Of a stretch of DNA of 64,000 nucleotides, positions 1 through 64,000 are shown one piece after another. The notes below the pieces were generated by a model. That model saw only the letters and a list, made by a program, of their open reading frames with translations, was not told where the DNA came from and ran no database searches. How positions within the stretch are numbered: position 1 is the first letter of the stretch; every line of letters begins with the position of its first letter. Both the position numbers and the translations under genes were made by a program. The DNA comes from Ostreococcus lucimarinus (taxonomy: Eukaryota), in the NCBI GenBank assembly GCA_000092065.1, contig CP000593.1. The stretch is one strand, 5' to 3'.

Positions 1-201
1 TGGATCTGGTGACGTGCCGGGGGGGTAAAACGACCAATCATGACTCAATGATCGTTTGTGATTCAAACGCGACCCCCCCCTATCCACGCGCGCGCCGACG
101 TCACGCCGCGCGACGACGGCGCGCGCGTCACACGCCCGCCCGCGCGCCGCACGCCGCGAGACACGCGCACGGAGACGACCGTCGCGCGCGCACACCGCCC
201 C

Positions 202-546
202 ATGTCGCACCACGCCCTGTCGTTCACCGCGAACGTCGCGCACGCGTCGCCGATCGCGCGATCGGCGGCGCGCGCGCGGACGCCCCGCGCGACGCGCGCG
301 CACAAGCGCGCGCACGTCACGCGCGCCGGGAACGAGTACGAAAACGGATTGTTCGCGCCGATCGTGCGCGTCGCGCGCGATGTGATCGGGGTGAAGCGGT
401 TCAACCAGATTCGCGGCAAGGCGATCGCGCTGCACTCGCAAGTCATCGGCGACTTTTGCGAAGAGTTTGGATGCGACACCAAGGTGAAACAAAACTTGAT
501 TCGCACGGCAAAGAAGAATGGTGGGAAGCTTGGGTTCTTGGCGTAG
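202..546 (+). CDS. PGR5: PGR5 (proton gradient regulation 5, cyclic electron flow), plastid-targeted
   Basis: The C-terminal ~70 aa (GLFAPIVRVARDVIGVKRFNQIRGKAIALHSQVIGDFCEEFG..LIRTAKKNGGKLGFLA) match plant PGR5 almost position for position. The ORF-track start at 58 is GTG. The first in-frame ATG is at 202 and gives an Ala/Arg/Ser-rich transit-peptide-like leader. Confidence 0.85.
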   Translation: MSHHALSFTANVAHASPIARSAARARTPRATRAHKRAHVTRAGNEYENGLFAPIVRVARDVIGVKRFNQIRGKAIALHSQVIGDFCEEFGCDTKVKQNLIRTAKKNGGKLGFLA

Positions 547-777
547 GCGCGAGACGAAGCGAGCGAGATTCTTTAGGAGCGCGACGGAAGACCGACGAGG
601 GAGGGGGCGCGCGAGCATAGCCAACTTAAACACGTAGCGCGGCGCGAAGCAGAAGCAGAGCCATCGGAGATGGGCGTTGTGATGCAAAAAATGCGACATT
701 CTTTAATATTCGCCAAAACGACGAACGAACGATTGAGGCGCGCGCACGGCCGCTCGCGGGTCTAAGTATTAAAAATT

Positions 778-1869
778 TTAAACGCCGAGGAGCGCGGAAT
801 CGAGCGGGGAGTACATCTCTGACAGTAAGACGTTGATGAATCCCGGGCAATGCGCGCCGTGATCGGTGACGAACACCGAGATCAGTTCCGCGGGTACGAA
901 TTCGAACGACGGGTTTATGACGACGGCGTCCGGATCGGCACCGCGCTCGCCGTAACCCAGTGCCGTCGACGGCGACCCGAAGCCGTAGACGCGGTCGAAC
1001 CCGGCTTCTTTTTGCGTCTTCGGTGAGATTGCGTACGAACCGGCGAGCATAAGCACGGGTACGGAGTGCGCTTTCGCGGCAAGAGCTATGTTATACGCCC
1101 CGCTATCGACGAGCGCGCTGCCATCGGCGAGCACGCCCCGCGCGCTCAACACGCACAGCTTGACGCTCGGCATCGTCGCGTACACCGCGCTATCGCAAAT
1201 CAAGCTCACGTCCCGCACCCCACGCTCGGCTAAACTCTTCGCCATCGCGTGTCCGTCGTATCTCGGCGCGCTCTCCGCGACGACGACGCTAAATCCACCC
1301 CCTCCCTCGCTCGCGGACCGTTTCTTATTCGCGTCTCTCAAAAACGCCTCCGCCAACCCGGTCCCCGCGCTCGCGTTCGACCCCATCGTCATCACCACGC
1401 ATCCATTCGTCACAAAATCCGAGCTTTGGCTCGCAATATTCGTCGACACCGTCTCCATTTCCTCGATCACCTCGTGTGCGGTATCGATGACATCCTTTTT
1501 CAATTTCTTCGTCGCCGCGCCGCCGCCGCCGCCGCCGCTCTCGCCGCCGCCGCCGCCGTCGCCCCTCTCGCTCGTCGCCCCCTCGTCCCGTATCACTCGC
1601 AGCACGCGCCGCGCCACGTTCCCGACCAGCAAGTGTTCCCGCTTCAGCACCGCCAGCGATCCACCGATCGCGCGCACGCTCGCGATGATTTCCTCGAGCG
1701 TCGCGCGACCGTCCGCCGTCGCCACGACCTGAATGAGCGTCTCCGCGACGCGTTTCGCGAGCACCGCCGGCGGTTTCGCGTCGTACGTCCCTCGCCGAAC
1801 GTCGTGCGACAAGTCCTCCACCGATCGCTGCGTCGCCGGCGTGAGCGCGGCGTCGCGCGCGGGCGGCAT
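778..1869 (-). CDS. Translation initiation factor eIF-2B subunit (IF-2B family, beta/delta-like)
   Basis: IF-2B family core is present: VVVAESAPRYDGHAMAKSLAERGV, VLSARGVLADGSALVDSGAYNIALAAKAHSVPVLMLAG, INPSFEFVPAELISVFVTD. The codons at 2037 and 1869 are both ATG. I prefer 1869 because the N-terminus then aligns with eIF2B-beta-like starts, and because 2037 lies only 10 bp from the divergent ATG at 2047. Confidence 0.75.
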   Translation of the reverse strand: MPPARDAALTPATQRSVEDLSHDVRRGTYDAKPPAVLAKRVAETLIQVVATADGRATLEEIIASVRAIGGSLAVLKREHLLVGNVARRVLRVIRDEGATSERGDGGGGGESGGGGGGAATKKLKKDVIDTAHEVIEEMETVSTNIASQSSDFVTNGCVVMTMGSNASAGTGLAEAFLRDANKKRSASEGGGGFSVVVAESAPRYDGHAMAKSLAERGVRDVSLICDSAVYATMPSVKLCVLSARGVLADGSALVDSGAYNIALAAKAHSVPVLMLAGSYAISPKTQKEAGFDRVYGFGSPSTALGYGERGADPDAVVINPSFEFVPAELISVFVTDHGAHCPGFINVLLSEMYSPLDSALLGV

Positions 1870-2046
1870 CGTCGTCGACGCGTCCTCGAACGGACGAGGC
1901 GACGCGCGACGAGGCGCGCGAACGCGGACGCGCGCGGGGTTCGCGAGACGAAAACGATCGCGAGGGCTTCGATCTCGCGCGCGCGCTCGAGACGTCGCGA
2001 CGACGCGTTGTGACGACGCGCCGGCTCTGCGCGTCATTGCGAGAAG

Positions 2047-3727
2047 ATGGCGTTCGCGCTCGGCGCGAGCGCGGAGGAATGGGCGATCGACGCGTGGATG
2101 CGGTTACCGTTGATCGCCTGGGCGAGTTCGTTCGTCGGGACGGTGCGTCGGGCGGTCGCGCGCGGCGCGCGCGCGGCGCGAACGCGATGGATGGTCGAGC
2201 GGGCGCGCGCGCGCGCGTTGAGAGCGACGCGAGACGCGTTCGGGCGCGCGAGACGGCGACGCGCGAGGCGCGGCGCGGTGACTGACGGGAGTTTCGAACG
2301 CGCGGTGGACGCAGCTCATGAATAAGCACGCGAAGACGCCGAAGATCACGGGATACTTGCTCGCCGGCGTGGCGTTTGGGCGACACGGTTTAGGCGCGTT
2401 GTCGGCGGCGGGATCTCGACGGTTATGGCTCGTCGATAACGGATGCCTGGCGTGCATCGGCGTCGCGGCTGGATCTGAGGTGGTGCTGAGTGAGGTGCGG
2501 AAGACGCTGCGGGTGACGATGGTGACCATCGCGAGCGTGGCGTGCTGCTGCTGGTGCGCGACGTTTGGCGCGTTCGACGCGATTTTCGCGCAGAGGGTGG
2601 AGTTTTTGCAAGGGCTGACGGAGCGACACGTCGCGGCGGTGGGATCTTTATTGGGGACGCTTTCGTTGGCGCGCTCGCCCGCGAGTGCGATGGCGGTGAT
2701 CAACGAGTGCGAGGCGAGCGGGCCGTATTGCGCGCACATTTTGAGCACGACGGTTTTGAAAGACGTTCTCGTCGTCGCGTTGTTCGCTATAAACGTCGAG
2801 CTCGTGGCGCTTTCGGGATTAGACTTCCACAATATCATATCAGATGCGGCGACGATGGCCTTGGGAGGTGAGATCGCGAGCAACACGACGCGCGATGTCG
2901 GCGCGAGCGCGGCGGCGAGAAGACTCTTGGTGAATTTGAAGCCCGCGACGCAATGGGAAACTTCGCATCCCATCACCAAGCTTTTGCAACCTATAGTGCG
3001 GGTGATCGGGGCCGCCATTGCGGGTATCATCGCAGGCGTCCTACTTGGACGCTTGCTCAAACCCACGTCCTTGGCGGCGCGTTGGAAAAACATTCGTGTC
3101 GGCTGCATCGTGTGCGGCGCCGCCGCCATCTTTGTGTCTAGCGAACATCTCGGATTGGAGCCTTTATTGGTGTGCGTCGCCGCCGGTCTCACCGCGGCAA
3201 ATCGCAAGCATACGAACGGCGCGCACGAGCGCGAGGAGTTACACGCCGCGATCGCGATCGTGACGCCAGCGGTAAATTTGCTCTTCTTCACCCTCGCCGG
3301 CGCGAGCCTGCGCCTGGAAAACGTGTACAACTCCATCGTCATCGCGGTCGGTCTCGTCATCGTTCGTCTTTTGGGGCTGTATTGTGCCACGGCAATATCT
3401 GCGCGCATACTCAAAGCACCGGCGGTGAGCGACATCACGGGCGAACGGCGCAAAAACATTGAATGGATGGGGCACGTCACCCAAGCCGGCGTCGCGCTCG
3501 GTTTGTCGCGCACCGTCGCCGCGAGATTTCCATACTGGGGCCCCGCGTTTTCGACGCTGGCCGTGTCCGTGATCGTCATCAACTTATTCATCGGTCCCGT
3601 GTTATTTCGCGCATCCATAGAACTCATGAACGAGTCGCACTCGACGCTCAACGCGGCGTTGGAGCGCATCGTCGCGACGCCCAAGCGCGCGGTCGAGGCG
3701 CCCGCGACCGGCTCTCCTTCCCTTTAG
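2047..3727 (+). CDS. Cation/H+ antiporter, CPA2 (Kef/KEA-like Na_H exchanger family), 2 exons: 2047..2142 and 2315..3727
   Basis: Polytopic membrane protein with the CPA signature KITGYLLAGVAFGRHGLG near the N-terminus. The ORF beginning at ATG 2318 lacks the first TM helix. Exon 1 (MAFALGASAEEWAIDAWMRLPLIAWASSFVGT) supplies it and joins in phase 0 through a GTGCGT...ACTGAC...CAG intron. Confidence 0.7.
2143..2314 (+). other. Predicted intron (172 nt) of the CPA2 antiporter
   Basis: Donor ACG|GTGCGT at 2143, ACTGAC at 2281-2286, acceptor CAG ending at 2314. Phase 0 on both sides. There is an in-frame stop if it is not spliced. Confidence 0.55.
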
Positions 3728-3838
3728 CACAGCGCGCCGCGCGCCTAGTCCATTTGTATCGAAAGTCTCCTTTCTTAGTGTATTACATTCGCATGATTCA
3801 TTCGCCGCTAAACTAAAATTAAACAGGCTCTCGCGACC

Positions 3839-4341
3839 CTATTCGAGCTCGAGTCGCTTCTCCACATCCTTCCAGAGTTTACCCTTATTCGAGCTGCGCG
3901 CGAACCGTCGACGAAAACCTCGGTCAATCCCCATTCGCATCATCGCGCGCGCGCGCGCGCGCCTCGCGCGCGTCGCGCGCGTCGCGTCGTTTCGCGTCGC
4001 GTCGTTTCGCGTCGCGTCGCTTCGACCCCTCACCTCTCCCACGCGCGATCGAATCCGTAGTTCAACGCCTTCTCCCCCGCGAGCGCCCCCGCGACGATCA
4101 CCCCGACGTACACCGCCGAATTCTGCGCGCGCGCGTTCGCGCCTCGTCAGTCCCCCCGTCCTCGCGCGCGTCGCGCGCCGCCCTCCCCCCTCGTCGTCGA
4201 GATCGCGCGCTCGATCGTCGCCGCCTCGCGCGCGCCGTCGCCCGCGCGCCGCCCGCGCGCCGTCGCCCGCGCGCGCCGTCGCGCCCGCGCGCGCTCGCGC
4301 GCACGCACCGACATGAACGTCTTGTAAAACGCGCCGAACAT
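3839..4341 (-). CDS. QCR9: Cytochrome bc1 complex subunit 9 (QCR9/UQCR10), 3 exons: 4341..4309, 4122..4034, 3893..3839
   Basis: The spliced product is 58 aa: MFGAFYKTFMSNSAVYVGVIVAGALAGEKALNYGFDRAWESSNKGKLWKDVEKRLELE. The FYKTF..N.AV.VG..AG helix and the NKGKLWKDV tail match yeast Qcr9 and human UQCR10. Splice phases are consistent. This gene is not represented in the ORF track. Confidence 0.8.
3894..4033 (-). other. QCR9 intron 2 (140 nt)
   Basis: Donor AG|GTGAGG, ATTGAC branch-like motif, acceptor CAG. Phase 2/1 recreates an AGC (Ser) codon. Confidence 0.7.
4123..4308 (-). other. QCR9 intron 1 (186 nt)
   Basis: Donor TCG|GTGCGT; ACTGAC (plus-strand gtcagt at 4146-4151) 24 nt before the acceptor CAG; phase 0. 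Confidence 0.75.
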
Positions 4342-4351
4342 CGTCGCGCGT

Positions 4352-4592
4352 CCGTCCGTCGATCGCGTCGCGATCTGCGCGCGCGCGCGTCGTCGCCGCC
4401 GATCGCTCGAACCTCGAGCCATCGATCGTTCGCGCAGATTTAACCGCATCGCGAGGTTCGATCGACGACGCCGTCCGTCGATCGCGCGTCGCGATCCGCG
4501 CGCGCGCGCGATCGTCGCCGCCGATCGCTCGAACCTCGAGCCATCGATCGACTCCACCGATTTCACCGCATCGCGAGGTTCGATCGACGACG
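4352..4592. repeat. Tandem duplication, 2 x ~120 bp, CGATCG-rich, in the QCR9/ANTH divergent promoter
   Basis: Copy A is 4352-4470 and copy B is 4471-4592. They share long identical blocks (ccgccgatcgctcgaacctcgagccatcgatcg, caccgcatcgcgaggttcgatcgacgacg) with a few indels. Confidence 0.85.
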
Positions 4593-4662
4593 CGCGCGCG
4601 GGTTCGCCGGCGCGCGGGCGCGCCCGCGCCGGCACAGACGCGCGCGGTCGCGTCGGCGCGCG

Positions 4663-6813
4663 ATGCCGCTCCGGTTGCAGAAAAAGGCGTCGCGCGTCGT
4701 GCGCGCGGTGGCGGAGGAGGTCCAGGTCGCGCGCGGCGTCGGCACGCGCACCGATAAGCGCGGGAACGCGAAGACGGCGCTGTGGGAGCGCGGCAAGGTG
4801 CGATCGAGCGGCGGATTGGCGCGTGTCTCGATCGGCGCGACGAGGATCGCGCGCGAACGCGCGACGCGAGGCGACGCGCGACGCGCGCGCGCGGAGACGC
4901 GAAGGGAAACCCGCGCGGGAGATTCGGGGAGACGCGCGAGAGACTGACGGGACGCGGACGCGACGCAGGCGAAACTCGCGGCGACGGCGGTGGAGAAGGA
5001 GTTCGCCGAGACGCAGTTGGCGTTTAGCAAGGCGACGAATTTCGATGACGTGCCGCCGAAGGAGAAGCACGTGCTGGCGCTGGTGCGCACGTGCGGAGGC
5101 GCGGGCGGAGGGAGCTCGAGGGATCGGGCGTTCGTGTTGGAGACGTTGGCGAGACAGGTGCGGAAGTGCGCGCCGTGGAGGACGATGCTGAAGACGCACG
5201 TGTTGCTGCACAGGTTGATGCGGGAGTGCGAGGGAGGGGGGTTTAAGGATGACTTCTTCAGGTTTTTGGAATTTTTATCTCGGAAAACGTACGGGCCGAA
5301 AGAACAGACGCTGTTTAACATTCGCTACTGGAAGGACGAGACCAACAAGGACGCGTACGAGTTGTCGGGGTGGACGCGCGCGTACGCGGCGTACCTCGAA
5401 GAGCTGTGCGCTTTGAATGAGTTCATCCCGAGCCTCGTAGGAAACGTGAGTGGCGCGGTGACGACGACGACAAACGGCGAGGCGCGAGCGGTGGTGGCGA
5501 ATCCGTTGAAAGATTGTGATTTCGCGACGTTGATCAAGGTTTTGCCCTTGGTGCAGACGCTCGTGCGACGCATCACGGATTGCGCGCCAACATCTACGAC
5601 GCTGCAGAAAAATGCCGTCTCGCGATACGCCGTCGGACTCGTCGCAAAGGATAGTTTCTTGGTGTATCGCGTCATGAACGAGGGCATCATAAACCTGGTG
5701 GACAAGTACTTTGAAACGAGCAAAGTCGAGGCGGAGAAAGGGTTGGTGATTTTCAAAAAGTACTTGACGCAAATCGAAGACTTGCAACGATTTTACGACA
5801 CGTGCGAAGCGTGCGCGGCGGTGGAAAACGCAGTCGTCAAGCTTGAAGCACCCCCTGCGACGTTTTTGAAGAGCATGGAAGAGTACTTCGAATCGGCGCC
5901 TCGCGAAGGCTTGCCTCTTCGCGAGCGGCGGTTGGGCGCGACATCTTCGACGACGGCGAACAATGCACGAGCGAATGCGGTGGGGTCGACAATGTTGGCG
6001 ATCGACGTCCCCGCCAACAACGCGGACTTTATCAGTACCACTGCTGCGCTACCGCCGGTGGAGCCGTTGAATGCGCTCGATGCGCTCAGTCAGCTTGATT
6101 TAGGTACGCCGAGCCCAACGAGCAAAGACGATGTTTTTAGCTCAAACGCGCTGCCCGCGCCGACGCAACCGCCGGCGTTAGCGCCGGTCGCGCCCGCAGC
6201 TTCGAGCAGTACAAGCGCACTTGATTCTTTCTCCGAGTCAATCGCTCCGGCGGTGCCGACGGAACCCTCTGCGGTGGCGTACAACCCATTCGGAGCGAAC
6301 CCATACGGCGGCGCCCCGCAAATGGTGCCGGCGGCTCCGCAAACGGCGCCGGCGCCCCAAGCAAAATCGCCGAGAAGCACGAACCCATTCGGAAATAACC
6401 CGTTCGGTACACCACAGCCTCAAAGTTTGGACAAGAGCGCACTCAATGACTTATACGCGCAAGCTCCAGCGTCACCCAGGAGTGGCCATGGCATGAGTTC
6501 CATGGCACCGCCGCAACACATCAATCCGAGCTTTATGCAAGCGCCGCCCAACAGCGCCTTGCAGCGGCAGCAAGTTGGCGCACCTCAGCTAGCGCTACCG
6601 ATGGCTGGTGTGCAGTATCCACAACAATATCCGCAGATGGCGTTCCCCCAGCACCATCAGCAGATGGGATACCCGCAGCAGCATCCGCAGATGGGATATC
6701 CCCAGCGCCCGGCGGCTGAACCACCGTTGCACCCGGCGTTCGCCAACCCTCACCAAGGCGGCAGTCCAAGTTCTAGCGCTCCATCACCGCAGAACTCCGG
6801 CAGTTTGATTTGA
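4663..6813 (+). CDS. ANTH-domain clathrin assembly protein (AP180/PICALM-like); likely 2 exons: 4663..4797 and 4969..6813
   Basis: ANTH core is present: SKATNFDDVPPKEKHVLALV...WRTMLKTHVLLHRLMREC...LSGWTRAYAAYLEE. The C-terminal half is P/Q/A-rich with NPF motifs (NPFGANPYG, NPFGNNPFG). The ORF-track start at 4990 is GTG, and the first in-frame ATG would delete part of the ANTH domain. An upstream exon starting at ATG 4663 joins in phase 0. Confidence 0.75.
4798..4968 (+). other. Predicted intron (171 nt) of the ANTH gene
   Basis: Donor AAG|GTGCGA at 4798, ACTGAC at 4943-4948, acceptor CAG ending at 4968. There is an in-frame TGA inside. An alternative earlier donor (GAG|GTCCAG) cannot be excluded. 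Confidence 0.45.
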
Positions 6814-6898
6814 TCTAGAGCGACACGACGAGAATAAGCACGCAAATGAACAACCAAACGCGCGCGCTTCCCTTTGTCGCCACAGCGCGCCTCGCGCC

Positions 6899-8368
6899 AT
6901 GTCGCTCGCCGTCCATCTCTCATCCACCCGCACGCGCGGCGCGACGCCGTTCGCGCGCGTCAATCGCGCAAAACAGTCGCGCGTCGCATACCAGCGCGTC
7001 TCCACGCGCGCATCGCGACGCGTCGCGACGCTAGTTCGCGTTGTCCCGCTCAAAAAGTGCTGCGCTTTTTCGCAGTCATCCTCGCGCCGTTCCGCTACGC
7101 GCGCGCGCGCGACGGCCGCCGCGCCGCGCGACGCCGACGATGCGAATAAAATCATCCTCGCCCTCGGCGTGGCCATGCTGCTCGCGAGCGCGGACCGAAC
7201 GATTTTCGCCGCCGCGGCGCTGAGCCTGAAGGCGGAGCTGGGCATGTCCATGAAGGATTTGGCGCTCGCGCAGAGCGCGTTTCTGTGGGGATACGGCGTC
7301 ACGCAGCTCGCGGCGGGCGCGTCGAGCGATCGATTCGGTGGCGCGAAGGTGTTGCTCGGTGGGCTGTGCGTGTGGTCGATCGCGGTGGCGGTGACGCCGC
7401 TGAGCTCGATGACGACGGCGCCGGTGCTCGCAGTCGTGGCGGCGCGATTTTTGTTCGGCGCGGCGAGCGGATGCGCGCTACCGGCGTCCGCAGCGGCGGT
7501 TGCGGCGCACGTGCCGGCGGAGCGACGGTCGGGCGCGTTGTCAACGATATTTGCGCTGTTTAACATTGGTTCGGCGTTCGGGCTCGCGGCGGCTGGAAGT
7601 TTGATCACGCAGTTTGGGTGGCGAGCGATTTTCTACGGCTTCGGCGCGTTTGGCGCGGCGTGGGCCGTCGCCGCCTACGCCGCAATGCCGCAGAGCGTGA
7701 AAACTTTCGTCCCTAGGGTACCGAAGGTGAGCGAGTTGAAGGATGAAAACGGCGAGCAAATGACCGAGTTGTCGTCCGAAGTTGCGACGCAGCTCGTTGC
7801 GCTGTTGTGGTGTCACGTCGTCGTGAACTGGGGGTTCATGATTTTACAGTCATGGCTGCCGGTGTATCTCGCGAACGACTTGGGAATGTCCATCGCGAGC
7901 TCTGGGATCCTCGGCGCTTTACCGTGGGTATTCACCGCGTTCATGTCATTTAGCTCGGGACAGGTGGCGGATAAGTTGATTAGTCGAGGGATGGAGCGAT
8001 GGAAAGTGCGTCGATTGGCGATGAACGTCGCCACCATCGGTCCCGCCCTGGGATTATTCGCGTTGAAGTACACCACCACCGCGAGCGTCGCGTTGGCGTG
8101 CATCGTCGCCACGCTCGGTCTTCAAGCCGTCGCGGTTGCGGGGTATCACAGTTACCTTCAGGACGTCGCTCCGTCTCGCGCGGGCGCTATTCTCGGTTTC
8201 ACAAACACGGTCGGCGTCGTCGGTTCAATCGTCGCCAACATGGTGACTGGCGCGAGCGTCGAGGCGACGGGGTCGTTTCAAGCGACATTTTTGTACACCG
8301 CGGCGATGTACGCGAGCTCTTGCTTTGTTTGGAATGCATTCTTGAAGGGTGAGCAGTTGTTTCCGTAA
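6899..8368 (+). CDS. Major facilitator superfamily transporter, PHT4/ANTR (SLC17-like anion transporter) type, transit-peptide-like N-terminus
   Basis: ATG at 6899 and about 12 predicted TM helices. The motif region ADRTIFAAAALSLKAELGMSMKDLALAQSAFLWGYGVTQLAAGASSDRFGGAKVLLGGLCVWS is typical of SLC17/PHT4-type MFS proteins. Confidence 0.7.
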   Translation: MSLAVHLSSTRTRGATPFARVNRAKQSRVAYQRVSTRASRRVATLVRVVPLKKCCAFSQSSSRRSATRARATAAAPRDADDANKIILALGVAMLLASADRTIFAAAALSLKAELGMSMKDLALAQSAFLWGYGVTQLAAGASSDRFGGAKVLLGGLCVWSIAVAVTPLSSMTTAPVLAVVAARFLFGAASGCALPASAAAVAAHVPAERRSGALSTIFALFNIGSAFGLAAAGSLITQFGWRAIFYGFGAFGAAWAVAAYAAMPQSVKTFVPRVPKVSELKDENGEQMTELSSEVATQLVALLWCHVVVNWGFMILQSWLPVYLANDLGMSIASSGILGALPWVFTAFMSFSSGQVADKLISRGMERWKVRRLAMNVATIGPALGLFALKYTTTASVALACIVATLGLQAVAVAGYHSYLQDVAPSRAGAILGFTNTVGVVGSIVANMVTGASVEATGSFQATFLYTAAMYASSCFVWNAFLKGEQLFP

Positions 8369-8370
8369 AA

Positions 8371-8801
8371 AATAAGATGTAAATATAAAAAATGAATCCG
8401 TCACTCTTAGACTGCGATCGCGTTCCGATGCGTGTCGGAAATGGTAGACTGCCAGCGGAGCCATCAAAGGCTTCCTAATCGTCAACCGCACGATCCGCCC
8501 CAAAGTAAACTTTAATAAGATGTAAATATGAAAAATGAATCCGTCACTCTTAGACTGCGATCGCGTTCCGATGCGTGTCGGAAATGGTAGACTGCCAGCG
8601 GAGCCATCAAAGGCTTCCTAATCGTCAACCGCACGATCCGCCCCAAAGTAAACTTTAATAAGATGTAAATATGAAAAATGAATCCGTCACTCTTAGACTG
8701 CGATCGCGTTCCGATGCGTGTCGGAAATGGTAGACTGCCAGCGGAGCCATCAAAGGCTTCCTAATCGTCAACCGCACGATCCGCCCCAAAGTAAACTTTG
8801 A
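8371..8801. repeat. Near-perfect tandem repeat, 3 x 143 bp
   Basis: Unit starts (taagatgtaaatat...) are at 8373, 8516 and 8659. I see 1 mismatch between copies 1 and 2 and 1 at the end of copy 3. The repeat fills the gap between two convergent genes, from 3 bp after the MFS stop codon to about 40 bp before the 3' end of the next gene. Confidence 0.95.
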
Positions 8802-8841
8802 AAGTTATGCACTGATGCGTGTGCGATGATTATCTCGCGAA

Positions 8842-10359
8842 TTACACGAGAATCATGGTGGCGATGGCGACGAAGGTCACCGTCACAAGATTCGCGCCGA
8901 TGCGCGCCGCGGGAGACGCGCCGAGAAGCGCGGCGACGGCGACACGTTGCGCGGAAAGCTGCGCGAGGCACAGACCGTTGACTCGGGCGTTGTCCCACAG
9001 CGTACACTCATTCGCCGTCGTTTTCACGACGACGTCGTTGCTGTTGATGTCTCGGAAGAATCGAGGGCATCCTTCTTGAAGAGTCGTGACGCCCGCGACG
9101 CCATTCAGCCACGACAGACGCACGAGATCTTGCACGACCACAGCCGGATGCACGTAAGAGTCCTCGAACCACGTCAACGACTCGGTCGGCCAAAAGGTTG
9201 AGTGTGAGTACAAGGGATCACCATCGCTGACGTGCTTGTCCAATCGCAAGATCATACCAGTCGACGGTGAAAGACTGGGAAGACCCGGCGCTTCGTTGAA
9301 GGCAAGATTCGTGATGACGGCGGTCTTCGTCGCATCCGTGCTCGGCGTAGTGAACCACGATTCATCGATGACGACGGCAACATTTGCCATATCGGTGAGA
9401 AACGCCGCTTTGCTTGGATACTTGTAATAGCCCGCGCTCGACGTCGCCGCGCTCGGAATGTGAATGCTCAAGCCCGCGGCGGTACAAATGTCTCGCTTGT
9501 AGTCGTCCCAAGTGATTTCGTACGCAGCAGTAACCCAGGCGCACTTGTAACCGGTTGGAATGCCACCTCGAGCTTGCGCCGCGGCGACTTGCCCCGCCAT
9601 GTAATTCCAACGTTCGTACTGGTCGGCGTAGTAACCGCTCGCTTGGGTCTCCTTGTTGAAAAACAAAGAGATAAATTTGATGAACGAAAGTCGCTCGAGC
9701 ATGCCGAGATTCGTGTGCGACGGCGTGAACACCACATCCTTGTCCGAGTTCGAATACCCGGTGTCCCACTCATCCGTGATGACCATCTCCACATTATTGG
9801 TCGAAATACTGTTGTGCCACAGCGTGTAATTGTACTTCGACGCACCCAAATAAATCACGTGACTCGCCGCGAGCGTTCCGTCCTCCTCCGCCTTTTGCAC
9901 GCACGGCGCGTGCACGTACGCCGGATCGATCAACTTCAACTTATCTCGCAATCCGAGCTGTTCGAGGTATCCGACCGCGACGCTCATTCCCGTGGCCACG
10001 CGTTTCACCGGCACCGAGAAGAATCGCGCACCCGCGGGGAACGCCGACCCGTCGACGTCCTGCGTCGGCTGCGTCGTCCCGCACTGGTACAGCACGTACG
10101 TCAACGCCTCGACGCCCGGCAGCGCCTTCGTGCGCACCACCTTGAACGTCTCGGCGTAGGTGACATTGAACCCTTCGCCACCGTCCACGAACGCGCTCGC
10201 GCTTCCCGAGGTGAGATTCCCCGGGGACAAGCGCGCGGCGGCGGGAAAGAAATCTGTCCCGCTCGGCGTCGACGACGTCGCGCAGGCTTGGTTATCCACC
10301 GCCGAGGCGCGCGCGGTGCCGACGAGGGCGAGGAGGGTGAGCAGACGTACGCACGACAT
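8842..10359 (-). CDS. Secreted or cell-surface protein with a bacterial periplasmic-binding-protein-like region (iron-chelate/siderophore-binding type suspected), hydrophobic C-terminal anchor
   Basis: ATG at 10359 gives a classical signal peptide (MSCVRLLTLLALVGTARA|SA). The ORF-track start at 10419 is TTG. The segment FSVPVKRVATGMSVAVGYLEQLGLRDKLKLIDPAYV resembles the N-lobe of class III (FhuD/BtuF-like) binding proteins. The C-terminus ANLVTVTFVAIATMILV is TM- or GPI-signal-like. The CDS itself is solid; the function is tentative. Confidence 0.5.
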   Translation of the reverse strand: MSCVRLLTLLALVGTARASAVDNQACATSSTPSGTDFFPAAARLSPGNLTSGSASAFVDGGEGFNVTYAETFKVVRTKALPGVEALTYVLYQCGTTQPTQDVDGSAFPAGARFFSVPVKRVATGMSVAVGYLEQLGLRDKLKLIDPAYVHAPCVQKAEEDGTLAASHVIYLGASKYNYTLWHNSISTNNVEMVITDEWDTGYSNSDKDVVFTPSHTNLGMLERLSFIKFISLFFNKETQASGYYADQYERWNYMAGQVAAAQARGGIPTGYKCAWVTAAYEITWDDYKRDICTAAGLSIHIPSAATSSAGYYKYPSKAAFLTDMANVAVVIDESWFTTPSTDATKTAVITNLAFNEAPGLPSLSPSTGMILRLDKHVSDGDPLYSHSTFWPTESLTWFEDSYVHPAVVVQDLVRLSWLNGVAGVTTLQEGCPRFFRDINSNDVVVKTTANECTLWDNARVNGLCLAQLSAQRVAVAALLGASPAARIGANLVTVTFVAIATMILV

Positions 10360-10600
10360 CGCGCGAGCGGGCGTCGGCGAGCCGTGGTGTGGCGGAACGT
10401 TGCGATGGGCGGCAGACAAGTTGACGTCTCGTTCGCGAAAAAAACCCTAAAGGTTGCTAGAATAAACGTTCACAAAGCGGTAAATCTTGGAGATAACGCG
10501 CGGCGAGCTAGTGAAGTGCCGCGCGAGATGATGCAAGATGGGATAAGATGAGAGAACGTCGCGCGAGGCGACATCGCGAGGGCGAAGAGCTCATCGAAAC

Positions 10601-12049
10601 TCACGCCGACTTTGATTTGACGCGCTGAGATCCGTGCACGTAATAGTGCTTCCCGACGTCGTTCAAGTTGCCGAACGTCGCCTTCCAGGCCCCATAATAC
10701 GTCAAGACCTTGTAGTTTAAGTTCCACTTCTTCGCAAACGGGACGAATCGGCGGGAGACTTCGGGTTGGCGGAACTGAGGCATATCCGGGAACAGGTGAT
10801 GGATGACTTGGCAGTTCAAGTAGCCCATCAACCAGTTGACGACGCTGTTGTTCGGATTGATGTCGATCGTGTGATCGACGGCGTATCGCACCCACGAGAG
10901 GTGTTTATCGCTCGGCACGACATCCAAGTGCGTGTGAGACGTGGAAAAGTGCGCGAACAAGTAACATCCGCTCGCCCACATCGTCGCCGCGAACAAGCCG
11001 TACGAGGCGATCCAGGAGTAGCCGGTGACGGCTTTGATAACCGCCGTGCGAATGACGTGCGCGGAAAACATCCAAGCCGCTTCTTCGAAGCTTTTGCGTC
11101 GCAGCGCGTTACGCGGGTGCAAGACGAACATCCAGAAGAACAAAACCATACCGGACGTCACGGGCACGAAGGTCCACGCTTGAAGGCGCAACCACAACTT
11201 ACTGAATCCCCGCGGGCGATTTTCTTCAACCGCGGAGTTGAAGAACGCCACCGTGGGAGTGGTGTCGAGATCCATATCGTGTCGCACCTTTTGGGGCGTC
11301 GCGTGATGCTTGTTGTGCATGTTGTTCCACATGTCGCCACTCGACGCCAAGCCGAACCCCGCGGCGAAGGCTTGGATTCGCTTGTCCCACCAAATGTTTC
11401 CAGTCAACGAATTGTGCCCACCCTCGTGCTGCACCCAACCGCATCGCGCGCCGAAGAAACACGAGTACACGATCACGGAAGCGACGTGCCAACGCGCGTG
11501 CATCAACGCCGTGCCGAGCGCGAACATCGCCGCGAGCTCGGCGAATCGATACGCCACGTGCGCCGGCGAGGGCTTAAAAAATCCCTCACGCTCCAATTCC
11601 TTGCGCCACTGCGCGAAATCCTTCAGCATCGCCTCATCTTCGATCGGTTCCCGCGTCGCCGCGTCCACTGGCTTATGCGGCAACGCCGCCAACGCCTTGC
11701 GCGCCTTTTTCGACCGATAATGAAACTCTTTAAAAGCCTCCGTCGCGTCCGCTCCCGTGTTCGACAGCATGTAATAAATAACCGATCCTCCGGGATGCTT
11801 AAAATCCGTCACATCGTATTCCACGCCTTCGATCGTCACGTACCGCCGTTCGAACGTCTTCGCGATCGCGTGCGGCTCCAACTCTTTCGTCCACGCCGTG
11901 ACGCTCGCGTTTCGAGTCTTCTTCCCCGCGTCTTCGCTTCCCATCCCGACCGTCACCGTCGGCGTTCCGCCTTCGCTCAGCGACGACGACGAGCTCGTGC
12001 GTTCGTTCGCCATCGTTCGCGATGTGCCTTCGGTCGTTTCGACGCACAT
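10601..12049 (-). CDS. Front-end Delta6 fatty-acid desaturase with N-terminal cytochrome b5 domain (acyl-CoA-type, Ostreococcus OtD6 family)
   Basis: ATG at 12049. The heme motif HPGG is present (DVTDFKHPGGSVIYY). The three His boxes are QHEGGH, HNKHH and QVIHH, with the front-end Q substitution. By memory it is collinear and highly similar to the characterised O. tauri Delta6-desaturase (MCVET...YYVHG...). Confidence 0.92.
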   Translation of the reverse strand: MCVETTEGTSRTMANERTSSSSSLSEGGTPTVTVGMGSEDAGKKTRNASVTAWTKELEPHAIAKTFERRYVTIEGVEYDVTDFKHPGGSVIYYMLSNTGADATEAFKEFHYRSKKARKALAALPHKPVDAATREPIEDEAMLKDFAQWRKELEREGFFKPSPAHVAYRFAELAAMFALGTALMHARWHVASVIVYSCFFGARCGWVQHEGGHNSLTGNIWWDKRIQAFAAGFGLASSGDMWNNMHNKHHATPQKVRHDMDLDTTPTVAFFNSAVEENRPRGFSKLWLRLQAWTFVPVTSGMVLFFWMFVLHPRNALRRKSFEEAAWMFSAHVIRTAVIKAVTGYSWIASYGLFAATMWASGCYLFAHFSTSHTHLDVVPSDKHLSWVRYAVDHTIDINPNNSVVNWLMGYLNCQVIHHLFPDMPQFRQPEVSRRFVPFAKKWNLNYKVLTYYGAWKATFGNLNDVGKHYYVHGSQRVKSKSA

Positions 12050-12436
12050 CTCTCGCGTTTTAATCAGGATTTAAAGCGAACGATCAGTTTTGTGGAATTC
12101 GTCGCTTTGAACGCGTCTGACGTCGTCGCCGCGCGTCTTCGAGGCGTGCGGCGCGCGCGAAACTTTGATCGCGCGTGTTTGTTTCGCGGTGCGCGCGGTC
12201 ACGGACGCCGCCGCGCGCGCGCGACGACGCGATGTGACGATAAAGCGAGCCGCCAGTGTCATCATCTTGTGCTCCCTGCGTCGCGCGCGAGCGCCGAGCG
12301 CGCGCGTTTTAATGTCGCCTCGCGCGACCGCGCGCGCGGTCGACGCGGTGGTCGTCGCGATCGAATCATCGTCTCTCGCGTTATTCGCACATGCTAATTC
12401 GTTTCAATTCGCTACGTTGAACGTCGCCGCGCGGCG

Positions 12437-14035
12437 TCACTGGAAGTACGCGGTGAGGGAGCGGCGCGCGCGCGTCGGCGGCGCCGGGGAATCGATCGAT
12501 GTCATCGGTTTCGCTTTTGCTCGCGGGATCGGCTCGTTCTCGGTATTTTCTGCGTCGGGGCGCTCTTCGTCGATGTCTTCGACGTCGGGGTCGGCGTCGG
12601 CGTCGGCGTCGAGGACGACCGGGGACGGCGGAAGACCCGCGGCGAGGGCGAGGGCGTTCCCGGGGGTGTTGGGACGTCTCGCCGTTTGAGGCGCGAATGC
12701 GCTGAGAGGGGTGAGCACGGCGGATGATGTCGCCGCGATGGCCTCGTAACGCTCTCGCCAGTACCGAGCGTCGCTCTGGAAGAGCGCGCGCGCGCGGCGT
12801 TCGTGCTCGAGCGCCTCGATGACGTCGATGGAGGCGGCGGGTTTCGAGGGCGACGCCGAGACGGCGGCGCTGGGTGAGGACGCCACTACCGGCGATATCG
12901 GTCGCAGCTGATGCTGTTGCTGCTTTTGGGCGTCCAGTTCGCGCTGGAGCTCGTCGCGTTCGGCGGCGATGGCGTCCAAGTTTTCCTCGAGCGTCTTCAC
13001 TCGTTCCTCCGCCACGTTGACCTCTAACTCCGCCGTCGCCGCGCGTGCATCCGCCAAACGGAGCGCGGCGGCGTTTTCCGTGAAAATTTGACTCGCCTTG
13101 TCCGCGCGAGCAACGATGAGGTCGACGTTCTTTCGAGATTCCACGAGCTGGGCCTCGGCGTCGCTCAGCGCGACGCTCAGCGCGTTTTCTTTCTCGCGGC
13201 TTCGTCGCAGCTCATCCGCGCGCTCTTCGAGCGCGGCTTCGGACTCCCGCAACGTCGACGCCGTCGCCCGAATTTCTTCGTCTCGTTCGGAAAGTAAACT
13301 TCGTAACTCCTCAATCTCTCGCGCGAGCTCCGGCGACGCCCTCTCGCCTTCCTCCGCGGCTCTAAGCCGCGATTTCAAAACGTCTCGCTCCGCCGCCGCC
13401 GTCTCCGCCTTTTCGTTCGCCTCGTCCGCTTCCGCGCGCGACCTCTCGCGCGCATCCTCCAGCTCGCGCTTCGCCGCGTCAAACGTCTCTCTCGTCGCCT
13501 TCGTCTTCGCCTCCGTCTCGACCGCGTTCGCCTTCGTCTCCGCCTCGCGCGCCGCCCTCTCCCTCTCGAGCGCGTCCTCTAATTCCTTCGCCCTCTCGTT
13601 CGCCCTCTCCAGCGCCTCCGCGTCCGTCGTCGACGTCGTCGTCCTCTTCGACGCCTCCGCCCGCGCCAGCGTCCTTCGCAGCGTCGCCCGCAGTTCGTCC
13701 CGCAGCGCGTCCCTTTCCGCCCTCGTCTTCGCCTCTCCCGCCGCCGCTCGATCCCTCGCTTCCTCCATCTCCCTCGCCGTCGCTCGCGCCTCCTCCAGCG
13801 CGCGCTCGCGCGCCTCCAGCGCGCTCGTCAGTCGCCGCACGTCCTCGTCCACGCTCGCGTACGCCTTGCTCAGCCGTCCCGCCTGCGCCGCCGCCGCGCG
13901 CGCGCGCTCCAGCCTCGCCTCGCTCGTCTCCAGCGCCGCGCGCATCCCCTCCAGCTCCCCGCGCAGGCCGTCCACCGTGTCGTCGAACGCGCGCGCGTCG
14001 CCGGGCGACGACGCGCCGCTCGCCGGCGCATCCAT
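12437..14035 (-). CDS. Long coiled-coil protein, function unknown
   Basis: First ATG at 14035 (MDAPASG...); the ORF-track start is GTG. About 330 aa are E/A/R/L-rich heptad-like sequence (ALEERADELRRSREKENALSVALSDAEAQL...), followed by an acidic, proline-containing tail. Confidence 0.65.
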   Translation of the reverse strand: MDAPASGASSPGDARAFDDTVDGLRGELEGMRAALETSEARLERARAAAAQAGRLSKAYASVDEDVRRLTSALEARERALEEARATAREMEEARDRAAAGEAKTRAERDALRDELRATLRRTLARAEASKRTTTSTTDAEALERANERAKELEDALERERAAREAETKANAVETEAKTKATRETFDAAKRELEDARERSRAEADEANEKAETAAAERDVLKSRLRAAEEGERASPELAREIEELRSLLSERDEEIRATASTLRESEAALEERADELRRSREKENALSVALSDAEAQLVESRKNVDLIVARADKASQIFTENAAALRLADARAATAELEVNVAEERVKTLEENLDAIAAERDELQRELDAQKQQQHQLRPISPVVASSPSAAVSASPSKPAASIDVIEALEHERRARALFQSDARYWRERYEAIAATSSAVLTPLSAFAPQTARRPNTPGNALALAAGLPPSPVVLDADADADPDVEDIDEERPDAENTENEPIPRAKAKPMTSIDSPAPPTRARRSLTAYFQ

Positions 14036-14281
14036 CGCGCCGCGGTGTGCCGTCGATCGATCGCTCGGCGCGCGCGCGCGTCGACCGCGCGAGGTTCGCG
14101 GCGCGCGCGCGATCGACGACGCGAGGGTCGCGCGATCGCGCGTCGATCGATCGCGCGCGCGGCCGCGCGACCGCGTCGATCGATCGCGCGCGCGCCGCGT
14201 CGATCGATGCGTCGTCGATCGACGCGCGCGCGCGATCGACGACGCGGCGGTCGCGCGATGGCGCGCGCGATCGATCGCGCG

Positions 14282-14301
14282 CGGTGGTGACGTCACCACC
14301 G
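14282..14301. promoter_or_regulatory. 20-bp perfect palindrome cggtggtgacgtcaccaccg with a TGACGTCA (CRE/bZIP-type, ACGT) core
   Basis: Exact reverse-complement symmetry, checked base by base. It lies 73 bp upstream of the HCF136 ATG, in a 338-bp divergent intergenic region. Confidence 0.5.
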
Positions 14302-14373
14302 GGCGCGGCGGCGACGCGCCGGCGCGCGGCGCGGCGCGGCGCACACCGACGCGCGCGCGCACGACCGCGCGCG

Positions 14374-15657
14374 ATGACGACGAGCGCGACGGCGACGACG
14401 GCGACGACGGCGACGGCGCGACGCGCGACGGCGCGCGCGCGCGACGCGGGGTCGAGACGGGCGCGAGGGGGGGCGCGATCGCGCGCGCGAGCGACGACGC
14501 GGACGACGACGGCGACGCGGGCGACGACGGAGGGCGCGGGGGAGGACGCGAGCGCGGAGGGGAAGATGCCGCGACGCGCGCTGGCGGTGAAGACGGCGAC
14601 GCTCGTCGCGGCGCTGAGCGCGCTGCCGATGGATAAGCGCGCGCTCGCCGAGGGTTCGATCGAGAGCTCGTACTGGGAGCAAGTGGAGCTGCCGCTGGAG
14701 CCGGGAGTGATTCTGCTGGACATCGCGTTCAGTTCGAACGATCCCAAGCACGGGTTCTTGCTCGGGACGAGGCAGACGGTGCTCGAGACGAAGGACGGAG
14801 GGAAGACGTGGGACGTGCGCGACTTGAGCGGATTGTTGGACGACGACGTGAATTATCGCTTTAATAGCGTGTCGTTTTGCGGCGACGAGGGATGGATCAT
14901 CGGTAAGCCGGCGGTGTTGTTGCACACGACCGATGGTGGCGCGAACTGGGAGCGCGTCGGGTTGAGCCCGCGACTTCCGGGGGCGCCGGTGTTGATCACG
15001 GCGGTGCAAGATAACGGCACGGCTGAGATGGTGACGGACGAGGGGGCGATTTACTTCACCAAGGACGCGGCGCGCAACTGGAAGGCTGCGGTCGAGGAGA
15101 CCGTCTCCGCGACGTTGAACCGCACGGTGAGCTCTGGTATCACCGGCGCTTCGTATTACACGGGCACGTTCTCCACGATCTCGCGCAACGACAACGGCGA
15201 GTACCTCGGTTTAAGCTCTCGCGGGAACTTTTACATGTCTTGGGCGCCGGGTCAGGCGTACTGGCAACCGCACAACAGAACGTCCGCGCGTCGGGTGCAA
15301 AGCATGGGCTGGCGCCCGGATGGCGGGATTTGGGAGCTTACCCGCGGCGGTGGCATCTTCTTCTCCGCCGAAACCGGCCTCCCGGAGGAGGATTCTGAAT
15401 TCAACGAAGGTAGAATCGGCTCTCGCGGCTTTGGTCTGCTCGACTTGGGTTACACCCCGAGCGGCAAGACGTTCTGGACCGTGGGTGGCTCTGGAAGCGT
15501 GTTTTACTCTACCGACGCCGGTAAGTCATGGAAGCGCGACCGCGGCACGGACAACGTCGCGGCGAACCTCTACAACGTCAAGTTCCAAAGCGAAGATCAA
15601 GGATTTATTCTCGGCAACGACGGTATTCTCTTGCGTTTCACCGGCGCCAAGTTGTAA
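14374..15657 (+). CDS. HCF136: Photosystem II stability/assembly factor HCF136 (Ycf48 homologue), plastid/lumen-targeted
   Basis: Near-continuous identity blocks with plant HCF136: HGFLLGTRQT.LETKDGG.TW, NYRFNS.SF.G.EGWIIGKPA.LL.T.DGG, AEMVTDEGAIY, ETVSATLNRTVSSGI.GASYYTGTFS, SSRGNF...W.PGQ.YWQPHNR...RR.Q.MGWR.DGG, AANLY.VKF. First ATG at 14374. The leader has an RR-containing hydrophobic segment (MPRRALAVKTATLVAALSALP), consistent with a bipartite signal. Confidence 0.92.
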   Translation: MTTSATATTATTATARRATARARDAGSRRARGGARSRARATTRTTTATRATTEGAGEDASAEGKMPRRALAVKTATLVAALSALPMDKRALAEGSIESSYWEQVELPLEPGVILLDIAFSSNDPKHGFLLGTRQTVLETKDGGKTWDVRDLSGLLDDDVNYRFNSVSFCGDEGWIIGKPAVLLHTTDGGANWERVGLSPRLPGAPVLITAVQDNGTAEMVTDEGAIYFTKDAARNWKAAVEETVSATLNRTVSSGITGASYYTGTFSTISRNDNGEYLGLSSRGNFYMSWAPGQAYWQPHNRTSARRVQSMGWRPDGGIWELTRGGGIFFSAETGLPEEDSEFNEGRIGSRGFGLLDLGYTPSGKTFWTVGGSGSVFYSTDAGKSWKRDRGTDNVAANLYNVKFQSEDQGFILGNDGILLRFTGAKL

Positions 15658-15838
15658 CGGGCTGCCACAATTGAGCAGCACCCCGCGTCGCGCGTGAAAT
15701 TGCATGTAATAAATCTTCGAATTCGTTCAAATCCTGCGTATGCTTTACACGTCCTACATAAATGCGAGTCGATTCGTCGAGAGAAAGAATGGAGTTGCGC
15801 GCGCGCGTTCGTTTGCGTTCGCGCGATACTGTGTGATA

Positions 15839-17260
15839 CTACTTGAACTGCATGTTTTGCAGTTTTCCTTGCCGAGTCAGGAGATCGCTCAGAAGATCAT
15901 CCGACGACCCCCCGCGATTGAGTCTATGAAACTGTCGACGATGTAACTCGTAAAGCTCTTTCAAAGATTCGGTGTACAGGGCGTGGTACTTGTCGATGAT
16001 TTCGTTTGACGGATCGACGACTTTGGGCACGGCGATGGGATTGCCCACGACGACTTCGATCGGCTCACGCTTCGGAAGCACACCTTTGCGACCAAAGATT
16101 CGACGCCACATGCCTCGACTGAGCGACCGCCCGTAAAAAGCAGGCGGCGTGATGCCAATGAGTTGTTTGATGTACATTTGGAAATTCCTCAATCGTCCGC
16201 CTTCGGGATTTTCCACTTGTTCGAAGATGTCATTCTCGCCGAACGCGAACACGGGCACGAGCGATGCTCCTGTGCGAAGAGCCATCTTTACGAACCCCTT
16301 GCGTCTGGCGAGCGTGAGCGTGGCCCAGCCCGGACGCGCGTCCAACGCTTCGGAGGCGCCGCCGATGACTATGGCGACGGACGCCCCCGGCGCGCGCGTC
16401 AGATTCGTCTCCACGCTCGACTTGGTCACGCTATTGATCCCGAGCCCCATCAACACCTCGCGAGTGAACGGGAACTTGAAGTTCATGGACAGCGTGAGAA
16501 GACGCAAATCGAGTCCCGGAAATGCTTCGTAAAATCCCGTCGCCTCGGTGGCGAACGTCAACAACGCGCCGACGCCGATGACGCCGTGCGGATGATAACC
16601 GAACAAGTAATTACCGCTCGGATCTAACTTCGCGCTCACGTGTAATCGCACCGGAAAATACTCCGCCAAAATCCTCCAAAACGGTAACCGCCGAGACCAT
16701 CGAGCGAAACGCTTCCCCGAGCTCGCCGTCTTCCTGTCGAGCGTCGCGTACCACGCGATGTACCCCAGGAAGAAATTCTTCAACCACATCGACGGCCCGA
16801 ACACGCAATACGCGGGATATACGAATATCGCGCTCAGTATCCACGCGTATATCATCACCACGATCCCCACCTGCTCCGCGTGCGGCCCGTGTTCCGTGCC
16901 GTTCGTCACGAAGACGCTCTTCACCAGCGCCGTAAAGTACAACCCGAGCGGCACGAACGCCGCGCCGATCACCGCGTACCACAGGTAAAAGTTCCCCAGC
17001 CAAAACACCAAGCCTACGTTTTCGCATCCATTCGTCCATCCGTCAGTCGTCGTCCGCGATCCGTGATCCGTTTCGTCGTCGCGCGCTCGTCTAGATTTGG
17101 ATTATCTCTCCACCCGCGCGTCTCCCCATCGCTCGTCCATCGCTCGTCCATCGCGTCGCCCATCGCGCCATCGCGCGCGCGCACCTCCTAATTTATGTCG
17201 CGTCGCCGTCGCCATCGCCGGCGGTTCGACGAACGTCGCGAGCGCCTCGGCGCCGCGCAT
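15839..17260 (-). CDS. DGAT2: Diacylglycerol O-acyltransferase type 2 (DGAT2), 2 exons: 17260..17185 and 17013..15839
   Basis: DGAT2 signatures are present: EYFPVRL, GYHPHGVIGVGA, FPFTREVLMGLG, RKGFVKMALRTGASLVPVFAFGEND. The ORF-track start at 17011 is TTG, and the frame has no ATG until residue 53. The upstream exon MRGAEALATFVEPPAMATATRHKLG joins in phase 1, recreating GGC. An alternative ATG lies at 17215. Confidence 0.8.
17014..17184 (-). other. Predicted DGAT2 intron (171 nt)
   Basis: Donor G|GTGCGC; ACTGAC (plus-strand gtcagt at 17042-17047) 29 nt before the acceptor TAG. Phase 1 matches on both sides. Confidence 0.6.
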
Positions 17261-17635
17261 CCCGCTCGACGCGCGTCGAAGCAGAAATCGTTTCTGCGCG
17301 TCCTCGCGCGCGTCGCTCGACGACGCGCGCGCGAGCGAGATGGCGGCCGCGACGCCGTCTCTTTCGCGCCGTCGCTCGACGGCGTCGCGACGCGCGGGCG
17401 CCATGGCGCGCGCGGCGACGCGCGACGCAGTGCCGTCGGCAGAGCACGACGCGCGCGGACGACGACGACGCGACGACGCGACGGATCCACGACGCGACGA
17501 CGCGACGGATCGACGACGCGCGAGCGACGACGCGGCGCGCGCGAGAGCGAGAGCGCGCGCGCGCGCGACGCGCGACGCGAGCGCGCGACAACCGATTGGT
17601 GTTGAGAAAAGTTTGACGACGAAGACGGCGCGACG

Positions 17636-18496
17636 ATGGCGCGACGACGCGTGCCGGGACTCAAATCGTTCCTTCGGGCGTTGTTGCGGCTGACGAACGG
17701 CGCGCTGCTCGCGGGCGGACTCGCGACGGCGTTGTTTGCGTTTCACTTGTGGTTGGGATTTAACAAGCGGCGCGTCGGGCTGGACGGTTTGGATTGGGAC
17801 GACGGGCCGGACGCGCGGACGCCCGCGACGGTGGACGTGAGCGAGAACGCGACGGCGATTGAACAGACGAAGGCGCGGGTGCATAATTTCTTTGAGACGG
17901 AACCGTGGTTCGTGTACTTTATCGGGGGGAGCGGAGCGTTTTGCGCGGCGACGGCGTGGTTGGGATTGGCGGGCGCGGAGAACGGGAACGCGTGTTGTTT
18001 GGGAATGTACGCGCATCAGGTGATGTGGATGGTGATATTGCAAGCTGGGTTGGCGGCGTACGTGTCGAGTGGTAAGGCGTACGCGTCGGCGCCGACGGAT
18101 GTGACGGGGGCGTACGCCAACGCGTGGTCCTTCATGGAGGAGCACGAGAACGCGGTGACGTCGCTCGTCCTCGTCGTCTTCTTCGTGCAAATTTTGAGCA
18201 TCATATTAGCGATCGCTTTACGGCGAGCGGCGACCGAAAGCGGTGGTGTGGATAGCGATGACGAGGAAGATAGCTACTACGAGGACACGTACGGGGATCG
18301 CGAACGCGCGCCCCTCGTCGGGAGCTCGCGAGTAGAGATGGAACGCGCGGGCGATAGTGCTTGGCGCATTAGGATGCGCGAAAAGTACGGATTAGACACC
18401 GCTAACTTCGAGCACAGCCCATCGCGGCCGCCGCCGTCTCGAGTGTCGCGAGAGAAGCAGCGCGAGCGCGACGCCAACGCGTGCGTCATCATGTGA
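17636..18496 (+). CDS. Four-pass tetraspanin-like membrane protein with a C-terminal CaaX box (TOM2A-like)
   Basis: ATG at 17636, 286 aa, four hydrophobic helices, acidic tail, terminal CVIM (a farnesylation-type CaaX). The size and the 4-TM plus CaaX architecture match plant TOM2A as I remember it. Confidence 0.55.
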   Translation: MARRRVPGLKSFLRALLRLTNGALLAGGLATALFAFHLWLGFNKRRVGLDGLDWDDGPDARTPATVDVSENATAIEQTKARVHNFFETEPWFVYFIGGSGAFCAATAWLGLAGAENGNACCLGMYAHQVMWMVILQAGLAAYVSSGKAYASAPTDVTGAYANAWSFMEEHENAVTSLVLVVFFVQILSIILAIALRRAATESGGVDSDDEEDSYYEDTYGDRERAPLVGSSRVEMERAGDSAWRIRMREKYGLDTANFEHSPSRPPPSRVSREKQRERDANACVIM

Positions 18497-18559
18497 GAAT
18501 TCATTGCAATGTTCCATCATCTTTTATTCCCTTCTTCTATTCGTATCGTGTCTGTCTAA

Positions 18560-20635
18560 TCATTTCGTCAAAAATGTCATGTACGGATCCTTGCTCGCCT
18601 CGAGCACGTCCGGGCGTTGACTTTGCTTATAGGCCAAGCATCGCGAGATGAACGCCTTGCCTTCCAGCGAAATTGAGGGTCTGCTTGGGAATTCCACCTC
18701 CTTGGCGTTTCGAATCGTGCCCGCGTGCAAGATTTGCTCCTGTGACATGTCGTGGCCGAACGGTCGCTTGCCGTAAATCATTTGAAACAAGATGACACCG
18801 CACGACCACGTGTCAACCTTGCTCGAGATCTTCGGCGGCGCCGGACCGGTTTCGAAACACTCCGGGGGCAAGTACCAGTACGTTCCAGCGCCTTGCGACG
18901 TGAGCTCCATGCCACTGTCGGCGCCGAAACCGACGCTACGCTCTTCCATAATTTTACTCAAGCCGAAATCCGTAATCTTCACTCGCCCGGCTTCGTCAAA
19001 CAAAATATTTCCAGGTTTCAAGTCGTAATGGATGATGCGTTTCGGCCCCGTGCTCATGTACGCCAAGCCGTTGAAAACTTGAGCGAGAATGGCGCGCGCC
19101 TCGCGTTCGCTGATCGAGCCTTGCGCCTTCAATCGAGCGTCGAGGTCATCGCCCGTGCACAGCTCCAACACGGTGCAGAAACTATCGGAATCTACTTCGA
19201 AGACGTCGATCAAGCGCACGACGTGCGGGTGATCGAGCGATTTGTGAATGTCGCACTCTCGCGCGGCGTGACGGACATACGTGCGCTTGCGCTCTTCGCT
19301 CCACTGCGGGTTCAACTGATGCAGCTTACACGCGACTTCTCGCATTTCGACGCTGTCCCACGCCTTGTAAACTTCGCTGAAACCACCTCGTCCAAGTAGA
19401 TTCATCAACACGTAACGATCGCCGAGCACCGGGTGCTTGTTAAATCTCGAGCCGTCTTCGTCTCGCACGCGCTTGAGCGCGCGAATGTGCGCAGCTTTTT
19501 CGCGTTCAAGACTCTCACGCTCGGATTTCAGCGCTTCTTCTTCTTTTCGAATGATCGCCATGCGCGCTTTGTGTACTTCCTCGCTCAACACGTACTCGGC
19601 GTGCGCCGTCGTGTCCATCTCCGCGCTTCCCGGCGGCGGCAACTTCTTTTTGACTTGCTTGCGCTTTTCTTCGGCGAGCTTACGAGATTCCGTCAAGCGA
19701 TCCAGTCGATCATCCAGTTCATGGAACGCGCGTCCGTCTTCCCAGACTTCTTGCAACACCGATCCCACGCGCTGAACGCCGATGGTTCCCAAACGCAAGC
19801 CTTCCTCGGCGATTTGCATGCGCATTTGTTTGCGTTCCAACACCGCGAGGTTCACCGCGAGCTGATGCACGCCCCGCCGCCTCGCCTCGCTGGCTCGCTC
19901 GAATTCGCGCTTCAACTCATTATTCGACGCCCTCAACTCTTCGCAACCGCGTTCGTACTCCTCGCGCTCTTTTTCCGTCGCCGCCAACTTTTCCTCGAGC
20001 GCTCGAATCTTCGTCGCCGCCGCCTCGCGTTCGCCACCCGCCGTCCCTTTCCCGGGCGTCGTCATCGCTTCCACGAGCGGCGAGCTCGTCTTAAACCCTG
20101 ATCCAGTATTTTCAAACCGATCGAGCAGAGAGACGTTGGCCTCGGGCGTGCGCGCGCTCGCCGTCTTCCCCCCCGGATGTCGTCTCGACCGCGCCAACCC
20201 TCCGCTCGCCCCTCCCCGCTCCGGATTTTCATTCTCCAGATCGCTCGCCGTCGCCGACTCCCGCCGTCTCCGTTTCGTCGTCTTCTTCCCTCCGTTCCCG
20301 CTCGCCCCCGTGCCGACGCCCTCCGCTCGCACCGTCGACGCCTTCCCCTCCGACGCGTTCGCCCGCGCGTCCACCACGCCGTACGCGCGCGTCCCGCCTC
20401 CCTCGTCCTCGCTCGAATCGCTCGCGCTGTCCTCCATCGCGCACCGCTCCGCGCCCGCGCGCGCCCGCGCGCTTCTCCCCGTCTCCCGCGACGCGCTCGG
20501 CGGCGTCGCTCGCTCCGACGTCGTCAGCCGCCGCTCGAGCAGTTCGATCTTCGCGCGCGCCTCGCGCGACAGCTCGCGCGCGTGAAACATCTCCAGCGCC
20601 GCGCTCGCCTCCGTCGCGCGCGGCGTCGACGACAT
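18560..20635 (-). CDS. TLK: Tousled-like serine/threonine kinase (TLK)
   Basis: The kinase domain carries TLK-specific blocks: RYVLMNLLGRGGFSEVYKAWD, IIHYDLKPGNILF, ITDFGLSKIM, LTSQGAGTYWYLPPECF, KISSKVD.WS.GVI..Q...G..PFGH. Coiled-coil segments lie upstream. First ATG at 20635; the ORF-track start at 20749 is TTG. Confidence 0.88.
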   Translation of the reverse strand: MSSTPRATEASAALEMFHARELSREARAKIELLERRLTTSERATPPSASRETGRSARARAGAERCAMEDSASDSSEDEGGGTRAYGVVDARANASEGKASTVRAEGVGTGASGNGGKKTTKRRRRESATASDLENENPERGGASGGLARSRRHPGGKTASARTPEANVSLLDRFENTGSGFKTSSPLVEAMTTPGKGTAGGEREAAATKIRALEEKLAATEKEREEYERGCEELRASNNELKREFERASEARRRGVHQLAVNLAVLERKQMRMQIAEEGLRLGTIGVQRVGSVLQEVWEDGRAFHELDDRLDRLTESRKLAEEKRKQVKKKLPPPGSAEMDTTAHAEYVLSEEVHKARMAIIRKEEEALKSERESLEREKAAHIRALKRVRDEDGSRFNKHPVLGDRYVLMNLLGRGGFSEVYKAWDSVEMREVACKLHQLNPQWSEERKRTYVRHAARECDIHKSLDHPHVVRLIDVFEVDSDSFCTVLELCTGDDLDARLKAQGSISEREARAILAQVFNGLAYMSTGPKRIIHYDLKPGNILFDEAGRVKITDFGLSKIMEERSVGFGADSGMELTSQGAGTYWYLPPECFETGPAPPKISSKVDTWSCGVILFQMIYGKRPFGHDMSQEQILHAGTIRNAKEVEFPSRPSISLEGKAFISRCLAYKQSQRPDVLEASKDPYMTFLTK

Positions 20636-20760
20636 CGCGTCGAGTTCGACGAACGCGCCCGCGACGTCGCGCGCGTCTTCGTCGATCCGCGCGTCGCGAC
20701 GACGCGCGCGGGCGTCGCGCGATGGCGACGCGACGCGCGGCGATTTCAAATCCCGCGCGC

Positions 20761-20768
20761 GCGCGAAA
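20761..20768. promoter_or_regulatory. E2F-like site (TTTCGCGC on the minus strand)
   Basis: gcgcgaaa is an exact match to the canonical E2F octamer. It lies between the TLK and FKBP start codons. CG-rich octamers are frequent in this genome, so chance is a serious alternative. Confidence 0.2.
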
Positions 20769-21056
20769 ACGATCGATCGATCGATCGAGGTTTAAAACGG
20801 CGCGCGGTCGAAACGCGCGCGAGGGTCGACGCGCGCGAGAACGATCGATCGATCGCGCGGTCGATCGGTCGATCGATCGAGGTTTAAAACGGCGCGCGGT
20901 CGACGCGCGCGCGAGGGTCGACGCGCGCGAGAACGATCGATCGATCGCGCGGTCGATCGGTCGATCGATCGAGGTTTAAAACGGCGCGCGGTCGAACCGC
21001 GCGCGAGGGTCGACGCGCGCGAGAACGATCGATCGCGCGGTCGATCGGTCGCGCGG
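20766..21056. repeat. Tandem repeat, ~3 x 92 bp, CGATCG-rich with one TTTAAA island per unit, in the TLK/FKBP divergent promoter
   Basis: The ggtttaaaacggcgcgcggtcga anchors are at 20789, 20881 and 20973, giving an exact 92-bp period. Units are nearly identical and the third is partly degenerate. A (GCC)8 run follows at 21062-21086. Confidence 0.9.
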
Positions 21057-21130
21057 TCGGTCGCCGCCGCCGCCGCCGCCGCCGCGCGCGCGCGCCGACG
21101 CGCGACCGCGACGCGCGACCGACGCTCGAC

Positions 21131-22252
21131 ATGTTCTGGGGCGCGCGACTCGAGCCGGGGGTGTGGACGCCGTACGTCCCGCCGCCGGACGTCGACGTGC
21201 GGCTGCACGTGTCGCAGGCGACGGCGGCGAGCGACGCCCTCGAGGACGGCGCGCGCGTCGTGATCAAGATGCGATGCGAGACCGACGACGCGGTGCTGCG
21301 AGCGGCGGCGGGCGCGGACGATGACGACGATGACGATGATTCGTCGACGGACGATTCGTTCGAGCGGGAGGAGTACCGCGTGTGCGCGCTGATCGGTGGG
21401 CGAGTGGAGACGTGCGGGTTGGATTTGGTGCTGGACGAGTACGCGGAGTTCACGGTCGAGGGCGCGTGCGGGGCGCACTTGACGGGGTATTACATGCCGG
21501 AGTACGGCGAGGGGGATGAGTTGGACGAGGACGACGTGTACGGCGACGAGGGGGACTCGGATTCGGACGAGGAGGAGGAGATGATGACGACGGGCGACGA
21601 CGACGAGTCCGACTCGGAAGACGACGACTCCGAAGACGACGACTCCGAAGACGACGACTCCGAAGACGACGACTCCGAAGACGACGACTCCGAAGACGAC
21701 GACTCCGAGTCCGAGTCCGAGTCCGAGTCCGAGCCCGAAGGCGTCACTCGTAAGGGTGGTGTGAAGATCGTCGAGATGACCGAAGACGAGTCGGCGCGCT
21801 CGGCGAAGAAGCGCGAGGCGGAAACCAAGCCCGCGAAGACCCCCGAACCGAAGAAGCGAGCAGTGGGGGCGAAACCGGAATCTGCGTCGAAGAAACCGGA
21901 GACACCCAAGCGCGTGCACAAGAATGGCATGGAAATCATCAACACCTTTGCCACGAAGAACACCAGCGCGAAAGTCGCCGCCGGCGGCAAAAAAGTGGCG
22001 ATGAAGTACATCGGAAAGCTCCCGAGCGGTAAGATTTTCGATCAAACCAAAGGCAGCGCTACTTTTAAGTTCCGCTTGGGGGTGGGCGAAGTCATCAAGG
22101 GCTGGGACGTCGGCGTCGAGGGCATGCGCGAGGGCGACAAGCGCACGCTCATCATTCCCAGCGCCATGGGTTACGGTAAAAAAGGCATCAAGGGCGTCAT
22201 CCCCGGCGGATCCGCGCTGCACTTCGACGTCGAGCTCGTCAAGGTTTTCTAA
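21131..22252 (+). CDS. Nuclear FKBP-type peptidyl-prolyl isomerase with a nucleoplasmin-like N-domain and an acidic tract (FKBP53/Fpr3/4-like histone chaperone)
   Basis: ATG at 21131. The C-terminal FKBP domain reads KYIGKLPSGKIFDQT....FKFRLGVGEVIKGWDVGVEGMREGDKRTLIIPSAMGYGKKG....IPGGSALHFDVELVKV. The N-terminal beta-rich domain plus long D/E/S tracts is typical of nucleolar FKBPs. Confidence 0.85.
   Translation: MFWGARLEPGVWTPYVPPPDVDVRLHVSQATAASDALEDGARVVIKMRCETDDAVLRAAAGADDDDDDDDSSTDDSFEREEYRVCALIGGRVETCGLDLVLDEYAEFTVEGACGAHLTGYYMPEYGEGDELDEDDVYGDEGDSDSDEEEEMMTTGDDDESDSEDDDSEDDDSEDDDSEDDDSEDDDSEDDDSESESESESEPEGVTRKGGVKIVEMTEDESARSAKKREAETKPAKTPEPKKRAVGAKPESASKKPETPKRVHKNGMEIINTFATKNTSAKVAAGGKKVAMKYIGKLPSGKIFDQTKGSATFKFRLGVGEVIKGWDVGVEGMREGDKRTLIIPSAMGYGKKGIKGVIPGGSALHFDVELVKVF
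21611..21733 (+). repeat. In-frame coding microsatellites in the FKBP gene: 6 x 15 bp (gactccgaagacgac = DSEDD) followed by (tccgag)n
   Basis: Units start at 21611 (variant), 21626, 21641, 21656, 21671 and 21686. The SE-dipeptide hexamer run follows from about 21704. Confidence 0.9.
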
Positions 22253-22424
22253 ACCGACGCACCGAGCGCCCTCTCGCGCCGTCGTCGACCGTCCACGCGC
22301 GTTCGAAGTAATAATTTGAAGATACGACGCCGCTATTCGCAGTATTTGCTTACGCGCTTTGATTTTGATTTACACGCGCCGCGCGCGACCGCGCGCGCGC
22401 TTCGACGCTATTCTTTCGCCATCT

Positions 22425-22787
22425 CTACCCCTCTCCCATCCCATCGTCGTCCACGACGAACACGCCCCCCCCGCGCTTCCCGCGCCGCTCGCGTCGTTTC
22501 CCGTCGTCGTCGCCCGCCATCCCTCGCGCCTGCGCGCGCGCGATGACCCCGTCCAGCCTCGCGCCGCCGACGCACAGCCCCAGCAGCGCGGCGCCGACGA
22601 CGAATCCCGCGATTTCGTTCGCCGGCGGCAGCGCCGACGCGCGCGCGCGCGCCGCGCGTCGACGATTCGCATCCGTCGCGCGTCCGTCGCGCGCGGCGAC
22701 CGGCGGCGCGACGCCGCGCGACGCCGCGCGCGCGCCGGTCGCGGCGACGCGGACGCGCGGCGCGCGCGACGGACGCGGCGCCCACAT
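22425..22787 (-). CDS. Candidate small single-pass membrane protein (120 aa), unknown
   Basis: The ATG at 22787 is in frame with the tail of a long antisense ORF. The product is MWAPRPSRAPRVRVAATGARAASRGV... (transit-peptide-like), then one hydrophobic helix (EIAGFVVGAALLGLCVGGA), then a charged tail. It would split an otherwise unusually long 697-bp intergenic region into typical ~170-bp gaps. No family was recognised. Confidence 0.3.
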   Translation of the reverse strand: MWAPRPSRAPRVRVAATGARAASRGVAPPVAARDGRATDANRRRAARARASALPPANEIAGFVVGAALLGLCVGGARLDGVIARAQARGMAGDDDGKRRERRGKRGGGVFVVDDDGMGEG

Positions 22788-22949
22788 CGCCGCGGCGCGC
22801 GCGTCGTCGCGCGCGTCGCGATGTCGGGACGACGTCGACGACGGATGAAACGGCGGCGCGCGCGCGACGCGACGCGCCGCACACGCCGACGCGCGCGAAC
22901 GACGGCGACGCGAAGCGAAGGGACGGGAAATTAGGATCGAACGGCGCGC

Positions 22950-24161
22950 ATGCCGGGCTCGGACGCGGCGCGACGCGACGGCGCGGACGACGGCGCGGAC
23001 GTCGATCCTGATTTTGAAAAATCGGTCGACGGCGCGCAGGTCATGGCGGCGCTGCAGCAGCTGCACGGGAACAGCGGCCTGATCGGGGCGCTGCAGCAAA
23101 AGCTCGATGGATTGGTCGGGCTGCGATCGGGATTCCTCGAGGAGCTGCACCCGAGGGTGCGAGCGCGGGTGAAGGCGCTGGAGAAGCTGCAGGAGGCGCA
23201 CGACGGCGTCCACGAGGCGTATCTCGAAGAGAAAAAGGCGCTGGAGGCGAAATACGCGGCGCTGTACGCGCCGATGTATAAGGCGAGAAGTGAAATCGTG
23301 ACGGGGGCGAAGGAAGCGGCGGTGCCGGACGATGATGAAGAGCTGAAGGCGGAGATCGAAGCGGCGGCGAAGGACGCCGTCGAGGCGCCGAAGGGGGTGC
23401 CAGAGTTTTGGATGATTGCGCTCAAGAATAACGAGGAGCTGGCGCAGATGATCACCGAACGCGATGAGGGGGCGTTGAAGCACTTGATCGATATCACCAC
23501 GTCCGCGCTCGAGGGCGAAGACGAAGACGGCGACGAGCTGTGCGGCTTCAAGATCGACTTTCACTTTGAAGAAAATGAGTACTTTGAAGATTCCGTGTTG
23601 ACGAAGACGTATCACATGGACGACGAGGAAGACAATCTCTTGCGATACATTGAGTCGAGTGAAATCAACTGGAAATCGGGTAAGAACTTGACGGTGAAGG
23701 TTTTGCGAAAGAAGCCGAAACCAGGGGCGAAGAACAAAAAGCCCATCACGAAGACGGAACCGGCGGAAAGCTTTTTCCAATTCTTCTACCCGCCCGAAGT
23801 CCCGGACGAAGAAGAGCAACAAAACATGTCCGAAGATGACGCCGAACAGTTGCAAGACGCGATGGAGCAAGATTACGAGCTCGGCATGATGATCGCGAAC
23901 AACTTGATTCCAGACGCCGTCAACTGGTTCACCGGCGACGCATTCGCCGACGACGAAGAAGATGAATTCGACGAAGACGACGATGAAGACGAATTCGACG
24001 ACGAGGACGATGAGGACGACGAGGACGACGAGGACGACGAAGATGAAGACGAGGACGAGGAAGAAGAGTTCGTCGGCGGTAAGAAGTCTTTCGCGGCGCC
24101 GCCGGCGATGGGCGGCGCGGCGAAGGAGGGCGAACAACCGCCCGAGTGCAAGCAGCAATGA
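22950..24161 (+). CDS. NAP1: Nucleosome assembly protein 1 (NAP1) with C-terminal CaaX
   Basis: ATG at 22950. NAP family blocks are present: RVRARVKALEKLQEAHD....Y.EEKKALEAKY..LY.P.Y..R..IV.G, GVPEFW..ALKNN, FKIDFHF..NEYFE...LTKTY, WFTG.A. An acidic tail follows, ending in CKQQ, the same farnesylation box found in plant NAP1 proteins. Confidence 0.9.
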   Translation: MPGSDAARRDGADDGADVDPDFEKSVDGAQVMAALQQLHGNSGLIGALQQKLDGLVGLRSGFLEELHPRVRARVKALEKLQEAHDGVHEAYLEEKKALEAKYAALYAPMYKARSEIVTGAKEAAVPDDDEELKAEIEAAAKDAVEAPKGVPEFWMIALKNNEELAQMITERDEGALKHLIDITTSALEGEDEDGDELCGFKIDFHFEENEYFEDSVLTKTYHMDDEEDNLLRYIESSEINWKSGKNLTVKVLRKKPKPGAKNKKPITKTEPAESFFQFFYPPEVPDEEEQQNMSEDDAEQLQDAMEQDYELGMMIANNLIPDAVNWFTGDAFADDEEDEFDEDDDEDEFDDEDDEDDEDDEDDEDEDEDEEEEFVGGKKSFAAPPAMGGAAKEGEQPPECKQQ

Positions 24162-24228
24162 ACGCGAAATCCGTACTTTTCTAACGCTCGGATTATCATC
24201 TAGTTGTTGCTAAGACACATTACCCATT

Positions 24229-26430
24229 TTAAAATCCACGAAACTCATCTCCTTGCGAACGATGCGCGGGCGCGCCGCACTCGGCTCTTTCGCGTTCGCC
24301 TCGGCGCTCGAGCGCCTTGATGATCTCGCGCGATTTGTGCCTAGACACAGAATTTTCAGTAAAATCGAGCTCGCGGCGCGCAGGCACGTGCGGTGGTGCG
24401 AGGCGACGCATGGTGACGTCGGCCCAATCGACCGTGAAGAAATTGTGACTCTTCAAATCCCAAACGCCGCGCGCGCTCGATCCCAGTCTTCGCGACACGT
24501 CCACGACGCATAGACGAGAAATGAGGGATTTTGCGGTGAGAGGAAAGTATGCGGTACTAAATTTTAGATCGGAAGTGACGATGCGACGGTGACGAGCGCC
24601 GTCGTTCGCGCTCGCGAATGGGGCGTAACCGACAAGCATTTCGTACAAGAGCACGCCAAATGACCAATAATCGGCGAGCTGATCGTATCCTTGCGCGAGC
24701 ATGACCTCTGGAGCCATGTAATCCGCGGTGCCACATGTCGTGTACGCGCGTTCGCCTCGTAATAATCGGCGACAAAAGCCAAAGTCAGTGAGCTTGATGT
24801 GCCCGTCGGCGTCGATGAGGACGTTTTCGGGCTTCAAATCGCGGTACACGTACTCGTTCGCATGAATGTACTCGAGCGCCACGAGGACTTCGGCAGCATA
24901 AAATTGAGCGATATCGACGGGGAATTGTCCACCTCTGAATGGTCCGCTCACCAAGAGCTGGAACAAATCGCCGCCGGGAAGATAATCCATGAGCAAGTAC
25001 AACGCGCGAGCGTCTTGAAACGCGCCCAAGGCGCGCGTCAGGAACGGCGAATCGAATCGTTTCATGAGCTCGAGCTCACGTGAGACGTTTTTTTCTTGAT
25101 CTAAATGCGCGACTTTCCATTTGTGCATGACTTTGACGCAGCACGTTGTGAGTGTGCTCAACGTCTTTGCGACGAAGACGGCGCCGAGCATGCCTCCACC
25201 AATTTCCTTGACGAAAACAACGTCTTTGCTCGAGCGCACGCAAATTTCGGGCGCGACGTCGATCGATGCCATCGCATGAATATTGTGCGGTGAATCAATT
25301 GCTTCTGTTCGGCGTGCGATATTTCGCCGATCGAAAGAAAGCCATCGAAATCGTGACGTTACCGCCCCTCGCAACGCAGCGAACGATCCCGCTCGACGCG
25401 TCAATCTTCGCTTCGATTTCTTTTCCACCTTATTCGACGCGTACGAGTAGGAGTCTATCTTTTTTGCCATCATGTCGATTATTTCCTCTCCAATCATTCG
25501 ATGGAATGACTCAGCATCGAGCGTCAACGCGCTAACTTGACCGACGGCGACCACCGTCGCCGTAGGCGATGTCTTATGAATTAGGCTCACCTCGCCAAAG
25601 TAATCCCCTCGCTTCAACCTATTCACCTCGAACGATTCGCCATCTTCCACGTGAACGACCGATTCGCCTTTGACGATGACGTAAAACTTTGAGGAGGTTT
25701 CATCGTAAGAATCATCTGGGCTGACGATGACGGCGCCACTCTCAAATGTCGTCATGCGAAGCGCGTCGACCAACATTGACGTCGTTCGCGCGTCGAGCGA
25801 GTCGCGAAACACGGCGACAGATTCTAGATAACCCATGTACTCGCAACGTCGCTCGAAAGTCGTACGTTTGAGCGTCTCGTGAAACGTCGCCCGATCGAGC
25901 ACCCAGAGTTTGATGACTGGCGACGCCGCGACGACGGTCGCGGTGCGCGGGCACTTTCGCACCAACGCCACCTCCCCGAAAGTTTCGCCCGGATACAACA
26001 ACTTAGAACTATCTTTGAGTGGCGTTACTCTCGCCTCGCCGTCGCACGACGACGGACTTTCCGGCGCGATTTGTTCTCGCCGCGACGCCACGACTCGACG
26101 ACTGCCATCCTTCGCCGAGACGTCTTCGTCCTCCATCGATCCCACGTCGACGGTATCCGCGACGTCACCCTCGTCGTCGCGCGCGTCCACTCGCACGCAT
26201 CCCTGCGCGATTACGTAAAAATTCGCCCCAACCTCGCCCTTACGCACGATCACCTCGCCTCGTTCGAACTCGCACTCGACCATGCGCGCGCACAGCGCCG
26301 CGCGATCGTCCCTTCGAAGCTCTCTGAACAGCGCCACACCGTTCAGCGCCTCGCCCGCGCGCGCCGGTTCGCTCACCCTCCTCGCGCGCGCGCGCGTGCG
26401 CGCCTCCTCGTCCGCCTCTCGCGCCGTCAT
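24229..26430 (-). CDS. Cyclic-nucleotide-dependent protein kinase (PKG/PKA-fusion type): tandem cNMP-binding domains plus an AGC kinase domain
   Basis: ATG at 26430. cNMP-binding signatures: GEVIVRKGEVGANFYVIAQG, YPGETFGEVALVRKCPRTATVVA, GDYFGEVSLIHKTSPTATVVA. Kinase blocks: YVYRDLKPENVLID, IKLTDFGF, GTADYMAPEV, DYWSFGVLLYEMLVGYAPF. Confidence 0.85.
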   Translation of the reverse strand: MTAREADEEARTRARARRVSEPARAGEALNGVALFRELRRDDRAALCARMVECEFERGEVIVRKGEVGANFYVIAQGCVRVDARDDEGDVADTVDVGSMEDEDVSAKDGSRRVVASRREQIAPESPSSCDGEARVTPLKDSSKLLYPGETFGEVALVRKCPRTATVVAASPVIKLWVLDRATFHETLKRTTFERRCEYMGYLESVAVFRDSLDARTTSMLVDALRMTTFESGAVIVSPDDSYDETSSKFYVIVKGESVVHVEDGESFEVNRLKRGDYFGEVSLIHKTSPTATVVAVGQVSALTLDAESFHRMIGEEIIDMMAKKIDSYSYASNKVEKKSKRRLTRRAGSFAALRGAVTSRFRWLSFDRRNIARRTEAIDSPHNIHAMASIDVAPEICVRSSKDVVFVKEIGGGMLGAVFVAKTLSTLTTCCVKVMHKWKVAHLDQEKNVSRELELMKRFDSPFLTRALGAFQDARALYLLMDYLPGGDLFQLLVSGPFRGGQFPVDIAQFYAAEVLVALEYIHANEYVYRDLKPENVLIDADGHIKLTDFGFCRRLLRGERAYTTCGTADYMAPEVMLAQGYDQLADYWSFGVLLYEMLVGYAPFASANDGARHRRIVTSDLKFSTAYFPLTAKSLISRLCVVDVSRRLGSSARGVWDLKSHNFFTVDWADVTMRRLAPPHVPARRELDFTENSVSRHKSREIIKALERRGERERAECGAPAHRSQGDEFRGF

Positions 26431-26773
26431 CGCCCGTCCCGCGTCTCCCGCGCGTCGCGTCCCGCGCCGCGACGCGAACCGTCGTCCCGCGCCGTCCCGC
26501 GTCTCCCGCGCGTCGCGTCGTCCGCGCCGTCGACGCGACCGCGCGCCGGCCGCCGCCGCGCGACGCGACGCGACGCGACGCGTCTCGCTCGCGCGTCGCG
26601 CACTGCGCGCGCGCTTTATTTAGCCCGACGACGACGACCGCGCGCGCGCGCGCTAACATCGCCGCCCGACGACGCGAATCGACGCTTCAAATCCCGTCCT
26701 CGATTGCGCACGATGCGCGGCCGACGCGCGACGACGCGCCGCGCGCGCGGCACTCGACGACGACGCGCGCGCG

Positions 26774-27807
26774 ATGAGCGATTTCGCCGGCGCGACGCAG
26801 TACGCGGGGAGCCACGGGTACATGCCGCAGTGCGTCGCGACGCGACGCGACGGCGCGACGACGACGCGACGCGACCGAACGCGCGCGCGATCGAGGACGA
26901 GCTGTTGATTTTGAAATTTTGAAATTCTCGGCACTCGAACGATGATCTCGACGCGCGCGCGCGAGCGGACGCGGGAGAGGACGAGGAGGGACGGGAGAGG
27001 GAAGCGCGCGCGGACGATCGTGGACGGGTGACTGACGATGGGACGCGAACGGCGTCGATGACGCGACGTAGACCGCAGGATGGATCGAGCGAAGGGAAGA
27101 CGTACGCGAACGTGAGCGCGCCGCCGACGATGAAACCGTTGACGGTTAAGATGCTGAAGCGAGCGATCGACGCGCGACAGACGCCGGATGAAACGCTCGT
27201 GGTGAATGGGGTGCCGGTTCATAACCTGACCGTCGTCGGTAAGATTGTGGGCGTCGAGAGTAAGAGCTCGTACGTTTTGTACAAGGTGGACGATTCCACC
27301 GGGGTGTGCGACGTCAAGGTGTGGAGTGACCAAGACGGCGATCAGACGGCCGAGCCGATCGAGGTTGGCGCGTACGTTCGTGTGTATGGCTCGGTGAAGA
27401 CTTTGGCCAACGAACACATGATTGCCGCGCACACTCAGCAGGCGGTGCGTAAGATTACCGACCACAACGAGGTGACGTTTCACATGTTGGAAGTCGTGTA
27501 CGCGAGCGGCCACGCCGAAAAGACCAAGGTCTCGGGCGGTGCCGCGCCGGCGAACGCTTACACCGTGCCGCAACAAGCGCCGAACGTCGCCGCGAATGGT
27601 GATTTGGGCTCCGAGGAAATCGACGTTTCAATTATGGGCGTGCTGAAGCAGTTCGCCGAGGGCGAGCAAGGGATGACCGTTGATGAAATCGCGTCGAAGC
27701 AAAACGGCAAGTTTACTCGCGATGCCATCAAAGCTGCGCTCGAAGAAATGTCGAACGGTGGTGAGGTGTTCACGACTATCGACGAAGACCACTACGCCGC
27801 TGTGTAA
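26774..27807 (+). CDS. RPA2: Replication protein A 32-kDa subunit (RPA2), 2 exons: 26774..26829 and 27072..27807
   Basis: An OB-fold (LVVNGVPVHNLTVVGKIVGVESKSSYVLYKVDDSTGVCDVKVW) and a C-terminal winged helix (GMTVDEIASK...EMSNGGEVFTTIDEDHY) are present. The ORF-track start at 27028 is GTG. Exon 1 encodes MSDFAGATQYAGSHGYMPQ, a typical RPA2 N-terminus (compare GGFMPSQ in plants), and joins in phase 2. Confidence 0.85.
26830..27071 (+). other. Predicted RPA2 intron (242 nt)
   Basis: Donor CA|GTGCGT at 26830, ACTGAC at 27031-27036, acceptor TAG ending at 27071. Only this acceptor keeps the frame; the nearby CAG at 27078 does not. Confidence 0.7.
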
Positions 27808-27891
27808 GACGCGACGAGAGACGCATCGGAAACGTTTTTTTGAGACAATGTGATGAACAAATGTTGATTTTACTAACAATCCCCACACTTC

Positions 27892-29913
27892 CTAATTCTC
27901 CCACGCCACGTGACGCGACGAATTTACCCTCGATGACGGATCGGCTTCGGACGAGAGTATGCTCCCGTCGTCGACCGCCGAAGATGACGCCCACGTGTCG
28001 TACTGCAATCCTGGGATGTTTTGCGTGTGATCGCTCGAGCGATGCGCGTCCAAGACGAAGGGCTCGTCCAAGAGCGCCACAGCCTCGGGGCGCATCTCCG
28101 CGTCTCTTTGTAAACATAGTCGCAAGAAATCTTGTCCTTCGGGGGACAAATCCTCGGGGATGTCTGGGATCTCGTTCGAGGATGCGATTTTGAATATTAT
28201 TTGCACCTGCGTGCTGCACTCGCTCCACGGCGGCGAGCCCGTAGACATCTCATACACCGTGCACCCAACGCTCCAGATATCGGCTTCAAAACCGATATTT
28301 TGTTGGCGTATTACCTCGGGTGCCATCCAACACGCGCTTCCTTTGAACGATTTCCCGATCGACACGCGCTCGAGCACCTTGGCCATACCAAAATCGGCGA
28401 GCTTGATGCGCCCGCTCTTTTCTACTAAAATGTTCGCCCCCTTGATGTCTCGATGTACCACGCGCTGCGAGTGCAAATACGCCAAACCGATTAAAATTTG
28501 ACGCGTATACACGCGAATTACGTTTTCTTCAAACTTACCGAATCTCTGCACGAGAGACGCGATGGATCCTCCCGGGACGTATTCTAAAAAGATGTACAGC
28601 GCCGTCTCTTGACGCGTGATCCCAATGTAACGTACGATATTGGGATGCACTAAGCGCGAAAGCACGTCCACTTCTTGCTCGAGTTGCTCAATGGACTCGT
28701 CGCGGTGCTTATCCGAACTCCCCACGCGAACTTCCTTGAGCGCGAAAAGCTCACCCGTGTCGCCATTGAGCGCTAGCCAGACGCTGCCGTACGAACCTTC
28801 CCCTAAATTATCCCCTTTTGTCCATCGACGAGGTTTCGTCGGTGCGAGCGACGTGTGACACATTCGTAACATACCATCATCCGAGGTGGTGTAACTCACC
28901 TCGCTCCAAGCGCCGCCGCTCGTCGATCGACGATGACCCAAACGCGGCGAAGGAATGCCGTTGTCTGAGTAGTCGTGATCCGTCGACGCCCTCACGGACG
29001 GCGCGCCGTCATCCATGAACGGGTTCGATCGATCGCGCTTGTGCATCGTCTCGCGATGACTATCGTCCATCGCGTCTCTCGCGCTCAAGTCGCTTGCCGT
29101 CGTGCTAACCTCGGACAACCTCGAATCTCTATGCGCTCGGCGCTCGGGGCCCGAGCTCGGCGGCGACTCGGACAATTCCACCGCCGTCATGGACGCCGCA
29201 CCTTTCGCGTGCCGAGGGATCGTCACTTTTGTTGACGCCACTTTCGCCACCTTCCCAGCCGCCGCCATCGCGCCCTTCGCCGCCCCAGCCGTGGTGGACA
29301 CGAAGGAATTCGTCCGCCGAGTCACTCTATCTCGCGATTGAATCAATCGCGTCTTCTCCCCCGAGTCCACCGCCATGTCCAGCGTCACCTCATCCAAACT
29401 CACGTATCCATCGTGCGATCCGGGCAAGAGCACTTTCAGCTTCTCCGCGACGCGCGTCGACCCACGCCCGTGCGCTGACGCCAAATTCCCCAACGGAGGC
29501 GGCAACGGCAACGGCGTCGCCTCGCTCGTCGTCGCCGCCTCGCGTCGCTCCGCCGCCGCCAACACCTCCGCCGCGGGCGTCATCCGGAGCGATCTCGTGG
29601 ACTTCGTCATCGCACGGCTACCCATCACCGCTCCATCGCTCGCGCTCTCGCGCGCCACCGCGTCCGCTCGCCGATCGTCTTCGTTCGCGTTCGCGTTCGC
29701 GTTCGCGTTCGCGTTCGCGTTCGCGTTCGCGTTCGCGTTCGCCCCGTCTCGCCGCATCCTCTCCTTCGCCTTCACCGCCGCCCCCTTCATCGCGATCGCG
29801 ATCGCCCGCGCGCGCGCCTTGAAAGATCCAGACCCCGTCGACGTCCGCGCGTCGCCGACGCCGTCGTCGTCGACGTACGGCGTCGTCGACGCGCTCGAAA
29901 AGCAAATTCCCAT
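27892..29913 (-). CDS. MAP kinase kinase kinase (MEKK/STE11-type) with N-terminal acylation motif
   Basis: ATG at 29913. The C-terminal kinase domain reads W.KG..LG.GSYGSVWLA....GELFALKEV, VHRDIKGANILV, IKLADFGMAK, GSACWMAPEV. The N-terminus MGICFS has a myristoylation/palmitoylation-type motif (glycine at position 2, cysteine at position 4). Confidence 0.85.
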   Translation of the reverse strand: MGICFSSASTTPYVDDDGVGDARTSTGSGSFKARARAIAIAMKGAAVKAKERMRRDGANANANANANANANANANANEDDRRADAVARESASDGAVMGSRAMTKSTRSLRMTPAAEVLAAAERREAATTSEATPLPLPPPLGNLASAHGRGSTRVAEKLKVLLPGSHDGYVSLDEVTLDMAVDSGEKTRLIQSRDRVTRRTNSFVSTTAGAAKGAMAAAGKVAKVASTKVTIPRHAKGAASMTAVELSESPPSSGPERRAHRDSRLSEVSTTASDLSARDAMDDSHRETMHKRDRSNPFMDDGAPSVRASTDHDYSDNGIPSPRLGHRRSTSGGAWSEVSYTTSDDGMLRMCHTSLAPTKPRRWTKGDNLGEGSYGSVWLALNGDTGELFALKEVRVGSSDKHRDESIEQLEQEVDVLSRLVHPNIVRYIGITRQETALYIFLEYVPGGSIASLVQRFGKFEENVIRVYTRQILIGLAYLHSQRVVHRDIKGANILVEKSGRIKLADFGMAKVLERVSIGKSFKGSACWMAPEVIRQQNIGFEADIWSVGCTVYEMSTGSPPWSECSTQVQIIFKIASSNEIPDIPEDLSPEGQDFLRLCLQRDAEMRPEAVALLDEPFVLDAHRSSDHTQNIPGLQYDTWASSSAVDDGSILSSEADPSSRVNSSRHVAWEN
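29683..29742. repeat. Hexanucleotide microsatellite (gttcgc)x10, encoding (Ala-Asn)n in the MAPKKK
   Basis: Ten perfect units on the plus strand. In frame on the minus strand they give ANANAN... Confidence 0.9.
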
Positions 29914-30125
29914 GCCTCGAATCCTCCAACGACTTTCGACTTTCGTTCGTTTTCACCGCGCGCGGCGCGCGCGGCGCGTCGTCGTCGCTCGAGCGTCGCT
30001 CGAATCGCGCGCGATCGCCGGCGTCGCGATCACGTCCGCGCGCGCGCGCGTCGGACGCCCGCGCGCGCGGGCATCGACGACGGTCGTCCCGAGCTGCGTC
30101 GCACTCTGCGGCGCGCGCGCGCGCG

Positions 30126-31916
30126 ATGCCGCCCGGCGCCGCGCCCGGCGCGCCGGACGACGCGGGCGGTGGCTACGACTACGCCGCGCAGCTCGAGCGC
30201 GAGCCCGCGCGCGCGCGCGACGCGCGGGCGGCGTTTAAACACGCGCTGCCGCTGCTCGCGCTGACGCTCGTCGCGCTCGCCGCGCTCGCGCTCGACGCCG
30301 CGAGCGTCGCGCGAGACCGCGCGCGAGGATTCTCAAAGTTCTTTTCGTCGATCGACGACGATCGCGACGGCGAGCTGACGCTGGGCGAACTGGCGGAGTA
30401 CTTGGGGACGGCGCGACTCGGCGTGGCGGGCTCGGACGCGGCGACGACGGCGCGACGATTGGATTCTCCGGACGACGACGACACGACGGTGAGCCTACGG
30501 GAACTGCGGCGAGGCGCGGGGTTGATGAAGAGCGTGCGCGAGACGGCGGAGTGGGTGCGATGGGGGGTTGGGGCGCCGGAATGCGCGAACGCGTTCGCGG
30601 AGAACGGCGTGTCGTCGATGGATTTTCCATCGTTGTTGGCGAAGGACGGCGAACGGTTGCGACGGATGGGGGTGGTGCGCGATCACGAAAAATTGACGAG
30701 AGCGATGACGAGGCAGTTGTTGCACGTCGGGCGCGCACCTTCGTCGCCGAGAGCGGTCAAGGCGAGCGTGGAGCGCGGCGACGGGGAGCCGCGAGTGCGC
30801 GTGACGTGGAGAGCGCCGAAAGATCTCGGTTCGCCGCGCGCGCACGAATACGTCGTGCAAAGCGGAGTCGGGGTGGGTGGTAGAGTTTTAAAGTGGACTC
30901 ACGTTGCGAACGTCGACAGTGAGACGTTTACGGTGGATGTTGATGAGTTGAGTCGCGCGCCTGGGGTGCGGCACAAATTTCGCGTCATTGCTTGGGGCGA
31001 GTACGGGAGGAGTAAATCAACCAAAGCGATGTCGAACTGGGTGACGATAGCCGATGAAAGCGACGCCAAGTGGGTGGGTACGATTGTTTCGCTCGCTTTG
31101 ACGCTTCGATTCGTCATCGCCGCGCGTGGCCTCATCATCCGCGGCTTGGTGCTGATGGCGGCCTTGGTCAAGTTTACCGTCGCTCTAGCGAAGGGAGAGA
31201 AGAAGAGCGTGAAGGAATTCCTCGAACCGGCGCTCCGCATGAAGGAACCGTCGACACCGCCGTCCGTCGGTATAAGCATCAACAGAAAGCTCTTCACGCC
31301 TACGAAGGTTCTCGAGAGTCAATCGAGCATGAGCGAGAGCGACCCTTACTTTGTCGCTGTGGGAGATGCGTGCATGTCCATGGAAAGCCGCAAGCAGCTA
31401 GCAAGGAAACACTTGGACGAGCGTGAGTTCGCCGCCGGTGCGGGAGGCTCGGACGGCTTTTCACCCGTGCATCAAAGCATAGTATCAAGGCACGCGAGAG
31501 AAGCGATGACGCTCGCGCCAAACGACTCGTTAAATGGACGACGGCGCGAGCCAGGCGTTAAAGTTCTCGCGTGTAGCGACCCGGGGTGTCAAGTAAACTT
31601 GAAAAAAGCTCGCACCGTGCGGCATTTCTGCGGTTTATGTCAGGCGTGGTTTTGCGCGGAGCACACGCGAGTGTCACCTCACGGAAATCGCGGGCGATGC
31701 AAGCCCGAGTCGCGGTGCATCTGCACCGACTGCTACGAGATTCTCTCGAAAGAGGAGCAGCGAGAATTGGACGAAGATAACGCGTATTCGATCGCGTCTC
31801 GGACGACAAAAAAGAAGACGTTGTCGCGCGCTGTTACAATGATGATGACACGTCGACGCGGCGCGAAGGCGTCGGAGATTAGTAATAATCTTTTCAAAGA
31901 CGCCATGAGCGCGTGA
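30126..31916 (+). CDS. Multidomain membrane protein: signal-anchor, EF-hand, SAM, fibronectin type III, TM region, C-terminal FYVE-like zinc finger
   Basis: ATG at 30126. The domains are:
- A canonical EF loop DDDRDGELTLGE (30354-30389), followed by a degenerate acidic loop.
- A SAM-like block TAEWVRWGVGAPECANAFAENGVSSMDFPSLLAKDGERLRRMGVVRDHEKLTRAMTRQLL (about 30537-30725).
- An FN3-like block (PSSPRAV...RVTWRAP...HEYVVQ...YGRSKSTKAMSNWVTI).
- A hydrophobic region at 31071-31190.
- A Cys/His cluster RHFCGLCQAWFCAEH...CICTDC. Confidence 0.75.
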   Translation: MPPGAAPGAPDDAGGGYDYAAQLEREPARARDARAAFKHALPLLALTLVALAALALDAASVARDRARGFSKFFSSIDDDRDGELTLGELAEYLGTARLGVAGSDAATTARRLDSPDDDDTTVSLRELRRGAGLMKSVRETAEWVRWGVGAPECANAFAENGVSSMDFPSLLAKDGERLRRMGVVRDHEKLTRAMTRQLLHVGRAPSSPRAVKASVERGDGEPRVRVTWRAPKDLGSPRAHEYVVQSGVGVGGRVLKWTHVANVDSETFTVDVDELSRAPGVRHKFRVIAWGEYGRSKSTKAMSNWVTIADESDAKWVGTIVSLALTLRFVIAARGLIIRGLVLMAALVKFTVALAKGEKKSVKEFLEPALRMKEPSTPPSVGISINRKLFTPTKVLESQSSMSESDPYFVAVGDACMSMESRKQLARKHLDEREFAAGAGGSDGFSPVHQSIVSRHAREAMTLAPNDSLNGRRREPGVKVLACSDPGCQVNLKKARTVRHFCGLCQAWFCAEHTRVSPHGNRGRCKPESRCICTDCYEILSKEEQRELDEDNAYSIASRTTKKKTLSRAVTMMMTRRRGAKASEISNNLFKDAMSA

Positions 31917-32131
31917 GCGGCGCACGCGCACCGCGTAGCTGAGTTGCGATAGTACACTAATTATACGTTAGAACGACGACGACGACGACGACGACGCGCG
32001 TCCGAGAGTTTAATAATTTCGTTCGTTCGTCTTAAAACGCTATCGGTATCGACATGCCCGATTTCTACAGACGTAAAATTTGTGTTGTTGTGTCGAAGGG
32101 AGTTCAACTTGTTTTTGCTAGTGAGACTCAA

Positions 32132-32991
32132 TTACGCGTCGAGCAACTCGTCATCCTCATCCGGCAACGGCTGCGCCGCCGCATCGGCGAGCTCCTTTTC
32201 GTACGCGGCAACCTCGGCCAAGTCCACTTGGACGGTCGGCGGCGCCAACGCCGGGGATTCGGTGAACTGCAACGCCGCGTTCCCGCTCAACTTGCGAGCG
32301 AGGTACAAGAACGGCTTTTCAAAGTTGTAGTTGGACTTCGCCGACAACTCGTAGTACTGCAAGTTCTTCTTACGGTGGAACGTGATCGATTTCGCGCGCA
32401 CCTGACGGTTGCGCACGTCAACCTTGTTACCGCACAACACGATGGGAATGTCCTCGCACACGCGCGTGATGTCGCGGTGCCACGTCGGCACGTTTTTATA
32501 CGTCGTCCTCGACGTCACGTCGAACATGATGATCGCGCACTGCCCGTGGATGTAATACCCATCGCGCAGGCCGCCAAACTTTTCCTGCCCCGCGGTGTCC
32601 CAGCAATCGAATCGAATCGGCCCGCAGTTCGTGTGGAAATCCAGCGGGTGCACGCTCACGCCCACCGTCGGCAAATACTTCTTCTCAAACTCCCCCGTCA
32701 AGTGTCGCTTCACGAACGTCGTCTTCCCTGTCCTCGCGCGTCCCGCGCGTCGCGTCGCGTCGTCAGTCACCCACGTCCGCGTCTCCCGTCGCCCTCGTCT
32801 TCTCCCCGCCGCGTCCCGCGCGTCCCGTCGCCCTCGTTTTCCGTTTCCGATGCGCAGATTCGGATTCGCGTCGTTCGATCGCGTTCGGCCCTCATCCGCG
32901 CTCGCGTCGCGTCGCGTCGCGCACCCGTCCCGCCGTCGCCGACGAGGATCAGCTTGAACGTCGGCACTTGCCCCTGCGGCGGCGCGGACAT
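32132..32991 (-). CDS. RAN: Ran GTPase, 2 exons: 32991..32925 and 32727..32132
   Basis: The spliced product is 220 aa: [23 protein letters not shown]|[23 protein letters not shown]...[17 protein letters not shown]...NKVD...[13 protein letters not shown]...DDELLDA. The P-loop codon is split by the intron in phase 1. Confidence 0.95.
32728..32924 (-). other. Ran intron (197 nt)
   Basis: Donor G|GTGCGC; ACTGAC (plus-strand gtcagt at 32762-32767) 35 nt before the acceptor CAG. The splice restores the invariant GDGGTGKTT P-loop. Confidence 0.92.
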
Positions 32992-33234
32992 CGCGTCGAT
33001 CTCGGCGCGTCGCGCTCTCGCGCATGCCGTCGGCGCGCGCCCTAGGGCGCCCGCTGTTTTTGAATAGAGCACACACACGGTGCTTTATCCACTCTTTATA
33101 CGTACTTCAAACACGTATACTACATCAACCAAGCTCTATATGAAAAGGATCTCAAACCCGGATCGGAACGAGTGGCCCAGCGCGCGCGCGACCGCGGCGC
33201 GCACACCCCGACGCCGCGGCGACGCGACGACGCG

Positions 33235-35346
33235 ATGGCGAGCGCGCGAGGCGCGACGACGGCGACGCGCTCGCGCGGCGTCGCGACCGCGACGCGCGTC
33301 GCGACGCGACGACGACGCGCGACGCGGGCGAACGCGACGAACGACGCGCGCGATGGGTCGAGCAAAGCGGCGCTCGCGGCGAAGATCGCGGCGCTCAGGG
33401 CGGAGAACGAGGCGATCAAGGCGCGGATGACGACGCGAGGCGCGGAGGGAAGCGGCGCGGCGCGCGAGGGGCGCGGGGGGGGGGTAGCGACGATGCGGGG
33501 GGAGACGAAGGCGGAGGCGAGGACGACGGCGAAGGCGGAGGCGGAGGCGTTCGCGGGCGATCTTCCGAGCGCGTACGAGGGGGAATCGGAATACGGCGCG
33601 AAGGCGAAGGCGGCGGCGGCGAAGAAGGCGATGGGGGGGGAGGAGACGGAGGCGACGACGGCGACGACGGCGACGACGGATACCGCCATGTTCGCGGAGG
33701 CGTTACCGCCGCCGACGACGACGGCGCCGACGACGGCGCGACCGCCGGTGGAGAAGACGGATAATCCGATGCAAATCGTGTTCGTGTCGAGCGAGGTGGC
33801 GCCGTGGTCGAAGACTGGGGGGCTAGCGGACGTGTGCGGTTCTTTGCCGCAGGCGCTCGTCGCGCGCGGGCACCGCGTCATGGTCATCGCGCCCAAGTAT
33901 CAAAACGGCTCAAAGTCGGACGTTTTGTACGAAGGCGCGTTCGATACGTGCGTCAAGGCGAAGCTCGGATGCTTCGGTGGCGAACAAGAGGTGGGTTACT
34001 TTCATCAAATGAAGAACGGCGTCGATTACGTCTTCGTCGATCATCCGTCGTTCCACCGCAAGGGTGGACTGTACGGAGATTCGTACGGCGTGTACGGCGA
34101 CAACCAGTTCAGATTCACTTTGTTGTCCCACGCCGCGTGCGAAGCGCCGCTTCAGTTGCCATTCGCGGAGTGCGGTGGTTATTACGGACAAGACGTCGTC
34201 TTCGTCGCCAACGACTGGCACGCCGGTTTGGTACCGACTTTGGTGGCGTCCAAATACCGTCCTCACGGCGTCTACAAGGATGCGCGCACGATTTGCGCCA
34301 TTCACAACATTTTGCACCAAGGCGCGGAACCGTCGACGACGTTCCCGAACCTCGGCGTGCCGAACGAGTGGTACGGCGCGCTCGAGTACCAGTACCCCGA
34401 GCACATGCGCGCGCACGAACTCGATGAGGGTAGAGTGGTGAACATTTTGAAGGGTGCGATCGCGACGTCCGACCGCGTGTTGACCGTCTCTCAAGGGTAT
34501 GCGTACGAAATCACCACCCCAGAAGGTGGTCAGGGCATGGAAGGTTTGCTCTTGAGTCGCCAAAACCGCTTGGACGGCATCGCGAACGGCATAGACATGG
34601 ATGAGTGGAATCCGGAGGCGGATGCGGATTGTGCGGCGGCCTTTACGGTGACGGACATGTCCGGAAAGCTCGAGTGCAAACGCGCGCTGCAGAAGGAACT
34701 GGGCTTGCCGCAACGTGACGACGTGCCATTGATGGGCTTCATCGGACGTTTGGATTGGCAAAAGGGTCCGGATTTGCTCCAGAACGCGCTCCACGACATG
34801 ATGCGCGAGGACGTCCAGGTGGTGATGCTCGGCAGCGGTTTGCCCGAGCTCGAAGACTTCATGCGTTGGGCCGAGAGCACGTACCCGGACAAGTTCCGCG
34901 GTTGGGTCGGTTTCTCCGTTCCCATGGCGCACCGCATTACCGCTGGTTGCGACATTTTGCTCATGCCTTCGCGCTTCGAGCCGTGTGGCTTGAATCAACT
35001 CTACGCCATGCGTTACGGTACGTTGCCCATCGCGCACGCCACGGGCGGTTTGAAGGACACCATCACCGCGTACAACGCGTTCGGCGACGCCGACAAGGTG
35101 TTGGCGGGCACGGCCGATTACAATCAGGGCGAAGGCGTCGGCACGGGTTGGTTGTTCAAAGACATGAACGCCGATGCTCTGATGTGGGCCGTTCGTTCGG
35201 CGTGCGACGTGTATCGCTCCGAACCGAAGATGTGGCGAGCGATGCAAACGCAAGCGATGACGCAAGATTTGTCCTGGGACAACGCCGCGACAAAGTGGGA
35301 AAAGGTTTTCGAGTGGTCTAAGATCGACCCGCCGCACTGCGGTTAG
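33235..35346 (+). CDS. Starch synthase, GT5, KTGGL type (SSI/SSII/GBSS clade), plastid-targeted
   Basis: First ATG at 33235 (the ORF-track start is GTG), with an Ala/Arg/Thr-rich transit-like leader. Catalytic blocks: VFVSSEVAPWSKTGGLADVCGSLPQALVARGHRVMVIAPKY, YGDNQFRFTLL, ANDWHAGLVP, DGIANGID...WNP, GFIGRLD.QKG.DL, MPSRFEPCGLNQLYAMRYGT.P....TGGL.DT. Confidence 0.88.
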   Translation: MASARGATTATRSRGVATATRVATRRRRATRANATNDARDGSSKAALAAKIAALRAENEAIKARMTTRGAEGSGAAREGRGGGVATMRGETKAEARTTAKAEAEAFAGDLPSAYEGESEYGAKAKAAAAKKAMGGEETEATTATTATTDTAMFAEALPPPTTTAPTTARPPVEKTDNPMQIVFVSSEVAPWSKTGGLADVCGSLPQALVARGHRVMVIAPKYQNGSKSDVLYEGAFDTCVKAKLGCFGGEQEVGYFHQMKNGVDYVFVDHPSFHRKGGLYGDSYGVYGDNQFRFTLLSHAACEAPLQLPFAECGGYYGQDVVFVANDWHAGLVPTLVASKYRPHGVYKDARTICAIHNILHQGAEPSTTFPNLGVPNEWYGALEYQYPEHMRAHELDEGRVVNILKGAIATSDRVLTVSQGYAYEITTPEGGQGMEGLLLSRQNRLDGIANGIDMDEWNPEADADCAAAFTVTDMSGKLECKRALQKELGLPQRDDVPLMGFIGRLDWQKGPDLLQNALHDMMREDVQVVMLGSGLPELEDFMRWAESTYPDKFRGWVGFSVPMAHRITAGCDILLMPSRFEPCGLNQLYAMRYGTLPIAHATGGLKDTITAYNAFGDADKVLAGTADYNQGEGVGTGWLFKDMNADALMWAVRSACDVYRSEPKMWRAMQTQAMTQDLSWDNAATKWEKVFEWSKIDPPHCG

Positions 35347-35403
35347 ATATCCAATTCAGTTTTACAATATTCATGCCGCTATAAATCAACCTACAGTGTT
35401 CCA

Positions 35404-36150
35404 TCACAGCGCGCTCTTTATGACGGCCGCCTCCCCGTCGCGACATCGCGCGTCCCACACCGCGACGCCATCGTCCGCGGCCACCGCGAACTCGGGCTCT
35501 CGACCGTACACTCGTCGCGCGACCTCGATCAAAATCATCGCCGTGAGCCCCCATATCGTGCGCCCCTCGTACTCAAAGTAATGGACGCGCACGGCTGGGC
35601 GCGCCCCGTTCGGCCGCGCCCAGTCGTCGTACCGGTGACGATCCGCGCTCAGAAACATCTCCAGCGGCGCCGTGAACACCTCCGCCACCTCCTCGCGCGA
35701 GATCTCCTCCTCGCGCACGCGAAATCCCTCCCGAACCACCCCCACCACCGGTCGCACGCTCACGCGATGCCTCGACATCACCACCGGCAACCGTCCCACC
35801 ACCTCCACGTCCCTCGGCGTCCGCATCCCGATCTCCTCCCGCGCCTCCCGCGCCGCCGTGCCCGCGTCGCACGCGTCCCGCGCGTCTCGCTTCCCTCCCG
35901 GCAGCGCGATCTCTCCCGCGTGCGATCGCATCGACGTCGCGCGCGTCGTCAGCGTCACGTCCCAACCGTCGTCCCCGCGCGCCGCGAGCGGGACGAGCAC
36001 CGCCGCGCGATCGCTCCCGCGCATTCGCGCGTGCGCCGCCGCGTCGCCGTCGCCGTCGCCGTCGTCGAACAGTCCGCGCAGCGCGTCCGCGCGGCGCGTC
36101 GGCATCGTCGACGCGCCGACGCGTCGCGACGTCGCGACGCATCGTTCCAT
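35404..36150 (-). CDS. Nudix hydrolase, CoA pyrophosphatase subfamily (NUDT7/8, plant NUDX11/15-like)
   Basis: Nudix box GEIALPGGKRDARDACDAGTAAREAREEIG. The upstream SHAGE.ALPGG context is typical of CoA-diphosphatases. ATGs lie at 36150 and 36105; the ORF-track start is GTG. Confidence 0.75.
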   Translation of the reverse strand: MERCVATSRRVGASTMPTRRADALRGLFDDGDGDGDAAAHARMRGSDRAAVLVPLAARGDDGWDVTLTTRATSMRSHAGEIALPGGKRDARDACDAGTAAREAREEIGMRTPRDVEVVGRLPVVMSRHRVSVRPVVGVVREGFRVREEEISREEVAEVFTAPLEMFLSADRHRYDDWARPNGARPAVRVHYFEYEGRTIWGLTAMILIEVARRVYGREPEFAVAADDGVAVWDARCRDGEAAVIKSAL

Positions 36151-36228
36151 CCGTCGCGCGCGCCGTCGATCGCGCGCGCGGCGCTTTTGTATCACCTTTT
36201 TCGTCGTACACAGTCACCGTTTCGCGCC

Positions 36229-39200
36229 ATGAGTGAAGTCGCGTCGCCGCCGGGTGATGCAAACACCCGGAAGCGCGGATTCGAACGGACGACCACAGCC
36301 ACTCGATCGCGACGCGCGCCATCGCGCGACGCGACGCGACGCGCGTCCAGCGCGCGAGCACGACGCGCGGTGAAACCGCGCGGTGATCCGAACAACCCGC
36401 GGTGCGCGACGCGCGACCGAGCGATCGGTGCGCGGCGTCGACGGCGATCGGCGAAGACGATCGCGGCGGACGGATCGAATCGGTTTTTCGAGACGCGCGC
36501 GCCGCGGGCGATCGAGGCGCGGAAGACGGACGGGATGGCGCGGACGGCGACGCGCGCGGTGAGGACGACGACGACGGGGGGGGGGCGGAGGCGCGGAAGC
36601 GCGGTGAGACGACGCGGGGGGACGCGGGGACGCGCGAGCGCGAACGCGGCGGATGAGACGACGGCGCGCGCGGACGCGGCGGCGGCGGTGCGAGATCTGG
36701 CGAAGACGCAGTTGAACGGCGCGGATGGGCCGAGGGTGTTTACGGTGCCGGCGGTGCCGGTGGCGGGGGCGCCGGTGAGGGTGTTCGCGGACGTGGAGCG
36801 GGCGGACGCGTTGCGGTCGGCGAGCGAGCGCACGCTCGTCGGCGGGTACAACCAGTGGAAGATTGGGTCGTTCGAGAAGGCGATGGAGCGGGTGGAGGGG
36901 ACGAGCTGGGTGTACGTCGACGTTGACGTCGATGAGCGGGCGTACGAAATGTCTTTCGTGTTCAGGGGTGACGGACAGGCGTATGAAAAAGACGAAGGCC
37001 AAGATTTCGTCGCGGCGGTCGACTTCGGGCCGACGCCGGAGGAGTTTGTGGAAATCCTAAAGGTGGTCGCCATGGAAGACGCGGCGCGCGCGGATGCGAA
37101 CGCCATAGTCGACGCTGAAATGGCGTTCGCCCGCGATGGCGTCGCGGGCGTCGGGGCGACGTTTGAAAAGTACGGGCGCCTCATTTGCAAAACCTCCACG
37201 GGGGACGCGGGCGTCGCCGGTAGCACGGAGCGCGTCTTCTGGAACAAGGCACTGAACCCTATTGGCGGTGACGACGCGGAGAAGCTCATCATGCACGTAG
37301 GATTTAACGGTTGGATGCGTGGCGTTGAGGAGAAGTTGACGCTCGTTCGCGCGACGGGCGAAACGAGAGATGAAAATAACGACTGGTGGGTCGCCGACGT
37401 CCCGATTCGTCCTTCGGCGAGCGTGCTCGACTTTGTCATCTCGGACGAGGACGAAATGGCTTGGGACAACAACGAGAACGCGGACTACCGACTCGCCATG
37501 GACGTCACGTCCGACGAGTCCACGTGGGAGGTCTTGCGAGAGCTCACATTCGAAGAAAAACGCGCGGAGGCGCTGCGAGCTTTGGTTGAGGAAAAGCAGC
37601 GCGTCGCCCGCCGCGCGGAGGAGGCCGCGGCGGCCAAGGCGAAGGCTATTGAAGTGGGCTTGAAGCAGCAGGCGTTCATCATTCACACCGAACCGAAAGT
37701 TCCCGAGGTGGGCAAGCCGCTCAAGGTCTTCTACAACAAGAACAACACCCACCTCAACTGGAGCGAAGAAATTTACTTGACTGGCGGCTTCAACCGTTGG
37801 GCGCACGAAACCGCGGTGGCGCCGATGAAAATGACGCCTCCGACTGAGGGCGAAGAATTTTTCTCCGCCACCGTGCCGAGCGTACCGTCTGACGCGTGGA
37901 TGGTCGACTTCGTCTTCAGCAGTGGCGTTGGCGAAGGTGCGCAGTATGATAACAAGGGCGGACGTGACTATCACATCCCGACGCGCGGAAGCGCGGCGAA
38001 AAAGCCGCCTCTGCACGTCGTGCACGTCGCGGTGGAGATGGCACCCATCGCCAAGGTTGGCGGTTTAGCCGACGTCGTCACCGCCATCGGTCGCGCCATT
38101 CAAGATAATGGACACTTAGTGGAAGTCATTCTTCCGAAGTATCAGTTTTTCAACAACTCAGTCTTGCTCGGCGCCAGAGAATACGAAACGCACTTCGATT
38201 GGGCGGGCACGACGATTCGCGTCGAAAAGTGCAAGGTGGAAGGCTTGCAGTGCTTCTTCATCGAGCCGCAAAACGGCATGTTCCAGACCGACTCGGTGTA
38301 CGGTAGAAACGATGATGCTGAGCGTTTCAACTTCTTCTGCAACGCTGCGCTCGAGTTCCTCCTTCGCACGGCTCGTCAGCCGGATATTCTTCACTGCCAC
38401 GACTGGAGTTCGGCAGAAGTCGCGCGAGCTTACTGGGACCACTACCATCACAATGGTTTGACCAAGCCAAAAGTGGCGTTCACGATTCATAACATGAACT
38501 ACGGGCAAGCCAAGCTCGGTGAGGCCGTGCACCACTCACAGATGACGACCACGGTTTCGCCGTCCTATGCGGGTGAAGTCTCGGGCAGCCCGGTGATCGG
38601 AGGCAACGGCGGCAAGTTTACCGGTATTCGTAACGGCATTGATCCCGACATTTGGGACCCCGAAACGGATGCATTCGTGCCGGTCAAGTATAACGCCGAG
38701 AACGCTGAAAAGGGCAAGGCAGCGGCCAGGGCTGAGCTTCGCAGTCGCCTCGGCATGACTGGTTGGGACGACAAGCCCATCGTCGGCGTCGTCTCTCGTC
38801 TCACCGCTCAAAAAGGTGTACACCTGATCAAGCACGCCGCACATCACACCATCAGTCGTGGTGGGCAATTTGTGTTGCTTGGTAGCGCGCCTGATCCCAA
38901 AATTCAAGGAGATTTCAACGGTCTCGCCAATCAACTCGCCGGCGACAACTCTGGTTTCTTCTTCGCGTTTGACGAGCCGTTGTCGCACCTCATGTACGCT
39001 GGTTGCGACATCATCTTGGTCCCGTCTATGTTCGAGCCGTGTGGTTTGACACAGATGATTTCCATGCGCTACGGTGCTGTACCTGTCGTTCGTGCCACTG
39101 GTGGCCTGCGTGACACCGTCTTCGACGTCGATAATGAAAAAGAGCGCGCGGCTTGGGAAATCGCCGGTTCCACCGACTGGGAAAAAGATGGCGACATGAC

Positions 39201-39390
39201 GAACGGCTTTAGCTTCGAAGGGACCGATGAAGGTTCGCTCAACTACGCGCTCGATAGATGCCTCGATGCCTTCTACAACGATCGCGTGTGGTTCCGTTCG
39301 CTTCAAAAGCGTTGCATGCTCCAAGACTGGTCCTGGAACAAGCCCGCGCTCGAGTACGAAGAGTTGTACTTCAAGATGCTCGGGCAATAA
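36229..39390 (+). CDS. Starch synthase III-type (three CBM53 starch-binding modules plus a KVGGL GT5 catalytic domain)
   Basis: Three CBM53-like repeats are present (..GGYNQWK..WVYVDVDV.ERAYEMSFVF..; ..HVGFNGW....WWVADVPI...VLDFVISD..; ..LTGGFNRWAH....FFSATVPSVPSDAWMVDFVFS..). The catalytic core reads HVAVEMAPIAKVGGLADVVTA, HCHDW, NGID...W.P, VSRLT.QKG..LI, VPS.FEPCGLTQM..MRYG..P.VR.TGGL.DT. The 1269-aa ORF extends upstream over the Nudix gene and is not coding there. Candidate ATGs are at 36229 and 36535; the latter starts a transit-like MARTATRAVRTTTT. Confidence 0.85.
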   Translation: MSEVASPPGDANTRKRGFERTTTATRSRRAPSRDATRRASSARARRAVKPRGDPNNPRCATRDRAIGARRRRRSAKTIAADGSNRFFETRAPRAIEARKTDGMARTATRAVRTTTTGGGRRRGSAVRRRGGTRGRASANAADETTARADAAAAVRDLAKTQLNGADGPRVFTVPAVPVAGAPVRVFADVERADALRSASERTLVGGYNQWKIGSFEKAMERVEGTSWVYVDVDVDERAYEMSFVFRGDGQAYEKDEGQDFVAAVDFGPTPEEFVEILKVVAMEDAARADANAIVDAEMAFARDGVAGVGATFEKYGRLICKTSTGDAGVAGSTERVFWNKALNPIGGDDAEKLIMHVGFNGWMRGVEEKLTLVRATGETRDENNDWWVADVPIRPSASVLDFVISDEDEMAWDNNENADYRLAMDVTSDESTWEVLRELTFEEKRAEALRALVEEKQRVARRAEEAAAAKAKAIEVGLKQQAFIIHTEPKVPEVGKPLKVFYNKNNTHLNWSEEIYLTGGFNRWAHETAVAPMKMTPPTEGEEFFSATVPSVPSDAWMVDFVFSSGVGEGAQYDNKGGRDYHIPTRGSAAKKPPLHVVHVAVEMAPIAKVGGLADVVTAIGRAIQDNGHLVEVILPKYQFFNNSVLLGAREYETHFDWAGTTIRVEKCKVEGLQCFFIEPQNGMFQTDSVYGRNDDAERFNFFCNAALEFLLRTARQPDILHCHDWSSAEVARAYWDHYHHNGLTKPKVAFTIHNMNYGQAKLGEAVHHSQMTTTVSPSYAGEVSGSPVIGGNGGKFTGIRNGIDPDIWDPETDAFVPVKYNAENAEKGKAAARAELRSRLGMTGWDDKPIVGVVSRLTAQKGVHLIKHAAHHTISRGGQFVLLGSAPDPKIQGDFNGLANQLAGDNSGFFFAFDEPLSHLMYAGCDIILVPSMFEPCGLTQMISMRYGAVPVVRATGGLRDTVFDVDNEKERAAWEIAGSTDWEKDGDMTNGFSFEGTDEGSLNYALDRCLDAFYNDRVWFRSLQKRCMLQDWSWNKPALEYEELYFKMLGQ

Positions 39391-39583
39391 ATAGTCGCGC
39401 GTCCGAGGGATTGCGCGAGTGCGCGAAAACTTCATCACACACAACCGCTAGCAACGCAAGATTAATTCAAATTCAATCACTGTACGCTATCGACCGATCC
39501 TTCAAGTCGCGCGTTTCGCCTTTCCGTCCCGAGGCGCTATCCTTGGGACAAGATGATGCGTTGACGTCAGACACCCGCCCGCG

Positions 39584-40291
39584 ATGCCCACCGCGCTCGC
39601 CTCGCGCGCTTCCACGTTCATCGGGCGCACGAACGCATCTTTGCGCGCGTCCTCGCACGCGTCAACGTCCACGGCGCGTCGTCCCGCGCCGATTCGAGCC
39701 GATGTTCGTCGTTCGTGGCAAAGCCAAAAATCGCTTCGCATGACTTTACAAGACGAACACGAGCGCCACACGTTCGAGTCGTACCTCTCCGACGGTGAGC
39801 GCGTCATCGGAGTCACGTTTCCCGACGGTCGAAGGCGAGAGAAGCTGGACGAGACGACGTGGCGCGTGCGATTGCTGCCGTTTGAGTTTTTGGGCCAACG
39901 CGTGACGGTGTACGCCACGCTCACGCTCACGCCGCTCGAGGAGGGATTGACGATCGGAGCGAAGGAACTGGAGTTCGTGGGATTACCGAAAGAGATGGAT
40001 TTACAAGGCAAGGTGAAACTCACGATGGAAGGCGCGCTTCGACCGCCGAGGGGTGATAAGACGGTGAACGGAGACGTGACGCTCACGCTCGACGCGGCGG
40101 TGAACGACTTCGTCGCGATGACTCCGGGGTTGGATTTCGTGGTCAACGGCATCAACGATACGGTACTGGCTAATTTACAAGGTTCTATCGAAGACAATCT
40201 GCTCGCTGATTACGCTCGATGGTGGAAGCAATGCCAGAGGTTGGCGGCGGTTCGCGCTTCTCGCGCCGCCGCCGCCGCCGCGACCGAGTGA
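39584..40291 (+). CDS. Plastid-targeted conserved protein, DUF1997-like (tentative)
   Basis: ATG at 39584 with a Ser/Ala/Arg-rich leader. The body (FESYLSDGERVIGVTFPDGRRREKLDETTWRVRLLPFEFLGQRVTVYATLTL...) resembles the cyanobacterial/plant DUF1997 family as I remember it. Not verified. Confidence 0.45.
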   Translation: MPTALASRASTFIGRTNASLRASSHASTSTARRPAPIRADVRRSWQSQKSLRMTLQDEHERHTFESYLSDGERVIGVTFPDGRRREKLDETTWRVRLLPFEFLGQRVTVYATLTLTPLEEGLTIGAKELEFVGLPKEMDLQGKVKLTMEGALRPPRGDKTVNGDVTLTLDAAVNDFVAMTPGLDFVVNGINDTVLANLQGSIEDNLLADYARWWKQCQRLAAVRASRAAAAAATE

Positions 40292-40506
40292 TCCAACATT
40301 CCACGCTTTGCCCTTCGATTCGCGCCGCGTTCCCTCATTCGCCTCGTCGCGTTGATTTTCACGGTCAAGTTGTTTGTAATTTATGATGCCCTAGCCCACA
40401 TCCACGTCGTTCGCCGTCATCCGAATCTTCGCTCGTCTCGCGCCGCGCTTCGCGCTTCGCGTCCCGCTCCGACGTCGTCGCGCCGCACACTCCGTCGTTC
40501 GTCGCC

Positions 40507-41853
40507 ATGGCCACCTCCGCCCTGGACGACGTCGTCCTCATCGCCAGCGCGGCGAAGGACTCGCACATCGTCGCCTTCGACGCGCGCACGGGCGCCGTCG
40601 TCAAGCAATACGTCGCCAAGGACGGCGCCGCCGCCCTGTGCGTGAGCAACTGCGAAAGAATCATCGCCATCGCGCCCGATAAGCGCGCGATGACGACGCA
40701 CGGCGTCGATAAAGAATCTCTCGAACGCGCCTCCGTGCTGCCCGAGCGGCCGAGCGCGGTGTGCGCGTCGAGAGACGGGGCGTACGTCGCGAGCGGGTCG
40801 GCGAGCGGGACGTGCGCGGTGTGGGAAGCGCGGAGCGGGCGGTTGCTCGCGAGGTTTAAAGCGCACTTTAAGGGCGTGACGACGATGACGTTCACGCCTT
40901 GCGGAAGCGCGCTGGTGACGGGAGGAGAGGATGGGGCGGTGCACGCGTGGAGGGTGAGCGCGCTGTGCGACGACGGCGGCGCGGGGACGCGAGCAAACGC
41001 GTGGAGAAGTTGGACCGAACACGCGCTGGGCGTGAGCGGGGTGACGTGTGGGAGCGTCGCGGGCGCGGGTGGAGACGTGAGCGTGGTTTCGTGCAGCGCC
41101 GATCGGACGTGTAAGATTTATAGCTTGGGGAATGGGACGACGCTTCGGCAGGTGCGATGTCCCACGGCGTTGACGTGCTGCGCGTTGGACGCGTGCGAAG
41201 CCACGCTCTACGCCGGTGGGGTCGATGGACGCGTGTTTGAGATCCCACTTAACGGTGCACCGTCGGTGGCGGCGAGTTTGGACGGCGGCATCGACGCGAG
41301 AGACGGCATGGTGGCGCTCGTCGGGCACTCGAAGAAGCTCGTGAGCGTGCGGTGCTCGAGCGACGGCAACTCCATCATCTCCGCGAGCGAAGACGGTACC
41401 GCGCGCGTGTGGGACGTCGCGTCTCGCCAGACGTTACACATTTTGCGTCATCCCAAGGCGCCCATCAGCGACATTGCTCTCATTCCTCGTTCGCGATACA
41501 GCGGTCAAGGCAGAGGCGATTACGGCGCCGATAGAAAGCGCGCCAAGACTTTGCCCGCGCCGACGTTCAGCAAGTTTCTCATCGGTCCGGGGGATCGAAG
41601 TGGATTGAAACCTTGGCAAGGAACGTCGGTTTCTATCTCCGGCATTTCCAAGAAGCGCGCCGTCGATGCATCTCAAACCGTCGGCCACGACGACGCGCCG
41701 ACGACATCCGGCGCCGTAGACGACGACGCTCGCGCCGCGCTCGCCAAGAAATCCACCGAGCTCGATCGCGCGCGCGCCGAGGTGGAAGAGTGGAAAAAGC
41801 TCTACGGCGACCTTAAGTCCTTAGTCGATCGCCAGCTCGTGGACGCGCCGTGA
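40507..41853 (+). CDS. WD40-repeat protein, WDR18/Ipi3-like (tentative), C-terminal coiled coil
   Basis: ATG at 40507. Several WD units are present (ASGSASGTCAVWEARSG, VTGGEDGAVHAWRV, CSADRTCKIYSL, SASEDGTARVWDV), and the tail ELDRARAEVEEWKKLYGDLKSLV is helical. Confidence 0.55.
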   Translation: MATSALDDVVLIASAAKDSHIVAFDARTGAVVKQYVAKDGAAALCVSNCERIIAIAPDKRAMTTHGVDKESLERASVLPERPSAVCASRDGAYVASGSASGTCAVWEARSGRLLARFKAHFKGVTTMTFTPCGSALVTGGEDGAVHAWRVSALCDDGGAGTRANAWRSWTEHALGVSGVTCGSVAGAGGDVSVVSCSADRTCKIYSLGNGTTLRQVRCPTALTCCALDACEATLYAGGVDGRVFEIPLNGAPSVAASLDGGIDARDGMVALVGHSKKLVSVRCSSDGNSIISASEDGTARVWDVASRQTLHILRHPKAPISDIALIPRSRYSGQGRGDYGADRKRAKTLPAPTFSKFLIGPGDRSGLKPWQGTSVSISGISKKRAVDASQTVGHDDAPTTSGAVDDDARAALAKKSTELDRARAEVEEWKKLYGDLKSLVDRQLVDAP

Positions 41854-42055
41854 CACTGTACTAATATAATCGTAGCCAACGCACAACTTTGTCCCGAAGC
41901 GCGTCAACCAACTCCGCACACGCGCGCGCGTTCGCCCCGCACCCGTCATCGCGCGCGCCTGGCGCAGAAAACACGCGTTTTTGACCGTGACTCGCGCGCG
42001 TCGCGCGAACGGACGCTCAACGCGCGCGTGAGACGGATCGAAAGGCGCCGCCGCC

Positions 42056-44821
42056 ATGGGCAAGAAACGAAACGAATCGCGCGACGAACGCGTCGATGAC
42101 GACGCCGACCACGACGCGTGGCTGCGCGACGACGAGTCGTGGCGGTCGTTAAGCGTGAACACCAACGCGCTCATGCTCGGGGCGCAAGAAGAAGGATTCA
42201 TGAGTTTGGAAGTTTTGGACCCGTCGGCGGCGAGCGACTACGCGAAGACAAACGCGTCAAACGGCGACGCAAAGGGAACGACGAAGAAAGGTGAAACGAA
42301 AGCGAAAGCGTCAATGAAGAGCGATGGTGATCGAGCGAAGGCCAAAGCGGGGAAGAAGAAGGCTTCGAAGAAGTCGAATGAGAATTCGACGACGACGGCG
42401 GTGCCGAGCGCGTTAGCGGCGCTGGACGAAGCCGCTCTGGAGGGCTTGTCGGGGAAGGAGGCGCGAATTATGAAGAGAAAACTGCGCTGGAAGGCAAAGA
42501 TCGAGGCGAAGAAAATAGCGAAGAAGAGTGGTGCGGTGGCGGTACCGGCGGCGAAGAAGAACAGTGGTGACGGCGTTGCCATCGTGGACGACGCGCCGAC
42601 AACGTCTGGCGCGACTCAAGCTAAGAAGAAGAAGGACACGAAAGTCACAGAGAAGAAAGAAAACAGAAAGACTTTAGTGAAACCGGATGAAGAGCTCGTT
42701 GCGGATGCAGCATTGGACGTGGAAGAGGATTGGGAAAAGATTACACACAAAAAGGTGGCGGCGAAAGATGCGCCGATGAATAAGGCGTCGACGGCGAGTG
42801 GTTTCGATTACAACAAGCACCCGACATCAGGAATGAGTGCTGTCGTCGATGGCGTGGATTTAGATCGTGGTTGCGACGTGAGTGCATGGTTTGAGTTTGA
42901 TTTACACCCGCTCATCATGCGCGCGATTCAAGATTGCGGTTTTACCACGCCAACGCCTATTCAGCGCGAGTGCTTGCTACCGGCGACAAAGGGTCGATGC
43001 GATATCATCGGTGCGGCGCAAACGGGGAGTGGGAAAACTTTAGCGTTTGCGTTGCCTATTTTGCAACGCTTACTTTCCCAAGGTATCGGTTTACCCGAAG
43101 GATACGCGACGAAAGAGGAAGAAGATTCAGAGCAATTGCCAGACGTGCTTCGAGCACTCATCGTCGCGCCCACGCGCGAATTAGCGCTCCAAGTCTGCGC
43201 CATGATGCGCGCAGTCGCGGTGTACACGAAAATTGACGTATGTCCTGTCGTTGGTGGGATGTCGAAGGAAAAGCAAGAACGACTTTTGAATAGGAAACCG
43301 GCAGTCATCGTCGCCACGCCTGGGCGGATGTGGGACACAATGCAAAGCGGCCACGAGCACTTGACCGAACTCAGCGCGCTTTCGTTTTTCGTCCTCGACG
43401 AAGCCGATCGTATGGTGGAGCGAGGTCATTTTAGCGAGCTCACGAGCATCATTCAGAACATCCCGCAGCCGCCGCGCATCAAGCGTCCGGGCGGCGCCGC
43501 AAAGCTCACTAGCGTAGAACGCGAGGCTGCGGGGGCGACGGATGCGTTCGCTGAGGACACGGAAGAGGATGATAAACAGAAAGTGTTAGCCCTGCGCCCA
43601 AAGCAGATGCTTGATCGACAAACATTCGTCTTCAGCGCTACGCTCACGGTTCCGGATTCTGTGCGCAGAAAGTTGAAAAAAGGTAAGGCGTGGACGTCGA
43701 AACGTCCGGCATCCATGAGCGGAAAGCCGCAGAGCGGTTCTTTAGAATCACTCATGGAGGCTGTTCCGTTTTACGGGCGTGTGAAAATGGTCGATCTGAC
43801 CACAAAAGAGCGTAAAGGGGGTGCCGTGGCGAAATCAATCGCGGAAAGTGCGCTGGAGTGCACCGAGGACGATCGCGACTCGCTGTTGTACTATCTCCTC
43901 TCGGCGCATCCCGGGATGACCATCGTCTTCGTCAACGCTATTTCATGCTTGCGTCGGGTCGTGGCGCTTTTGAAGATTCTTCGCGTGCCCGTGGAAGGGC
44001 TTCACGCGGGTATGCAACAGCGTGCTCGTTTGAAGGCGCTCGATCGATTCAAAGCCGCTGCGGCGGCGGCGGACAAGGGCGATCGCCACGCGCACTCGGT
44101 GCTCGTAGCCACCGACGTCGCCGCACGAGGTCTCGACGTCAAGGGCGTGGAACTGGTCATTCATTACCAAATCCCACTCAGTGCGGACACGTATATTCAT
44201 CGAAGCGGCCGCACTGGGCGCGCGGATAAGTTGGGCGCGGCGGTTTCCTTGGTGACGCCGAAGGATCGCGCGCGATATTACTCGCTGTTGAAGTCTCTCA
44301 ACCGCGACGGACCATTAGACCCGTTCCCGATCGCGGAAGAGACTTTGACCGCCGCGAGCAGACGTTTAGCCGTGACGCGTAAGATCGACAAGCTGTCGCA
44401 CGCGAAGAAGAAGGCCAAGGCGGACAAGGAGTGGCGCAAGACGAACGCCGAGGAGCTCGGCATCATTCTCAGCGAATCCGAGTCCGACGAAGATTTACAA
44501 GAGTACCAAGAAGACCAAAGCGCCAAGAGCACGGCTGCGGCAAACGAGCGCAAGCTTCGCGCTGAACTCGATGCCATGATCGCCATCCCGCTCGGCTCTC
44601 ATCGTCACTCCTTGATCGGAAGCGCGAAATTCCCCAGTCGCGGCGGCGGCGACGCGTTGCTCAAAGCCAAGCGCGCGCGCGCTCGAGACGAATCCAACGT
44701 CTCCGCCGTCGCCATGCTCAACGGCGACAAATCCTCAAAATCTCAGCCTTTACCCGCCGCAATCACCGGCGCCATCGCCGGCGGCGCTCGCGGCAAGCGT
44801 CGCAAGACCAAGAAAATGTAG
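42056..44821 (+). CDS. DEAD-box ATP-dependent RNA helicase, DDX24/Mak5-like, with a lysine-rich N-terminal extension
   Basis: ATG at 42056 in a gccgccATGG context. Helicase motifs: Q (GFTTPTPIQ), I (AQTGSGKT), Ia (PTRELA), II (DEAD), III (SAT), VI (HRSGRTGR). Confidence 0.88.
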   Translation: MGKKRNESRDERVDDDADHDAWLRDDESWRSLSVNTNALMLGAQEEGFMSLEVLDPSAASDYAKTNASNGDAKGTTKKGETKAKASMKSDGDRAKAKAGKKKASKKSNENSTTTAVPSALAALDEAALEGLSGKEARIMKRKLRWKAKIEAKKIAKKSGAVAVPAAKKNSGDGVAIVDDAPTTSGATQAKKKKDTKVTEKKENRKTLVKPDEELVADAALDVEEDWEKITHKKVAAKDAPMNKASTASGFDYNKHPTSGMSAVVDGVDLDRGCDVSAWFEFDLHPLIMRAIQDCGFTTPTPIQRECLLPATKGRCDIIGAAQTGSGKTLAFALPILQRLLSQGIGLPEGYATKEEEDSEQLPDVLRALIVAPTRELALQVCAMMRAVAVYTKIDVCPVVGGMSKEKQERLLNRKPAVIVATPGRMWDTMQSGHEHLTELSALSFFVLDEADRMVERGHFSELTSIIQNIPQPPRIKRPGGAAKLTSVEREAAGATDAFAEDTEEDDKQKVLALRPKQMLDRQTFVFSATLTVPDSVRRKLKKGKAWTSKRPASMSGKPQSGSLESLMEAVPFYGRVKMVDLTTKERKGGAVAKSIAESALECTEDDRDSLLYYLLSAHPGMTIVFVNAISCLRRVVALLKILRVPVEGLHAGMQQRARLKALDRFKAAAAAADKGDRHAHSVLVATDVAARGLDVKGVELVIHYQIPLSADTYIHRSGRTGRADKLGAAVSLVTPKDRARYYSLLKSLNRDGPLDPFPIAEETLTAASRRLAVTRKIDKLSHAKKKAKADKEWRKTNAEELGIILSESESDEDLQEYQEDQSAKSTAAANERKLRAELDAMIAIPLGSHRHSLIGSAKFPSRGGGDALLKAKRARARDESNVSAVAMLNGDKSSKSQPLPAAITGAIAGGARGKRRKTKKM

Positions 44822-44916
44822 ACTTCGCCGCGATTCGCGCTCTCATCAATGCACGCGTCGCCGTCATCTCATCGCCTCGCGCGCGTCACACCTCGCCGCG
44901 TCTCGCGCCCGACCGC

Positions 44917-45565
44917 ATGCCGTCGCGATCGATCGACGATTTCTGCCACCTCCCGCGCGACCTCGCGCCCGGGTCGATCGGCGCCGACGTGCACTGCCTG
45001 CAAAGACTCCTCGTCCGGGAAAAGTTTTTGAAACGCGGCGCCCGAGCCGATGGACGATACGATGCGAACACGCGCGACGCCGTCAAGGCGTGGGCGACGG
45101 CGAACAAGTGGGCGAACGTCAGTGGCGGCGTAGACTCCGCGATGCGGCGCGCGTACGGCGAGGTGCGTGATGGACGCGGACCGATGACGAACGACCGACC
45201 GACCGACCAGTTGGACCGAAGACTGACGAGACGACGGACGCGCGCGCGCGAGATAGGCGAACGATTACGCGACGACGTCGAGCGGACGGTTGGTGAACGA
45301 TTGCGCGAATGGGAAAAATGTCGATGGGTTGGCGTGCGTGGACGTGTGCGTGGAACACGGGGAGACGACGCAGTATTGTCAGACGAAGTGCGCGACGCGA
45401 GACGACGATAAAAAGTTTGCGTGCAGAGCGGCGTGTCAGGACGCGTTCGCGGGTGCGTGCGATCGTGCGTTTCCACCGACGAGCGAAGAAAATCGGGTGA
45501 AGTTTGAGGGGTGCTTAGAAAACATGGCGGCGGAGTGCGCGCGCTCGTGCAAGCGATGGAAGTGA
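44917..45565 (+). CDS. Small protein with a peptidoglycan-binding-like domain (PG_binding_1 type) and a Cys-rich C-terminal domain, 2 exons: 44917..45162 and 45257..45565
   Basis: Exon 1 encodes LAPGSIGADVHCLQRLLVREKFL....DGRYDANTRDAVKAW, which fits the G..G..V..LQ..L........DG.F...T..AV pattern. Exon 2 has 10 Cys (CANGKNVDGLACVDVCVEHGETTQYCQTKCATRDDDKKFACRAACQDAFAGAC...C...C...C). The two ORF-track fragments join in phase 0. Confidence 0.65.
45163..45256 (+). other. Predicted intron (94 nt) of the PG-binding-domain gene
   Basis: Donor GAG|GTGCGT at 45163, ACTGAC at 45222-45227, acceptor TAG ending at 45256. Exon 2 is open exactly from 45257. Confidence 0.65.
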
Positions 45566-45672
45566 TGAAATCGTCGAGTCAAACGTGTAAATCGCGCGGC
45601 GTAGCCGGCTCTGGATTAACATTTTCACAACAAACTCGGTCGGCGTCGTCTCCCTAACGGCATCCTAACGGC

Positions 45673-46090
45673 TCATTCCTCGAGATTAATCGAGTTTCCT
45701 AGTCGCTCGTACAATTTCTAAATCTCGTCAGTCGTCGAACGCGCGCGCGGTCCGACGCGCGAGGCGCACCTTTTTCAACTCCTCCATGCCTTCTCGCAAC
45801 ACCTTCCTCTCCCCCTTCAGCGCCTCCAACGCCGCGCGCTCGCGCGTCAGCATCGCCTCAACCTTCGCCTCCGCCTGTTCGTTGTCCATCTTCACGAAGC
45901 ACTCCCCCATGAGCACGCACGCGTCGTCCTCGTCGTTGACCGCGAGCTCGGTCGAGGCTTCGTCCAAGTCATCGATCTGCTTCTCTTTGTGTTTAATCTC
46001 CGAGTTTATCTCGTGCGCGCGCGCGTTCATGCGCGAGAAGGCGCATATGCGCTGTTGGTCCTCCCACGTCACCTCCTTCGCGGCGCTCAT
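45673..46090 (-). CDS. PFD4: Prefoldin subunit 4 (PFD4), 2 exons: 46090..45770 and 45717..45673
   Basis: The product starts MSAAKEVTWEDQQRICAFSRMNARAHEINSEIK...; compare human EDQQKINKFARNTSRITELKEEI. After splicing the C-terminus reads ...MEELKK|KLYERLGNSINLEE, matching human ..LKVQLYAKFGSNINLEAD. The unspliced read-through (VRLARRTARAFDD) does not match. Confidence 0.88.
45718..45769 (-). other. PFD4 intron (52 nt) preceding a 45-nt terminal exon
   Basis: Donor AAG|GTGCGC; ACTGAC (plus-strand gtcagt at 45727-45732); acceptor TAG; phase 0. Confidence 0.8.
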
Positions 46091-46522
46091 GGGCGCGGCG
46101 AGGCGTCGTCTGGCGCCCGCGCGATGGTTGGCGCGAATGACCCGGGCGCGCGCGCAGCGCAAATCCAAGAGCGATCGGCGTAAAAAAAGTAACGCATCTT
46201 CAAGTCCACCTGGAGCGACGCACGCGTGAGTCACGGAGTTCACGACGCGGACGCGCGGCACGCACCTCCTTAACCACTCGGACACAGTGACCGCGTCGCG
46301 CGAACGTCACCGACGAGATTTGAACTCGCGCACGCATAGCGTAGTGGATATCTTTAATACGAAAGAATACTGCATAAATGCACATGTCGGCTTCAGTGCG
46401 TTCGCGCGATGCGATTTCGTTGATGTTACAGGTTGAATACGAAACCACGCGCGGGGCGTCGGACGATGCTCGACGAGAGCGCGGGGAGGCGTCGCGAGGG
46501 CGAACGCGAAAAGGGAGAAGCG

Positions 46523-48853
46523 TTACAATTTCGCGCCGCACTCGTAACAAAACTTGAGCGCGACGGCGCCTACGGGATGGTTGAGCGCGCACGCGCACGC
46601 GGGACACGAAATAGACGATGATTTTGCGACGTGGTTTTCCTTGAGCGGATCTCGCGCGTCGGCGGCGACGGCGTCGAACGCGAGCGCCTGGTGACGTTGC
46701 GACTGTTGCGCCGCCGCCGCCGCGCGCGGACGCGCGATGGCGTCGCGCTCGATGATCGAGGACGATGTCGTCGTCGCCGTCGAAGGTTTGCGTATACCGA
46801 GCGCCAAGAAAGTCTTCTCCCTGCGTTCTTCGATCTGTCGCTTGCGTTCGGCGCGACGCTGCGCTCTCGCGTCCTCATCCGTTTCGCTGATGAGCTGACG
46901 GAACGACTTCTCACGCGCCTCGGCGTCTTCGACGACGTTCGATCGACCTATTCTCGGTAGAATGGTCGCCGCCGCGGCGTTTTGATCGAATTGCGACATC
47001 GCGACGTCGATTGATTTCGAAAACGTCTCGATGAGGAACCCTTCGACGAGGGCGTCTTGTTCGCCAACACGACGAGACGTCGGATTTGACACGCTGGATT
47101 CGTTCACGTCCATCAATCTATCCGCGATATCGTCGAATCGTAGCGCGTACGCGTGCGAGGCGGCGGTATTCGTAGCCTTCGTCGCGCCGGGATCGACGCG
47201 AATGCCGACGCGCGTCGCTTCGCCGCCGCGATCCCATCGCCGCGCATACGCGGCGTACGCATCGCCTTCGCTCGATCTGGTCCCACGCGACGCCGCAGCG
47301 ACGGCGGAAAAGATTTGCGAGCTCTTCACGGCACCGATCTCGGGCGAGATCGCTTCGTCGAGCGGTACCAAATTCGGTTCGGCGTCTTTGTACACGTCTT
47401 CGTTCACGTCTTCGACGACGTCTGCGTCTTCCACGATATCCTTGAGCTTGACGCTCTGTCGAGCGCTGAGTAAACCGAGCGCGTGATCCGCTTCGTCTAA
47501 TGCGTTTTGACGTGCGAGTGTGCTCATGTTGTCCATCGCGACGTTGACTTTGTTCAACCCACTCGCGCCCGCGCTCGCGGAGAGACGCCGCAACAATTCG
47601 GGCACCGTCGCGAACGCACGAAGATGAAACTCTAACCCATCGGCACCGCGGCGCACGGGATAGAGCAGCATCGGCGTAGCGTCGAGTTGTCCGTCGCTCG
47701 ACACGTCGCGGTACTGACGCCGCGCCGCCGTGCCGCTCATCCATTGAGTCTTCACTACCATCGCCGGGACGTCGCCTGGCGTCGGCGCGTCCGCGAACGC
47801 CGCGCTCCACGACGAAAACAACGCCTCGCGCACGTCTCGCGACTCCGGGACGTCGTCCATGCGCACGCACAGAGATAACGTCGAGCTCAAGTACACGCTC
47901 GGGATGTCGCGCGCGCGCACAATTTCCACCACGCGCAACGCGCTCGCTCTAGGCGGCGCGGGCGCGGGCGGTCTCGGCGCCGAGCTCGTCGTCGCCGTCG
48001 CATCCATCGTCTCCTCCTCCCCATCATCCGCGCTCGCTCGCGGCTGCAAACGCGTCGCGCGTAACCCGTGAATTTCTACCCTATCTTTCCCGCTCGACGA
48101 CGCGAACGCCAACGTTCCTCGCCACCGCTCGCCCAAATCCACCGTCTCGTCGTCGCCGACGTTTGAAATCGACGCCCCCGCGGCGTCCGCCACCGCTCGC
48201 GCCATCTCCGACCCCCCCCCCTCGCCGCACAGCACCACGCGACACCGCGCGAACGTCCCGAAGCACGCCTTCGCGCGTCGAAACACGCCGTACGCCGCGA
48301 CCATTCCCGTCGTCCACGCCGCGCCGCGTTTAAAATCGCCGACAGCCGCCGCGTTCGGCGCGAACCAAATCACATCCACCCACACCCCTCGCTCGCGATT
48401 CGCTCGCTCCATCGCCCCGCACGCGCTCGCCGCCGCCTCCTCCGCGCTCGCGCCGCGTCCGCCTTCGCCGTTTTCCCGCGACAATTCAATCCTCGCGTCT
48501 CGCAGCGTCTCCCGCAGCGTCTCCGCGTCGACCCCCGTCGTCGTCTCGCTTTCCCGCCCATCGCTCGCGAGCGCGCGCGCGATCCCGGTCCCCCACGCGC
48601 GCGCGACGTATCGCGCTCCCCTCGACGCCGCGCCGAGGCCGTTCGCGCGCAGCGCGTCGTCGTCGTCGTCGTTCGCGCGCGTCGTCCGCGTCGCGCACCC
48701 ATCGTCGTCGTCATCTTCCCCGTCCCGCATCGCGCGTTCGCACGCCGCGACGCCGTCGAGCGCGTCGATCGCGTCCGCGCACCACCGCGCGCTCGCGGCG
48801 CGCGCGTCGAGGTCGCTCGCGGCGTCGCCGACGAGCGCGACGACCAAACGCAT
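46523..48853 (-). CDS. Large conserved-looking protein of unknown function with a C-terminal zinc-ribbon
   Basis: ATG at 48853, 776 aa of non-repetitive sequence with ordinary composition. It ends [27 protein letters not shown] (CxxC...CxxC). No family was recognised by eye. Confidence 0.6.
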
Positions 48854-48922
48854 CGCGGCGCGGCGACGAATGAAGTCGAAAATTCGTCACAACGCCGCGT
48901 CGCGCGGTGCGGCGCGCGCGCG

Positions 48923-49390
48923 ATGTCGCCGCGCTCGAGCGCGATGACGCCGACGCCCGGTAAGCACCGACGGTCGCTGAGCACGCCCGTGGACGTGCTG
49001 GCGTCGAGCGCGCTGCAACGGGCGCTCGATCGCGCGCGGGACCGACACGGCGGCGACGACGCGCCGAGCCGAAGCGATTCGCTGTTCGGGGACGAGGACG
49101 CGATGGCGCACGCGATGGCGATCGATTTGGACGACGCGCCGCTGGACGTGCGAGAGCTGGCGATGCAGGATCCGAAGCGAGCGAAGAGGATTTTGGCCAA
49201 CCGCCTGAGCGCGGCGCGGAGCAAGGAGCGAAAGACGCGATACGTCAAGGGGTTGGAAAAGAAACTGAACGAGCTGGAGGAGTGCGAGAGGACGTTGATT
49301 TTGGAGAGAGAAAGAATGGCGACGGCGGTGGCGACGCTGGCGGCGGAGAATAGCGCGTTGCAGATGATGATGGGGACGCCGGCGCGGTGA
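48923..49390 (+). CDS. bZIP transcription factor
   Basis: ATG at 48923. The basic region [32 protein letters not shown] is followed by a leucine-heptad zipper ([33 protein letters not shown]). Confidence 0.85.
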
Positions 49391-49526
49391 GACAATCGGA
49401 GGGGAACGTCGAGACGAGGGGAATTTCGATGAAGAAATGTAATTTTACTGCAAGTGTACCGTACTGGACGACGCGCGTAAGAGCTAAGATGCGTTCTAAG
49501 CGCTCGCGGCGAGAGCGTGCGCGCGA

Positions 49527-50459
49527 TCATCCAAAGTGGCTAAAAAATTCGTAATCTGGGTGCACCGTCTTGCGCATGCGAAGCCAGGTGTAGGCGCCGT
49601 CCATGAGCTTGTTCATCCAGTCAGTGACGTCGTCGTTCGCGGCCCAGACGTCGCCTTGCATTTTGTACATCGATAATCCGAACGGGCGAAGGATGTGTGC
49701 GTGCGGTGCGGCGGTCGATCCGCCGCCCGCGCCCGCGTCGTCCGACGCAGACGCCCGCTCCTTCGCTCGCGCGGCGCGCAGCGCGAGCAAATCTTCCGAT
49801 AACATCGTCATCTCCGGCGGCAACGGACACGCGATGTCACCATCGCACAATTCTCCCGCGTACAACGCGTGATAGGTCAAGAAACACCCCTGCACGTCGT
49901 GTAACATCGTCCCTTGCGGTATGCGATAAATCGGATACCACGCCACGCTCATCCAACTACTCGGCGCCAAGTCCGCGCTCGTCATCGTCCTCAACTCCGC
50001 CCGCTCATCTAGTATCAAATCAATTATCTCTCGAAACGGCGCTCTCGAGTACGGCGACGCCTTTTCAAAGAATTCATAAATCAATCTCGTCCCCGTTCCG
50101 ACTCGTCTTCGTCTCGCGCCGTCCTCGCCGTCCTCGCCGTCCTCGCCGTCCCCGCGCACGAACAACTGCATTCCGGACAAAAACGGCACGTAATACTGCG
50201 ACACGCACGGTTGGCCGTCTTGCAAGCGCAGCGGGACCTCGGCGCCGAACGCGCTCGGCTCGGTAAACGCGTCCCAAAGCTCGGATAAGGCGAAATCTCG
50301 ACTCGACTCGGCGCGCGACGAGAAAACGGGCGCGGACGACGCGACGAAGGCTTCGATGTTCGCCATCTCGTGCGTCGACGCGAGGTCGAGCGCGGGAGGC
50401 GCGCCGGCGTCGACGCGCGCGGCGGGCGTGCGCGGGACGTCCGCGTCGGGGGCGGACAT
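49527..50459 (-). CDS. DUF789-family protein (plant-lineage protein of unknown function)
   Basis: ATG at 50459. The hallmark block SWMSVAWYPIYRIPQGTMLHDVQGCFLTYHAL, and the upstream YYVPFLSGMQLF, match my memory of DUF789. Confidence 0.55.
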   Translation of the reverse strand: MSAPDADVPRTPAARVDAGAPPALDLASTHEMANIEAFVASSAPVFSSRAESSRDFALSELWDAFTEPSAFGAEVPLRLQDGQPCVSQYYVPFLSGMQLFVRGDGEDGEDGEDGARRRRVGTGTRLIYEFFEKASPYSRAPFREIIDLILDERAELRTMTSADLAPSSWMSVAWYPIYRIPQGTMLHDVQGCFLTYHALYAGELCDGDIACPLPPEMTMLSEDLLALRAARAKERASASDDAGAGGGSTAAPHAHILRPFGLSMYKMQGDVWAANDDVTDWMNKLMDGAYTWLRMRKTVHPDYEFFSHFG

Positions 50460-50580
50460 CGCGACGCGAGGCGCGCACTGCGGCGCGGCGCGAGGCGACG
50501 ACGAGAGAAGACCGAGCGGAGCGTCGAGATCAAGTCGCGGTTCGCCGCGCGAGTGATAATTACACTGATGATAACATTCT

Positions 50581-51522
50581 TCACGAAGACGCGGCGGCGG
50601 TCGCGACGGCGGCGTTCGGGGCGAGGAGAAGCCTGACTTTGGCGTACGAGCTCGCCGCGCGCACGAGAAACGAGGCGACGCGCAAGAGTTTCGGTAATCC
50701 GCTCGTCACGCCTTCCCTGCGCTCTTCGCGCCCGGCCCAGATGCGAACCTCGCTGTGGGCGACGAGCAAGGCGAGATTTCCCGCGCTGCTCGCGCTCCGC
50801 GGCAGGGATACGCCCTTTCGTCGTAACAACGCGTTCGCCGCGCTCTGAATCCACGCGCGCGAGTACTCGTTCAACCGATCCCTCGCTCGGAACGAAAACC
50901 AAAACCTCGGCCCGCGTCGCGCCTCCTTGCTCCAAATTTTCGATTCGTACGTGTAATTCGCGTGACACACCCTGCACTGCGTCTCGCGCGCGCCGCGCGT
51001 TTGATAACTCACGCGCTGCCATCGTCGTAGGCACCTCTTGTGCACGTACGCCTGCGACCCCGCGCACGCGCACGGCTCGATCAGCGTCCCACACTCGGAC
51101 CCCGTGAAACAAAACCTGCACGTCCCCTCCGACGCCTTCTTCGCCGACGCGACGCTCGGCGACGTCTCCACCGCCGCCGTCGCCGTCGTCCCGCTCGTCG
51201 TCCCGCTCGTCGTCCCGCTCGCCGTCCCGCTCGCCGCGCTCGCCAGCTCCCTCGCGCTCGCGCTCCTCGACAGCCGTCCCATCGCCGCGCGTCCGCTCGG
51301 CGACATCCGACGCGCGTTTACCTCTTCCGCACCGCGCGCCGGCGTCGCGCTCGCATCGCTCGCGTCGCTCTCGTCGTCGTCGTCGTCCTCGCGCGCCTCC
51401 TCGTCGTCGCTCGAGCTCGTCTCCGCCTCGCTCGCGCTCGCGCGCGCGCGCGCCTCGGCCTCGTTCGCGCGTCGGTGCGCCTCGAGCAGGGCGAGCCCGG
51501 TGAGAATCACGGGCGAGCTCAT
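50581..51522 (-). CDS. RING-CH (RINGv/MARCH-type, C4HC3) zinc-finger protein
   Basis: First ATG at 51522 (MSSPVILTG...). The C4HC3 pattern is CRFCFTGSECGTLIEPCACAGSQAYVHKRCLRRWQ....CRVCHANY. The upstream 355 codons of the 668-aa ORF are Arg-rich junk overlapping the neighbouring gene. Confidence 0.75.
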   Translation of the reverse strand: MSSPVILTGLALLEAHRRANEAEARARASASEAETSSSDDEEAREDDDDDESDASDASATPARGAEEVNARRMSPSGRAAMGRLSRSASARELASAASGTASGTTSGTTSGTTATAAVETSPSVASAKKASEGTCRFCFTGSECGTLIEPCACAGSQAYVHKRCLRRWQRVSYQTRGARETQCRVCHANYTYESKIWSKEARRGPRFWFSFRARDRLNEYSRAWIQSAANALLRRKGVSLPRSASSAGNLALLVAHSEVRIWAGREERREGVTSGLPKLLRVASFLVRAASSYAKVRLLLAPNAAVATAAASS

Positions 51523-51816
51523 CGCCGACGCGCGCGGCGTCGCGCTCTGCCGCGCGCGTCCGCGTCGCCGCGAAACCGAAAGGTCGAGGCGAAGGGTCGT
51601 TGGCGTCGACCGCGCGCTTCGGCGCGTCGCGCGCGCGCGCGAGCGGCGCCGACCGCCGCGACGCGCGATCGATCGTCGGTTCGCGCGCGCGGGCGCGCGG
51701 CGGCGCGCGGCGCGCGGGCGCGGCGTCGACGATCGATCGCGACGGCTCGGGACACGGCGACGCGACGACGCGCGAGGACGACCGCGCGAGCGACGGCGCG
51801 CGCGAGGACGACGGCG

Positions 51817-52623
51817 ATGGACGGCGGTGAAGTCGAGGCGGCGGCGCGCGCGCGCGAGGGCGACGCCGCGGGCGAGGCGGGACGCGACGGCGACGACGAG
51901 GGCGCGAAGGCGATGAACGCGACGACGACGACGACGGCGACGACGGGCGGCGACGACGACGACGGCGCGACGGCGAACGCGACGGCGGAGGACGCGCGCG
52001 CGATGCCGCACAACGCGGCGACGGTGACGCGGCCGGGAGAGGGGAAGGCGCCCCCGCGCGGGGCGGCGGTGCACATGACGGAGCGACAGTTGTACGCGTT
52101 TCGGCAGCAGATCGCGGCGTACGCGCACATATGTCAACAGTTGTTGCAGATAACGACGGTGAGCGCGACGCAACAGACGCCGAGACAGCGTGAGGCGAGG
52201 TACGAGGTGCCGGGATCGGCGGGCGCGCACGCGGGGGCGAACGCGAGCGCGCAGGCGTTCGCGGCGATGGCGGCGAGCGGGACGGCGAACGCGCAGCAGA
52301 GAAAGACGTACGAGGAGGGACAGCGCGTCGGACGCGGGGAAGATAAGGGCGTGCGAGGACCGAGATGGAGTGGAACGCCGGATCAGTACAAGATTTTGGA
52401 GGATTTGTTCTTGGCGGGCGAGCAACCGCCCGTGCGAGCGAGATTGACGGAGATTACGAAGCGGCTGCAAGAACACGGGCCCATTCAAGAACACAACGTG
52501 TACAATTGGTTTCAAAACCGACGGAGCAGGGAAAAGAAAAGGTTGGCGGAAGAACGCGCGTCGAACGATGCGGCGCTCGACAATCAACCGCTCGCGTCGC
52601 GGTACGGCGTGGGCGAACGATGA
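51817..52623 (+). CDS. WOX-type homeobox transcription factor with an N-terminal QLQ-like motif
   Basis: First ATG at 51817. The homeodomain is RWSGTPDQYKILEDLFLAGEQPPVRARLTEITKRLQEHGPIQEHNVYNWFQNRRSREKKR, with WUSCHEL-related spacing and NVYNWFQNR. Upstream, TERQLYAFRQQIAAYAHICQQL resembles a QLQ motif. Confidence 0.85.
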   Translation: MDGGEVEAAARAREGDAAGEAGRDGDDEGAKAMNATTTTTATTGGDDDDGATANATAEDARAMPHNAATVTRPGEGKAPPRGAAVHMTERQLYAFRQQIAAYAHICQQLLQITTVSATQQTPRQREARYEVPGSAGAHAGANASAQAFAAMAASGTANAQQRKTYEEGQRVGRGEDKGVRGPRWSGTPDQYKILEDLFLAGEQPPVRARLTEITKRLQEHGPIQEHNVYNWFQNRRSREKKRLAEERASNDAALDNQPLASRYGVGER

Positions 52624-52693
52624 ACGACAAAGCGCGCGAGGTGTAATACGTAGCTACATACTTTTGCGAATAATATTAAATCGAATCGTCTGC

Positions 52694-53476
52694 TCAGTCG
52701 AGTTGCCCGCGGCGGCGCAATCGAAGCGTGATCTCTTCCAACCTTTCGCTCGCCGTGGGGTTGTTCGGCGACAACACTAAGCTCTCCTCGTAGCACTTGA
52801 TCGCTTCCTTGAGCTCCTTCTTCTTCTCGTACGCCTCGCCGAGATTGTTCCACGCCGTGACGTAGCCAGGCTGTAACGCCACCGACTTCTTAAACTCCAC
52901 GATCGCGTCATCAATCTTATCGGTATTGGAGTATCCAAACCCCAAAGCGTTGTGCACCAACGCCAAGTCCTGTTCGTCTCCGTCCCAGTTCTCCTCCGCC
53001 GCCTGCAAATTTCTCACCGCCTGCGTGAACACCTTCTTCCTCAACAAAATGCTCCCCATCTCGAAGTAATCCTCCGCGCTCGCGTTCCCCGCCCGTATTC
53101 TCTCACCCATTTTCTTCGCTTGGTCGTCCAACTCTCGACGAATCAGCACTTGTCGCACGACGATGAACCCGGCGCCGCCGAGGATCGCGAGCAGCGTCCC
53201 CAGGTAAAACGCCTGGATCCCTCCCTCGAGTTCCGCCGTCTGCGCGATCGCCCGCGCGTGCGCGACGTGCGTCGACGCCGAGGCGTAATCTATGTCACTC
53301 AGCGACACGCCGCGCGTCGCGTGCGTCGCGCCGCGTCGCGCCGCGACGACGACGCGCGCCGATCGTCGATTGGATAAAGTCGACGCCGGCGCGCTTCTCG
53401 CCGCGCCGGCGCGACGCGGCGGCGCGCGCGGCGGCGACGTCGAGCGCATCGCGAGCGTCGCTTCCGCGGCGAGCAT
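52694..53476 (-). CDS. Thylakoid TPR protein, Ycf37/PYG7-like (PSI assembly) - tentative
   Basis: The protein has a transit-like leader, one TM helix (FYLGTLLAILGGAGFIVV), then three TPR units (AEDYFEMGSILLRKKVFTQAVRNL; ALVHNALGFGYSNTDKIDDAIVEFKKSVALQP; VTAWNNLGEAYEKKKELKEAIKCYEESLVLSP). ATGs lie at 53476 and 53539; the latter would be only 24 bp from the divergent ATG. Confidence 0.55.
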   Translation of the reverse strand: MLAAEATLAMRSTSPPRAPPRRAGAARSAPASTLSNRRSARVVVAARRGATHATRGVSLSDIDYASASTHVAHARAIAQTAELEGGIQAFYLGTLLAILGGAGFIVVRQVLIRRELDDQAKKMGERIRAGNASAEDYFEMGSILLRKKVFTQAVRNLQAAEENWDGDEQDLALVHNALGFGYSNTDKIDDAIVEFKKSVALQPGYVTAWNNLGEAYEKKKELKEAIKCYEESLVLSPNNPTASERLEEITLRLRRRGQLD

Positions 53477-53563
53477 CGTGGCGCGGGCGATCGAGCGCGC
53501 GCGAGGGTGTGGCGCTTCGCCGATCGCATCGCAGCGCATCGCGACCGCACTCGAACGCGCGCG

Positions 53564-54067
53564 ATGTCGCTCGCGATGACGACGCGCGCGCGAAGCGCGC
53601 CGGTGGTGGGCGTCGATGCGCGCAGACGACGAGGCGCGAACGCCGACGTCAAGGCGCGCGCGCGATGCGTCGCGCGAGCGTCGGAAGCGAACGATGACGA
53701 CGATGGCATCCAGCTCGGAACGGCGAAACTGCCGCCGACGTGCGATGAAACCGCGCTATGCGATGCGCTGTACCAGTGGGCGAGCACACTGACGAGCTCG
53801 GGGCAAAATTTGCCGTTCGCGCTGTCGCAGCGCGTGGATCGGACGAACGATGGGTTTGAGTTGGCGTTTTTGACGGCGGCGAAGAACGGCGCGCCGGGGG
53901 AGTTGGCGGCGGTAGGGGCGATCGCGGCGAGCGTTGAGGTCGCTGGACAAGAGAAGGTGTTGATGATACGTGGATATGGGAATGTAATGAATTTGGTGGA
54001 CACGCCTGTGGTGATGGGGGCGATGCCGGCGGCGATTCGACGCGCCGTCGCGATGTCTTCGGCGTGA
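53564..54067 (+). CDS. Small plastid-targeted-looking protein, family not recognised
   Basis: First ATG at 53564 (the ORF-track start is GTG). The leader is MSLAMTTRARSAPVVGVDARRRRG. The body YQWASTLTSSGQNLPFALSQRVDRTNDGFELAFL...VLMIRGYGNVMNLVD has ordinary, non-repetitive composition. Confidence 0.5.
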   Translation: MSLAMTTRARSAPVVGVDARRRRGANADVKARARCVARASEANDDDDGIQLGTAKLPPTCDETALCDALYQWASTLTSSGQNLPFALSQRVDRTNDGFELAFLTAAKNGAPGELAAVGAIAASVEVAGQEKVLMIRGYGNVMNLVDTPVVMGAMPAAIRRAVAMSSA

Positions 54068-54189
54068 GTAAAGAGTTGGCGTCTTACGCGTTTGATTTGC
54101 GTCTTTTCGGCCGATATTCGCGGTCGTCGCTCTTGTACAGCGTTGCATAAATTAATTTTACATATTTAGATCGCGCGACGTCGCCGCGC

Positions 54190-54966
54190 CTACGCGCGCG
54201 GCCCAGGAACGATGCTATTATAGTGCACTTCTGCAAAGAAGGACAGCCATAAACTTCTCGGCGAATTCACATCGGCGCCCTCTTTTGGTGTAATCTCGAT
54301 GAAACCGTGCTCGGAGTACGAAGTTATGATGTTTATATCGACTCCGTACGCATCTGCCGCGGCTTGCAACGTAATGTGATCGCCCCACTCGCCCGCGTTT
54401 GACATTTTCTGGACGTATTCGTCGAAATCGAGAGGAGCGGCGTAAGGCGCGTAGTCGTCCGGATTTCGCACCAATCGATCGCAAACTGCCGCGCGGACGG
54501 CGTCGTGATTTTCTCCCCCATCCCGAAATAATTGATCACTGAGCGCTCGAAACTGACAGTTCCCATCGCCAGTGATGATTTTTTCCCGAACGCCGTAGAA
54601 GTCCAGACGCAACAGCAAGCGTGAGTGGTCAGCATCGACTACCGCCGATGCCGGTGGGCCTGTCGTAGATGCATCGACGACGAAATCGTTCAATTTCGGC
54701 ACGAACGCATTCTTTAACGCAGACCGCTCGCCGATGACGTCCACGAGACCGGCCTCGGCCTCCGCCACGGCGCGCGCGATGGCTCGGTCAAGTTCGCCGT
54801 CAACGTCCAAGACCAACTCCTGTGCATCACTCAAGCTCCTGGCGAGCGCCGCGTCGCGCTCAATTTGTGCGTCGATACTTGCGACGTCGCGTTCGTCGAT
54901 CGATAACGCCGCGGCGATGGCAGCGTCGTCGATGGTCGAGTCTTCACCGCGCTCATTCGTCCCCAT
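54190..54966 (-). CDS. OTU-domain cysteine protease (deubiquitinase)
   Basis: ATG at 54966. OTU catalytic blocks: ITGDGNCQFRALSDQL (Cys box), EWGDHITLQAAADAYGV, EVHYNSI (His box). Confidence 0.85.
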   Translation of the reverse strand: MGTNERGEDSTIDDAAIAAALSIDERDVASIDAQIERDAALARSLSDAQELVLDVDGELDRAIARAVAEAEAGLVDVIGERSALKNAFVPKLNDFVVDASTTGPPASAVVDADHSRLLLRLDFYGVREKIITGDGNCQFRALSDQLFRDGGENHDAVRAAVCDRLVRNPDDYAPYAAPLDFDEYVQKMSNAGEWGDHITLQAAADAYGVDINIITSYSEHGFIEITPKEGADVNSPRSLWLSFFAEVHYNSIVPGPRA

Positions 54967-55203
54967 GGCGAGACAGTTACTCCGCGGTGGCGGCGAAGAA
55001 ATAGACGTCGCGCAGCGCTTCTAATACGTGACGATGCGAAACATTTCTTTCACCTCCACGTCGATGATTCGCGTCGCGGAGCGCGCGCGGACGGGGACGC
55101 GCGCGATGCAAAGTGAGGAGACGCGAGCAAGCGCGGGCACGGTGTTCGTATCAAAGCTTCGTATCAAAGGTCAGAGTCTTGATGCGCTCGGCGAACCGTC
55201 GTT

Positions 55204-58200
55204 TCACGACGTTGCACAGAACGCGGCGTCTTCGGTGAAGATGTTAGCGATGGTGACGTTCTGCTCAGGGAGCTGTAACGCCAAACCGTCGATGTGACGA
55301 ACGGTGAAGAGGGCGCTCGATGGACCGCCGACAATCCAGCACTCGGCACAGAGAGAGATATCGCGGAACGTGAGCTCGACGCCGGCCTCGACAACTTTAG
55401 CTTCGACGTAGACGCCACAGCCATTGTCATCGCTTGATGGTGGTCCATCGCGAGATCGCACGCCGACGAAGATGCAATCGACGATGAAGTCTTCTGGAGG
55501 CGCGACAATCGGAGCTTCGTTCGCAGCAACGACGATTCTCTCAAATGGAAGCATCACGGCGACACCATTCAGGCAGATTTGATCGCTCACGCGTCCAAAA
55601 TTGATCGCTGTTCCTGTAACGACAGCTTGAGAACCACCTTCGCCGCGTAAGAGCTGGAGACTCAAGCGTGCGTCCGTCTCGCGTAAACGCTCTGGCGCGG
55701 ACTCCGTCGGACAAATCGTTGCGTCGTCGGGTGAGCACGTTCTCGAAAGTCCATCGACCGGAATCGGCGCCGGAGTCGGTGTGGATGGCGGTGCACCAGG
55801 AGGCAACTGTGCGCCCGGTATTACCGTAATCGTCGACGCTGGGATCTGCACAGGGACACCAGGCTGAAGAGTGAAGTAAGTCGCGGAATCCGGAGCTGGA
55901 GGCGTGGGCGATGATTCTGTCGGAGGCGTAGGCGTAGGCGTTGGCGTAGGCGTTGGCGAAGGCGTTGGCGTAGGCGTTGGCGAAGGCGTTGGCGAAGGCG
56001 TTGGTGAAGGCGTTGGCGAAGGCGTTGGTGAAGGCGTTGGTGAAGGCGTTGGTGGTGGTGATGGCGATGGTGGAGACCTTTGCGTAGGAAACCATCCGCT
56101 CGTCCAAGGAACGTCCGGACCTCGATCCCATGCGGCAATTTCCGTAGGTCCACGCTCCGCGGTGTATCCACCGCCAATCGCCCGTTTCAACCAACACGAG
56201 TGATATGCAAAGTCTTTGCAATCGCCGGTACAGTAAACCCACGTATCACAGTCGCGCGTTCGAAAGCATGCTTGGCAACACGCCTCTTCGGTATCGACGA
56301 TGAATTTTGAGCCATCGCGAAGAAGTATGCCTTTGAGGTTCAATCCTTTTTCGCCGTTGCACACGAGACCGTTTACCGGTGTTGGCGTCATCGGAGGTGA
56401 AGTCGGAAGCATCGCAATTGGCTCAACGAGTTGTCCTTGTATGTCTCTTCGACAAGTGGGGTTTCCAACCGATGGCCCAACGTAATCAAAACGCGCGCCC
56501 GAAAGCGATACAACGCGAAACAAGGTCTCATTGTCGCCCTGGAGTTTGCATCCAGCACACAGCGTGACGTTCGACAGGGAGACTTCGAGCAAAGTAACTT
56601 TCGGCAGTGGTCGTCCACTCGCCTCGTTGAAGACGCCGTCGGGTGCGTACGATGCCATGCGGAATTGAAGCCCTGCACAAGGTTCGAGGCTCGGAGTGCG
56701 AGATTCGCCGTTCACGACGGTTATCATCAAACACTCAATGGCGTACTCGTCGAAAGGATTTTGAACTTCTCTCCACGTACCGTTGATGTCATTTACCCAC
56801 GAACTCAGCACGATTGGGATGTTGACATCAATCAACCGAATCGCACCACCGTCGTTGTTTACTCCAATCGAGCCGCGGAAATCATAGCGGTTGAATGGCG
56901 CGACTCGGAAGTCGCCACCGACGTCGACGCGTTCACCAAACCACGACAGCGAGGCTTGAACGCGTGGAAGGACATCGAGACAATCCACGGGGCGTCCTCC
57001 ATCTGAGGTTTCGCCGTCGAAACCGTCGCGAAAAGATGGACGTGCGTATTGCGTCAAATTGAAGCCAGCGAGCGGTCGTAACGGCGCGATCGATGGTGTG
57101 ATGTCTGTGCGATTTGCGTCGCCAAACTGGTCTTGATCTGGAAAGAAGGGAATGCCACCAAAGAACTGTAGCAATTTGCGTCGTGAATCGTTAGGAGGAC
57201 TCTCGAATACGTCTGTCCAACTACCTCCGACATCGCATTGAAGCGCTCGAATCGTTGGCGCGAGTGCGTCGAGTGTCGCCTCTGATTCATGCTTTGCGGT
57301 GAACAGTTTACCATCTTGAACACGTCCCGTGATGGCGGCATCCGGAGGAATCGTCAAGTTTGCAAGTGTTATTTTGATACCGGCGATACTTTCTTCAATC
57401 GTCGCGCGATCGCACAGCGTATCATCTAGGACTTCTCCGCGAGCGGATATGAGCGAGAGTCCAGCGCATTCCACAGATGGAACGCTCAAAGCATCAACGA
57501 ATTCATTCATGTTACCTTCCCGACGTCGATAGCCAATCACGACCGTGACTTCAGGAACACGAATTGTGCTATTCGCGCAACAACCGATTGCGCCGAGAAC
57601 GTCGTAATCGGTCGAGTTTGGCCGCGAGGCGACGACGAGAAAGTTCTTCAGTTCTCGGACCGGATCGCACTCGCTGCGTCCAGGCGTGTCGCTTGGAATC
57701 ACTTGACCGTTTTCAACGACAACACCGTATCCTTCAAGCGGGCGTGTAATGGGTGGAGTGTCCGTTCCGATCGGAATCGTCGGATCGGTGTCATTTCCGG
57801 GCCGTTCAACGACGATGGTTTGAACCCCTAATTCCTCGGAGAGCGCCGGGCAGGCTTCCGTCAAATTGAACCCGCATCCTAGCGGCGTGAACCCAACAAT
57901 CTCTCGCAAGAACATGACGTTATCGTCGGTGATGAGTGTGAAATCATCGCACAGACAGCTTTCGTTGTGCAATCGAGCTGCAGCGCCGCAGCACGGTGCA
58001 AAATCAGAGATGCGTGGTATCACTCCGACATCGTTTTGCTGAATCGCGCTGCAGTATTTCCGCGTCACGTCAATCGTATCGGCGCAGGAGATGTCATCTC
58101 GCAACGCGCCACCATCGTCAACAATGCGCTCCCACTTTTCGTCGGGGATGACGAACTCGGGTACCGCAGTCGGAGTGCTCAAGAATTGCGTCAAAAGCTG

Positions 58201-61200
58201 CTGATCCTCGCACACGTCACCGACTTTGATTCTAAAACCGCACGCAAGAGGCGTAAATGCTGAAAGTTCACCTACGGACGGGCGGATGCCTTCGAAACTT
58301 TGAATGAACTCTGGAACGCAGAAACATCCAGCTTCATCCAAGTCGCTCAGCGCAACGCAACAACTCGGGAACGAAGCAGGGTTCGGACCACTGATGGTCG
58401 CAGTTTCAAATCCCACGCACAGTTCTTCGACACGTGGGATATTCGACACGCACAACGATGTGAGCTGCGAGTATTCCGAAGTCGGTACGAGAGCTATGAC
58501 ACGAACAAGGCGTTCTGCGGAGACATCGCATCCACCTGAGTCACGCACTCGGTAATACACGCGATAAGTGCCGACACGACTGGTGTCCACTTCGCTTGTG
58601 TCTGCCTCGATTGCGTCTGAAATGTCACCGTCGAGTTCATCCGTCGCAACAGCCCCGGGGTCAACGTACAGCGAGTTGAGCAAGACTTCATTTTGCACTG
58701 CATTTGGTCCGCCGACGAGACGTAGCGTTGGGCATTCATCGACTGGAGGTGGTGGACTCGGCGGTGGCGGTGGAGGCGGCAACGGTGGCGGCGATGGTGG
58801 AGGGGGGCTTGGTGGCGGGGGGCTCGGCACTGGAGGCGGCGGTGGTGGACTCGGCGGCGACGGCGATGGGGGCGATGGGGGTGGTGGTGATGGGCTCGGT
58901 GGTAGAGGACTCGGCGGCGGCGGCGATGGAGAAGGCGGGCTCGGCGGCGGCGGCGATGGAAGCGGACTCGGCGGCGGTGGCGATGGCGGAGGTGGACTTG
59001 GAGGCGGACTCGGAAAGCAAGACAGGCCGGAAACGAGCTCAAGTCCAGAGTCACAGAGAGTCGGTGCAGTGATTTGAACGGTGCGAATCGCATCACCGAG
59101 TTCGTCGATGATGGCTGTATCGCAAAAGCAACGCTCGACGTTCATTCCCCTAACAATGTCGCAGCATGACGGATCGAAAGCTTCGTCATTTTCGATGCCA
59201 AAAATTGATCCACATCGACCTTGTAAATCCTGAAGAAGTCGGAGACAAGTAGGAAGAATCGGAGGGGATGGAGATGGCACCGCCACCGGCGGTGGAGGTG
59301 GCGGCGATGGAACTTCCACCGGCGGTTGCGGCGGAGGTGATGGCGATGGAACTTCCACCGGCGGTTGCGGCGGAGGTGATGGCGATGGAACTTCCACCGG
59401 CGGTTGCGGCGGAGGTGATGGCGATGGAACTTCCACCGGCGGTTGCGGCGGAGGTGATGGCGATGGAACTTCCACCGGCGGTTGCGGCGGAGGTGATGGC
59501 GATGGAACTTCCACCGGCGGTGACGGCGAGGGAGGTGATGGTGATGGAACTTCCACCGGTGGAGGAGGAGACGGTGAAGGTTGCACGATCGGAGGCGATG
59601 GTGGTGGTGATGGCATCATGACTTCAGCGCCGACTACGCCGCTTGTCCATGTCACGTTTTCCCCGCGTTCCCAAGCCGGCACCGGAATCGTTTCCACATC
59701 TTCTTTCGAAAGCTTCTTCAGCCAGCATTCGCCGAACTTGTAGTCGTAGTACTCGTTGCCACAGCCATCGATAGACGCGCAGAATACCCAAGCATTGCAC
59801 TTTTTCATTTTTTTGCACTCGGCGCAGCATTCGGTTTCGCTATCGACAACCAAGTCCGAGCCGCTATTCAACGGATGTCCCTTGTAATTGGCGTTTTCTT
59901 CTACTCGACACCCCTCAATCGACGGGACGGGTTCAGGAATTCGATCGACGAGCGAGCCACTGACCCAAGGAACGCCGTCGCCTCGCGCGATGGCTGGTGG
60001 TTTTTGAGGGTCGCCGCCGACGAGAAAAAGTTTCAACACACACGTCTGGTAAGCGAATTCGCCATCGCATCCGCTGACGTCATCGCAAAAGTTCCACACA
60101 GCACACGCTGGATCAGCGAGGCAAGCGTCGCAGCACGCGCTCCAAGAGACTGCGTTAACAATTGAAATCTGGATTCCGTCGTAGTTTGCGTTTGTCTCTG
60201 CTCGACATTCTTTGCGCTCGTTTGATGTATCAAACGGCACTGGCTCCACTTCTTTATCACGCAGCGCACCGGAGATATAAGTCGCGTTTGGTCCACGTTT
60301 GCCAGGAATGGTGTCTTGAGAAATGATTTCCGGTGCGGCGTACTTGAGTTCGCAGGATGAGTACGAATAAGCGAACTCCGATCGCCCGCATCCGTCGTTG
60401 GCGGTACAGAACGTCCACACGTTGCAGTTTGGATTTTCTCTACAGGCTAAGCAGCAAGCTTCGGGAGATGGAACCAAGAACAAACCAGTAGTGAGTGTAG
60501 ATCCTTCGTACTCTGCGTTTGCCTCCTCGTCGCACGGGCGGACGAGCTCCGCGTCAGTCGGCCCGTCGCCCCGCGGAAATCCAGCGCAAATCGGTTCGCG
60601 TAAACCATTCGGCGAAATTTCTGTGCTCGAGAAACCACGACCATCCGCGTACGAGAGATCGAGAACGACGTTGTTTGGACCACCGACGATGAAGCAGCCC
60701 GGGCACAGCACTAAATCATCACCAAAACTGAGTTCTACGCCTCGTTCGGTAACGACGGCTTTGCATGTTGCCGCGGCGTCGCTCATGGGTACCGATGAGA
60801 TCGGATAGACGATTTGCAACCCCTCGCACGCGGCTTGCAACTGAGACTGCTCGTAGTCTCCGCCGAGATCGATCGCGAACGTCACCTTTGACGCGTCAAG
60901 AGTGCTGCACGAGCGATGTCCGACGATGCCGCGAATTCGAGCGACGCCGTCTTCAATCTGAGACTCGAGAGTGCTGAAGACGACGTCGAGAAGACTCGGA
61001 CACGCACTCAGCATGATTTGAGCGTTTGGATTCCAGCCAAACGTTGACGTTGGTGCGACACTTACGATTGAGGATGCGGTGGTAAACGCGCTGGGATCGC
61101 ACGTGGGATCGAGCGCGCGCACCGATTCGGCGTCAAGCACGCGCGATTCGCGATCTCGAAAAGAAAACAAAAAGTTCGAGTATCCTCCGGCGAGGAACTC

Positions 61201-61644
61201 GCCAGCGTTTAAAGCGATGGCGCCAAACGTCACACGTGGGCCGACATCATTCATCTGGATGCTTAAATCGCCGCAGTCGACGATTCGCCGCGCACCGCTC
61301 GGAGCGACGATCTGCGACCCCCAACACGTAAACTCAAACTCGCCGAGCGTCGTAAACTCGCTCGCGGCGTCATCCAATCGTATCAATTTCGAAAATTCAA
61401 ACTGAACCGTAACTCCATTCAAATTCACCTCGCGATCGGCATCATTCACGATCAACACGCTCGCGTACGTCTCGCGCGCGCCGCGATCCGCGTCGTCGGC
61501 GCGCGGCGCGTCGACGCCGACGCGAAGCATCGAATCCGTCGGCGTCGAGTGACTCCACGCGTACGCATCGATGGACAACGCCCCACCACCGAATCCTTCG
61601 CAATTCACACCCGCAAAATCCACGTTCGTCGCTTCATCGTCCAC
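55204..61644 (-). CDS. Giant (at least 2146 aa) extracellular-matrix/cell-surface glycoprotein: 4 PAN/apple-like modules, extensin-like Pro-rich blocks, an Ig-like (DUF5011/HYR-like) module and three 8-Cys-motif modules; 5' end unresolved
   Basis: A single 6.4-kb open frame.
- PAN/apple-like modules: CCLACRENPNCNVWTFC, CCDACLADPACAVWNFC, CCAECKKMKKCNAWVFC (59690-60530) and CCQACFRTRDCDTWVYC (56170-56350).
- Pro-rich blocks: PVEVPSPSPPPQP repeats, an SPPPP block (58740-59010) and a (PTPS)n block (55905-56065).
- 8CM modules at 59017-59247, 58210-58452 and 57850-58086.
The ORF-track start is GTG, and no ATG or signal peptide is present at the N-terminus. Confidence 0.8.
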   Translation of the reverse strand: MDDEATNVDFAGVNCEGFGGGALSIDAYAWSHSTPTDSMLRVGVDAPRADDADRGARETYASVLIVNDADREVNLNGVTVQFEFSKLIRLDDAASEFTTLGEFEFTCWGSQIVAPSGARRIVDCGDLSIQMNDVGPRVTFGAIALNAGEFLAGGYSNFLFSFRDRESRVLDAESVRALDPTCDPSAFTTASSIVSVAPTSTFGWNPNAQIMLSACPSLLDVVFSTLESQIEDGVARIRGIVGHRSCSTLDASKVTFAIDLGGDYEQSQLQAACEGLQIVYPISSVPMSDAAATCKAVVTERGVELSFGDDLVLCPGCFIVGGPNNVVLDLSYADGRGFSSTEISPNGLREPICAGFPRGDGPTDAELVRPCDEEANAEYEGSTLTTGLFLVPSPEACCLACRENPNCNVWTFCTANDGCGRSEFAYSYSSCELKYAAPEIISQDTIPGKRGPNATYISGALRDKEVEPVPFDTSNERKECRAETNANYDGIQISIVNAVSWSACCDACLADPACAVWNFCDDVSGCDGEFAYQTCVLKLFLVGGDPQKPPAIARGDGVPWVSGSLVDRIPEPVPSIEGCRVEENANYKGHPLNSGSDLVVDSETECCAECKKMKKCNAWVFCASIDGCGNEYYDYKFGECWLKKLSKEDVETIPVPAWERGENVTWTSGVVGAEVMMPSPPPSPPIVQPSPSPPPPVEVPSPSPPSPSPPVEVPSPSPPPQPPVEVPSPSPPPQPPVEVPSPSPPPQPPVEVPSPSPPPQPPVEVPSPSPPPQPPVEVPSPPPPPPVAVPSPSPPILPTCLRLLQDLQGRCGSIFGIENDEAFDPSCCDIVRGMNVERCFCDTAIIDELGDAIRTVQITAPTLCDSGLELVSGLSCFPSPPPSPPPPSPPPPSPLPSPPPPSPPSPSPPPPSPLPPSPSPPPPSPPSPSPPSPPPPPPVPSPPPPSPPPPSPPPLPPPPPPPSPPPPVDECPTLRLVGGPNAVQNEVLLNSLYVDPGAVATDELDGDISDAIEADTSEVDTSRVGTYRVYYRVRDSGGCDVSAERLVRVIALVPTSEYSQLTSLCVSNIPRVEELCVGFETATISGPNPASFPSCCVALSDLDEAGCFCVPEFIQSFEGIRPSVGELSAFTPLACGFRIKVGDVCEDQQLLTQFLSTPTAVPEFVIPDEKWERIVDDGGALRDDISCADTIDVTRKYCSAIQQNDVGVIPRISDFAPCCGAAARLHNESCLCDDFTLITDDNVMFLREIVGFTPLGCGFNLTEACPALSEELGVQTIVVERPGNDTDPTIPIGTDTPPITRPLEGYGVVVENGQVIPSDTPGRSECDPVRELKNFLVVASRPNSTDYDVLGAIGCCANSTIRVPEVTVVIGYRRREGNMNEFVDALSVPSVECAGLSLISARGEVLDDTLCDRATIEESIAGIKITLANLTIPPDAAITGRVQDGKLFTAKHESEATLDALAPTIRALQCDVGGSWTDVFESPPNDSRRKLLQFFGGIPFFPDQDQFGDANRTDITPSIAPLRPLAGFNLTQYARPSFRDGFDGETSDGGRPVDCLDVLPRVQASLSWFGERVDVGGDFRVAPFNRYDFRGSIGVNNDGGAIRLIDVNIPIVLSSWVNDINGTWREVQNPFDEYAIECLMITVVNGESRTPSLEPCAGLQFRMASYAPDGVFNEASGRPLPKVTLLEVSLSNVTLCAGCKLQGDNETLFRVVSLSGARFDYVGPSVGNPTCRRDIQGQLVEPIAMLPTSPPMTPTPVNGLVCNGEKGLNLKGILLRDGSKFIVDTEEACCQACFRTRDCDTWVYCTGDCKDFAYHSCWLKRAIGGGYTAERGPTEIAAWDRGPDVPWTSGWFPTQRSPPSPSPPPTPSPTPSPTPSPTPSPTPSPTPSPTPTPTPSPTPTPTPTPTPPTESSPTPPAPDSATYFTLQPGVPVQIPASTITVIPGAQLPPGAPPSTPTPAPIPVDGLSRTCSPDDATICPTESAPERLRETDARLSLQLLRGEGGSQAVVTGTAINFGRVSDQICLNGVAVMLPFERIVVAANEAPIVAPPEDFIVDCIFVGVRSRDGPPSSDDNGCGVYVEAKVVEAGVELTFRDISLCAECWIVGGPSSALFTVRHIDGLALQLPEQNVTIANIFTEDAAFCATS
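59303..59570. repeat. Coding minisatellite, ~7 x 39 bp (PVEVPSPSPPPQP units) inside the giant gene
   Basis: ggcgatggaacttccaccggcgg anchors lie at 59303, 59342, 59381, 59420, 59459 and 59498, with a variant at 59540. The period is exactly 39 bp and the five central copies are identical. Confidence 0.9.
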
Positions 61645-62093
61645 CTACACCGCCGCGCGCGCGTCAGTCGCGTCCTTCATCCTCGTCTCGCGATTCCATC
61701 GCGGCGTCTCGACGCCGACGCCGCGTCCCGCGCGAATCCTCGCCTCGCACCTGCAGCATCGTCCGCGACGTCCCGAGCCCTTCCCGCGCGCGCGCCACTC
61801 GCGTCTTCGTCCCACCGCCGCGCTTTCGTCAGTCTTTCCCTTCGTCGTCGCGCGCCGTCCCGTTCGAATCGTCCTTCGTCGCGTCGCGTCGCTTTCGAGA
61901 TACGAAGCGTCGTTCGGTCCCATCGTTCGCGTCGTTCGCACCATCGCGCACGCCGCGACGACCGCGTCGCGCACGCGCGCCGCGCCGCGCGTCGTTCGTC
62001 GTCGCGTCGCTCTCGCGTCGCGTCGCATCGTTTCGTCGTTCCCCGTCGTCGCGATGTGTCGTCCATCGTCCGTCCGTCATCCATTCACTCATC

Positions 62094-63311
62094 ATGCATT
62101 CGACCCGGTCGCGCGTCGTCGATGTCGACCGACCGACCGACCGACCGATCGATGCGATGCGATGCGATGCGATGGATGACGCGCGGCACACGTCCGCGAC
62201 GCGCGGCATGGCGAGCGACGCGCGAACGAATCGCGCCAAGGCGTACGCGTACGCGTGCGGACTCGCGATCGGCGCGTTCGCCGTCGTCGCGGGCGCGATG
62301 CGCGACGGACGCGCGGGGACGATGACGGCGGTCGCGCGACGCGCGATGACGGGCGACGGCGGGACGCGCGAGGGCGCGACGGCGATGACGGAGGACGAGA
62401 AAGGGACGACGACGACGACGAGGACGGACGAGGACGAGGACGCGAACGAGGACGAGGACGTCGGGGAGATGGAACGAAGATTCACGCGGTGCGCGGGACA
62501 GTTTAAAAAGTTGCTCGCGGACGCCGACGCGTACTTTGAGCCCGGGCTCAAGGCGAAGATGTACGGGTTGTATAAGCGATGCACGAAGGATTTCGATCGA
62601 GAATTTGAGGGTGGTAAAACGTTCGGCGCGTTGGATGTCGTGGCGAGGGCGAAATACGAGGCGTGGAAGGAGGTGAAGGATTTGACGCGGGAGGAGGCGA
62701 TGGAGCGATACGTGCGGACGTTTGAGATGTGGGGGGCGAGGCGGGACTCGATGCGACCGTCGACGGCGACGCGGAACGCCGATGGGTTCACCGAGGAGGA
62801 CAGACTCGCCGCAGAGGAGTTTCACGCGAGAGATGAGGAGGAGAAGGAGGTGTACGCGAATATGTGGTCGATAAACCGGTCGCAGAGTCGACCGGCGCCG
62901 CTCGAGGACGACGACGAAGCGTCGCAGAGCGCGTCGAACAGCGGCGAGTTGGGGGCGCTGAGCGCGGCGTGTAAGGCAGGTGATGAGGACGCGGCGATGA
63001 AAGCGATCGAGGGCGGTGCGGATGTTAACGAACGCGATGCACTCGGGCGAACGCCGTTGCATTGGTGCGCAGACGGCGGACACTCGAAAATCGCCATGCA
63101 CCTGGCGCTTTTGAAGGCTGACGTCAACGCTCGCGATAGATACGGGCAAACGCCTTTGCACTTTTCGGTCAACTTAGATGACACGGAGACGGTAAATTTA
63201 TTCCTTGACTGGGGCGCAGATCCTTCGATCGCGGACGAGGAAGGGGAGACGCCTGAATCGCTCGGGATTTGGCAGCTCGCCGCGGCGCGCGAAGAAAACG
63301 CGACGGCGTGA
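62094..63311 (+). CDS. Acyl-CoA-binding protein with N-terminal TM anchor and C-terminal ankyrin repeats (ACBP1/2, ACBD6-like)
   Basis: ACB domain: FTRCAGQFKKL......KMYGLYKRCT......ARAKYEAWKEVKDLTREEAMERYV. TM helix: AYAYACGLAIGAFAVVAGA. Two ankyrin repeats: GRTPLHWCADGGHSKIAMHLALLKADVNARDRYGQTPLHFSV. ATGs lie at 62094 and 62208, and the latter is the more plausible start. Confidence 0.85.
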   Translation: MHSTRSRVVDVDRPTDRPIDAMRCDAMDDARHTSATRGMASDARTNRAKAYAYACGLAIGAFAVVAGAMRDGRAGTMTAVARRAMTGDGGTREGATAMTEDEKGTTTTTRTDEDEDANEDEDVGEMERRFTRCAGQFKKLLADADAYFEPGLKAKMYGLYKRCTKDFDREFEGGKTFGALDVVARAKYEAWKEVKDLTREEAMERYVRTFEMWGARRDSMRPSTATRNADGFTEEDRLAAEEFHARDEEEKEVYANMWSINRSQSRPAPLEDDDEASQSASNSGELGALSAACKAGDEDAAMKAIEGGADVNERDALGRTPLHWCADGGHSKIAMHLALLKADVNARDRYGQTPLHFSVNLDDTETVNLFLDWGADPSIADEEGETPESLGIWQLAAAREENATA

Positions 63312-63377
63312 GGTATCTACTTTATTGTGTAAAAGAATCTTCTATCGTACAATGGAAATTTCGCTAGCGTCCTAAAT

Positions 63378-64000
63378 CTATTTTTTCTTCACGTTAGTCG
63401 CGGCGGAAGTCTTCGCCGCTGTCATCGCAGCCGTCGCCGCGTGCGTCTTCGACACTTTCCAAAACGCGATGGCGAGCTGGCTCTTCAGCAGCATGAGCTG
63501 AAGTGGAAGCAGTGAAATCGCCACGGCGTCTCCAAGCTTCGCGCGCGCACGGGCGAAAGCCCCTCGCTTGATGGTCGATACATCGTCGTGTGGCGAGGGC
63601 GTCGAGGATTTCGCCAACCCCTCGCTCGCGCTCTTCCAAATGATCTTGTAACGATTGACGGGCGAGCCCAACTGCTCGTTGACGTATCGCAACAAATTAT
63701 TCGCCTTGAGCACGAGCAAAAGATCGCGAGGCAAGGTCTCAAAAAGCTTTGTTTGATCCTCTAATTTTACCCCCATGATTTGCTTCATGACCGAGCGCTT
63801 TTCCGCCACGGTGAAAGAGTCAGAGGAAGAATCGTCGTTTCGCTTGATCGACCCCGCGAGAGGCTCCTCAACGACGCGCGTCGGAACGACGGCGAGAATG
63901 AGCTTGAAGAACTGCGACATGTCGGGATCTATCCCAAGTGATCCAGTCGCTTCGCGCAAAGCGTTATCGTCCGATCTAATGATAGAGAGCCATACATTTG
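63378..64000 (-). CDS. ABC1/ADCK-family atypical kinase, C-terminal part only (gene continues beyond the window edge)
   Basis: The frame is open to position 64000; the ORF-track start at 63959 is TTG inside it. The block FETLPRDLLLVLKANNLLRYVNEQLG is typical of the C-terminal region of ABC1/aarF-domain kinases. Confidence 0.6.
   Translation of the reverse strand, partial: NVWLSIIRSDDNALREATGSLGIDPDMSQFFKLILAVVPTRVVEEPLAGSIKRNDDSSSDSFTVAEKRSVMKQIMGVKLEDQTKLFETLPRDLLLVLKANNLLRYVNEQLGSPVNRYKIIWKSASEGLAKSSTPSPHDDVSTIKRGAFARARAKLGDAVAISLLPLQLMLLKSQLAIAFWKVSKTHAATAAMTAAKTSAATNVKKK

Follow-up and report, generated by a model that had tools for sequence, protein, structure and literature searches.

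Stereotyped donor and branch-site signals in the introns of a 64-kb region of Ostreococcus lucimarinus

Ten introns with common signals

The stretch of DNA analysed here (the window, 64 kb of a source contig of ca. 528 kb) contains ca. 39 genes and 10 introns, which corresponds to ca. 0.26 introns per gene. Its GC content is 56-69% in each 4-kb block, a high-GC background distinct from that of the low-GC region of chromosome 2. The ORF at 30126-31916 is XP_001420929.1 and several further ORFs also match O. lucimarinus records. Almost certainly, the window is part of a normal high-GC nuclear chromosome of O. lucimarinus CCE9901, and its ten intervals are ordinary spliceosomal introns of U2 type (GT-AG), of the "canonical" class seen beyond the low-GC portion of chromosome 2.

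Four of the introns lie on the + strand (in the genes for CPA2, ANTH, RPA2 and a PG-binding protein) and six on the - strand (two in QCR9, one each in DGAT2, Ran and PFD4, and a candidate). The initial annotation had placed their ends exactly: all ten start with GT and finish with CAG or TAG, and in every case the reading frame is open across the splice junction. Its description of the signals was equally accurate, since nine of ten donors read GTGCG[T/C/A] and in nine introns an ACTGAC places the branch A 10-36 nt before the 3' end; the exception on both counts is QCR9 intron 2, with the donor GTGAGG and ATTGAC at 30 nt. The full octamer GACTGACG is present in all nine ACTGAC-bearing introns, and position +6 of the donor is T in only 4/10. 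Both the donor, G|GTGCG(T), and the branch, ACTGAC/GACTGACG, are those of canonical, non-BOC1 introns of Ostreococcus and the Mamiellophyceae. None of the ten resembles a U12-type intron of the minor spliceosome, be it in the donor (/RTATCCTT) or in the branch (TCCTTAAC).

The introns are GC-rich (63-85%) and have no polypyrimidine tract after the branch site, this stretch being ca. 9% T and 46% G. Their lengths are 52-242 nt, as first reported, with three of 171-172 nt; this recurrence is a coincidence without meaning, because the orthologous introns differ in length and the three share no similarity.

Evidence at the individual genes

Support independent of the motifs came from several sources. 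Removal of five introns (Ran, both of QCR9, PFD4 and ANTH) yields four proteins identical to RefSeq models of O. lucimarinus CCE9901. Exact 40-nt junctions showing precise excision of the PFD4, PG and DGAT2 introns occur in public contigs whose remaining sequence matches the window at 98-100% identity; these three out of ten are the only introns with direct transcript evidence. Finally, the intron positions in CPA2, ANTH, RPA2, QCR9 (intron 1) and the candidate are shared with diverged Ostreococcus clades, which preserve both the donor and the branch motif in introns with unalignable interiors. Among orthologous introns of clades at 69-75% protein identity, the GTGCG donor occurs in 17/18 and the GACTGACG branch in 14/18 while lengths and interiors vary, and donor and branch are likewise kept across relatives in the RPA2 and candidate introns. 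With the open frames, the RefSeq identities, the contig junctions and the cross-clade conservation, the claim that a stereotyped donor and branch grammar marks genuine spliceosomal introns in this window is confirmed.

The intron of the CPA2/Kef-type transporter gene (2143-2314, +, 172 nt, phase 0, donor ACG|GTGCGTCG, acceptor CAG) carries GACTGACG with ACTGAC at 2281-2286, the branch A being 29 nt from the 3' end. Splicing joins a 33-codon exon 1 to a 469-aa ORF, and XP_001420921.1 is a RefSeq model of this 469-aa ORF only, without the intron. Other clades, at 70-75% protein identity, have a conserved exon 1 and the intron at the same place, with the GTGCG donor and ACTGAC; a search for transcript evidence of the CPA2 intron found none. 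In the ANTH/ENTH-domain gene, the intron (4798-4968, +, 171 nt, phase 0, donor AAG|GTGCGATC, acceptor CAG) has GACTGACG with ACTGAC at 4943-4948, 21 nt from the end. Its frame stays open even when the intron is retained, and the spliced protein is XP_001420922.1. The clade X orthologues have an intron at the same position with the branch G[AG]TTGAC, and one of them has the donor GTGGGAG.

Two introns interrupt the gene for QCR9 (complex III subunit 9), and the protein obtained with both removed is XP_001421071.1. Intron 1 (4123-4308, -, 186 nt, phase 0, donor TCG|GTGCGTGC, acceptor CAG) has GACTGACG with ACTGAC at 4151-4146, the branch A lying 24 nt from the end, and its orthologues at six loci of three other clades all combine GTGCGTG with GACTGACG at lengths of 140-219 nt. 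Intron 2 (3894-4033, -, 140 nt, phase 2, donor GAG|GTGAGGGG, acceptor CAG) has ATTGAC 30 nt from the end and an interior made of a (GACGC)n/(CG)n repeat; only its splicing restores the conserved C-terminus of the protein, KGKLWKDVEKRLELE. Lucimarinus-like loci and one relative at 96% identity have this intron, whereas the exon runs on uninterrupted in clades X and Y; pairwise distances make one of these two clades the sister of lucimarinus and put the other further away. The flanking residues read ERANAGK in both intron-less clades versus E|SSNKGK in lucimarinus. This distribution suggests that intron 2 is probably lineage-specific, and for the sole intron that breaks the grammar a recent gain in the O. 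lucimarinus lineage has about an even chance of being the right explanation.

For DGAT2 (17014-17184, -, 171 nt, phase 1, donor GAG|GTGCGCGC, acceptor TAG), the octamer GACTGACG has ACTGAC at 17047-17042, 29 nt from the end. Two Logan contigs, 99% identical to the window, contain the exact 40-nt spliced junction; it is formally possible that this junction stems from an intron-less allele. The spliced model and a 464-aa protein share 99% identity, and the RefSeq entry XP_001421075.1 is a truncated model of 338 aa.

The RPA2 intron (26830-27071, +, 242 nt, phase 2, donor GCA|GTGCGTCG, acceptor TAG) has GACTGACG with ACTGAC at 27031-27036, 36 nt from the end. Transcript evidence for it was searched and none was found. 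The proposal that splicing restores the RPA2 N-terminus held: exon 1 (MSDFAGATQYAGSHGYMPQ), ending in ATQYAGSHGYMPQ and followed by the donor GTGCGT, then GACTGACG and a YAG, is conserved in relatives at 55% and 49% protein identity, which also keep GACTGACGGTGG. In the RefSeq model (XP_001420928.1, 249 aa), the start ATG falls within the intron. A conserved AT-rich island was observed inside this intron at ca. 26905-26935.

In the Ran GTPase gene (32728-32924, -, 197 nt, phase 1, donor CGG|GTGCGCGA, acceptor CAG), GACTGACG places ACTGAC at 32767-32762, 35 nt from the end. The P-loop is indeed restored by splicing, with the junction splitting GDGGT|GKTT, and the resulting protein is XP_001421080.1 (A4S6E6). 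The same is true for the C-terminus of Prefoldin subunit 4 (PFD4), whose intron (45718-45769, -, 52 nt, phase 0, donor AAG|GTGCGCCT, acceptor TAG) has GACTGACG with ACTGAC at 45732-45727, just 10 nt from the end: the spliced protein is XP_001421083.1 and also the ORF of an MMETSP transcript, and the junction occurs in Logan contigs L030 and L031. The intron of the gene for a PG_binding_1-domain protein (45163-45256, +, 94 nt, phase 0, donor GAG|GTGCGTGA, acceptor TAG) has GACTGACG with ACTGAC at 45222-45227, 30 nt from the end, and the coding signal changes frame at the intron. Its exact spliced junction is found in L031 while L030 keeps the intron; the spliced model has no entry in the protein collection searched.

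The last interval (61645-61750, -, 106 nt, phase 0, donor CAG|GTGCGAGG, acceptor TAG) is a candidate 5'-terminal intron of a 2,146-codon PAN-domain/proline-rich ORF, with GACTGACG placing ACTGAC at 61668-61663, 19 nt from the end. Its TAG acceptor is also the stop that opens the ORF, and the predicted exon 1 has only three codons (M-L-Q). A search for transcript and annotation evidence of this intron found none. The donor position, ACTGAC and the TAG|GTGGA acceptor are conserved in relatives at 93% and at 64% identity, the latter with the donor GTGAG. Relatives also have an extra intron upstream, of which the window keeps a vestige with the branch motif (GACTGACG, 61833) and GAG at the acceptor.

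Motif frequencies, published introns and splice-site recognition

ACTGAC is not enriched in the window as a whole, with 19 occurrences on both strands versus 18.9 expected from dinucleotide shuffles, and 9 of the 19 fall within ca. 300 nt of total pre-acceptor sequence. The chance of a match is ca. 1.5e-4 per position, or ca. 0.4% per intron, so that the earlier figure of about 1 percent was fair and conservative. The octamer GACTGACG occurs 12 times versus 3.9 expected from dinucleotide shuffles, nine of these inside the introns and one in the vestigial upstream intron of the PAN-domain gene. A loose regular expression (GTGCG..ACTGAC..YAG) gives 10 matches over the window versus 3.4 by chance, and the match at 53740-53830 (+) is a false positive within a continuous, well-scoring ORF. 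The initial annotation had taken the grammar to be robust enough for use in annotating this genome. This is only partly true: the pattern is useful and regains exons absent from three RefSeq models, but it is insufficient alone, since it gives chance and false-positive matches, ca. 13% of confirmed non-chromosome-2 introns are without ACTGAC and the chromosome-2 introns are outside the rule altogether (Irimia & Roy 2008, PMC2483917).

The same signals have been published genome-wide for transcript-confirmed introns. In EST-confirmed non-chromosome-2 introns of O. lucimarinus, the donor consensus is GTGCGTG (4.8 bits), with ACTGAC in 87.2% and GACTGACG in 66.5% (Irimia & Roy 2008, PLoS Genet, PMC2483917). 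Species and signals being the same, there is no substantive difference from the window, where the octamer is somewhat commoner (9/10) and T at +6 is found in only 4/10 donors, as can be expected with ten introns. In the sister genus Micromonas, canonical introns have the same donor consensus (AG|GTGCGT) and CTGAC branch core (NCTGAC), with the branch motif 43-52 nt upstream of the acceptor versus 10-36 nt in the window (Verhelst 2013, PMC3879977), and Mamiellales prefer GYGCGY donors (bioRxiv 10.1101/2022.06.08.495308). The chromosome-2 (BOC1) introns of Mamiellales occur in the same genomes and are GT-AG too, but they are AT-rich, of 40-65 nt, with weak GTRNGT donors and no branch consensus, whereas the window introns are GC-rich with strong signals. 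Rigid signals are a known pattern among intron-poor eukaryotes, which converge on strong consensus sequences. Saccharomyces, also intron-poor, has convergent, near-invariant donor and branch sequences (GTATGT, TACTAAC) with the same CURAC core; the differences lie in GTATGT versus GTGCGT, in CTAAC versus CTGAC and in the G-rich, T-poor body of the window introns.

The cis signals of this intron-poor genome hardly vary, with a 5' site G|GUGCG(U/C/A) and a branch GACUGACG situated 10-36 nt before a YAG acceptor. By analogy with spliceosomes in general, the 5' site would be read by U1 and later by U6 snRNA, the branch would be bound first by SF1/BBP and then by the GUAGUA box of U2 snRNA with a bulged A, and the first YAG 3' of the branch would be taken as acceptor. 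The branch core CUGAC corresponds to the yeast CUAAC with a G.U wobble. The U1 snRNA of Mamiellales retains the standard ACUUAC pairing region (bioRxiv 10.1101/2022.06.08.495308), and the C at donor position +4 is therefore tolerated rather than compensated.

Atypical signals might instead be read by a co-evolved machinery (altered U1, U2 or SF1) and not by a standard spliceosome tolerant of mismatches, a possibility raised by Irimia & Roy (PMC2483917). The C at +4 mismatches canonical U1, and a canonical U2 GUAGUA box leaves the invariant G residues flanking ACUGAC unexplained. We nonetheless consider this explanation unlikely, given that a dedicated search recovered the standard U1 pairing region in 5/5 Mamiellales (bioRxiv 10.1101/2022.06.08.495308); no snRNA gene was found within the 64-kb window.

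It is very improbable that the sharing of signals is a circular effect of placing introns by their motifs, some intervals then not being introns. The introns had been placed by eye, and the chance matches, the false positive and the lack of overall ACTGAC enrichment described above would fit such an artefact. Against it stand the motif-independent RefSeq identities, the exact contig junctions, the upstream exons conserved in diverged clades and the DGAT2 homologues (an MMETSP transcript and Bathycoccus among them) that are continuous across the junction; moreover, when the other gaps of the window were scanned with regard to reading frame, no additional introns lacking the grammar emerged.

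Descent from a mobile introner family as in Micromonas, rather than selection on splice signals, is scarcely credible as the source of the common signals and of the three 171-172-nt lengths: the IE-C introners of Micromonas RCC299 are likewise short with a GACTGACG branch, but introners are multi-copy and mutually similar, whereas an all-against-all BLAST of the ten introns gave matches of <=29 nt, all in (CG)n/(GACGC)n low complexity, a BLAST search of the complete window under low-complexity filtering gave no more copies, and clades 25-30% diverged have orthologous introns of different lengths at identical positions in the genes, so that these are old, position-conserved introns and introner elements are refuted for the window.

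Significance for picoeukaryote introns

As ordinary U2-type introns, the ten intervals contribute no novelty to a grammar already published for O. lucimarinus in 2008 and later for its relatives; the observation is correct and, for that reason, ordinary. Combined with reading-frame logic, the rule mends three 5'-truncated reference models within 64 kb (CPA2, RPA2 and DGAT2) and provides the PG-binding protein with a spliced model, a practical value that is modest but real. The off-consensus intron of QCR9 and the AT-rich island of RPA2 are small leads for intron evolution and gene regulation in picoeukaryotes. If the gain of QCR9 intron 2 is true, new introns of this genome would begin sub-consensus and later be tuned to the consensus, and this case would inform the "selective loss versus coevolution" debate on rigid splice signals in intron-poor genomes.

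Signals, composition and setting of the introns

Ten introns were considered, four lying on the plus strand (CPA2, 2143-2314; ANTH, 4798-4968; RPA2, 26830-27071; and PG, a gene with a PG_binding_1 domain, 45163-45256) and six on the minus strand (QCR9 intron 1, 4123-4308, and intron 2, 3894-4033; DGAT2, 17014-17184; Ran, 32728-32924; PFD4, 45718-45769; and a candidate at 61645-61750). All of them start with GT and end with YAG exactly where the initial annotation had placed them. The shared grammar that it had described, a GTGCG donor followed by T, C or A and an ACTGAC branch motif whose branch A lies 10-36 nt from the 3' end, was found in nine introns; QCR9 intron 2, with GTGAGG and ATTGAC, is the only one off-grammar. 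The full octamer GACTGACG is present in each of the nine ACTGAC-bearing introns, and the last exon base 5' of the donor is a G in 9 out of 10 cases.

Over both strands of the window, ACTGAC shows no overall enrichment (19 copies vs 18.9 expected from dinucleotide shuffles), and 9 of these 19 copies fall within the short stretches that precede an acceptor. The chance of such an occurrence, previously put at about 1% per intron, is ca. 0.4% by our estimate, so that the earlier figure was conservative. The octamer GACTGACG is itself enriched (12 observed vs 3.9 expected). On their sense strand, the introns are strongly enriched in G and depleted in T (44% G and 8.7% T vs 33% and 18% in coding sequence); they consist mainly of runs resembling (GACGC)n and (CG)n, and a polypyrimidine tract is missing between the branch site and the acceptor.

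At 30126-31916 (+), the ORF matches XP_001420929.1 (A4S6E5), a protein of Ostreococcus lucimarinus CCE9901, without any difference, and several further ORFs correspond to records of this species. GC content is 61.9% overall and 56-69% in each 4-kb block, and a codon-usage scan indicated ca. 39 tightly packed genes, giving an intron density of about 0.26 per gene. The window is thus part of a normal high-GC chromosome and not of the low-GC, intron-rich portion of chromosome 2. No snRNA or other RNA gene was detected in it with Rfam at gathering thresholds. Between two convergent genes, a relatively AT-rich unit of 143 nt occurs in 3.0 copies with 99% identity (8371-8799) and matches no Rfam family. 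Elsewhere, a minus-strand segment with a good coding score (35404-36213; score 85.7) overlaps the 5' part of a plus-strand ORF (35581-39390) whose own coding signal begins only near 36451.

Evidence for splicing and specificity of the rule

Because the introns might initially have been placed by motif, evidence independent of the motifs was sought. An open reading frame is maintained through all ten splice junctions, and the spliced products are identical to RefSeq proteins for Ran (XP_001421080.1), QCR9 with both introns removed (XP_001421071.1), ANTH (XP_001420922.1) and PFD4 (XP_001421083.1), the latter being also identical to the ORF of an MMETSP transcript. In addition, introns were precisely missing from Logan contigs, namely those of PFD4 and PG from L031 and that of DGAT2 from L028 and L029, the PFD4 intron being also missing from L030; apart from this, the four contigs have 98-100% identity to the window, and the 40-nt spliced junction strings can be read in them verbatim. 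The DGAT2 junction (..VEPPAMATATRHKLG|GLVFWLGNFYLWY..) is conserved and uninterrupted in homologues, including an MMETSP transcript and a Bathycoccus protein, and an older Bathycoccus DGAT2 model has an insertion at exactly this site. The observation of the initial annotation is confirmed and its interpretation as real introns is supported. In L030 (Logan SRR28369157; window 44095-46385), the PG intron is kept next to the removed PFD4 intron, a pattern suggesting either that some transcripts keep this intron or that the library contained unspliced RNA.

Off-grammar introns were searched for by combining a codon-usage log-likelihood scan with a relaxed motif scan and by inspecting five suspicious gaps. 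Neither scan revealed a convincing further intron in the remaining gaps of the window, for which the ten introns appear to be the complete set. A loose regular expression of the grammar gave 10 matches vs 3.4 in shuffles. One match (53740-53830, +) was rejected as a false positive since it lies inside a continuous, well-scoring coding ORF whose frame would be shifted by the removal of 91 nt; another (60513-60829, -) falls within the large PAN-domain/proline-rich ORF of 2,146 codons located at 55204-61644, downstream of the candidate intron. The proposal that the rule could serve as an annotation tool thus holds when it is used together with frame logic, as in the CPA2, RPA2 and DGAT2 models, and fails for the pattern alone, which is non-specific.

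For these three genes, the RefSeq models are 5'-truncated or mis-started because the first intron was missed. The CPA2 model (XP_001420921.1; 469 aa; 2318-3727, +) has neither exon 1 nor the intron, the RPA2 model (XP_001420928.1; 249 aa; 27051-27807, +) takes an intronic ATG as its start, and the DGAT2 model (XP_001421075.1; 338 aa; 15839-16855, -) lacks 126 N-terminal residues. These residues are recovered by the spliced DGAT2 model, the gain being of 33 residues for CPA2 and of 14 (net) for RPA2. N-termini from databases gave no information on RPA2 or the large protein, since most of the matching entries are ORF calls of the prokaryote style, whose start falls within the intron or immediately downstream of it.

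Conservation and possible gain or loss in related lineages

A single metagenome scan with the CPA2 exon as query recovered syntenic loci belonging both to lucimarinus-like genomes and to two additional Ostreococcus clades, one (clade X) having 73-75% identity to the query and the other (clade Y) 69-70% identity to lucimarinus and to clade X alike. In both clades the CPA2, QCR9-1 and ANTH introns occupy unchanged codon positions, while their lengths differ and their interiors are unalignable. Among 18 of these orthologous introns, 17 have a GTGCG donor and 14 a GACTGACG branch; in clade X, the branch of the ANTH intron is G[AG]TTGAC and, at one locus, its donor is GTGGGAG. Given that orthologues differ in length, the occurrence of three window introns of 171-172 nt was treated as a coincidence. 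Loci L024-L027 are so close to the window (99-100% identity) that they could not serve to compare the introns of PG and PFD4.

QCR9 intron 2 (3894-4033, -) was found in the lucimarinus-like genomes as well as in a relative with 96% identity (loci L002-L006 and L019). Clades X and Y lack it, their exon being continuous (L007, L009, L014 and L015) and the flank reading ERANAGK in both, as compared to E|SSNKGK in lucimarinus. This distribution could alternatively reflect two independent losses, 3'-biased loss of introns being common. Pairwise distances place lucimarinus nearer to clade X than to clade Y, so that parsimony favours one gain on the lucimarinus branch over two losses. From this sequence comparison, which covered only the lucimarinus-like genomes, the relative at 96% identity and clades X and Y, QCR9 intron 2 may correspond to a recent intron gain.

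The claim of the initial annotation that removal of the RPA2 intron (26830-27071) restores a conserved N-terminus is supported: two relatives, with 55% and 49% identity at the protein level, retain the short exon 1 (..ATQ[FY]AG..GYM[PA][EQ]), and it is followed by GTGCGT ... GACTGACGGTGG ... YAG. An AT-rich island (TTTTGAAATTTTGAAATTCTCGGCAC / TTGATTTTGAAATTTTGAAATTCTCGGCAC) lies within this intron at ca. 26905-26935 (+). It is conserved in the same two relatives (L020, ca. 1290-1340; L023, ca. 195-225), the orthologous introns being unalignable outside of it, and on sequence grounds it may represent an intronic regulatory element.

Two relatives, with 93% and 64% identity, keep the donor position, ACTGAC and TAG|GTGGA acceptor of the candidate intron (61645-61750, -). 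Upstream of it, exon 1 of the window would encode only M-L-Q, and alternative candidate donors occur at 61941, 61951 and 61974. The relatives (L033, L032, ca. 850-1200) have an extra upstream intron (GTGCG..GACTGACG..CAG) and a short middle exon, the three-exon model of L032 giving the large gene a signal-peptide-like N-terminus. In the window (61751-62000, -), the branch motif of the upstream intron is kept at 61833, its acceptor position reads GAG and the ATG of the middle exon is lost.

Intron class and published precedent

Introner copies were rejected because the similarities seen by all-against-all BLAST were confined to short (CG)n/(GACGC)n runs; BLAST also found no additional copy of any of the ten introns in the window. 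U12-type introns were likewise rejected, U12 motifs being absent from the ten.

The signals have a clear precedent. In their analysis of EST-confirmed introns of O. lucimarinus, Irimia & Roy (2008; PMC2483917) described, outside chromosome 2, an atypical 5' consensus, GTGCGTG, of 4.8 bits, with ACTGAC in 87.2% and GACTGACG in 66.5% of introns, whereas chromosome 2 introns lack these signals. Canonical Micromonas introns have AG|GTGCGT and NCTGAC (Verhelst et al. 2013; PMC3879977), the same authors citing GACTGACG as the extended branch site of Ostreococcus. A 2022 preprint (10.1101/2022.06.08.495308) reports a donor preference of GYGCGY in Mamiellales and, in each of the five species that its authors searched, a U1 whose pairing region is standard, and therefore no compensatory change; a co-evolved U1 was set aside on this ground. 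From general knowledge of splicing, recognition of the window introns would involve U1, U6, SF1 and U2.

As this grammar was already known in O. lucimarinus, its recovery here is of low interest in itself. The introns of the window are of the standard U2 type, and the unusual rigidity of their cis signals resembles the situation in other intron-poor eukaryotes.

Follow-up and report, generated by a model that had tools for sequence, protein, structure and literature searches.

A three-exon gene for complex III subunit 9 (QCR9) in Ostreococcus lucimarinus and its lineage-specific second intron

In this work we asked whether a short interval of DNA from the green picoalga Ostreococcus lucimarinus, which a six-frame list of open reading frames covers with an arginine-rich frame, holds a gene for subunit 9 of complex III, and where the second intron of such a gene could have come from. 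Complex III is the mitochondrial ubiquinol-cytochrome c reductase, or cytochrome bc1 complex, and its subunit 9 is known as Qcr9 in yeast, QCR9 in plants and UQCR10 in mammals. The interval lies in a 64-kb stretch of DNA with 62% GC, the whole of which we call the window. A first-pass annotation, made from the letters of the sequence, had joined three minus-strand segments, 4341..4309, 4122..4034 and 3893..3839, into a QCR9 gene. When we translated and joined these segments, the exons proved correct to the base: they make up 177 nt, that is 58 codons followed by TAG, encode the 58-aa product MFGAFYKTFMSNSAVYVGVIVAGALAGEKALNYGFDRAWESSNKGKLWKDVEKRLELE and are separated by two introns of the GT..AG type. 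From its sequence the interval is, with high confidence, a real three-exon nuclear gene for QCR9/UQCR10 of O. lucimarinus, from which two introns are spliced out. Its parts are as follows.

4309..4341, minus strand: exon 1, ATG plus 10 codons (MFGAFYKTFMS), ending at the donor ATGTCG/GTGCGT (the slash marks the splice site)
4123..4308, minus strand: intron 1, 186 nt, phase 0, GT..AG, CG-rich and of low complexity
4145..4152, minus strand: branch-point motif of intron 1, GACTGACG, ending 22 nt before the 3' splice site
4034..4122, minus strand: exon 2, 89 nt, encoding NSAVYVGVIVAGALAGEKALNYGFDRAWE plus the AG of a split Ser codon and including the hydrophobic helix
3894..4033, minus strand: intron 2, 140 nt, phase 2 (after nt 122 of the coding sequence), GTGAGG..CAG, with a low-complexity core of (GACGCG/GC)n
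within 3894..4033, minus strand: the unique 3' 50 nt of intron 2, GATGATGCGAATGGGGATTGACCGAGGTTTTCGTCGACGGTTCGCGCGCAG
3922..3929, minus strand: candidate branch site of intron 2, GATTGACC, non-canonical, matching GACTGACG at 6 of 8 positions and ending 28 nt before the 3' splice site
3839..3893, minus strand: exon 3, C plus SNKGKLWKDVEKRLELE plus TAG, with the stop codon at 3841..3839
3783..3787, minus strand: TGTAA, 52 nt 3' of the QCR9 stop codon, also present 3' of the stop in O. tauri and in contig L004

The donors of the two introns are GTGCGT and GTGAGG, respectively, both acceptors are CAG, and the borders read ATGTCG/GTGCGT...GCGCAG/AATTCG for intron 1 and GGAGAG/GTGAGG...GCGCAG/CTCGAA for intron 2. 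O. tauri and two metagenomic Ostreococcus lineages have the same exon 1 with the same GTGCGT donor. TGTAA serves as the poly(A) signal in Chlamydomonas and other chlorophytes, and the copy behind the QCR9 stop is probably a green-algal polyadenylation signal of this kind. The arginine-rich "junk" frame said to overlie the gene does exist: it runs over 4147..5211 on the minus strand, is 354 aa long with 28% Arg, takes in exon 1 in frame and then reads on into intron 1 as ...MSVRARERARARRR.

The first-pass annotation had recognized the family by an N-terminal FYKTF, a single hydrophobic helix and a C-terminal NKGKLWKDV box, and the assignment to QCR9/UQCR10, the exon coordinates, the helix and the box were all borne out by Pfam, by sequence matches to PDB chains and by the orthologues. 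Against PF05365 (UCR_UQCRX_QCR9), the profile it had suggested running on the spliced product, the protein scored 72.8 bits (gathering threshold 27 bits; E 2.1e-20) over profile positions 2-52 of 53, and this was the only Pfam family matched. In a search against all PDB chains, 37 distinct sequences were matched and every one of the 37 is named as subunit 9 of complex III or cytochrome bc1. The best matches were 8zno_J (E 1.6e-11), Arabidopsis 8bel_I (3.4e-11) and yeast 4pd4_I (7.3e-11); by group, the E values ranged from 1.6e-11 to 5.7e-11 for plants and from 7e-11 to 3e-10 for yeast Qcr9, and were about 4e-06 for bovine and chicken UQCR10. The plant and yeast chains align over residues 2-55 of the product. 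Saccharomyces cerevisiae Qcr9 (4pd4_I, 1kyo_I and others; E 7e-11) has a similar length and shares with the algal protein the YKTF motif, an AGA helix core and NKGKLWKDV, whereas the linker between helix and box is divergent; the yeast sequence given in the first-pass annotation agrees with 4pd4_I, which reads FSSLYKTFFKRNAVFVGTIFAGAF...ENHNKGKLWKDVKARI. Land-plant QCR9 (Arabidopsis At3g52730 type; 8bel_I, 7jrg_J; E 3e-11) and mammalian UQCR10 (bovine 1be3_J; E 4e-06) belong to the same Pfam family and have the same single-helix architecture, the land-plant proteins differing from that of O. lucimarinus by an N-terminal extension of about 11 aa. Residues 13-27, SAVYVGVIVAGALAG, are the sole strongly hydrophobic stretch of the product (mean Kyte-Doolittle hydropathy 1.93) and align with the helix region of the solved chains. 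The size and architecture, 58 aa with one hydrophobic segment after an N-terminal YK motif, are typical of QCR9, for which about 55-75 aa is usual. A TBLASTN search, also proposed earlier, found exon 2 alone with E 1e-16 and no second QCR9 copy in the 64-kb window, the product matching these three exons only.

The analysis established the exon structure, family membership, orthology with synteny, purifying selection and prior annotation; from the family we infer that the transcript is spliced in O. lucimarinus, how the protein lies in the membrane and what it does in the complex. QCR9 would be transcribed from the minus strand, its two GT..AG introns would be spliced out and the 58-aa protein would be made without a cleavable presequence. 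By analogy with its relatives, it may cross the mitochondrial inner membrane once, with a helix (about residues 13-30) that would lie next to those of the Rieske protein and cytochrome c1 in the bc1 dimer, and it may stabilise the assembly of the Rieske Fe-S protein. This placement and the Rieske Fe-S role of subunit 9 are known from yeast genetics and from structures of the yeast and bovine complexes.

Is the gene new? It had been described as hidden, and this is true of the prokaryote-style six-frame ORF list only; in public eukaryotic annotation it is present, as the product is identical, from the first residue to the last (58 of 58 aa), to a protein of O. lucimarinus CCE9901 deposited as XP_001421071.1 / ABO99364.1 and as UniProt A4S6C9 (UniRef100_A4S6C9). 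With no difference at the protein level, this is the same gene. The protein is called a "predicted protein" at NCBI and "Complex III subunit 9" in UniRef, and it sits on a 528,469-bp record; the match was made at the level of the product. The QCR9 gene is thus already known through its exact product in GenBank/RefSeq and UniProt. An annotated QCR9 elsewhere in the genome had been named as something that would speak against the locus, and this does not apply, since the annotated QCR9 has exactly this product. With the product already deposited, the finding has little consequence for the annotation of the genome. It does carry a caution, namely that in GC-rich picoeukaryote DNA six-frame ORF lists yield long Arg/Ala-rich artefacts and miss very short genes with several exons. 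QCR9 is an ordinary housekeeping gene, and what remains new about it is the lineage-specific intron 2.

Intron 2 splits codon 41 (AG/C, phase 2) and is known only from DNA of the O. lucimarinus type, including all eight environmental contigs of that type, which were found by one exact metagenome search with the last 23 nt of exon 2. These contigs all enter the intron at the same donor, GTGAGGGGTCGA. In the seven that span it the intron is 140, 133 or 122 nt long, and the remaining one (L024) ends inside it; the 7-nt difference among the variants is no multiple of three, and none of the spanning variants has lost the GT, the TTGAC or the CAG. Intron 2 is missing from six other Ostreococcus-like lineages, namely O. 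tauri, L004-7, L008-11, L012-14, L015 and L016, in the last five of which prokaryote-style ORFs run uninterrupted from exon 2 into exon 3, and it is also absent from Bathycoccus and from an intronless chlorophyte homologue (L027).

Could the O. lucimarinus protein simply end within this intron? Retention would place an in-frame TGA, contained in GTGAGG, directly after the donor and would give a truncated two-exon product of 41 aa ending in ...DRAWER, with exon 3 left as a relic. Such a product would suit an intron that is unique to the O. lucimarinus lineage and whose candidate branch site, GATTGACC, differs from the canonical GACTGACG, and the search with the end of exon 2 returned no spliced O. 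lucimarinus contig, all eight matches being unspliced genomic DNA. However, the best-conserved box of the family, NKGKLW, lies in exon 3; it is lost on retention and comes into frame only once the 140 nt are removed, and we take the TGA and the loss of this box to mean that the intron is real and needed. The variants point the same way. Between the window and variant contig L021 the three exons (177 nt in the window) differ by 3 substitutions and no gap columns, whereas the two introns (326 nt in the window) differ by 37 substitutions and 24 gap columns. In exon 3 there is one change, a synonymous one, against 13 substitutions and 18 gap columns in intron 2. The L021 protein differs from the window product at F2Y and A26V. 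Besides, the GT, TTGAC and CAG signals have been kept throughout and exon 3 is used in the public gene model, so that we regard truncation as improbable. The splicing of intron 2 rests on the logic of the reading frame, on the conservation of exon 3 and on the existing JGI/NCBI gene model.

The orthologues bear on whether the locus is the working copy. The O. tauri "Cytochrome b-c1 complex subunit 9" (XP_003082573.1, Q00X81) has 58 aa and 84% identity and shares with O. lucimarinus the length, the five-gene neighbourhood, and the site, donor and branch motif of intron 1, but it is a two-exon gene without intron 2. Its neighbours on either side are a Na/H exchanger gene and an ANTH-domain gene, followed outwards by IF-2B and MFS_1 genes; the window has an IF-2B-like gene at 778..2037, the exchanger at 2318..3727, QCR9, an ANTH-like gene at 4990..6813 and an MFS gene at 6899..8368, and the five families IF-2B / Na_H_Exchanger / QCR9 / ANTH / MFS_1 are therefore syntenic between the two. 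The adjacency of QCR9 and the exchanger is kept in metagenomic contigs of at least four further Ostreococcus-like lineages, and that of ANTH and QCR9 in Bathycoccus prasinos. Pairwise dN/dS among O. lucimarinus, O. tauri, L004 and L008 was 0.10-0.17, with dS of 0.8-1.4, which indicates that the sequence has been under strong purifying selection. It could be argued that the copy at this locus is a pseudogene, decaying or unexpressed, and that a working QCR9 lies elsewhere, all the more as our check for a second copy covered 64 kb of the genome. This we consider even less probable than truncation: the start, stop, reading frame and splice signals are all intact, the dN/dS values are low, the locus corresponds in orthologous position, by synteny, to the one QCR9 found in each of O. 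tauri and Bathycoccus, and the protein searches returned a single O. lucimarinus protein of the family. Finally, the splice sites were picked by eye in GC-rich DNA with many long open frames, but a chance resemblance arising from free choice of exons is practically excluded by the Pfam E value of 2e-20, by that of exon 2 alone and by the identity with a deposited protein.

Among the QCR9 ORFs recovered, the proteins P0015 and P0016, from ENA metagenome contigs of 17.5 and 31 kb, carry ...GEKAIDTGSIGVGRANAGKLW... in place of ...GEKAINYGFDRAWERANAGKLW... This pattern resembles a short compensated frameshift, due either to an error of assembly or to an allele that is damaged.

Where did intron 2 come from? 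Most simply, and probably, it was gained recently on the branch of O. lucimarinus. The fuller reading, which we think likely, is that of a recently gained spliceosomal intron, fixed in O. lucimarinus (clade A-type) after its split from the other Ostreococcus, made of CG-rich low-complexity DNA with no recognisable introner and with a branch site that is still sub-optimal. The best candidate for this site is GATTGACC at 3929..3922, chosen by its position and by the YTRAY consensus, of which it appears to be a weak version. The adjacent Na/H exchanger (64-77% identity) gave an unrooted neighbour-joining tree of star-like shape, which neither dates the gain nor separates gain from loss of intron 2. 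If the gain is real, a tiny housekeeping gene offers a clean, datable case of a single intron gained in an intron-poor and highly compacted genome. For studies of intron gain in the Mamiellales, intron 2 would be a modest but clean data point, with a known ancestral state, population variants at hand and no introner signature in the window.

Two other origins of intron 2 were considered and set aside. Introner elements are introns that resemble transposons and recur in repeated copies in Micromonas and other algae. As BLAST queries against the 64-kb window, both introns gave only low-complexity, CG-rich matches; those of intron 2 had 75-86% identity (query positions 9-104), and no copies of its unique 3' third were found there. 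The best match, 62030..61935, lies in non-coding DNA and is a simple tract of the GACGCG type. Nor do the borders show a target-site duplication: in GGGAGAG/GTGAGG...GCGCAG/CTCGAA the end of the upstream exon and the end of the intron have only AG in common. An introner origin found no support within the 64 kb covered. An ancestral intron was rejected since Bathycoccus lacks it and since the introns of Capsella rubella QCR9 stand at other codons and in another phase: they follow codons 40 and 56 in phase 0, equivalent to codons 29 and 45 in O. lucimarinus, neither of which is an Ostreococcus intron site. The yeast QCR9 gene has one intron, near its 5' end.

Intron 1, by comparison, is present in all Ostreococcus-type lineages compared, after the same codon (...FMS/NS...), in phase 0 and with the donor GTGCGT. 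Its length is 131 nt in O. tauri as against 186 nt in O. lucimarinus, 190-202 nt in L008-11 and 221 nt in L004-7. The motif GACTGACG stands 20-30 nt before its acceptor in all lineages, O. tauri and L008 included, but L004, which has GACTAACG. For canonical Ostreococcus introns this motif has been reported as the extended branch point (PMC3879977, which cites Irimia and Roy 2008). Throughout the 64 kb of the window it occurs 12 times on both strands, against about 2.5 occurrences expected from base composition, and it could serve to flag further short introns missed by ORF lists. The boundaries of intron 1 are confirmed by a contig of a sister lineage, L003 (JGI Ga0182095_1344768), which is 98.7-99.5% identical to L004 over 4.4 kb and three genes and from which exactly the 221-nt QCR9 intron is missing (L003 2476..2655 versus L004 2753..3153), this being the sole large difference. 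L003 either was assembled from RNA, with neighbouring genes merged, or represents a natural allele with precise intron loss, and the confirmation holds under either origin. In Bathycoccus prasinos (L025 1501..1916, L026 1501..1903) the only QCR9 intron lies one codon upstream, after codon 10 (FM/SN) instead of codon 11, with both introns in phase 0; the offset could reflect a 3-nt intron slide or independent events.

The region upstream of QCR9 showed some further features. In the divergent promoter region that QCR9 has in common with the ANTH-domain gene, the window carries a 122-bp unit twice in tandem (4352..4593, 91% match), with about 10 bp between the repeat and the QCR9 ATG downstream of it. 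O. tauri has a 109-bp unit twice in tandem at the same place (L001 4713..4931) and variant L021 a 111-bp unit twice; no tandem repeat was found upstream of QCR9 in L004 and L008. We considered a shared promoter repeat and rejected it, the units of O. tauri and O. lucimarinus having no detectable sequence similarity. The ANTH-domain ORF (4990..6813, plus strand) begins with GTG in the ORF list, and the annotations of O. tauri differ on the 5' end of this gene, one giving 525 aa plus a separate 83-aa gene and the other 640 aa. The true 5' exon or start of the ANTH gene may lie in 4600..4990, near the tandem repeat.

Follow-up and report, generated by a model that had tools for sequence, protein, structure and literature searches.

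The 3′ untranslated region (UTR) of transferrin-receptor mRNA carries five iron-responsive elements (IREs), and the riboswitches known from eukaryotes are, to our knowledge, all TPP-binding. In Ostreococcus, TPP riboswitches are located in the 5′ UTRs of SSSP and SSSF (McRose et al. 2014, PMC4260697). In diatoms and Chlamydomonas, a lack of B12 strongly induces CBA1 (cobalamin acquisition protein 1), whose requirement for B12 uptake together with induction by deprivation has been shown only in Phaeodactylum and Chlamydomonas (PMC10828217). B12-responsive control as described in the literature cited here (e.g., PMC10828217) is promoter-based only, including that of Chlamydomonas METE, a gene that the Mamiellophyceae are without (PMC11439496). 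The published near-upstream poly(A) signal (NUE) of O. lucimarinus is UGUAA, the top motif, found at 30.4% of sites (PMC6413133). In the 64,000-nucleotide stretch of O. lucimarinus CCE9901 DNA analysed here (the window), a tandem array occupies the 3′-3′ gap that separates a plus-strand MFS transporter gene from a minus-strand CBA1 homologue. With a probability of roughly 60%, we read this array as a recent triplication of almost the whole MFS/CBA1 spacer, each unit joining a regulatory RNA of the CBA1 3′ UTR to a poly(A) signal of the MFS gene.

TRF reports the array with a period of 143, 3.0 copies, 99% matches, no indels and a score of 851 (Table 1), and one 41-mer of the unit is found at exactly three places in the window and at none in 100 shuffles. 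The units differ only at unit position 17, which is A (8387) in copy 1 and G in copies 2 and 3, with copy 2 exactly identical to copy 3, so that an earlier note's description of a near-identical 3 x 143 bp repeat with about two mismatches was a fair one. That note also placed the array in the convergent gap, and the measured bounds agree: the array starts 2 nt past the MFS stop TAA (8366-8368), ends 42 nt short of the stop of the convergent ORF (8842-8844), and has no coding content. A CRISPR array, with short repeats and unique spacers in a prokaryote, is excluded by the contiguity of the copies, as had been said, and by the eukaryotic host. Each 143-bp unit consists of a 108-nt structured element and a 35-bp AU-rich spacer, the latter being the least conserved section of the unit. 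The 13-bp segment ACTTTGAAAGTTA abuts helix P0 of the element, which stays intact when this segment is deleted. The other tandem repeats that TRF finds in the window, of 92-123 bp, are GC-rich, more diverged and located in 5′-5′ promoter gaps.

Table 1. Features of the MFS/CBA1 intergenic region and its flanking genes, in window coordinates
Feature	Coordinates	Strand	Description and evidence
MFS transporter (ACS family, SLC17-like; 489 aa)	6899..8368	+	ORF; Pfam MFS_1, 2.3e-50
3 x 143 bp head-to-tail array	8371..8799	strandless	TRF, repeat search, per-base comparison
Array units 1, 2, 3	8371-8513, 8514-8656, 8657-8799		Spacing 143, 143
TGTAA	8378..8382; recurs at 8521-8525, 8664-8668	+	In AU-rich spacers; first copy 10 nt past MFS stop
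Element copy 1, 108 nt	8401..8508	-	Nearest MFS gene; match to covariance model R1, 120 bits
Element copy 2	8544..8651	-	Sequence identical to copy 1; covariance model, coordinates and fold
Element copy 3	8687..8794	-	Nearest CBA1, first reached by CBA1 transcription; covariance model, fold
13 bp ACTTTGAAAGTTA	8795..8807	strandless	In window; missing from many natural haplotypes (L001-L017 compared with window)
CBA1 (cobalamin acquisition protein 1) homologue, XP_001421072.1, 505 aa	8842..10359	-	Exact NCBI protein match

The MFS gene is named ‘ACS family sodium-dependent inorganic phosphate cotransporter’ by JGI. Its convergent neighbour, previously described as a surface-protein gene, is real and can be named more specifically, since fold search, BLASTP and the published list of CBA1 proteins together identify it as a homologue of the B12-uptake protein CBA1. 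Its sequence (MSCVRLLTLLALVG...), identical to 8845-10359(-), is given for O. lucimarinus among the CBA1 HMM hits in Table S4 of PMC10828217. BLASTP against CrCBA1 gives 25% identity over ~370 aa (E=1e-18), with FFNKE/FFNRE, VVIDES and WFE aligned, and the hallmark CBA1 residues, namely FFNxE, WFE and D+12 (PMC10828217), are invariant or nearly so in our alignment A4. The AF2 model (pLDDT 80.6) has the BtuF-like fold of a cluster-A periplasmic binding protein, and Foldseek ranks proteins that bind heme, siderophores or B12 highest among its PDB matches, BtuF (1n2z) being one of them. The identification comes from the fold search and the literature, as Pfam and PDB sequence searches with this protein return no match, and a profile search recovers no relatives outside Mamiellales except one PF01497 protein, a match that agrees with the BtuF-like fold.

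A structured RNA that is conserved and covaries takes up three quarters of the repeat unit; it is best read on the strand opposite to the TGTAA motifs on which the earlier note had focused. The element comprises helices P0 and P1, a variable P2, P3, an invariant internal loop (GAUUA/GCUGGCA) and hairpin P4, which together form a three-way junction with one length-variable branch; its loops are near-invariant, and four helices covary. A single element lies between MFS and CBA1 in each of L012, L018, L019, L021, L024/L031 and L027, and a partial one is present in L023 and L032. Coding sequences flanking the element are 64-77% identical in five diverged Ostreococcus lineages (93-97% in the close relative L012), while the core of the element is 76-86% identical, with 15-17 of 18-20 unpaired core positions unaltered. 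On this comparative evidence, the 108-nt element is held by purifying selection across Ostreococcus lineages. The element lies 47 nt from the CBA1 stop and 32 nt from the MFS stop in the window; in all but one of the seven lineages it is nearer to the CBA1 stop, and its distance from that stop ranges overall from ~9 to ~52 nt. It is absent from the one genus (L028-L030) in which the MFS orthologue does not adjoin CBA1, so that the link to CBA1 through broken synteny is drawn from that single genus. Single-sequence folding z-scores are weak, at -1.2 to -1.7 for the unit and -2.3 for the trimmed element, and it was thus the comparative data, rather than thermodynamics, that revealed it.

We then asked which known RNA families the element resembles. 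A search of window positions 8200-9000 on both strands with the 4227 models of Rfam 15, which include TPP, cobalamin, SECIS, snRNA, snoRNA, SRP and ribozyme families, gives no match at E<=10, nor does Rfam match the element in L018, L019, L021, L024 or L027. A TPP riboswitch is rejected, since RF00059 matches at E<=10 in none of six lineages and neither strand of the element contains CUGAGA. So are the known cobalamin riboswitches (RF00174, RF01482 and RF01689): these models give no match, the element has a three-way junction, and inspection reveals no B12 box. A SECIS element is argued against by the lack of an AUGA/GA quartet on the minus strand and of an in-frame stop in the CBA1 ORF. On the plus strand, AUGA occurs only in some lineages, and the window has AUGG. 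A C/D box is likewise rejected, with GUGAUGA present only on the plus strand of L019, and likenesses to hammerhead, k-turn, IRE, U-snRNA, SRP and telomerase-template structures, judged by eye, are in no case consistent across lineages. The variable spacing from the CBA1 stop is incompatible with a stimulator of stop-codon read-through or frameshifting.

These searches also bear on whether the element could be a small non-coding RNA gene in its own right, driven by a separate promoter or cut out of read-through RNA, whose dosage would be raised by triplication. Tandem clusters of non-coding RNA genes are common in plants and algae, and strongly covarying helices with invariant loops are what such a gene would show; minus-strand T-runs are also found downstream in several lineages. 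These T-runs are inconsistent, however, with none in L027, and the short gap to the CBA1 stop leaves little room for a promoter. Moreover, the element matches no Rfam family on either strand in six lineages, and it has no C/D, H/ACA, Sm or tRNA features by inspection or by ARAGORN, which finds no tRNA or tmRNA gene in the window. We therefore regard a separate RNA gene as unlikely.

The first TGTAA plausibly serves as the poly(A) signal of the MFS mRNA, judging from its position in an AU-rich stretch directly behind the gene. The earlier note had called TGTAA a green-algal poly(A) signal, which holds for this species, whose NUE it is, and within the window the motif occurs within 100 nt after the stop in nine of 35 long ORFs and upstream in none of the 35. 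That note further pointed out that the MFS mRNA would see three equivalent signals 143 nt apart; on such a view, the repeat would matter by allowing alternative or fail-safe polyadenylation. One TGTAA per unit is indeed present, and it is the importance of the repetition that fails to stand: a proximal signal 10 nt after the stop should be enough, alleles with a single copy are common in nature, and the other 108 nt of the unit are under selection. The position is also not conserved, a plus-strand TGTAA past the MFS stop being found in only three of seven lineages (window type, L018 and L027), with TGTAC at this position in L012 and no motif in L021, L024 or, near the stop, L019. A role for the repeat as a series of MFS signals is accordingly improbable. 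On the minus strand, no UGUAA follows the element in the window.

The strand on which the element is read is decided by its G.U pairs. When recounted on nine true alignment rows, pairing amounts to 91.9% on the minus strand versus 80.7% on the plus strand, with 33 G.U cells and two invariant G.U pairs. The minimum free energy is lower on the minus strand in seven of seven lineages, and RNAalifold predicts 23 pairs at -14.4 kcal/mol for the minus strand compared to 10 pairs at -4.8 kcal/mol for the plus strand. The inner part of P0, which is invariant and holds the strand-deciding G.U pairs, is assigned as paired from its continuity with the covarying outer P0. One apparent plus-strand G.U pair in P4 resolves, on the minus strand, into a bulged A and a compensatory change from AU to GC. 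P1, P3 and P4 are mostly Watson-Crick and could fold on either strand, and MFS is adjacent in every lineage for which both flanks are known, as would be expected if the element were read on the plus strand, as part of the MFS 3′ UTR or of the region downstream of it. On that strand, however, P0 is impossible, as its invariant G.U pairs become A.C; with TGTAA at +10, cleavage of the MFS mRNA should precede the element or fall at its border; and the MFS orthologue that lacks a CBA1 neighbour also lacks the element. Together with the poorer pairing and folding energies, this makes a plus-strand reading quite improbable, and the element shows conservation, covariation and a bias to the minus, i.e., CBA1, strand.

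The pattern of substitutions within the helices distinguishes an RNA structure from a conserved DNA site. In alignment A6, which was fitted to the model and covers ~7 full lineages, all of one genus, 92% of paired cells are able to pair, compared to 37-44% when the partners are slid, and 17 of 30 pairs are altered on both sides; the observed values are reached in none of 500 shuffles. P1, for example, occurs as GAUCGUG/CGCGAUC, GACCGCGC/GCGCGGUC, GACUGCG/CGCAGUC and UCGA(A)GC/GCUCGA. The location of the element exactly between convergent genes in a very compact genome, and the presence of several blocks that are invariant rather than covarying, might point to conservation at the DNA level, as in a protein-bound terminator or insulator, or an origin. 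Four helices show compensatory double changes whose G.U intermediates are confined to one strand, and a hairpin branch varies in length; both are instead the signature of RNA pairing and not of a duplex-DNA binding site, and we consider a DNA-level explanation very unlikely.

Natural haplotypes from marine metagenomes that are 98-99.7% identical to the window carry one, two or three copies of the unit. Ten metagenome haplotypes (L001-L005, L008, L009, L014, L015 and L017) have a single copy, one (L011) is a clean two-copy allele, and L007 and L010 have at least two copies, with N gaps inside both and part of the copy-number calls made from short-read assemblies. Three copies are found in the window and in an independent haplotype, L006, which is 99.39% identical to it across 11.5 kb, with 34 mismatches. 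Single-copy contigs (k=141) probably represent genuine alleles, since a 141-mer covers the A of copy 1 plus the right flank. In two independent Logan assemblies, from read sets with an identical CBA1 protein, the contigs break exactly 30 nt into the repeat, as expected where the repeat creates a branch in the de Bruijn graph if k is 31, as we take it to be for Logan, 30 nt then being k-1. A metagenome scan with a 26-mer from the unit matches seven contigs, all seven of them this locus, and finds nothing among viral contigs. With filters off, the covariance model detects no further copy, whether across the 64-kb window or among 150 kb of loci; a degenerate core motif is not found in viral contigs, nor is the core motif of the element in bacterial and archaeal genomes representing 185,579 species, one genome per species. 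The array is a young, still-segregating tandem amplification confined to this locus within the data searched, in line with the very recent expansion that had been proposed, and in these data the question of a dispersed repeat comes out in favour of a single locus. Near-identical tandem copies are a classic cause of assembly errors, but with two and three copies in independent haplotypes and assemblies, Logan contigs that stop k-1 into the repeat, every metagenome match at this locus and no further copy elsewhere in the window, among viral contigs or in prokaryotic genomes, it is barely credible that the array is an assembly artefact or a member of a dispersed repeat or transposon family.

Returning to a triplicated MFS/CBA1 spacer as the preferred reading, the minus-strand element would act in cis within the CBA1 3′ UTR, governing 3′-end formation, stability or translation of the mRNA. 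A haplotype with the long right-hand junction may have given rise to the duplication, either through unequal recombination or through template switching, and the G variant common to copies 2 and 3 suggests that the third copy was derived from the second. In the three-copy allele each gene would still meet its own proximal signals first, and the extra units would be mostly spacer between two convergent poly(A) sites, and near-neutral; any CBA1 transcripts that read through would carry two or three elements. Our leading guess, by analogy, is that the element mediates B12-responsive control, B12 status being the most likely signal because CBA1 is an uptake gene induced by B12 starvation in other algae. 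A long shot is that it senses B12 status itself as a CBA1 3′-UTR RNA and, in the boldest form, that it represents a new, eukaryote-specific class of cobalamin riboswitch that gates 3′-end formation or stability, with one-, two- and three-copy alleles tuning the response in natural Ostreococcus populations.

These findings bear on how eukaryotic algae sense B12 and turn on CBA1. Ostreococcus, auxotrophic for B12, matters ecologically on a global scale and is genetically tractable, and the element provides a small and concrete candidate: 108 nt, covarying, with invariant loops, without an Rfam match and positioned directly behind CBA1. The natural one-, two- and three-copy alleles offer a ready dosage series. 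Even if unrelated to B12, the element would be a new family of structured cis-RNA from a picoeukaryote, and the locus suggests that what looks like a ‘simple’ tandem repeat can be a functional module that has been amplified.

The locus can be compared with several known systems. It shares with TPP riboswitches a three-way junction, a length-variable branch, invariant junction and loop bases, and a putative place in the UTR of a vitamin-transport gene in a vitamin-auxotrophic prasinophyte, but it has neither the CUGAGA motif nor the RF00059 match, and the TPP riboswitches of Ostreococcus are in 5′ UTRs. Bacterial cobalamin riboswitches are similarly tied to a B12-uptake gene with a BtuF-like product, although theirs is a four-way junction 5′ of the gene, whereas the element is three-way, 3′ of the gene and eukaryotic. 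The IREs of the transferrin receptor are also structured elements with invariant loop nucleotides, 3′ of an uptake gene for a scarce micronutrient and in several tandem copies within one allele; the element differs in having no CAGUGN loop and no sequence or structural similarity to them, and in that one copy is ancestral. The TGTAA 10 nt past the MFS stop, in its AU-rich stretch, resembles the chlorophyte UGUAA signal, with the difference that its repetition here would be a side effect of the duplication and that its position is not conserved among lineages. In its head-to-tail near-identical units, its one-, two- and three-copy alleles in one population, its locus specificity and its non-coding nature, the array is much like an intergenic minisatellite or recent tandem segmental duplication, except that the unit here would not be anonymous DNA but a functional module in full, joining a poly(A) signal to a conserved RNA structure.

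One array stands out in the TRF output for the window, that in the 3′-3′ gap between the MFS gene and its convergent neighbour: it spans 8371-8799 with a period of 143 and 3.0 copies, matches at 99%, is free of indels and scores 851. A 41-mer taken from the unit is found in the window three times and never in 100 shuffles. The array lies 2 nt beyond the MFS stop TAA (8366-8368) and 42 nt from the convergent stop (8842-8844), and copy 1 departs from the identical copies 2 and 3 only at unit position 17 (A at 8387 versus G); the repeat was thus correctly described in the earlier note, whose CRISPR comparison is moot because this is a eukaryotic picoalgal chromosome. Each unit consists of a conserved 108-nt element and a 35-nt AU-rich spacer that contains the TGTAA. 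Three other tandem repeats (4352-4593, 14051-14283 and 20770-21051; two to three copies of 92-123-bp units, 84-95% identity) occupy GC-rich, CGATCG-rich gaps that are, by ORF selection, apparently divergent 5′-5′ intergenic regions. Modules between genes seem to be commonly duplicated in tandem in the O. lucimarinus genome, and as a repeat the array is of an ordinary kind, an intergenic tandem duplication with copy-number polymorphism.

Features of the MFS-CBA1 locus, in window positions
Feature	Position	Strand	Basis or remark
MFS_1 transporter ORF	6899-8368	+	Pfam, 2.3e-50
Repeat copies 1-3	8371-8513, 8514-8656, 8657-8799		repeat search of window
TGTAA motifs	8378, 8521, 8664	+	one per unit
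Element copies	8401-8508, 8544-8651, 8687-8794	-	
CBA1	8842-10359	-	identical from ATG at 10359 to XP_001421072.1 of O. lucimarinus CCE9901 (NCBI "predicted protein")
Cytochrome-b5 fusion front-end desaturase	10601-12049	-	identical to characterised O. lucimarinus CCE9901 delta-6 desaturase DAA34893.1

Ten marine metagenome contigs were retrieved by exact match to the MFS protein, and their MFS-CBA1 spacers were compared. One unit is found in L001-L004, L008 and L009, with a right junction that lacks the 13 bp ACTTTGAAAGTTA (window 8795-8807), and in L005, with the long junction of the window; L007 and L010 have at least two units, with assembly gaps, and L006 has three. Matches to a 26-mer of the unit added a clean two-copy allele (L011) and a one-copy relative, 93% identical (L012); several of these calls rest on short-read assemblies. 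The near-identical haplotypes are all 98-99.7% identical to the window and carry one, two or three copies, which bears out the suggestion of a very recent expansion, and L006, at 34 substitutions over 11.5 kb, is therefore an independent three-copy haplotype. In the k=141 contigs one k-mer covers the copy-1 A together with the right flank, from which we infer that the single-copy alleles are genuine rather than collapsed arrays. Two Logan contigs from independent SRA read sets, which encode the identical CBA1 protein, end on the same base exactly 30 nt into the repeat; if k is 31 there, as we assume (30 nt being k-1), this is the signature of a repeat-induced branch, and such breakpoints are usable as indirect evidence of a repeat in the underlying reads.

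Position 17 is A in single-copy alleles and in copy 1, and G in copy 2 of L011 and copies 2 and 3 of the window and L006; the likely order would be a duplication, an A-to-G change in the distal copy, and duplication of that copy. The internal junction holds the long-type end AAACTTT, so the duplication began on a long-junction haplotype, and no microhomology is seen in the sequence at the array boundaries. The 13-bp indel (L001-L004, L007-L011) segregates in natural populations and directly adjoins helix P0 of the element; it accompanies one-copy and multi-copy arrays, and short-junction two-copy alleles exist, which implies that the array recombined internally or that the deletion arose more than once. 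The idea that the unit is a dispersed repeat finds no support, since all seven contigs that contain the unit 26-mer in a JGI metagenome scan are the MFS-CBA1 locus and viral contigs have none, the 26-mer being lineage-specific.

The earlier note remarked that the repeat would offer the transporter mRNA three equivalent TGTAA poly(A) signals. Among near-upstream elements of O. lucimarinus UGUAA ranks first (30.4% of sites, Z=30; PMC6413133). Of 35 long ORFs in the window, 9 have TGTAA within 100 nt past the stop and none has it upstream, so the motif 10 nt past the MFS stop is a credible MFS signal, with cleavage predicted at ~8392-8417, the element's edge. The motif does not keep its position between lineages, however: only the window type, L018 and L027 have TGTAA on the MFS strand, and the duplication tripled it as a side effect. 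Downstream of the element on the minus strand, the window lacks UGUAA; in L021 the motif occurs 13 nt past the element, and other lineages have UUUAA or UUUAC.

We find that the MFS-CBA1 spacer diverges freely between lineages except for near-unchanged blocks of the 143-bp unit (minus strand: CUUUGGGGCGGA, UUGACGAUUAGAAGC, GCUUCGCUGGCAGUC and GCAGUCUAAGA), which are connected by covarying helices. Seven versions of the element are full (window, L012, L018, L019, L021, L024/L031 and L027) and two partial (L023 and L032). In five diverged lineages the core is 76-86% identical to the window, versus 64-77% for flanking coding DNA (93-97% in the close relative L012); of the 18-20 core positions that are unpaired, 15-17 are the same as in the window. 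Helix P1 occurs as GAUCGUG/CGCGAUC, GACCGCGC/GCGCGGUC, GACUGCG/CGCAGUC, ACC(C)GCG/CGCGGU, GACCUAG/CUCGGUC and UCGA(A)GC/GCUCGA; P3 has two positions with U.U, U-A or A-U; P4 is GAAGC/GCUUC or GAAGUC/GACUUC, and GGA(A)GCC/GGCUCC in the window; and one position in the outer part of P0 is AU, CG, UG, UA or GC across lineages. The architecture is a three-way junction with an invariant asymmetric internal loop (GAUUA/GCUGGCA) and a variable side branch, P2, of ~18 to ~80 nt that folds into one or more hairpins in every lineage.

A covariance model (R1), built from five lineages with the structure set by hand, recovers the held-out L021 (63 bits), L024/L031 (44-48 bits) and the L032 fragment (37 bits), with no further match elsewhere in 150 kb of loci; run over the complete window without filters, it likewise finds no other copy, the runner-up scoring 15 bits and being GC-rich noise. 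In the R1-derived alignment 92% of cells pair, versus 37-44% once the partners are shifted by 1-3 columns; both partners vary in 17 of the 30 pairs, and 0 of 500 shuffles come up to the observed values. The alignment included two weak false rows, and a recount on nine true distinct rows agrees, the covariation being drawn from about seven lineages of one genus. In L012 (3270-3300; 93% identical) the MFS stop is TAG rather than TAA and TGTAC replaces TGTAA, and the element differs in the P2 loop only, plus one G-C to G.U change; this small natural experiment shows selection acting on the element and not on TGTAA. The minus-strand segments UUAGA (internal loop, 8476-8480) and UCUAA (3′ strand of P0, 8405-8409), each invariant and with equivalents in every copy, are complementary over 5 nt and could form an alternative helix competing with P0, a possible switch.

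The element RNA very probably (roughly 85%) reads in the same direction as the convergent gene, within its 3′ UTR or directly past it. Pairing on the minus strand reaches 91.9% of cells, 33 of them as G.U; two G.U pairs are invariant, and at two covarying positions U.G is intermediate between C-G and U-A or A-U. On the plus strand those G.U pairs become A.C and pairing falls to 80.7%. RNAalifold predicts 23 minus-strand pairs (-14.4 kcal/mol) versus 10 plus-strand pairs (-4.8), and the minus-strand minimum free energy is the lower in seven of seven lineages. Across lineages the element starts ~10-50 nt past the convergent stop and ~30-95 nt from the MFS stop, and is closer to the convergent gene in six of seven; in the window the nearest copies are 47 nt and 32 nt from these stops, respectively. 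The gene order ANTH, MFS, CBA1, delta-6 desaturase is kept in all Ostreococcus-like lineages sampled (L018, L019, L021, L024, L027 and L031; loci obtained via MFS homologues of 69-80% identity). In a more distant genus (L028-L030; MFS orthologue 56% identity) another gene converges on MFS, and the element is absent there. At JGI the MFS protein is named an ACS-family sodium-dependent phosphate cotransporter.

The convergent gene, called a surface-protein gene in the earlier note, is more specifically the O. lucimarinus CBA1 homologue. Pfam and PDB sequence searches with its product gave no match; its AlphaFold2 model (23 homologues, pLDDT 80.6) resembles cluster-A periplasmic binding proteins, with fold matches to heme-binding PhuT and ShuT, siderophore-binding FhuD, CeuE, FepB and YiuA, and B12-binding BtuF. 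Cobalamin acquisition protein 1 is BtuF-like, with published hallmark residues (Sayer et al. 2023, PMC10828217), and these (FFNKE, WFE and an aspartate 12 residues later) are present in the window protein and invariant or nearly so in the family. In Table S4 (PMC10828217), which lists CBA1-HMM hits, the entry for O. lucimarinus has exactly the sequence of the window protein, and BLASTP aligns this protein with the characterised Chlamydomonas CBA1 (25% identity over ~370 residues, E=1e-18). Among natural haplotypes the called CBA1 products range from 505 to 525 aa, and polymorphism, for L001, L005, L007, L011 and L014 against the window, is 3-5 times higher on the CBA1/desaturase side (8842-13500; 98.1-98.8% identity) than on the MFS/ANTH side (1900-8368; 99.3-99.7%).

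The array is a tandem amplification, young and still segregating, of a module in which a selected structured minus-strand RNA is combined with a plus-strand poly(A) signal. The first interpretation stands in part, and what gives the locus its real interest is the conserved RNA element, linked to CBA1, that the repeat multiplies. This element would be a cis-regulatory part of the CBA1 3′ UTR. In the three-copy allele CBA1 transcription is expected to pass through copy 3 before it enters the first AU-rich spacer, and MFS transcription to meet its own first TGTAA, so that the two inner units would mostly widen the gap between the convergent 3′ ends, and would matter only if read-through left the CBA1 mRNA with two or three elements. 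B12 deprivation strongly induces CBA1 in diatoms and Chlamydomonas (PMC10828217), and Mamiellophyceae have no METE and are dependent on B12 (PMC11439496). Because the neighbouring gene is CBA1, B12 status is the leading guess for the signal to which the element might respond. A protein partner, by IRE-like logic, or direct ligand binding, by riboswitch logic, would each fit the architecture; that the RNA itself senses B12 is a bold and improbable reading.

No Rfam 15 family matches the element on either strand in six lineages. It lacks the CUGAGA motif of the TPP riboswitch, which in Ostreococcus sits in the 5′ UTRs of SSSP/SSSF (PMC4260697), and the core of the cobalamin riboswitch. The element core motif was found neither in viral contigs nor in bacteria and archaea (one genome for each of 185,579 species), and literature searches returned no description of it. 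As an RNA, the element is a motif not described before, of a broad type already known, the conserved structured UTR elements.

Follow-up and report, generated by a model that had tools for sequence, protein, structure and literature searches.

Which part of a short spacer crowded with CGATCG hexamers, repeats and palindromes does regulatory work upstream of a gene for photosystem II assembly? The spacer lies in a window of 64,000 nucleotides (the whole stretch of DNA that was analysed), which is nuclear Ostreococcus DNA with a G+C content of ~62%. The window codes for a front-end desaturase with a cytochrome b5 domain, DGAT2, a tetraspanin-like protein and HCF136/Ycf48, and its gene order is that of the O. 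tauri assembly GCA_002158475.1 (locus L008). The HCF136 protein of the window is 78% identical to that of O. tauri and 68-70% identical to Bathycoccus prasinos proteins; metagenome contigs encode a protein identical to it. The divergent genes that flank the spacer are as the initial annotation described them:

12437-14035, minus strand: coiled-coil gene, 532 aa, no Pfam domain, ATG at 14035 (open reading frame, gene map and Pfam)
14036-14373, no strand: head-to-head spacer of 338 bp between the coiled-coil gene and HCF136, 81% G+C, 34 CpG per 100 bp (codon-usage gene map)
14374-15657, plus strand: HCF136/Ycf48, photosystem II assembly factor, 427 aa (PF14870, E 1.5e-125)

Judging by its sequence, the spacer is presumably a compact CpG-rich bidirectional promoter together with the 5′ UTRs of both genes. 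Spacers between two 5′ ends in the window have 61-81% G+C and 15-34 CpG per 100 bp according to the codon-usage gene map; those between two 3′ ends have 33-61% G+C. The same 338-bp architecture, with a handful of SNPs, is shared by five independent JGI metagenome contigs of the same species (L014-L018; HCF136 identical), and it is therefore real, fixed in the sampled population and no assembly artefact.

The feature of the spacer that is kept across species is an 8-bp ACGT element:

14288-14295, no strand: TGACGTCA, the core, an ACGT element of C-box/CRE type, located 86 nt ahead of the HCF136 ATG and 253 nt from the coiled-coil ATG (exact match to the canonical site)

We gathered HCF136 loci by exact protein look-up and by one JGI metagenome scan, which returned 80 loci. 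TGACGT[C/G][A/G] is found 64-203 nt upstream of the HCF136 ATG (<220 nt) in the window and in 18/18 other representative lineages, the distances being approximate, with the start codons of some loci estimated from protein alignment. This retention supports the earlier proposal that the core is a putative bZIP/CRE-type cis-element. Elsewhere in the same loci the motif occurs at 0.24 per kb, or a ~4% chance per 180-bp interval; the 18 representatives were chosen by us and are phylogenetically related, so that these per-lineage values of 4% cannot simply be multiplied. Among the lineages are O. tauri (L008), no fewer than seven other Ostreococcus-like ones, two Bathycoccus and a group with the TGACGTGG form (L011, L042-L045). 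The sites, with the start of the octamer relative to the HCF136 ATG, are as follows:

Window: GGTGGTGACGTCACCACC, -86
L019 (HCF136 98% identical): GCGGTGACGTCACGGG, -84
L022 (87% lineage): TGTGGTGACGTCATCGCG, -140
L026 and L029 (83-85% lineages): GGATGACGTCATCACG, -116 and -117
O. tauri L008: CCGTGACGTCATCGCA, -68 (the site at 5931-5943 of this locus reads CGTGACGTCATCG)
L009: CGATGACGTCATCGCG, -76
L028, L035 and L039: GATGACGTCGA, -93, -99 and -75
B. prasinos L085 (99% to a protein named B. prasinos): GCTGACGTCG, -92
Related Bathycoccus loci L056, L072 and L093: GCTGACGTCG, -95, -95 and -92
Other Bathycoccus-like loci, L063 (second Bathycoccus, 89% to B. prasinos) and L059: AGTGACGTCGG, -92 and -144
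Further Mamiellales-like group L011, L042-L044: GATGACGTGG, -64 to -203

Relatives that depart from the core do so by one base, to TGACGTCG or TGACGTGG, and these variants correspond precisely to the exchange of C-box for C/G-box, in which one TGACGT half is preserved. Several lineages bear an extended form, ATGACGTCAT or GATGACGTCATC. L045 and L055 carry the asymmetric TGACGTGG form in the opposite orientation, as expected for a protein-binding DNA site, and the element is in this sense independent of orientation. The AT-rich Bathycoccus spacers (37-45% G+C), in which such an octamer is rare, also keep it.

Little else in the spacer is shared. A MAFFT alignment of eight Ostreococcus upstream regions reached 46% column identity and left the motif out of register, and cross-species alignment of whole spacers revealed no conserved blocks except when anchored on the motif. 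When 23 loci were stacked on the motif, G.TGACGTC alone reached 70% conservation. In an alignment-free search, no complex 9-10-mers other than CGATGACGTC and GACGTCATC(G) were present in at least four of five species. On this sequence evidence, we regard TGACGTCA as the one demonstrably constrained element of the spacer. In a Micromonas-like group (L047-L054, L012), which was left outside the count of 18 lineages, the exact element was not found in the expected interval, where only loosely related ACGT sites occur. Across the loci compared, conservation is thus broad, not universal in the order.

The CGATCG hexamers present a different picture. The initial annotation had counted about 14 of them in the spacer and had taken this saturation for a promoter signal. 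The high density was confirmed, with 13 overlapping or 9 non-overlapping copies, four of them as CGATCGATCG. All 13 lie in a single repeat:

14051-14283, no strand: 123-bp tandem duplication, 1.9 copies, with (CG)n, (CGAT)2-3 and GCGAGGKTCG blocks and all 13 CGATCG (Tandem Repeats Finder, 84% match, 6% indels)

The 123-bp period of the duplication, already recognised, stands: its two copies align well beyond shuffles (z 7.6), and head-to-tail copies of a single unit, as in a minisatellite, are confirmed at 14051-14283. The two segments originally paired, 14101-14162 and 14224-14285, agree at only 40/62 positions without gaps, owing to an indel.

Could these arrays themselves be functional, as a factor binding site or as a GATC/CpG methylation cluster by which some promoters are marked or opened, with the duplications tuning promoter strength? 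We consider this unlikely, although several observations speak for it. CGATCG arrays are confined to 5′ spacers, in four upstream regions only (4360-4581, 14054-14272, 20770-21042 and 51666-51734), and three of the four consist of tandemly duplicated units of 122, 123 and 92 bp. The local count of 13 compares with 7.0 +/- 1.7 in local dinucleotide shuffles, an excess of ~2-fold, and the count is about twice as high as it would be without the duplication. The sister lineage L019 has seven CGATCG upstream of HCF136, arranged differently and without the 123-bp duplication. The block GCGAGGKTCG is common to three arrays, with eight matches against 1.3 expected, but the duplications inflate this count and ~5 occurrences are independent. 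At five loci of the TGACGTGG group, CGATCGG lies 1-12 nt from the ACGT element. The units at 4352, 14051 and 20770 align pairwise at z 1.3-3.0 over shuffles, units B and C being collinear at z 3.0; these values are marginal for a dispersed repeat, and the units lack terminal repeats and target-site duplications.

Against a function of the arrays stand their frequency, their distribution and their variability. Over the window, CGATCG occurs 147 times against 120 +/- 11.5 expected and is barely enriched. It is present in 7/26 upstream regions, fewer than the 11.4 expected, and ranks 1347 of 1361 hexamers (local dinucleotide shuffles, within the window). Within 450 nt upstream of HCF136 there are 0-1 copies in other Ostreococcus-like lineages and 1-3 in Micromonas-like loci. 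The array is absent from the orthologous spacer of O. tauri and of six other Ostreococcus-like lineages, and the 123-bp duplication is absent from L019 and all other species compared. O. tauri has its own four-copy repeat, with an unrelated unit, at this position of the HCF136 locus; in its kinase/FKBP spacer the CGATCG array was not found. Among six same-species sequences, the CGATCG repeat segment has 39 SNPs per kb, the highest of the locus, against 9.5 in the coiled-coil coding sequence and 2.3 in that of HCF136. At the CGATCG-rich 92-bp array of the kinase/FKBP spacer (20770-21051) we counted one copy in L001, L002 and L006, two in L003 and three in the window, all but the last from short-read assemblies in which repeats may have collapsed; the (CGAT)n lengths at this array also differ among assemblies. 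In the literature that we searched, no paper linked CGATCG with Micromonas or Mamiellales promoters, and a search combining CGATCG, promoter and alga gave unrelated papers only. A paper on diel transcription in Ostreococcus, which cites an Ostreococcus footprinting study of 2009 (J Mol Evol 69:249), is without motif analysis.

Because they are not conserved in relatives, are the most polymorphic part of the locus and, at the 92-bp array, differ in copy number, the arrays are read here as microsatellite and minisatellite sequence. They are (CGAT)n microsatellite plus minisatellite under little constraint, and CGATCG saturation finds no support as a promoter signal. Their likeness to promoter micro- and minisatellites (VNTRs) extends to the head-to-tail units of 92-123 bp seeded by (CGAT)n and (CG)n, the high polymorphism, the copy number at 20770-21051 that differs among samples, and the breaks in short-read assemblies. 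Upstream of HCF136, six short-read contigs break off at the array or inside it: L001-L005 stop 0-65 nt before the ATG, and L006 begins inside the repeat. Unlike a typical VNTR, the 123-bp duplication is fixed, with two copies in all six same-species sequences and no copy-number variation seen here.

The core is embedded in a longer symmetrical sequence, next to a second one:

14282-14301, no strand: CGGTGGTGACGTCACCACCG, a perfect palindrome of 20 bp that extends the core symmetrically in this species only (identical to its reverse complement)
14262-14283, no strand: second perfect palindrome, 22 bp, CGCGCGCGATCGATCGCGCGCG, overlapping the 20-bp palindrome by 2 bp (palindrome scan)

The initial annotation was correct that 14282-14301 is a perfect palindrome. 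Its further statement, that chance would hardly produce such a palindrome in 64 kb, does not hold. The window contains four perfect palindromes of at least 20 bp and 59 of at least 14 bp, and at least one of at least 20 bp is present in 32-37% of dinucleotide-preserving shuffles of the window. Long palindromes are frequent by chance because the window abounds in CG, GC and AT steps, which are self-complementary; the 22-bp palindrome, which is built from self-complementary CG and GATC units, is expected at such a composition. Palindromes poor in CG/GC/AT steps, of which 14282-14301 (0.16) is one, occur in ~4% of shuffled windows. This palindrome is unusual, far from extraordinary. The genome is, we assume, roughly 13 Mb in size, and at that rate several such palindromes would arise in it by chance.

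These frequencies lend some weight to the reading that nothing here is functional, and that a CpG-rich, self-complementary spacer prone to slippage has given rise to palindrome, CGATCG density and duplication alike as by-products. The 5′ spacers of the window are generally of this composition (up to 81% G+C and 34 CpG per 100 bp), and tandem duplications are common in them and have a counterpart in the O. tauri repeat. As an account of the whole locus it is nevertheless decidedly improbable: TGACGT[C/G] is kept near the HCF136 ATG in all 18 lineages, the AT-rich Bathycoccus included. The by-product reading accounts for the arrays and for the outer arms of the palindrome, and fails for the core.

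That the length of the palindrome is significant in itself, as had been supposed, is not borne out. CGGTGGTGACGTCACCACCG is invariant in the window, L006 and L014-L018; zero SNPs in its 20 bp among six same-species sequences is uninformative, as <1 would be expected even at the rate of the repeat. The sister L019, with an HCF136 that is 98% identical, carries only GTGACGTCAC, and the 87% lineage carries GTGGTGACGTCATCGCG. Among the sequences compared, the full 20-bp form is confined to the species of the window, and the inner 8-10 bp alone are common to relatives. The left arm, GTGGTGAC, is also found in the 87% lineage. The right arm reads GTCATCGCG(A/T) in relatives, GTCACGGGGA in L019 and GTCACCACCG in the window, which differs from the consensus of the relatives at four positions, each change adding complementarity to the left arm. 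One of the four is common to L019; the probability that the other three would all match the complementary base by chance is ~0.04. This is suggestive of an ancestral quasi-palindrome (GTGGTGAC|GTCATCGCG) that became a perfect 20-bp palindrome by template switching or by selection for a symmetric site, the ancestral state of the arms being reconstructed from few lineages in a fast-evolving spacer. Correction of quasi-palindromes by intramolecular template switching is known from Ripley-type mutations. The locus resembles these in that the imperfect palindrome of the relatives shares its centre with that of the window, and in that all four right-arm changes create complementarity; it differs in its inferred ancestor and in a chance level that leaves the case suggestive only. 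Both the full palindrome and the CGATCG repeats appear to be recent, lineage-specific additions.

One could combine these elements into a single scenario, in which an ancient bZIP site was recently remodelled by template switching and minisatellite growth, so that both palindromes and the arrays make up a cruciform- or Z-DNA-prone, GATC/CpG-modifiable module that gives a subset of promoters (HCF136, FKBP/kinase, homeobox/RING, ANTH) a strain-variable output; we judge this very unlikely.

We give still less credence to an action of the palindrome through its structure, whether as a hairpin in the HCF136 5′ UTR affecting translation or stability or as a cruciform formed by the abutting 22-bp and 20-bp palindromes. 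The 10-bp arms are perfect, the 22-bp palindrome adjoins, and a DNA hairpin of -22.9 kcal/mol is predicted for 14255-14310, but this fold energy is no better than that of shuffles (z -1.84; 10/200 fold at least as well). The outer arms are not conserved and have no compensatory pattern across lineages, and the core changes asymmetrically, to TGACGTCG or TGACGTGG, and flips its orientation in L045 and L055. Rfam gave only far sub-threshold matches to GC-rich miRNA hairpin models (best 36.9 bits against a gathering score of 124).

It is likewise highly improbable that the core regulates the divergent coiled-coil gene instead of HCF136, or both equally: it does lie in their shared spacer, and the coiled-coil gene is syntenic beside HCF136, head-to-head, in the Ostreococcus lineages examined, but the distance from core to HCF136 ATG is held at ~64-203 nt while the length of the spacer lies between 257 and 520 bp at the Ostreococcus loci that were measured and is ~168 bp in L043, and the element stays with HCF136 where the upstream gene is a different, co-directional one (L043, L011; L012 also has another upstream neighbour).

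The best explanation of the locus is probably that TGACGTCA is a C-box/CRE-type site, most likely bound by a bZIP dimer that controls HCF136, and that the arrays and outer palindrome arms are a lineage-specific overlay. A bZIP dimer would sit on TGACGTCA with one basic region on each TGAC half-site, and the bound dimer would activate or time the transcription of HCF136. In the lineage of the window, (CGAT)n/(CG)n simple sequence would have been duplicated once as a 123-bp unit, and an ancestral quasi-palindrome would have been converted to the perfect 20-bp form. We infer the binding by a bZIP, the identity of the factor, the direction of regulation, any light or diel control and the location of the site relative to the transcription start; the labels "promoter" and "bZIP" follow from sequence logic.

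Which bZIP might bind the core? The initial annotation had pointed to a bZIP gene in the same window, and the open reading frame at 48923-49390 does encode a bZIP protein (PF00170, 29.2 bits against a cut-off of 27.6). Its basic region is N-x7-K, which we take to be typical of plant group I bZIPs that prefer non-ACGT sites. Chromosomal linkage carries no meaning for the target of a eukaryotic transcription factor, and nothing links the HCF136 site to this gene 35 kb away. O. tauri has eight bZIP genes, HY5 orthologues among them (PMC2492810), and OtHY5 transcripts peak at dawn (PMC5508029). Such dawn-phased HY5 orthologues would be the obvious candidates for binding the core.

A wider use of the motif in the window is hinted at. 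TGACGT/ACGTCA is present in 7/26 upstream regions against 2.8 expected (z 2.2, rank 26 of 1361 hexamers, within the window), and these within-window data give a hint that such sites mark photosynthesis-related genes.

Two other genes of the window have sites of this kind. The only other intergenic TGACGTCA in the window is at 39562, 22 nt upstream of a DUF1997 gene, whose family is that of cyanobacteria and of eukaryotes with plastids; ACGTCA(G)ACACC is kept ~20 nt upstream of the DUF1997 gene in three lineages (the window and two others). The desaturase gene has TCTGACGTCGTC at -69, and O. tauri and L009 both have GCGTCAACGTCACCG.

The C-box (GACGTC) and the C/G hybrid box (GACGTG) of plants are bound by HY5, GBF and TGA bZIPs in the promoters of light-regulated and photosynthesis genes. 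The algal site shares with these ACGT elements the core TGACGTCA with its TGAC half-sites, the interchange of C-box and C/G-box, here across algal lineages, the occurrence in both orientations, and a place ahead of a nuclear gene whose product is an assembly factor for photosystem II in the chloroplast. It differs from them in lying, in the window, inside a perfect 20-bp palindrome that no plant element needs, and in being known from sequence alone. Bound by CREB/ATF, the animal CRE is the identical 8-bp palindrome, TGACGTCA, and the extended forms ATGACGTCAT and GATGACGTCATC of several lineages add to the resemblance; this is one of sequence only and implies no CREB-type pathway. Ostreococcus itself has bZIPs of the relevant kind, HY5 orthologues included (PMC2492810, PMC5508029).

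By analogy, the nearest algal precedent is provided by the TGACGT/C elements of diatoms. These CCREs are targets of PtbZIP11 in the carbonic anhydrase and bestrophin promoters of Phaeodactylum (PMC11142338, citing Ohno et al. 2012). They have in common with the HCF136 site the same hexamer, a position ~300 bp or less from the start codon of genes for chloroplast function in a marine alga, and inverted half-sites. There are two differences: the diatom is a stramenopile and Ostreococcus a green alga, and CCREs act as several spaced copies, whereas HCF136 has a single palindromic one. The likeness implies no CO2 or cAMP control of the HCF136 site.

In the literature searched, we found no description of this site ahead of HCF136, and no report that CGATCG serves these algae as a promoter motif. 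Going by its sequence and distribution, the element adds a new example with a good footprint to a familiar class, ordinary in kind and unusually clear in its conservation. Two cautions follow for work on CpG-rich compact genomes: long perfect palindromes and clusters of restriction-site-like hexamers are mostly compositional there, and CGATCG arrays break short-read metagenome assemblies. Little has been mapped of the cis-regulatory elements in the smallest free-living eukaryotes. An 8-bp site that has survived the split between Ostreococcus and Bathycoccus offers a testable entry, in a transformable alga, to linking one of ~8 bZIPs to chloroplast biogenesis.

The intergenic spacers of the window show a sharp compositional dichotomy: all 5'-5' spacers have a G+C content of 61-81% and 15-34 CpG per 100 bp, whereas the 3'-3' spacers range from 33 to 61% G+C. 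CGATCG-rich tandem repeats occur in two upstream regions besides that of the photosystem II assembly factor gene HCF136:

4352-4593, 122-bp tandem duplication (2 copies, 91% match), 5' of an ANTH-domain gene
20770-21051, 92-bp tandem repeat (3.1 copies, 95% match), in the spacer that separates head-to-head genes for a protein kinase and an FKBP/nucleoplasmin

The sequence GCGAGGTTCG is common to the ANTH-domain gene repeat, the HCF136 array and the FKBP array, and has 8 matches in the whole window against 1.3 expected, only about five of which are independent. The 92-bp unit of the FKBP array is present as a single copy in three same-species metagenome contigs (L001, L002 and L006) and as two copies in a fourth (L003), and the length of its (CGAT)n tract also differs among such contigs. 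Unless the short arrays result from assembly collapse, the 92-bp repeat appears to vary in copy number. At HCF136, six same-species metagenome contigs built from short reads (L001-L006) stop at or inside the CGATCG array, 0-140 nt 5' of the start codon; evidently, assemblies break repeatedly at this array.

The window contains further repeats and palindromes, as well as a long reading frame:

248-267, perfect 20-bp palindrome CGCCGATCGCGCGATCGGCG, within predicted coding sequence
8371-8799, near-perfect 143-bp tandem repeat (3 copies, 99% match), in a tail-to-tail spacer
29682-29742, perfect hexanucleotide microsatellite, (CGTTCG)10
36121-36140, perfect 20-bp palindrome GCGTCGCGACGTCGCGACGC, within predicted coding sequence
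55204-61644, minus strand, single ORF of 2146 codons
59289-59559, 39-bp repeat (6.9 copies) inside this ORF

The spacer holding the 143-bp repeat is AT-richer; each unit has one CGATCG, and the repeat's composition is unrelated to that of the promoter arrays. The long ORF was overlooked by the codon model because of its lower G+C content and atypical codon usage. Its product features long proline-rich runs (SPPPP/PSPTP) and repeated cysteine-rich modules.

ACGT elements were also found upstream of two other genes:

12112-12125, TCTGACGTCGTC, at -69 relative to a delta-6-type front-end desaturase gene
39555-39583, second intergenic TGACGTCA, 22 nt 5' of the ATG of a DUF1997 gene

At the desaturase gene, O. 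tauri (L008, around 3720-3735) and the Ostreococcus-like lineage L009 (around 750-765) have GCGCGTCAACGTCACCG in common. Upstream of the DUF1997 gene, which is of the cyanobacterial/plastid type, an ACGTCA(G)ACACC block is kept in two other Ostreococcus-like lineages (loci L097-L101).

In O. tauri, HCF136 is preceded by a different tandem repeat, of four copies (L008, 5745-5935). Part of its unit, GGGGTTTCGTTTC, occurs twice in L009 (2760-2925), both copies lying directly 5' of the TGACGTCA site. By eye, we also spotted a 23-nt perfect inverted repeat in L009, GTCGACGAAACGCCCATCATCGC ... GCGATGATGGGCGTTTCGTCGAC. In a further Mamiellales-like group, characterised by TGACGTGG (L011, L042-L045), CGATCGG is found 1-12 nt from the TGACGTGG element, and in four of the five loci it is contained within CACGCGCGATCGGAAAAA. 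The CGATCGG may constitute a second conserved block in the group.
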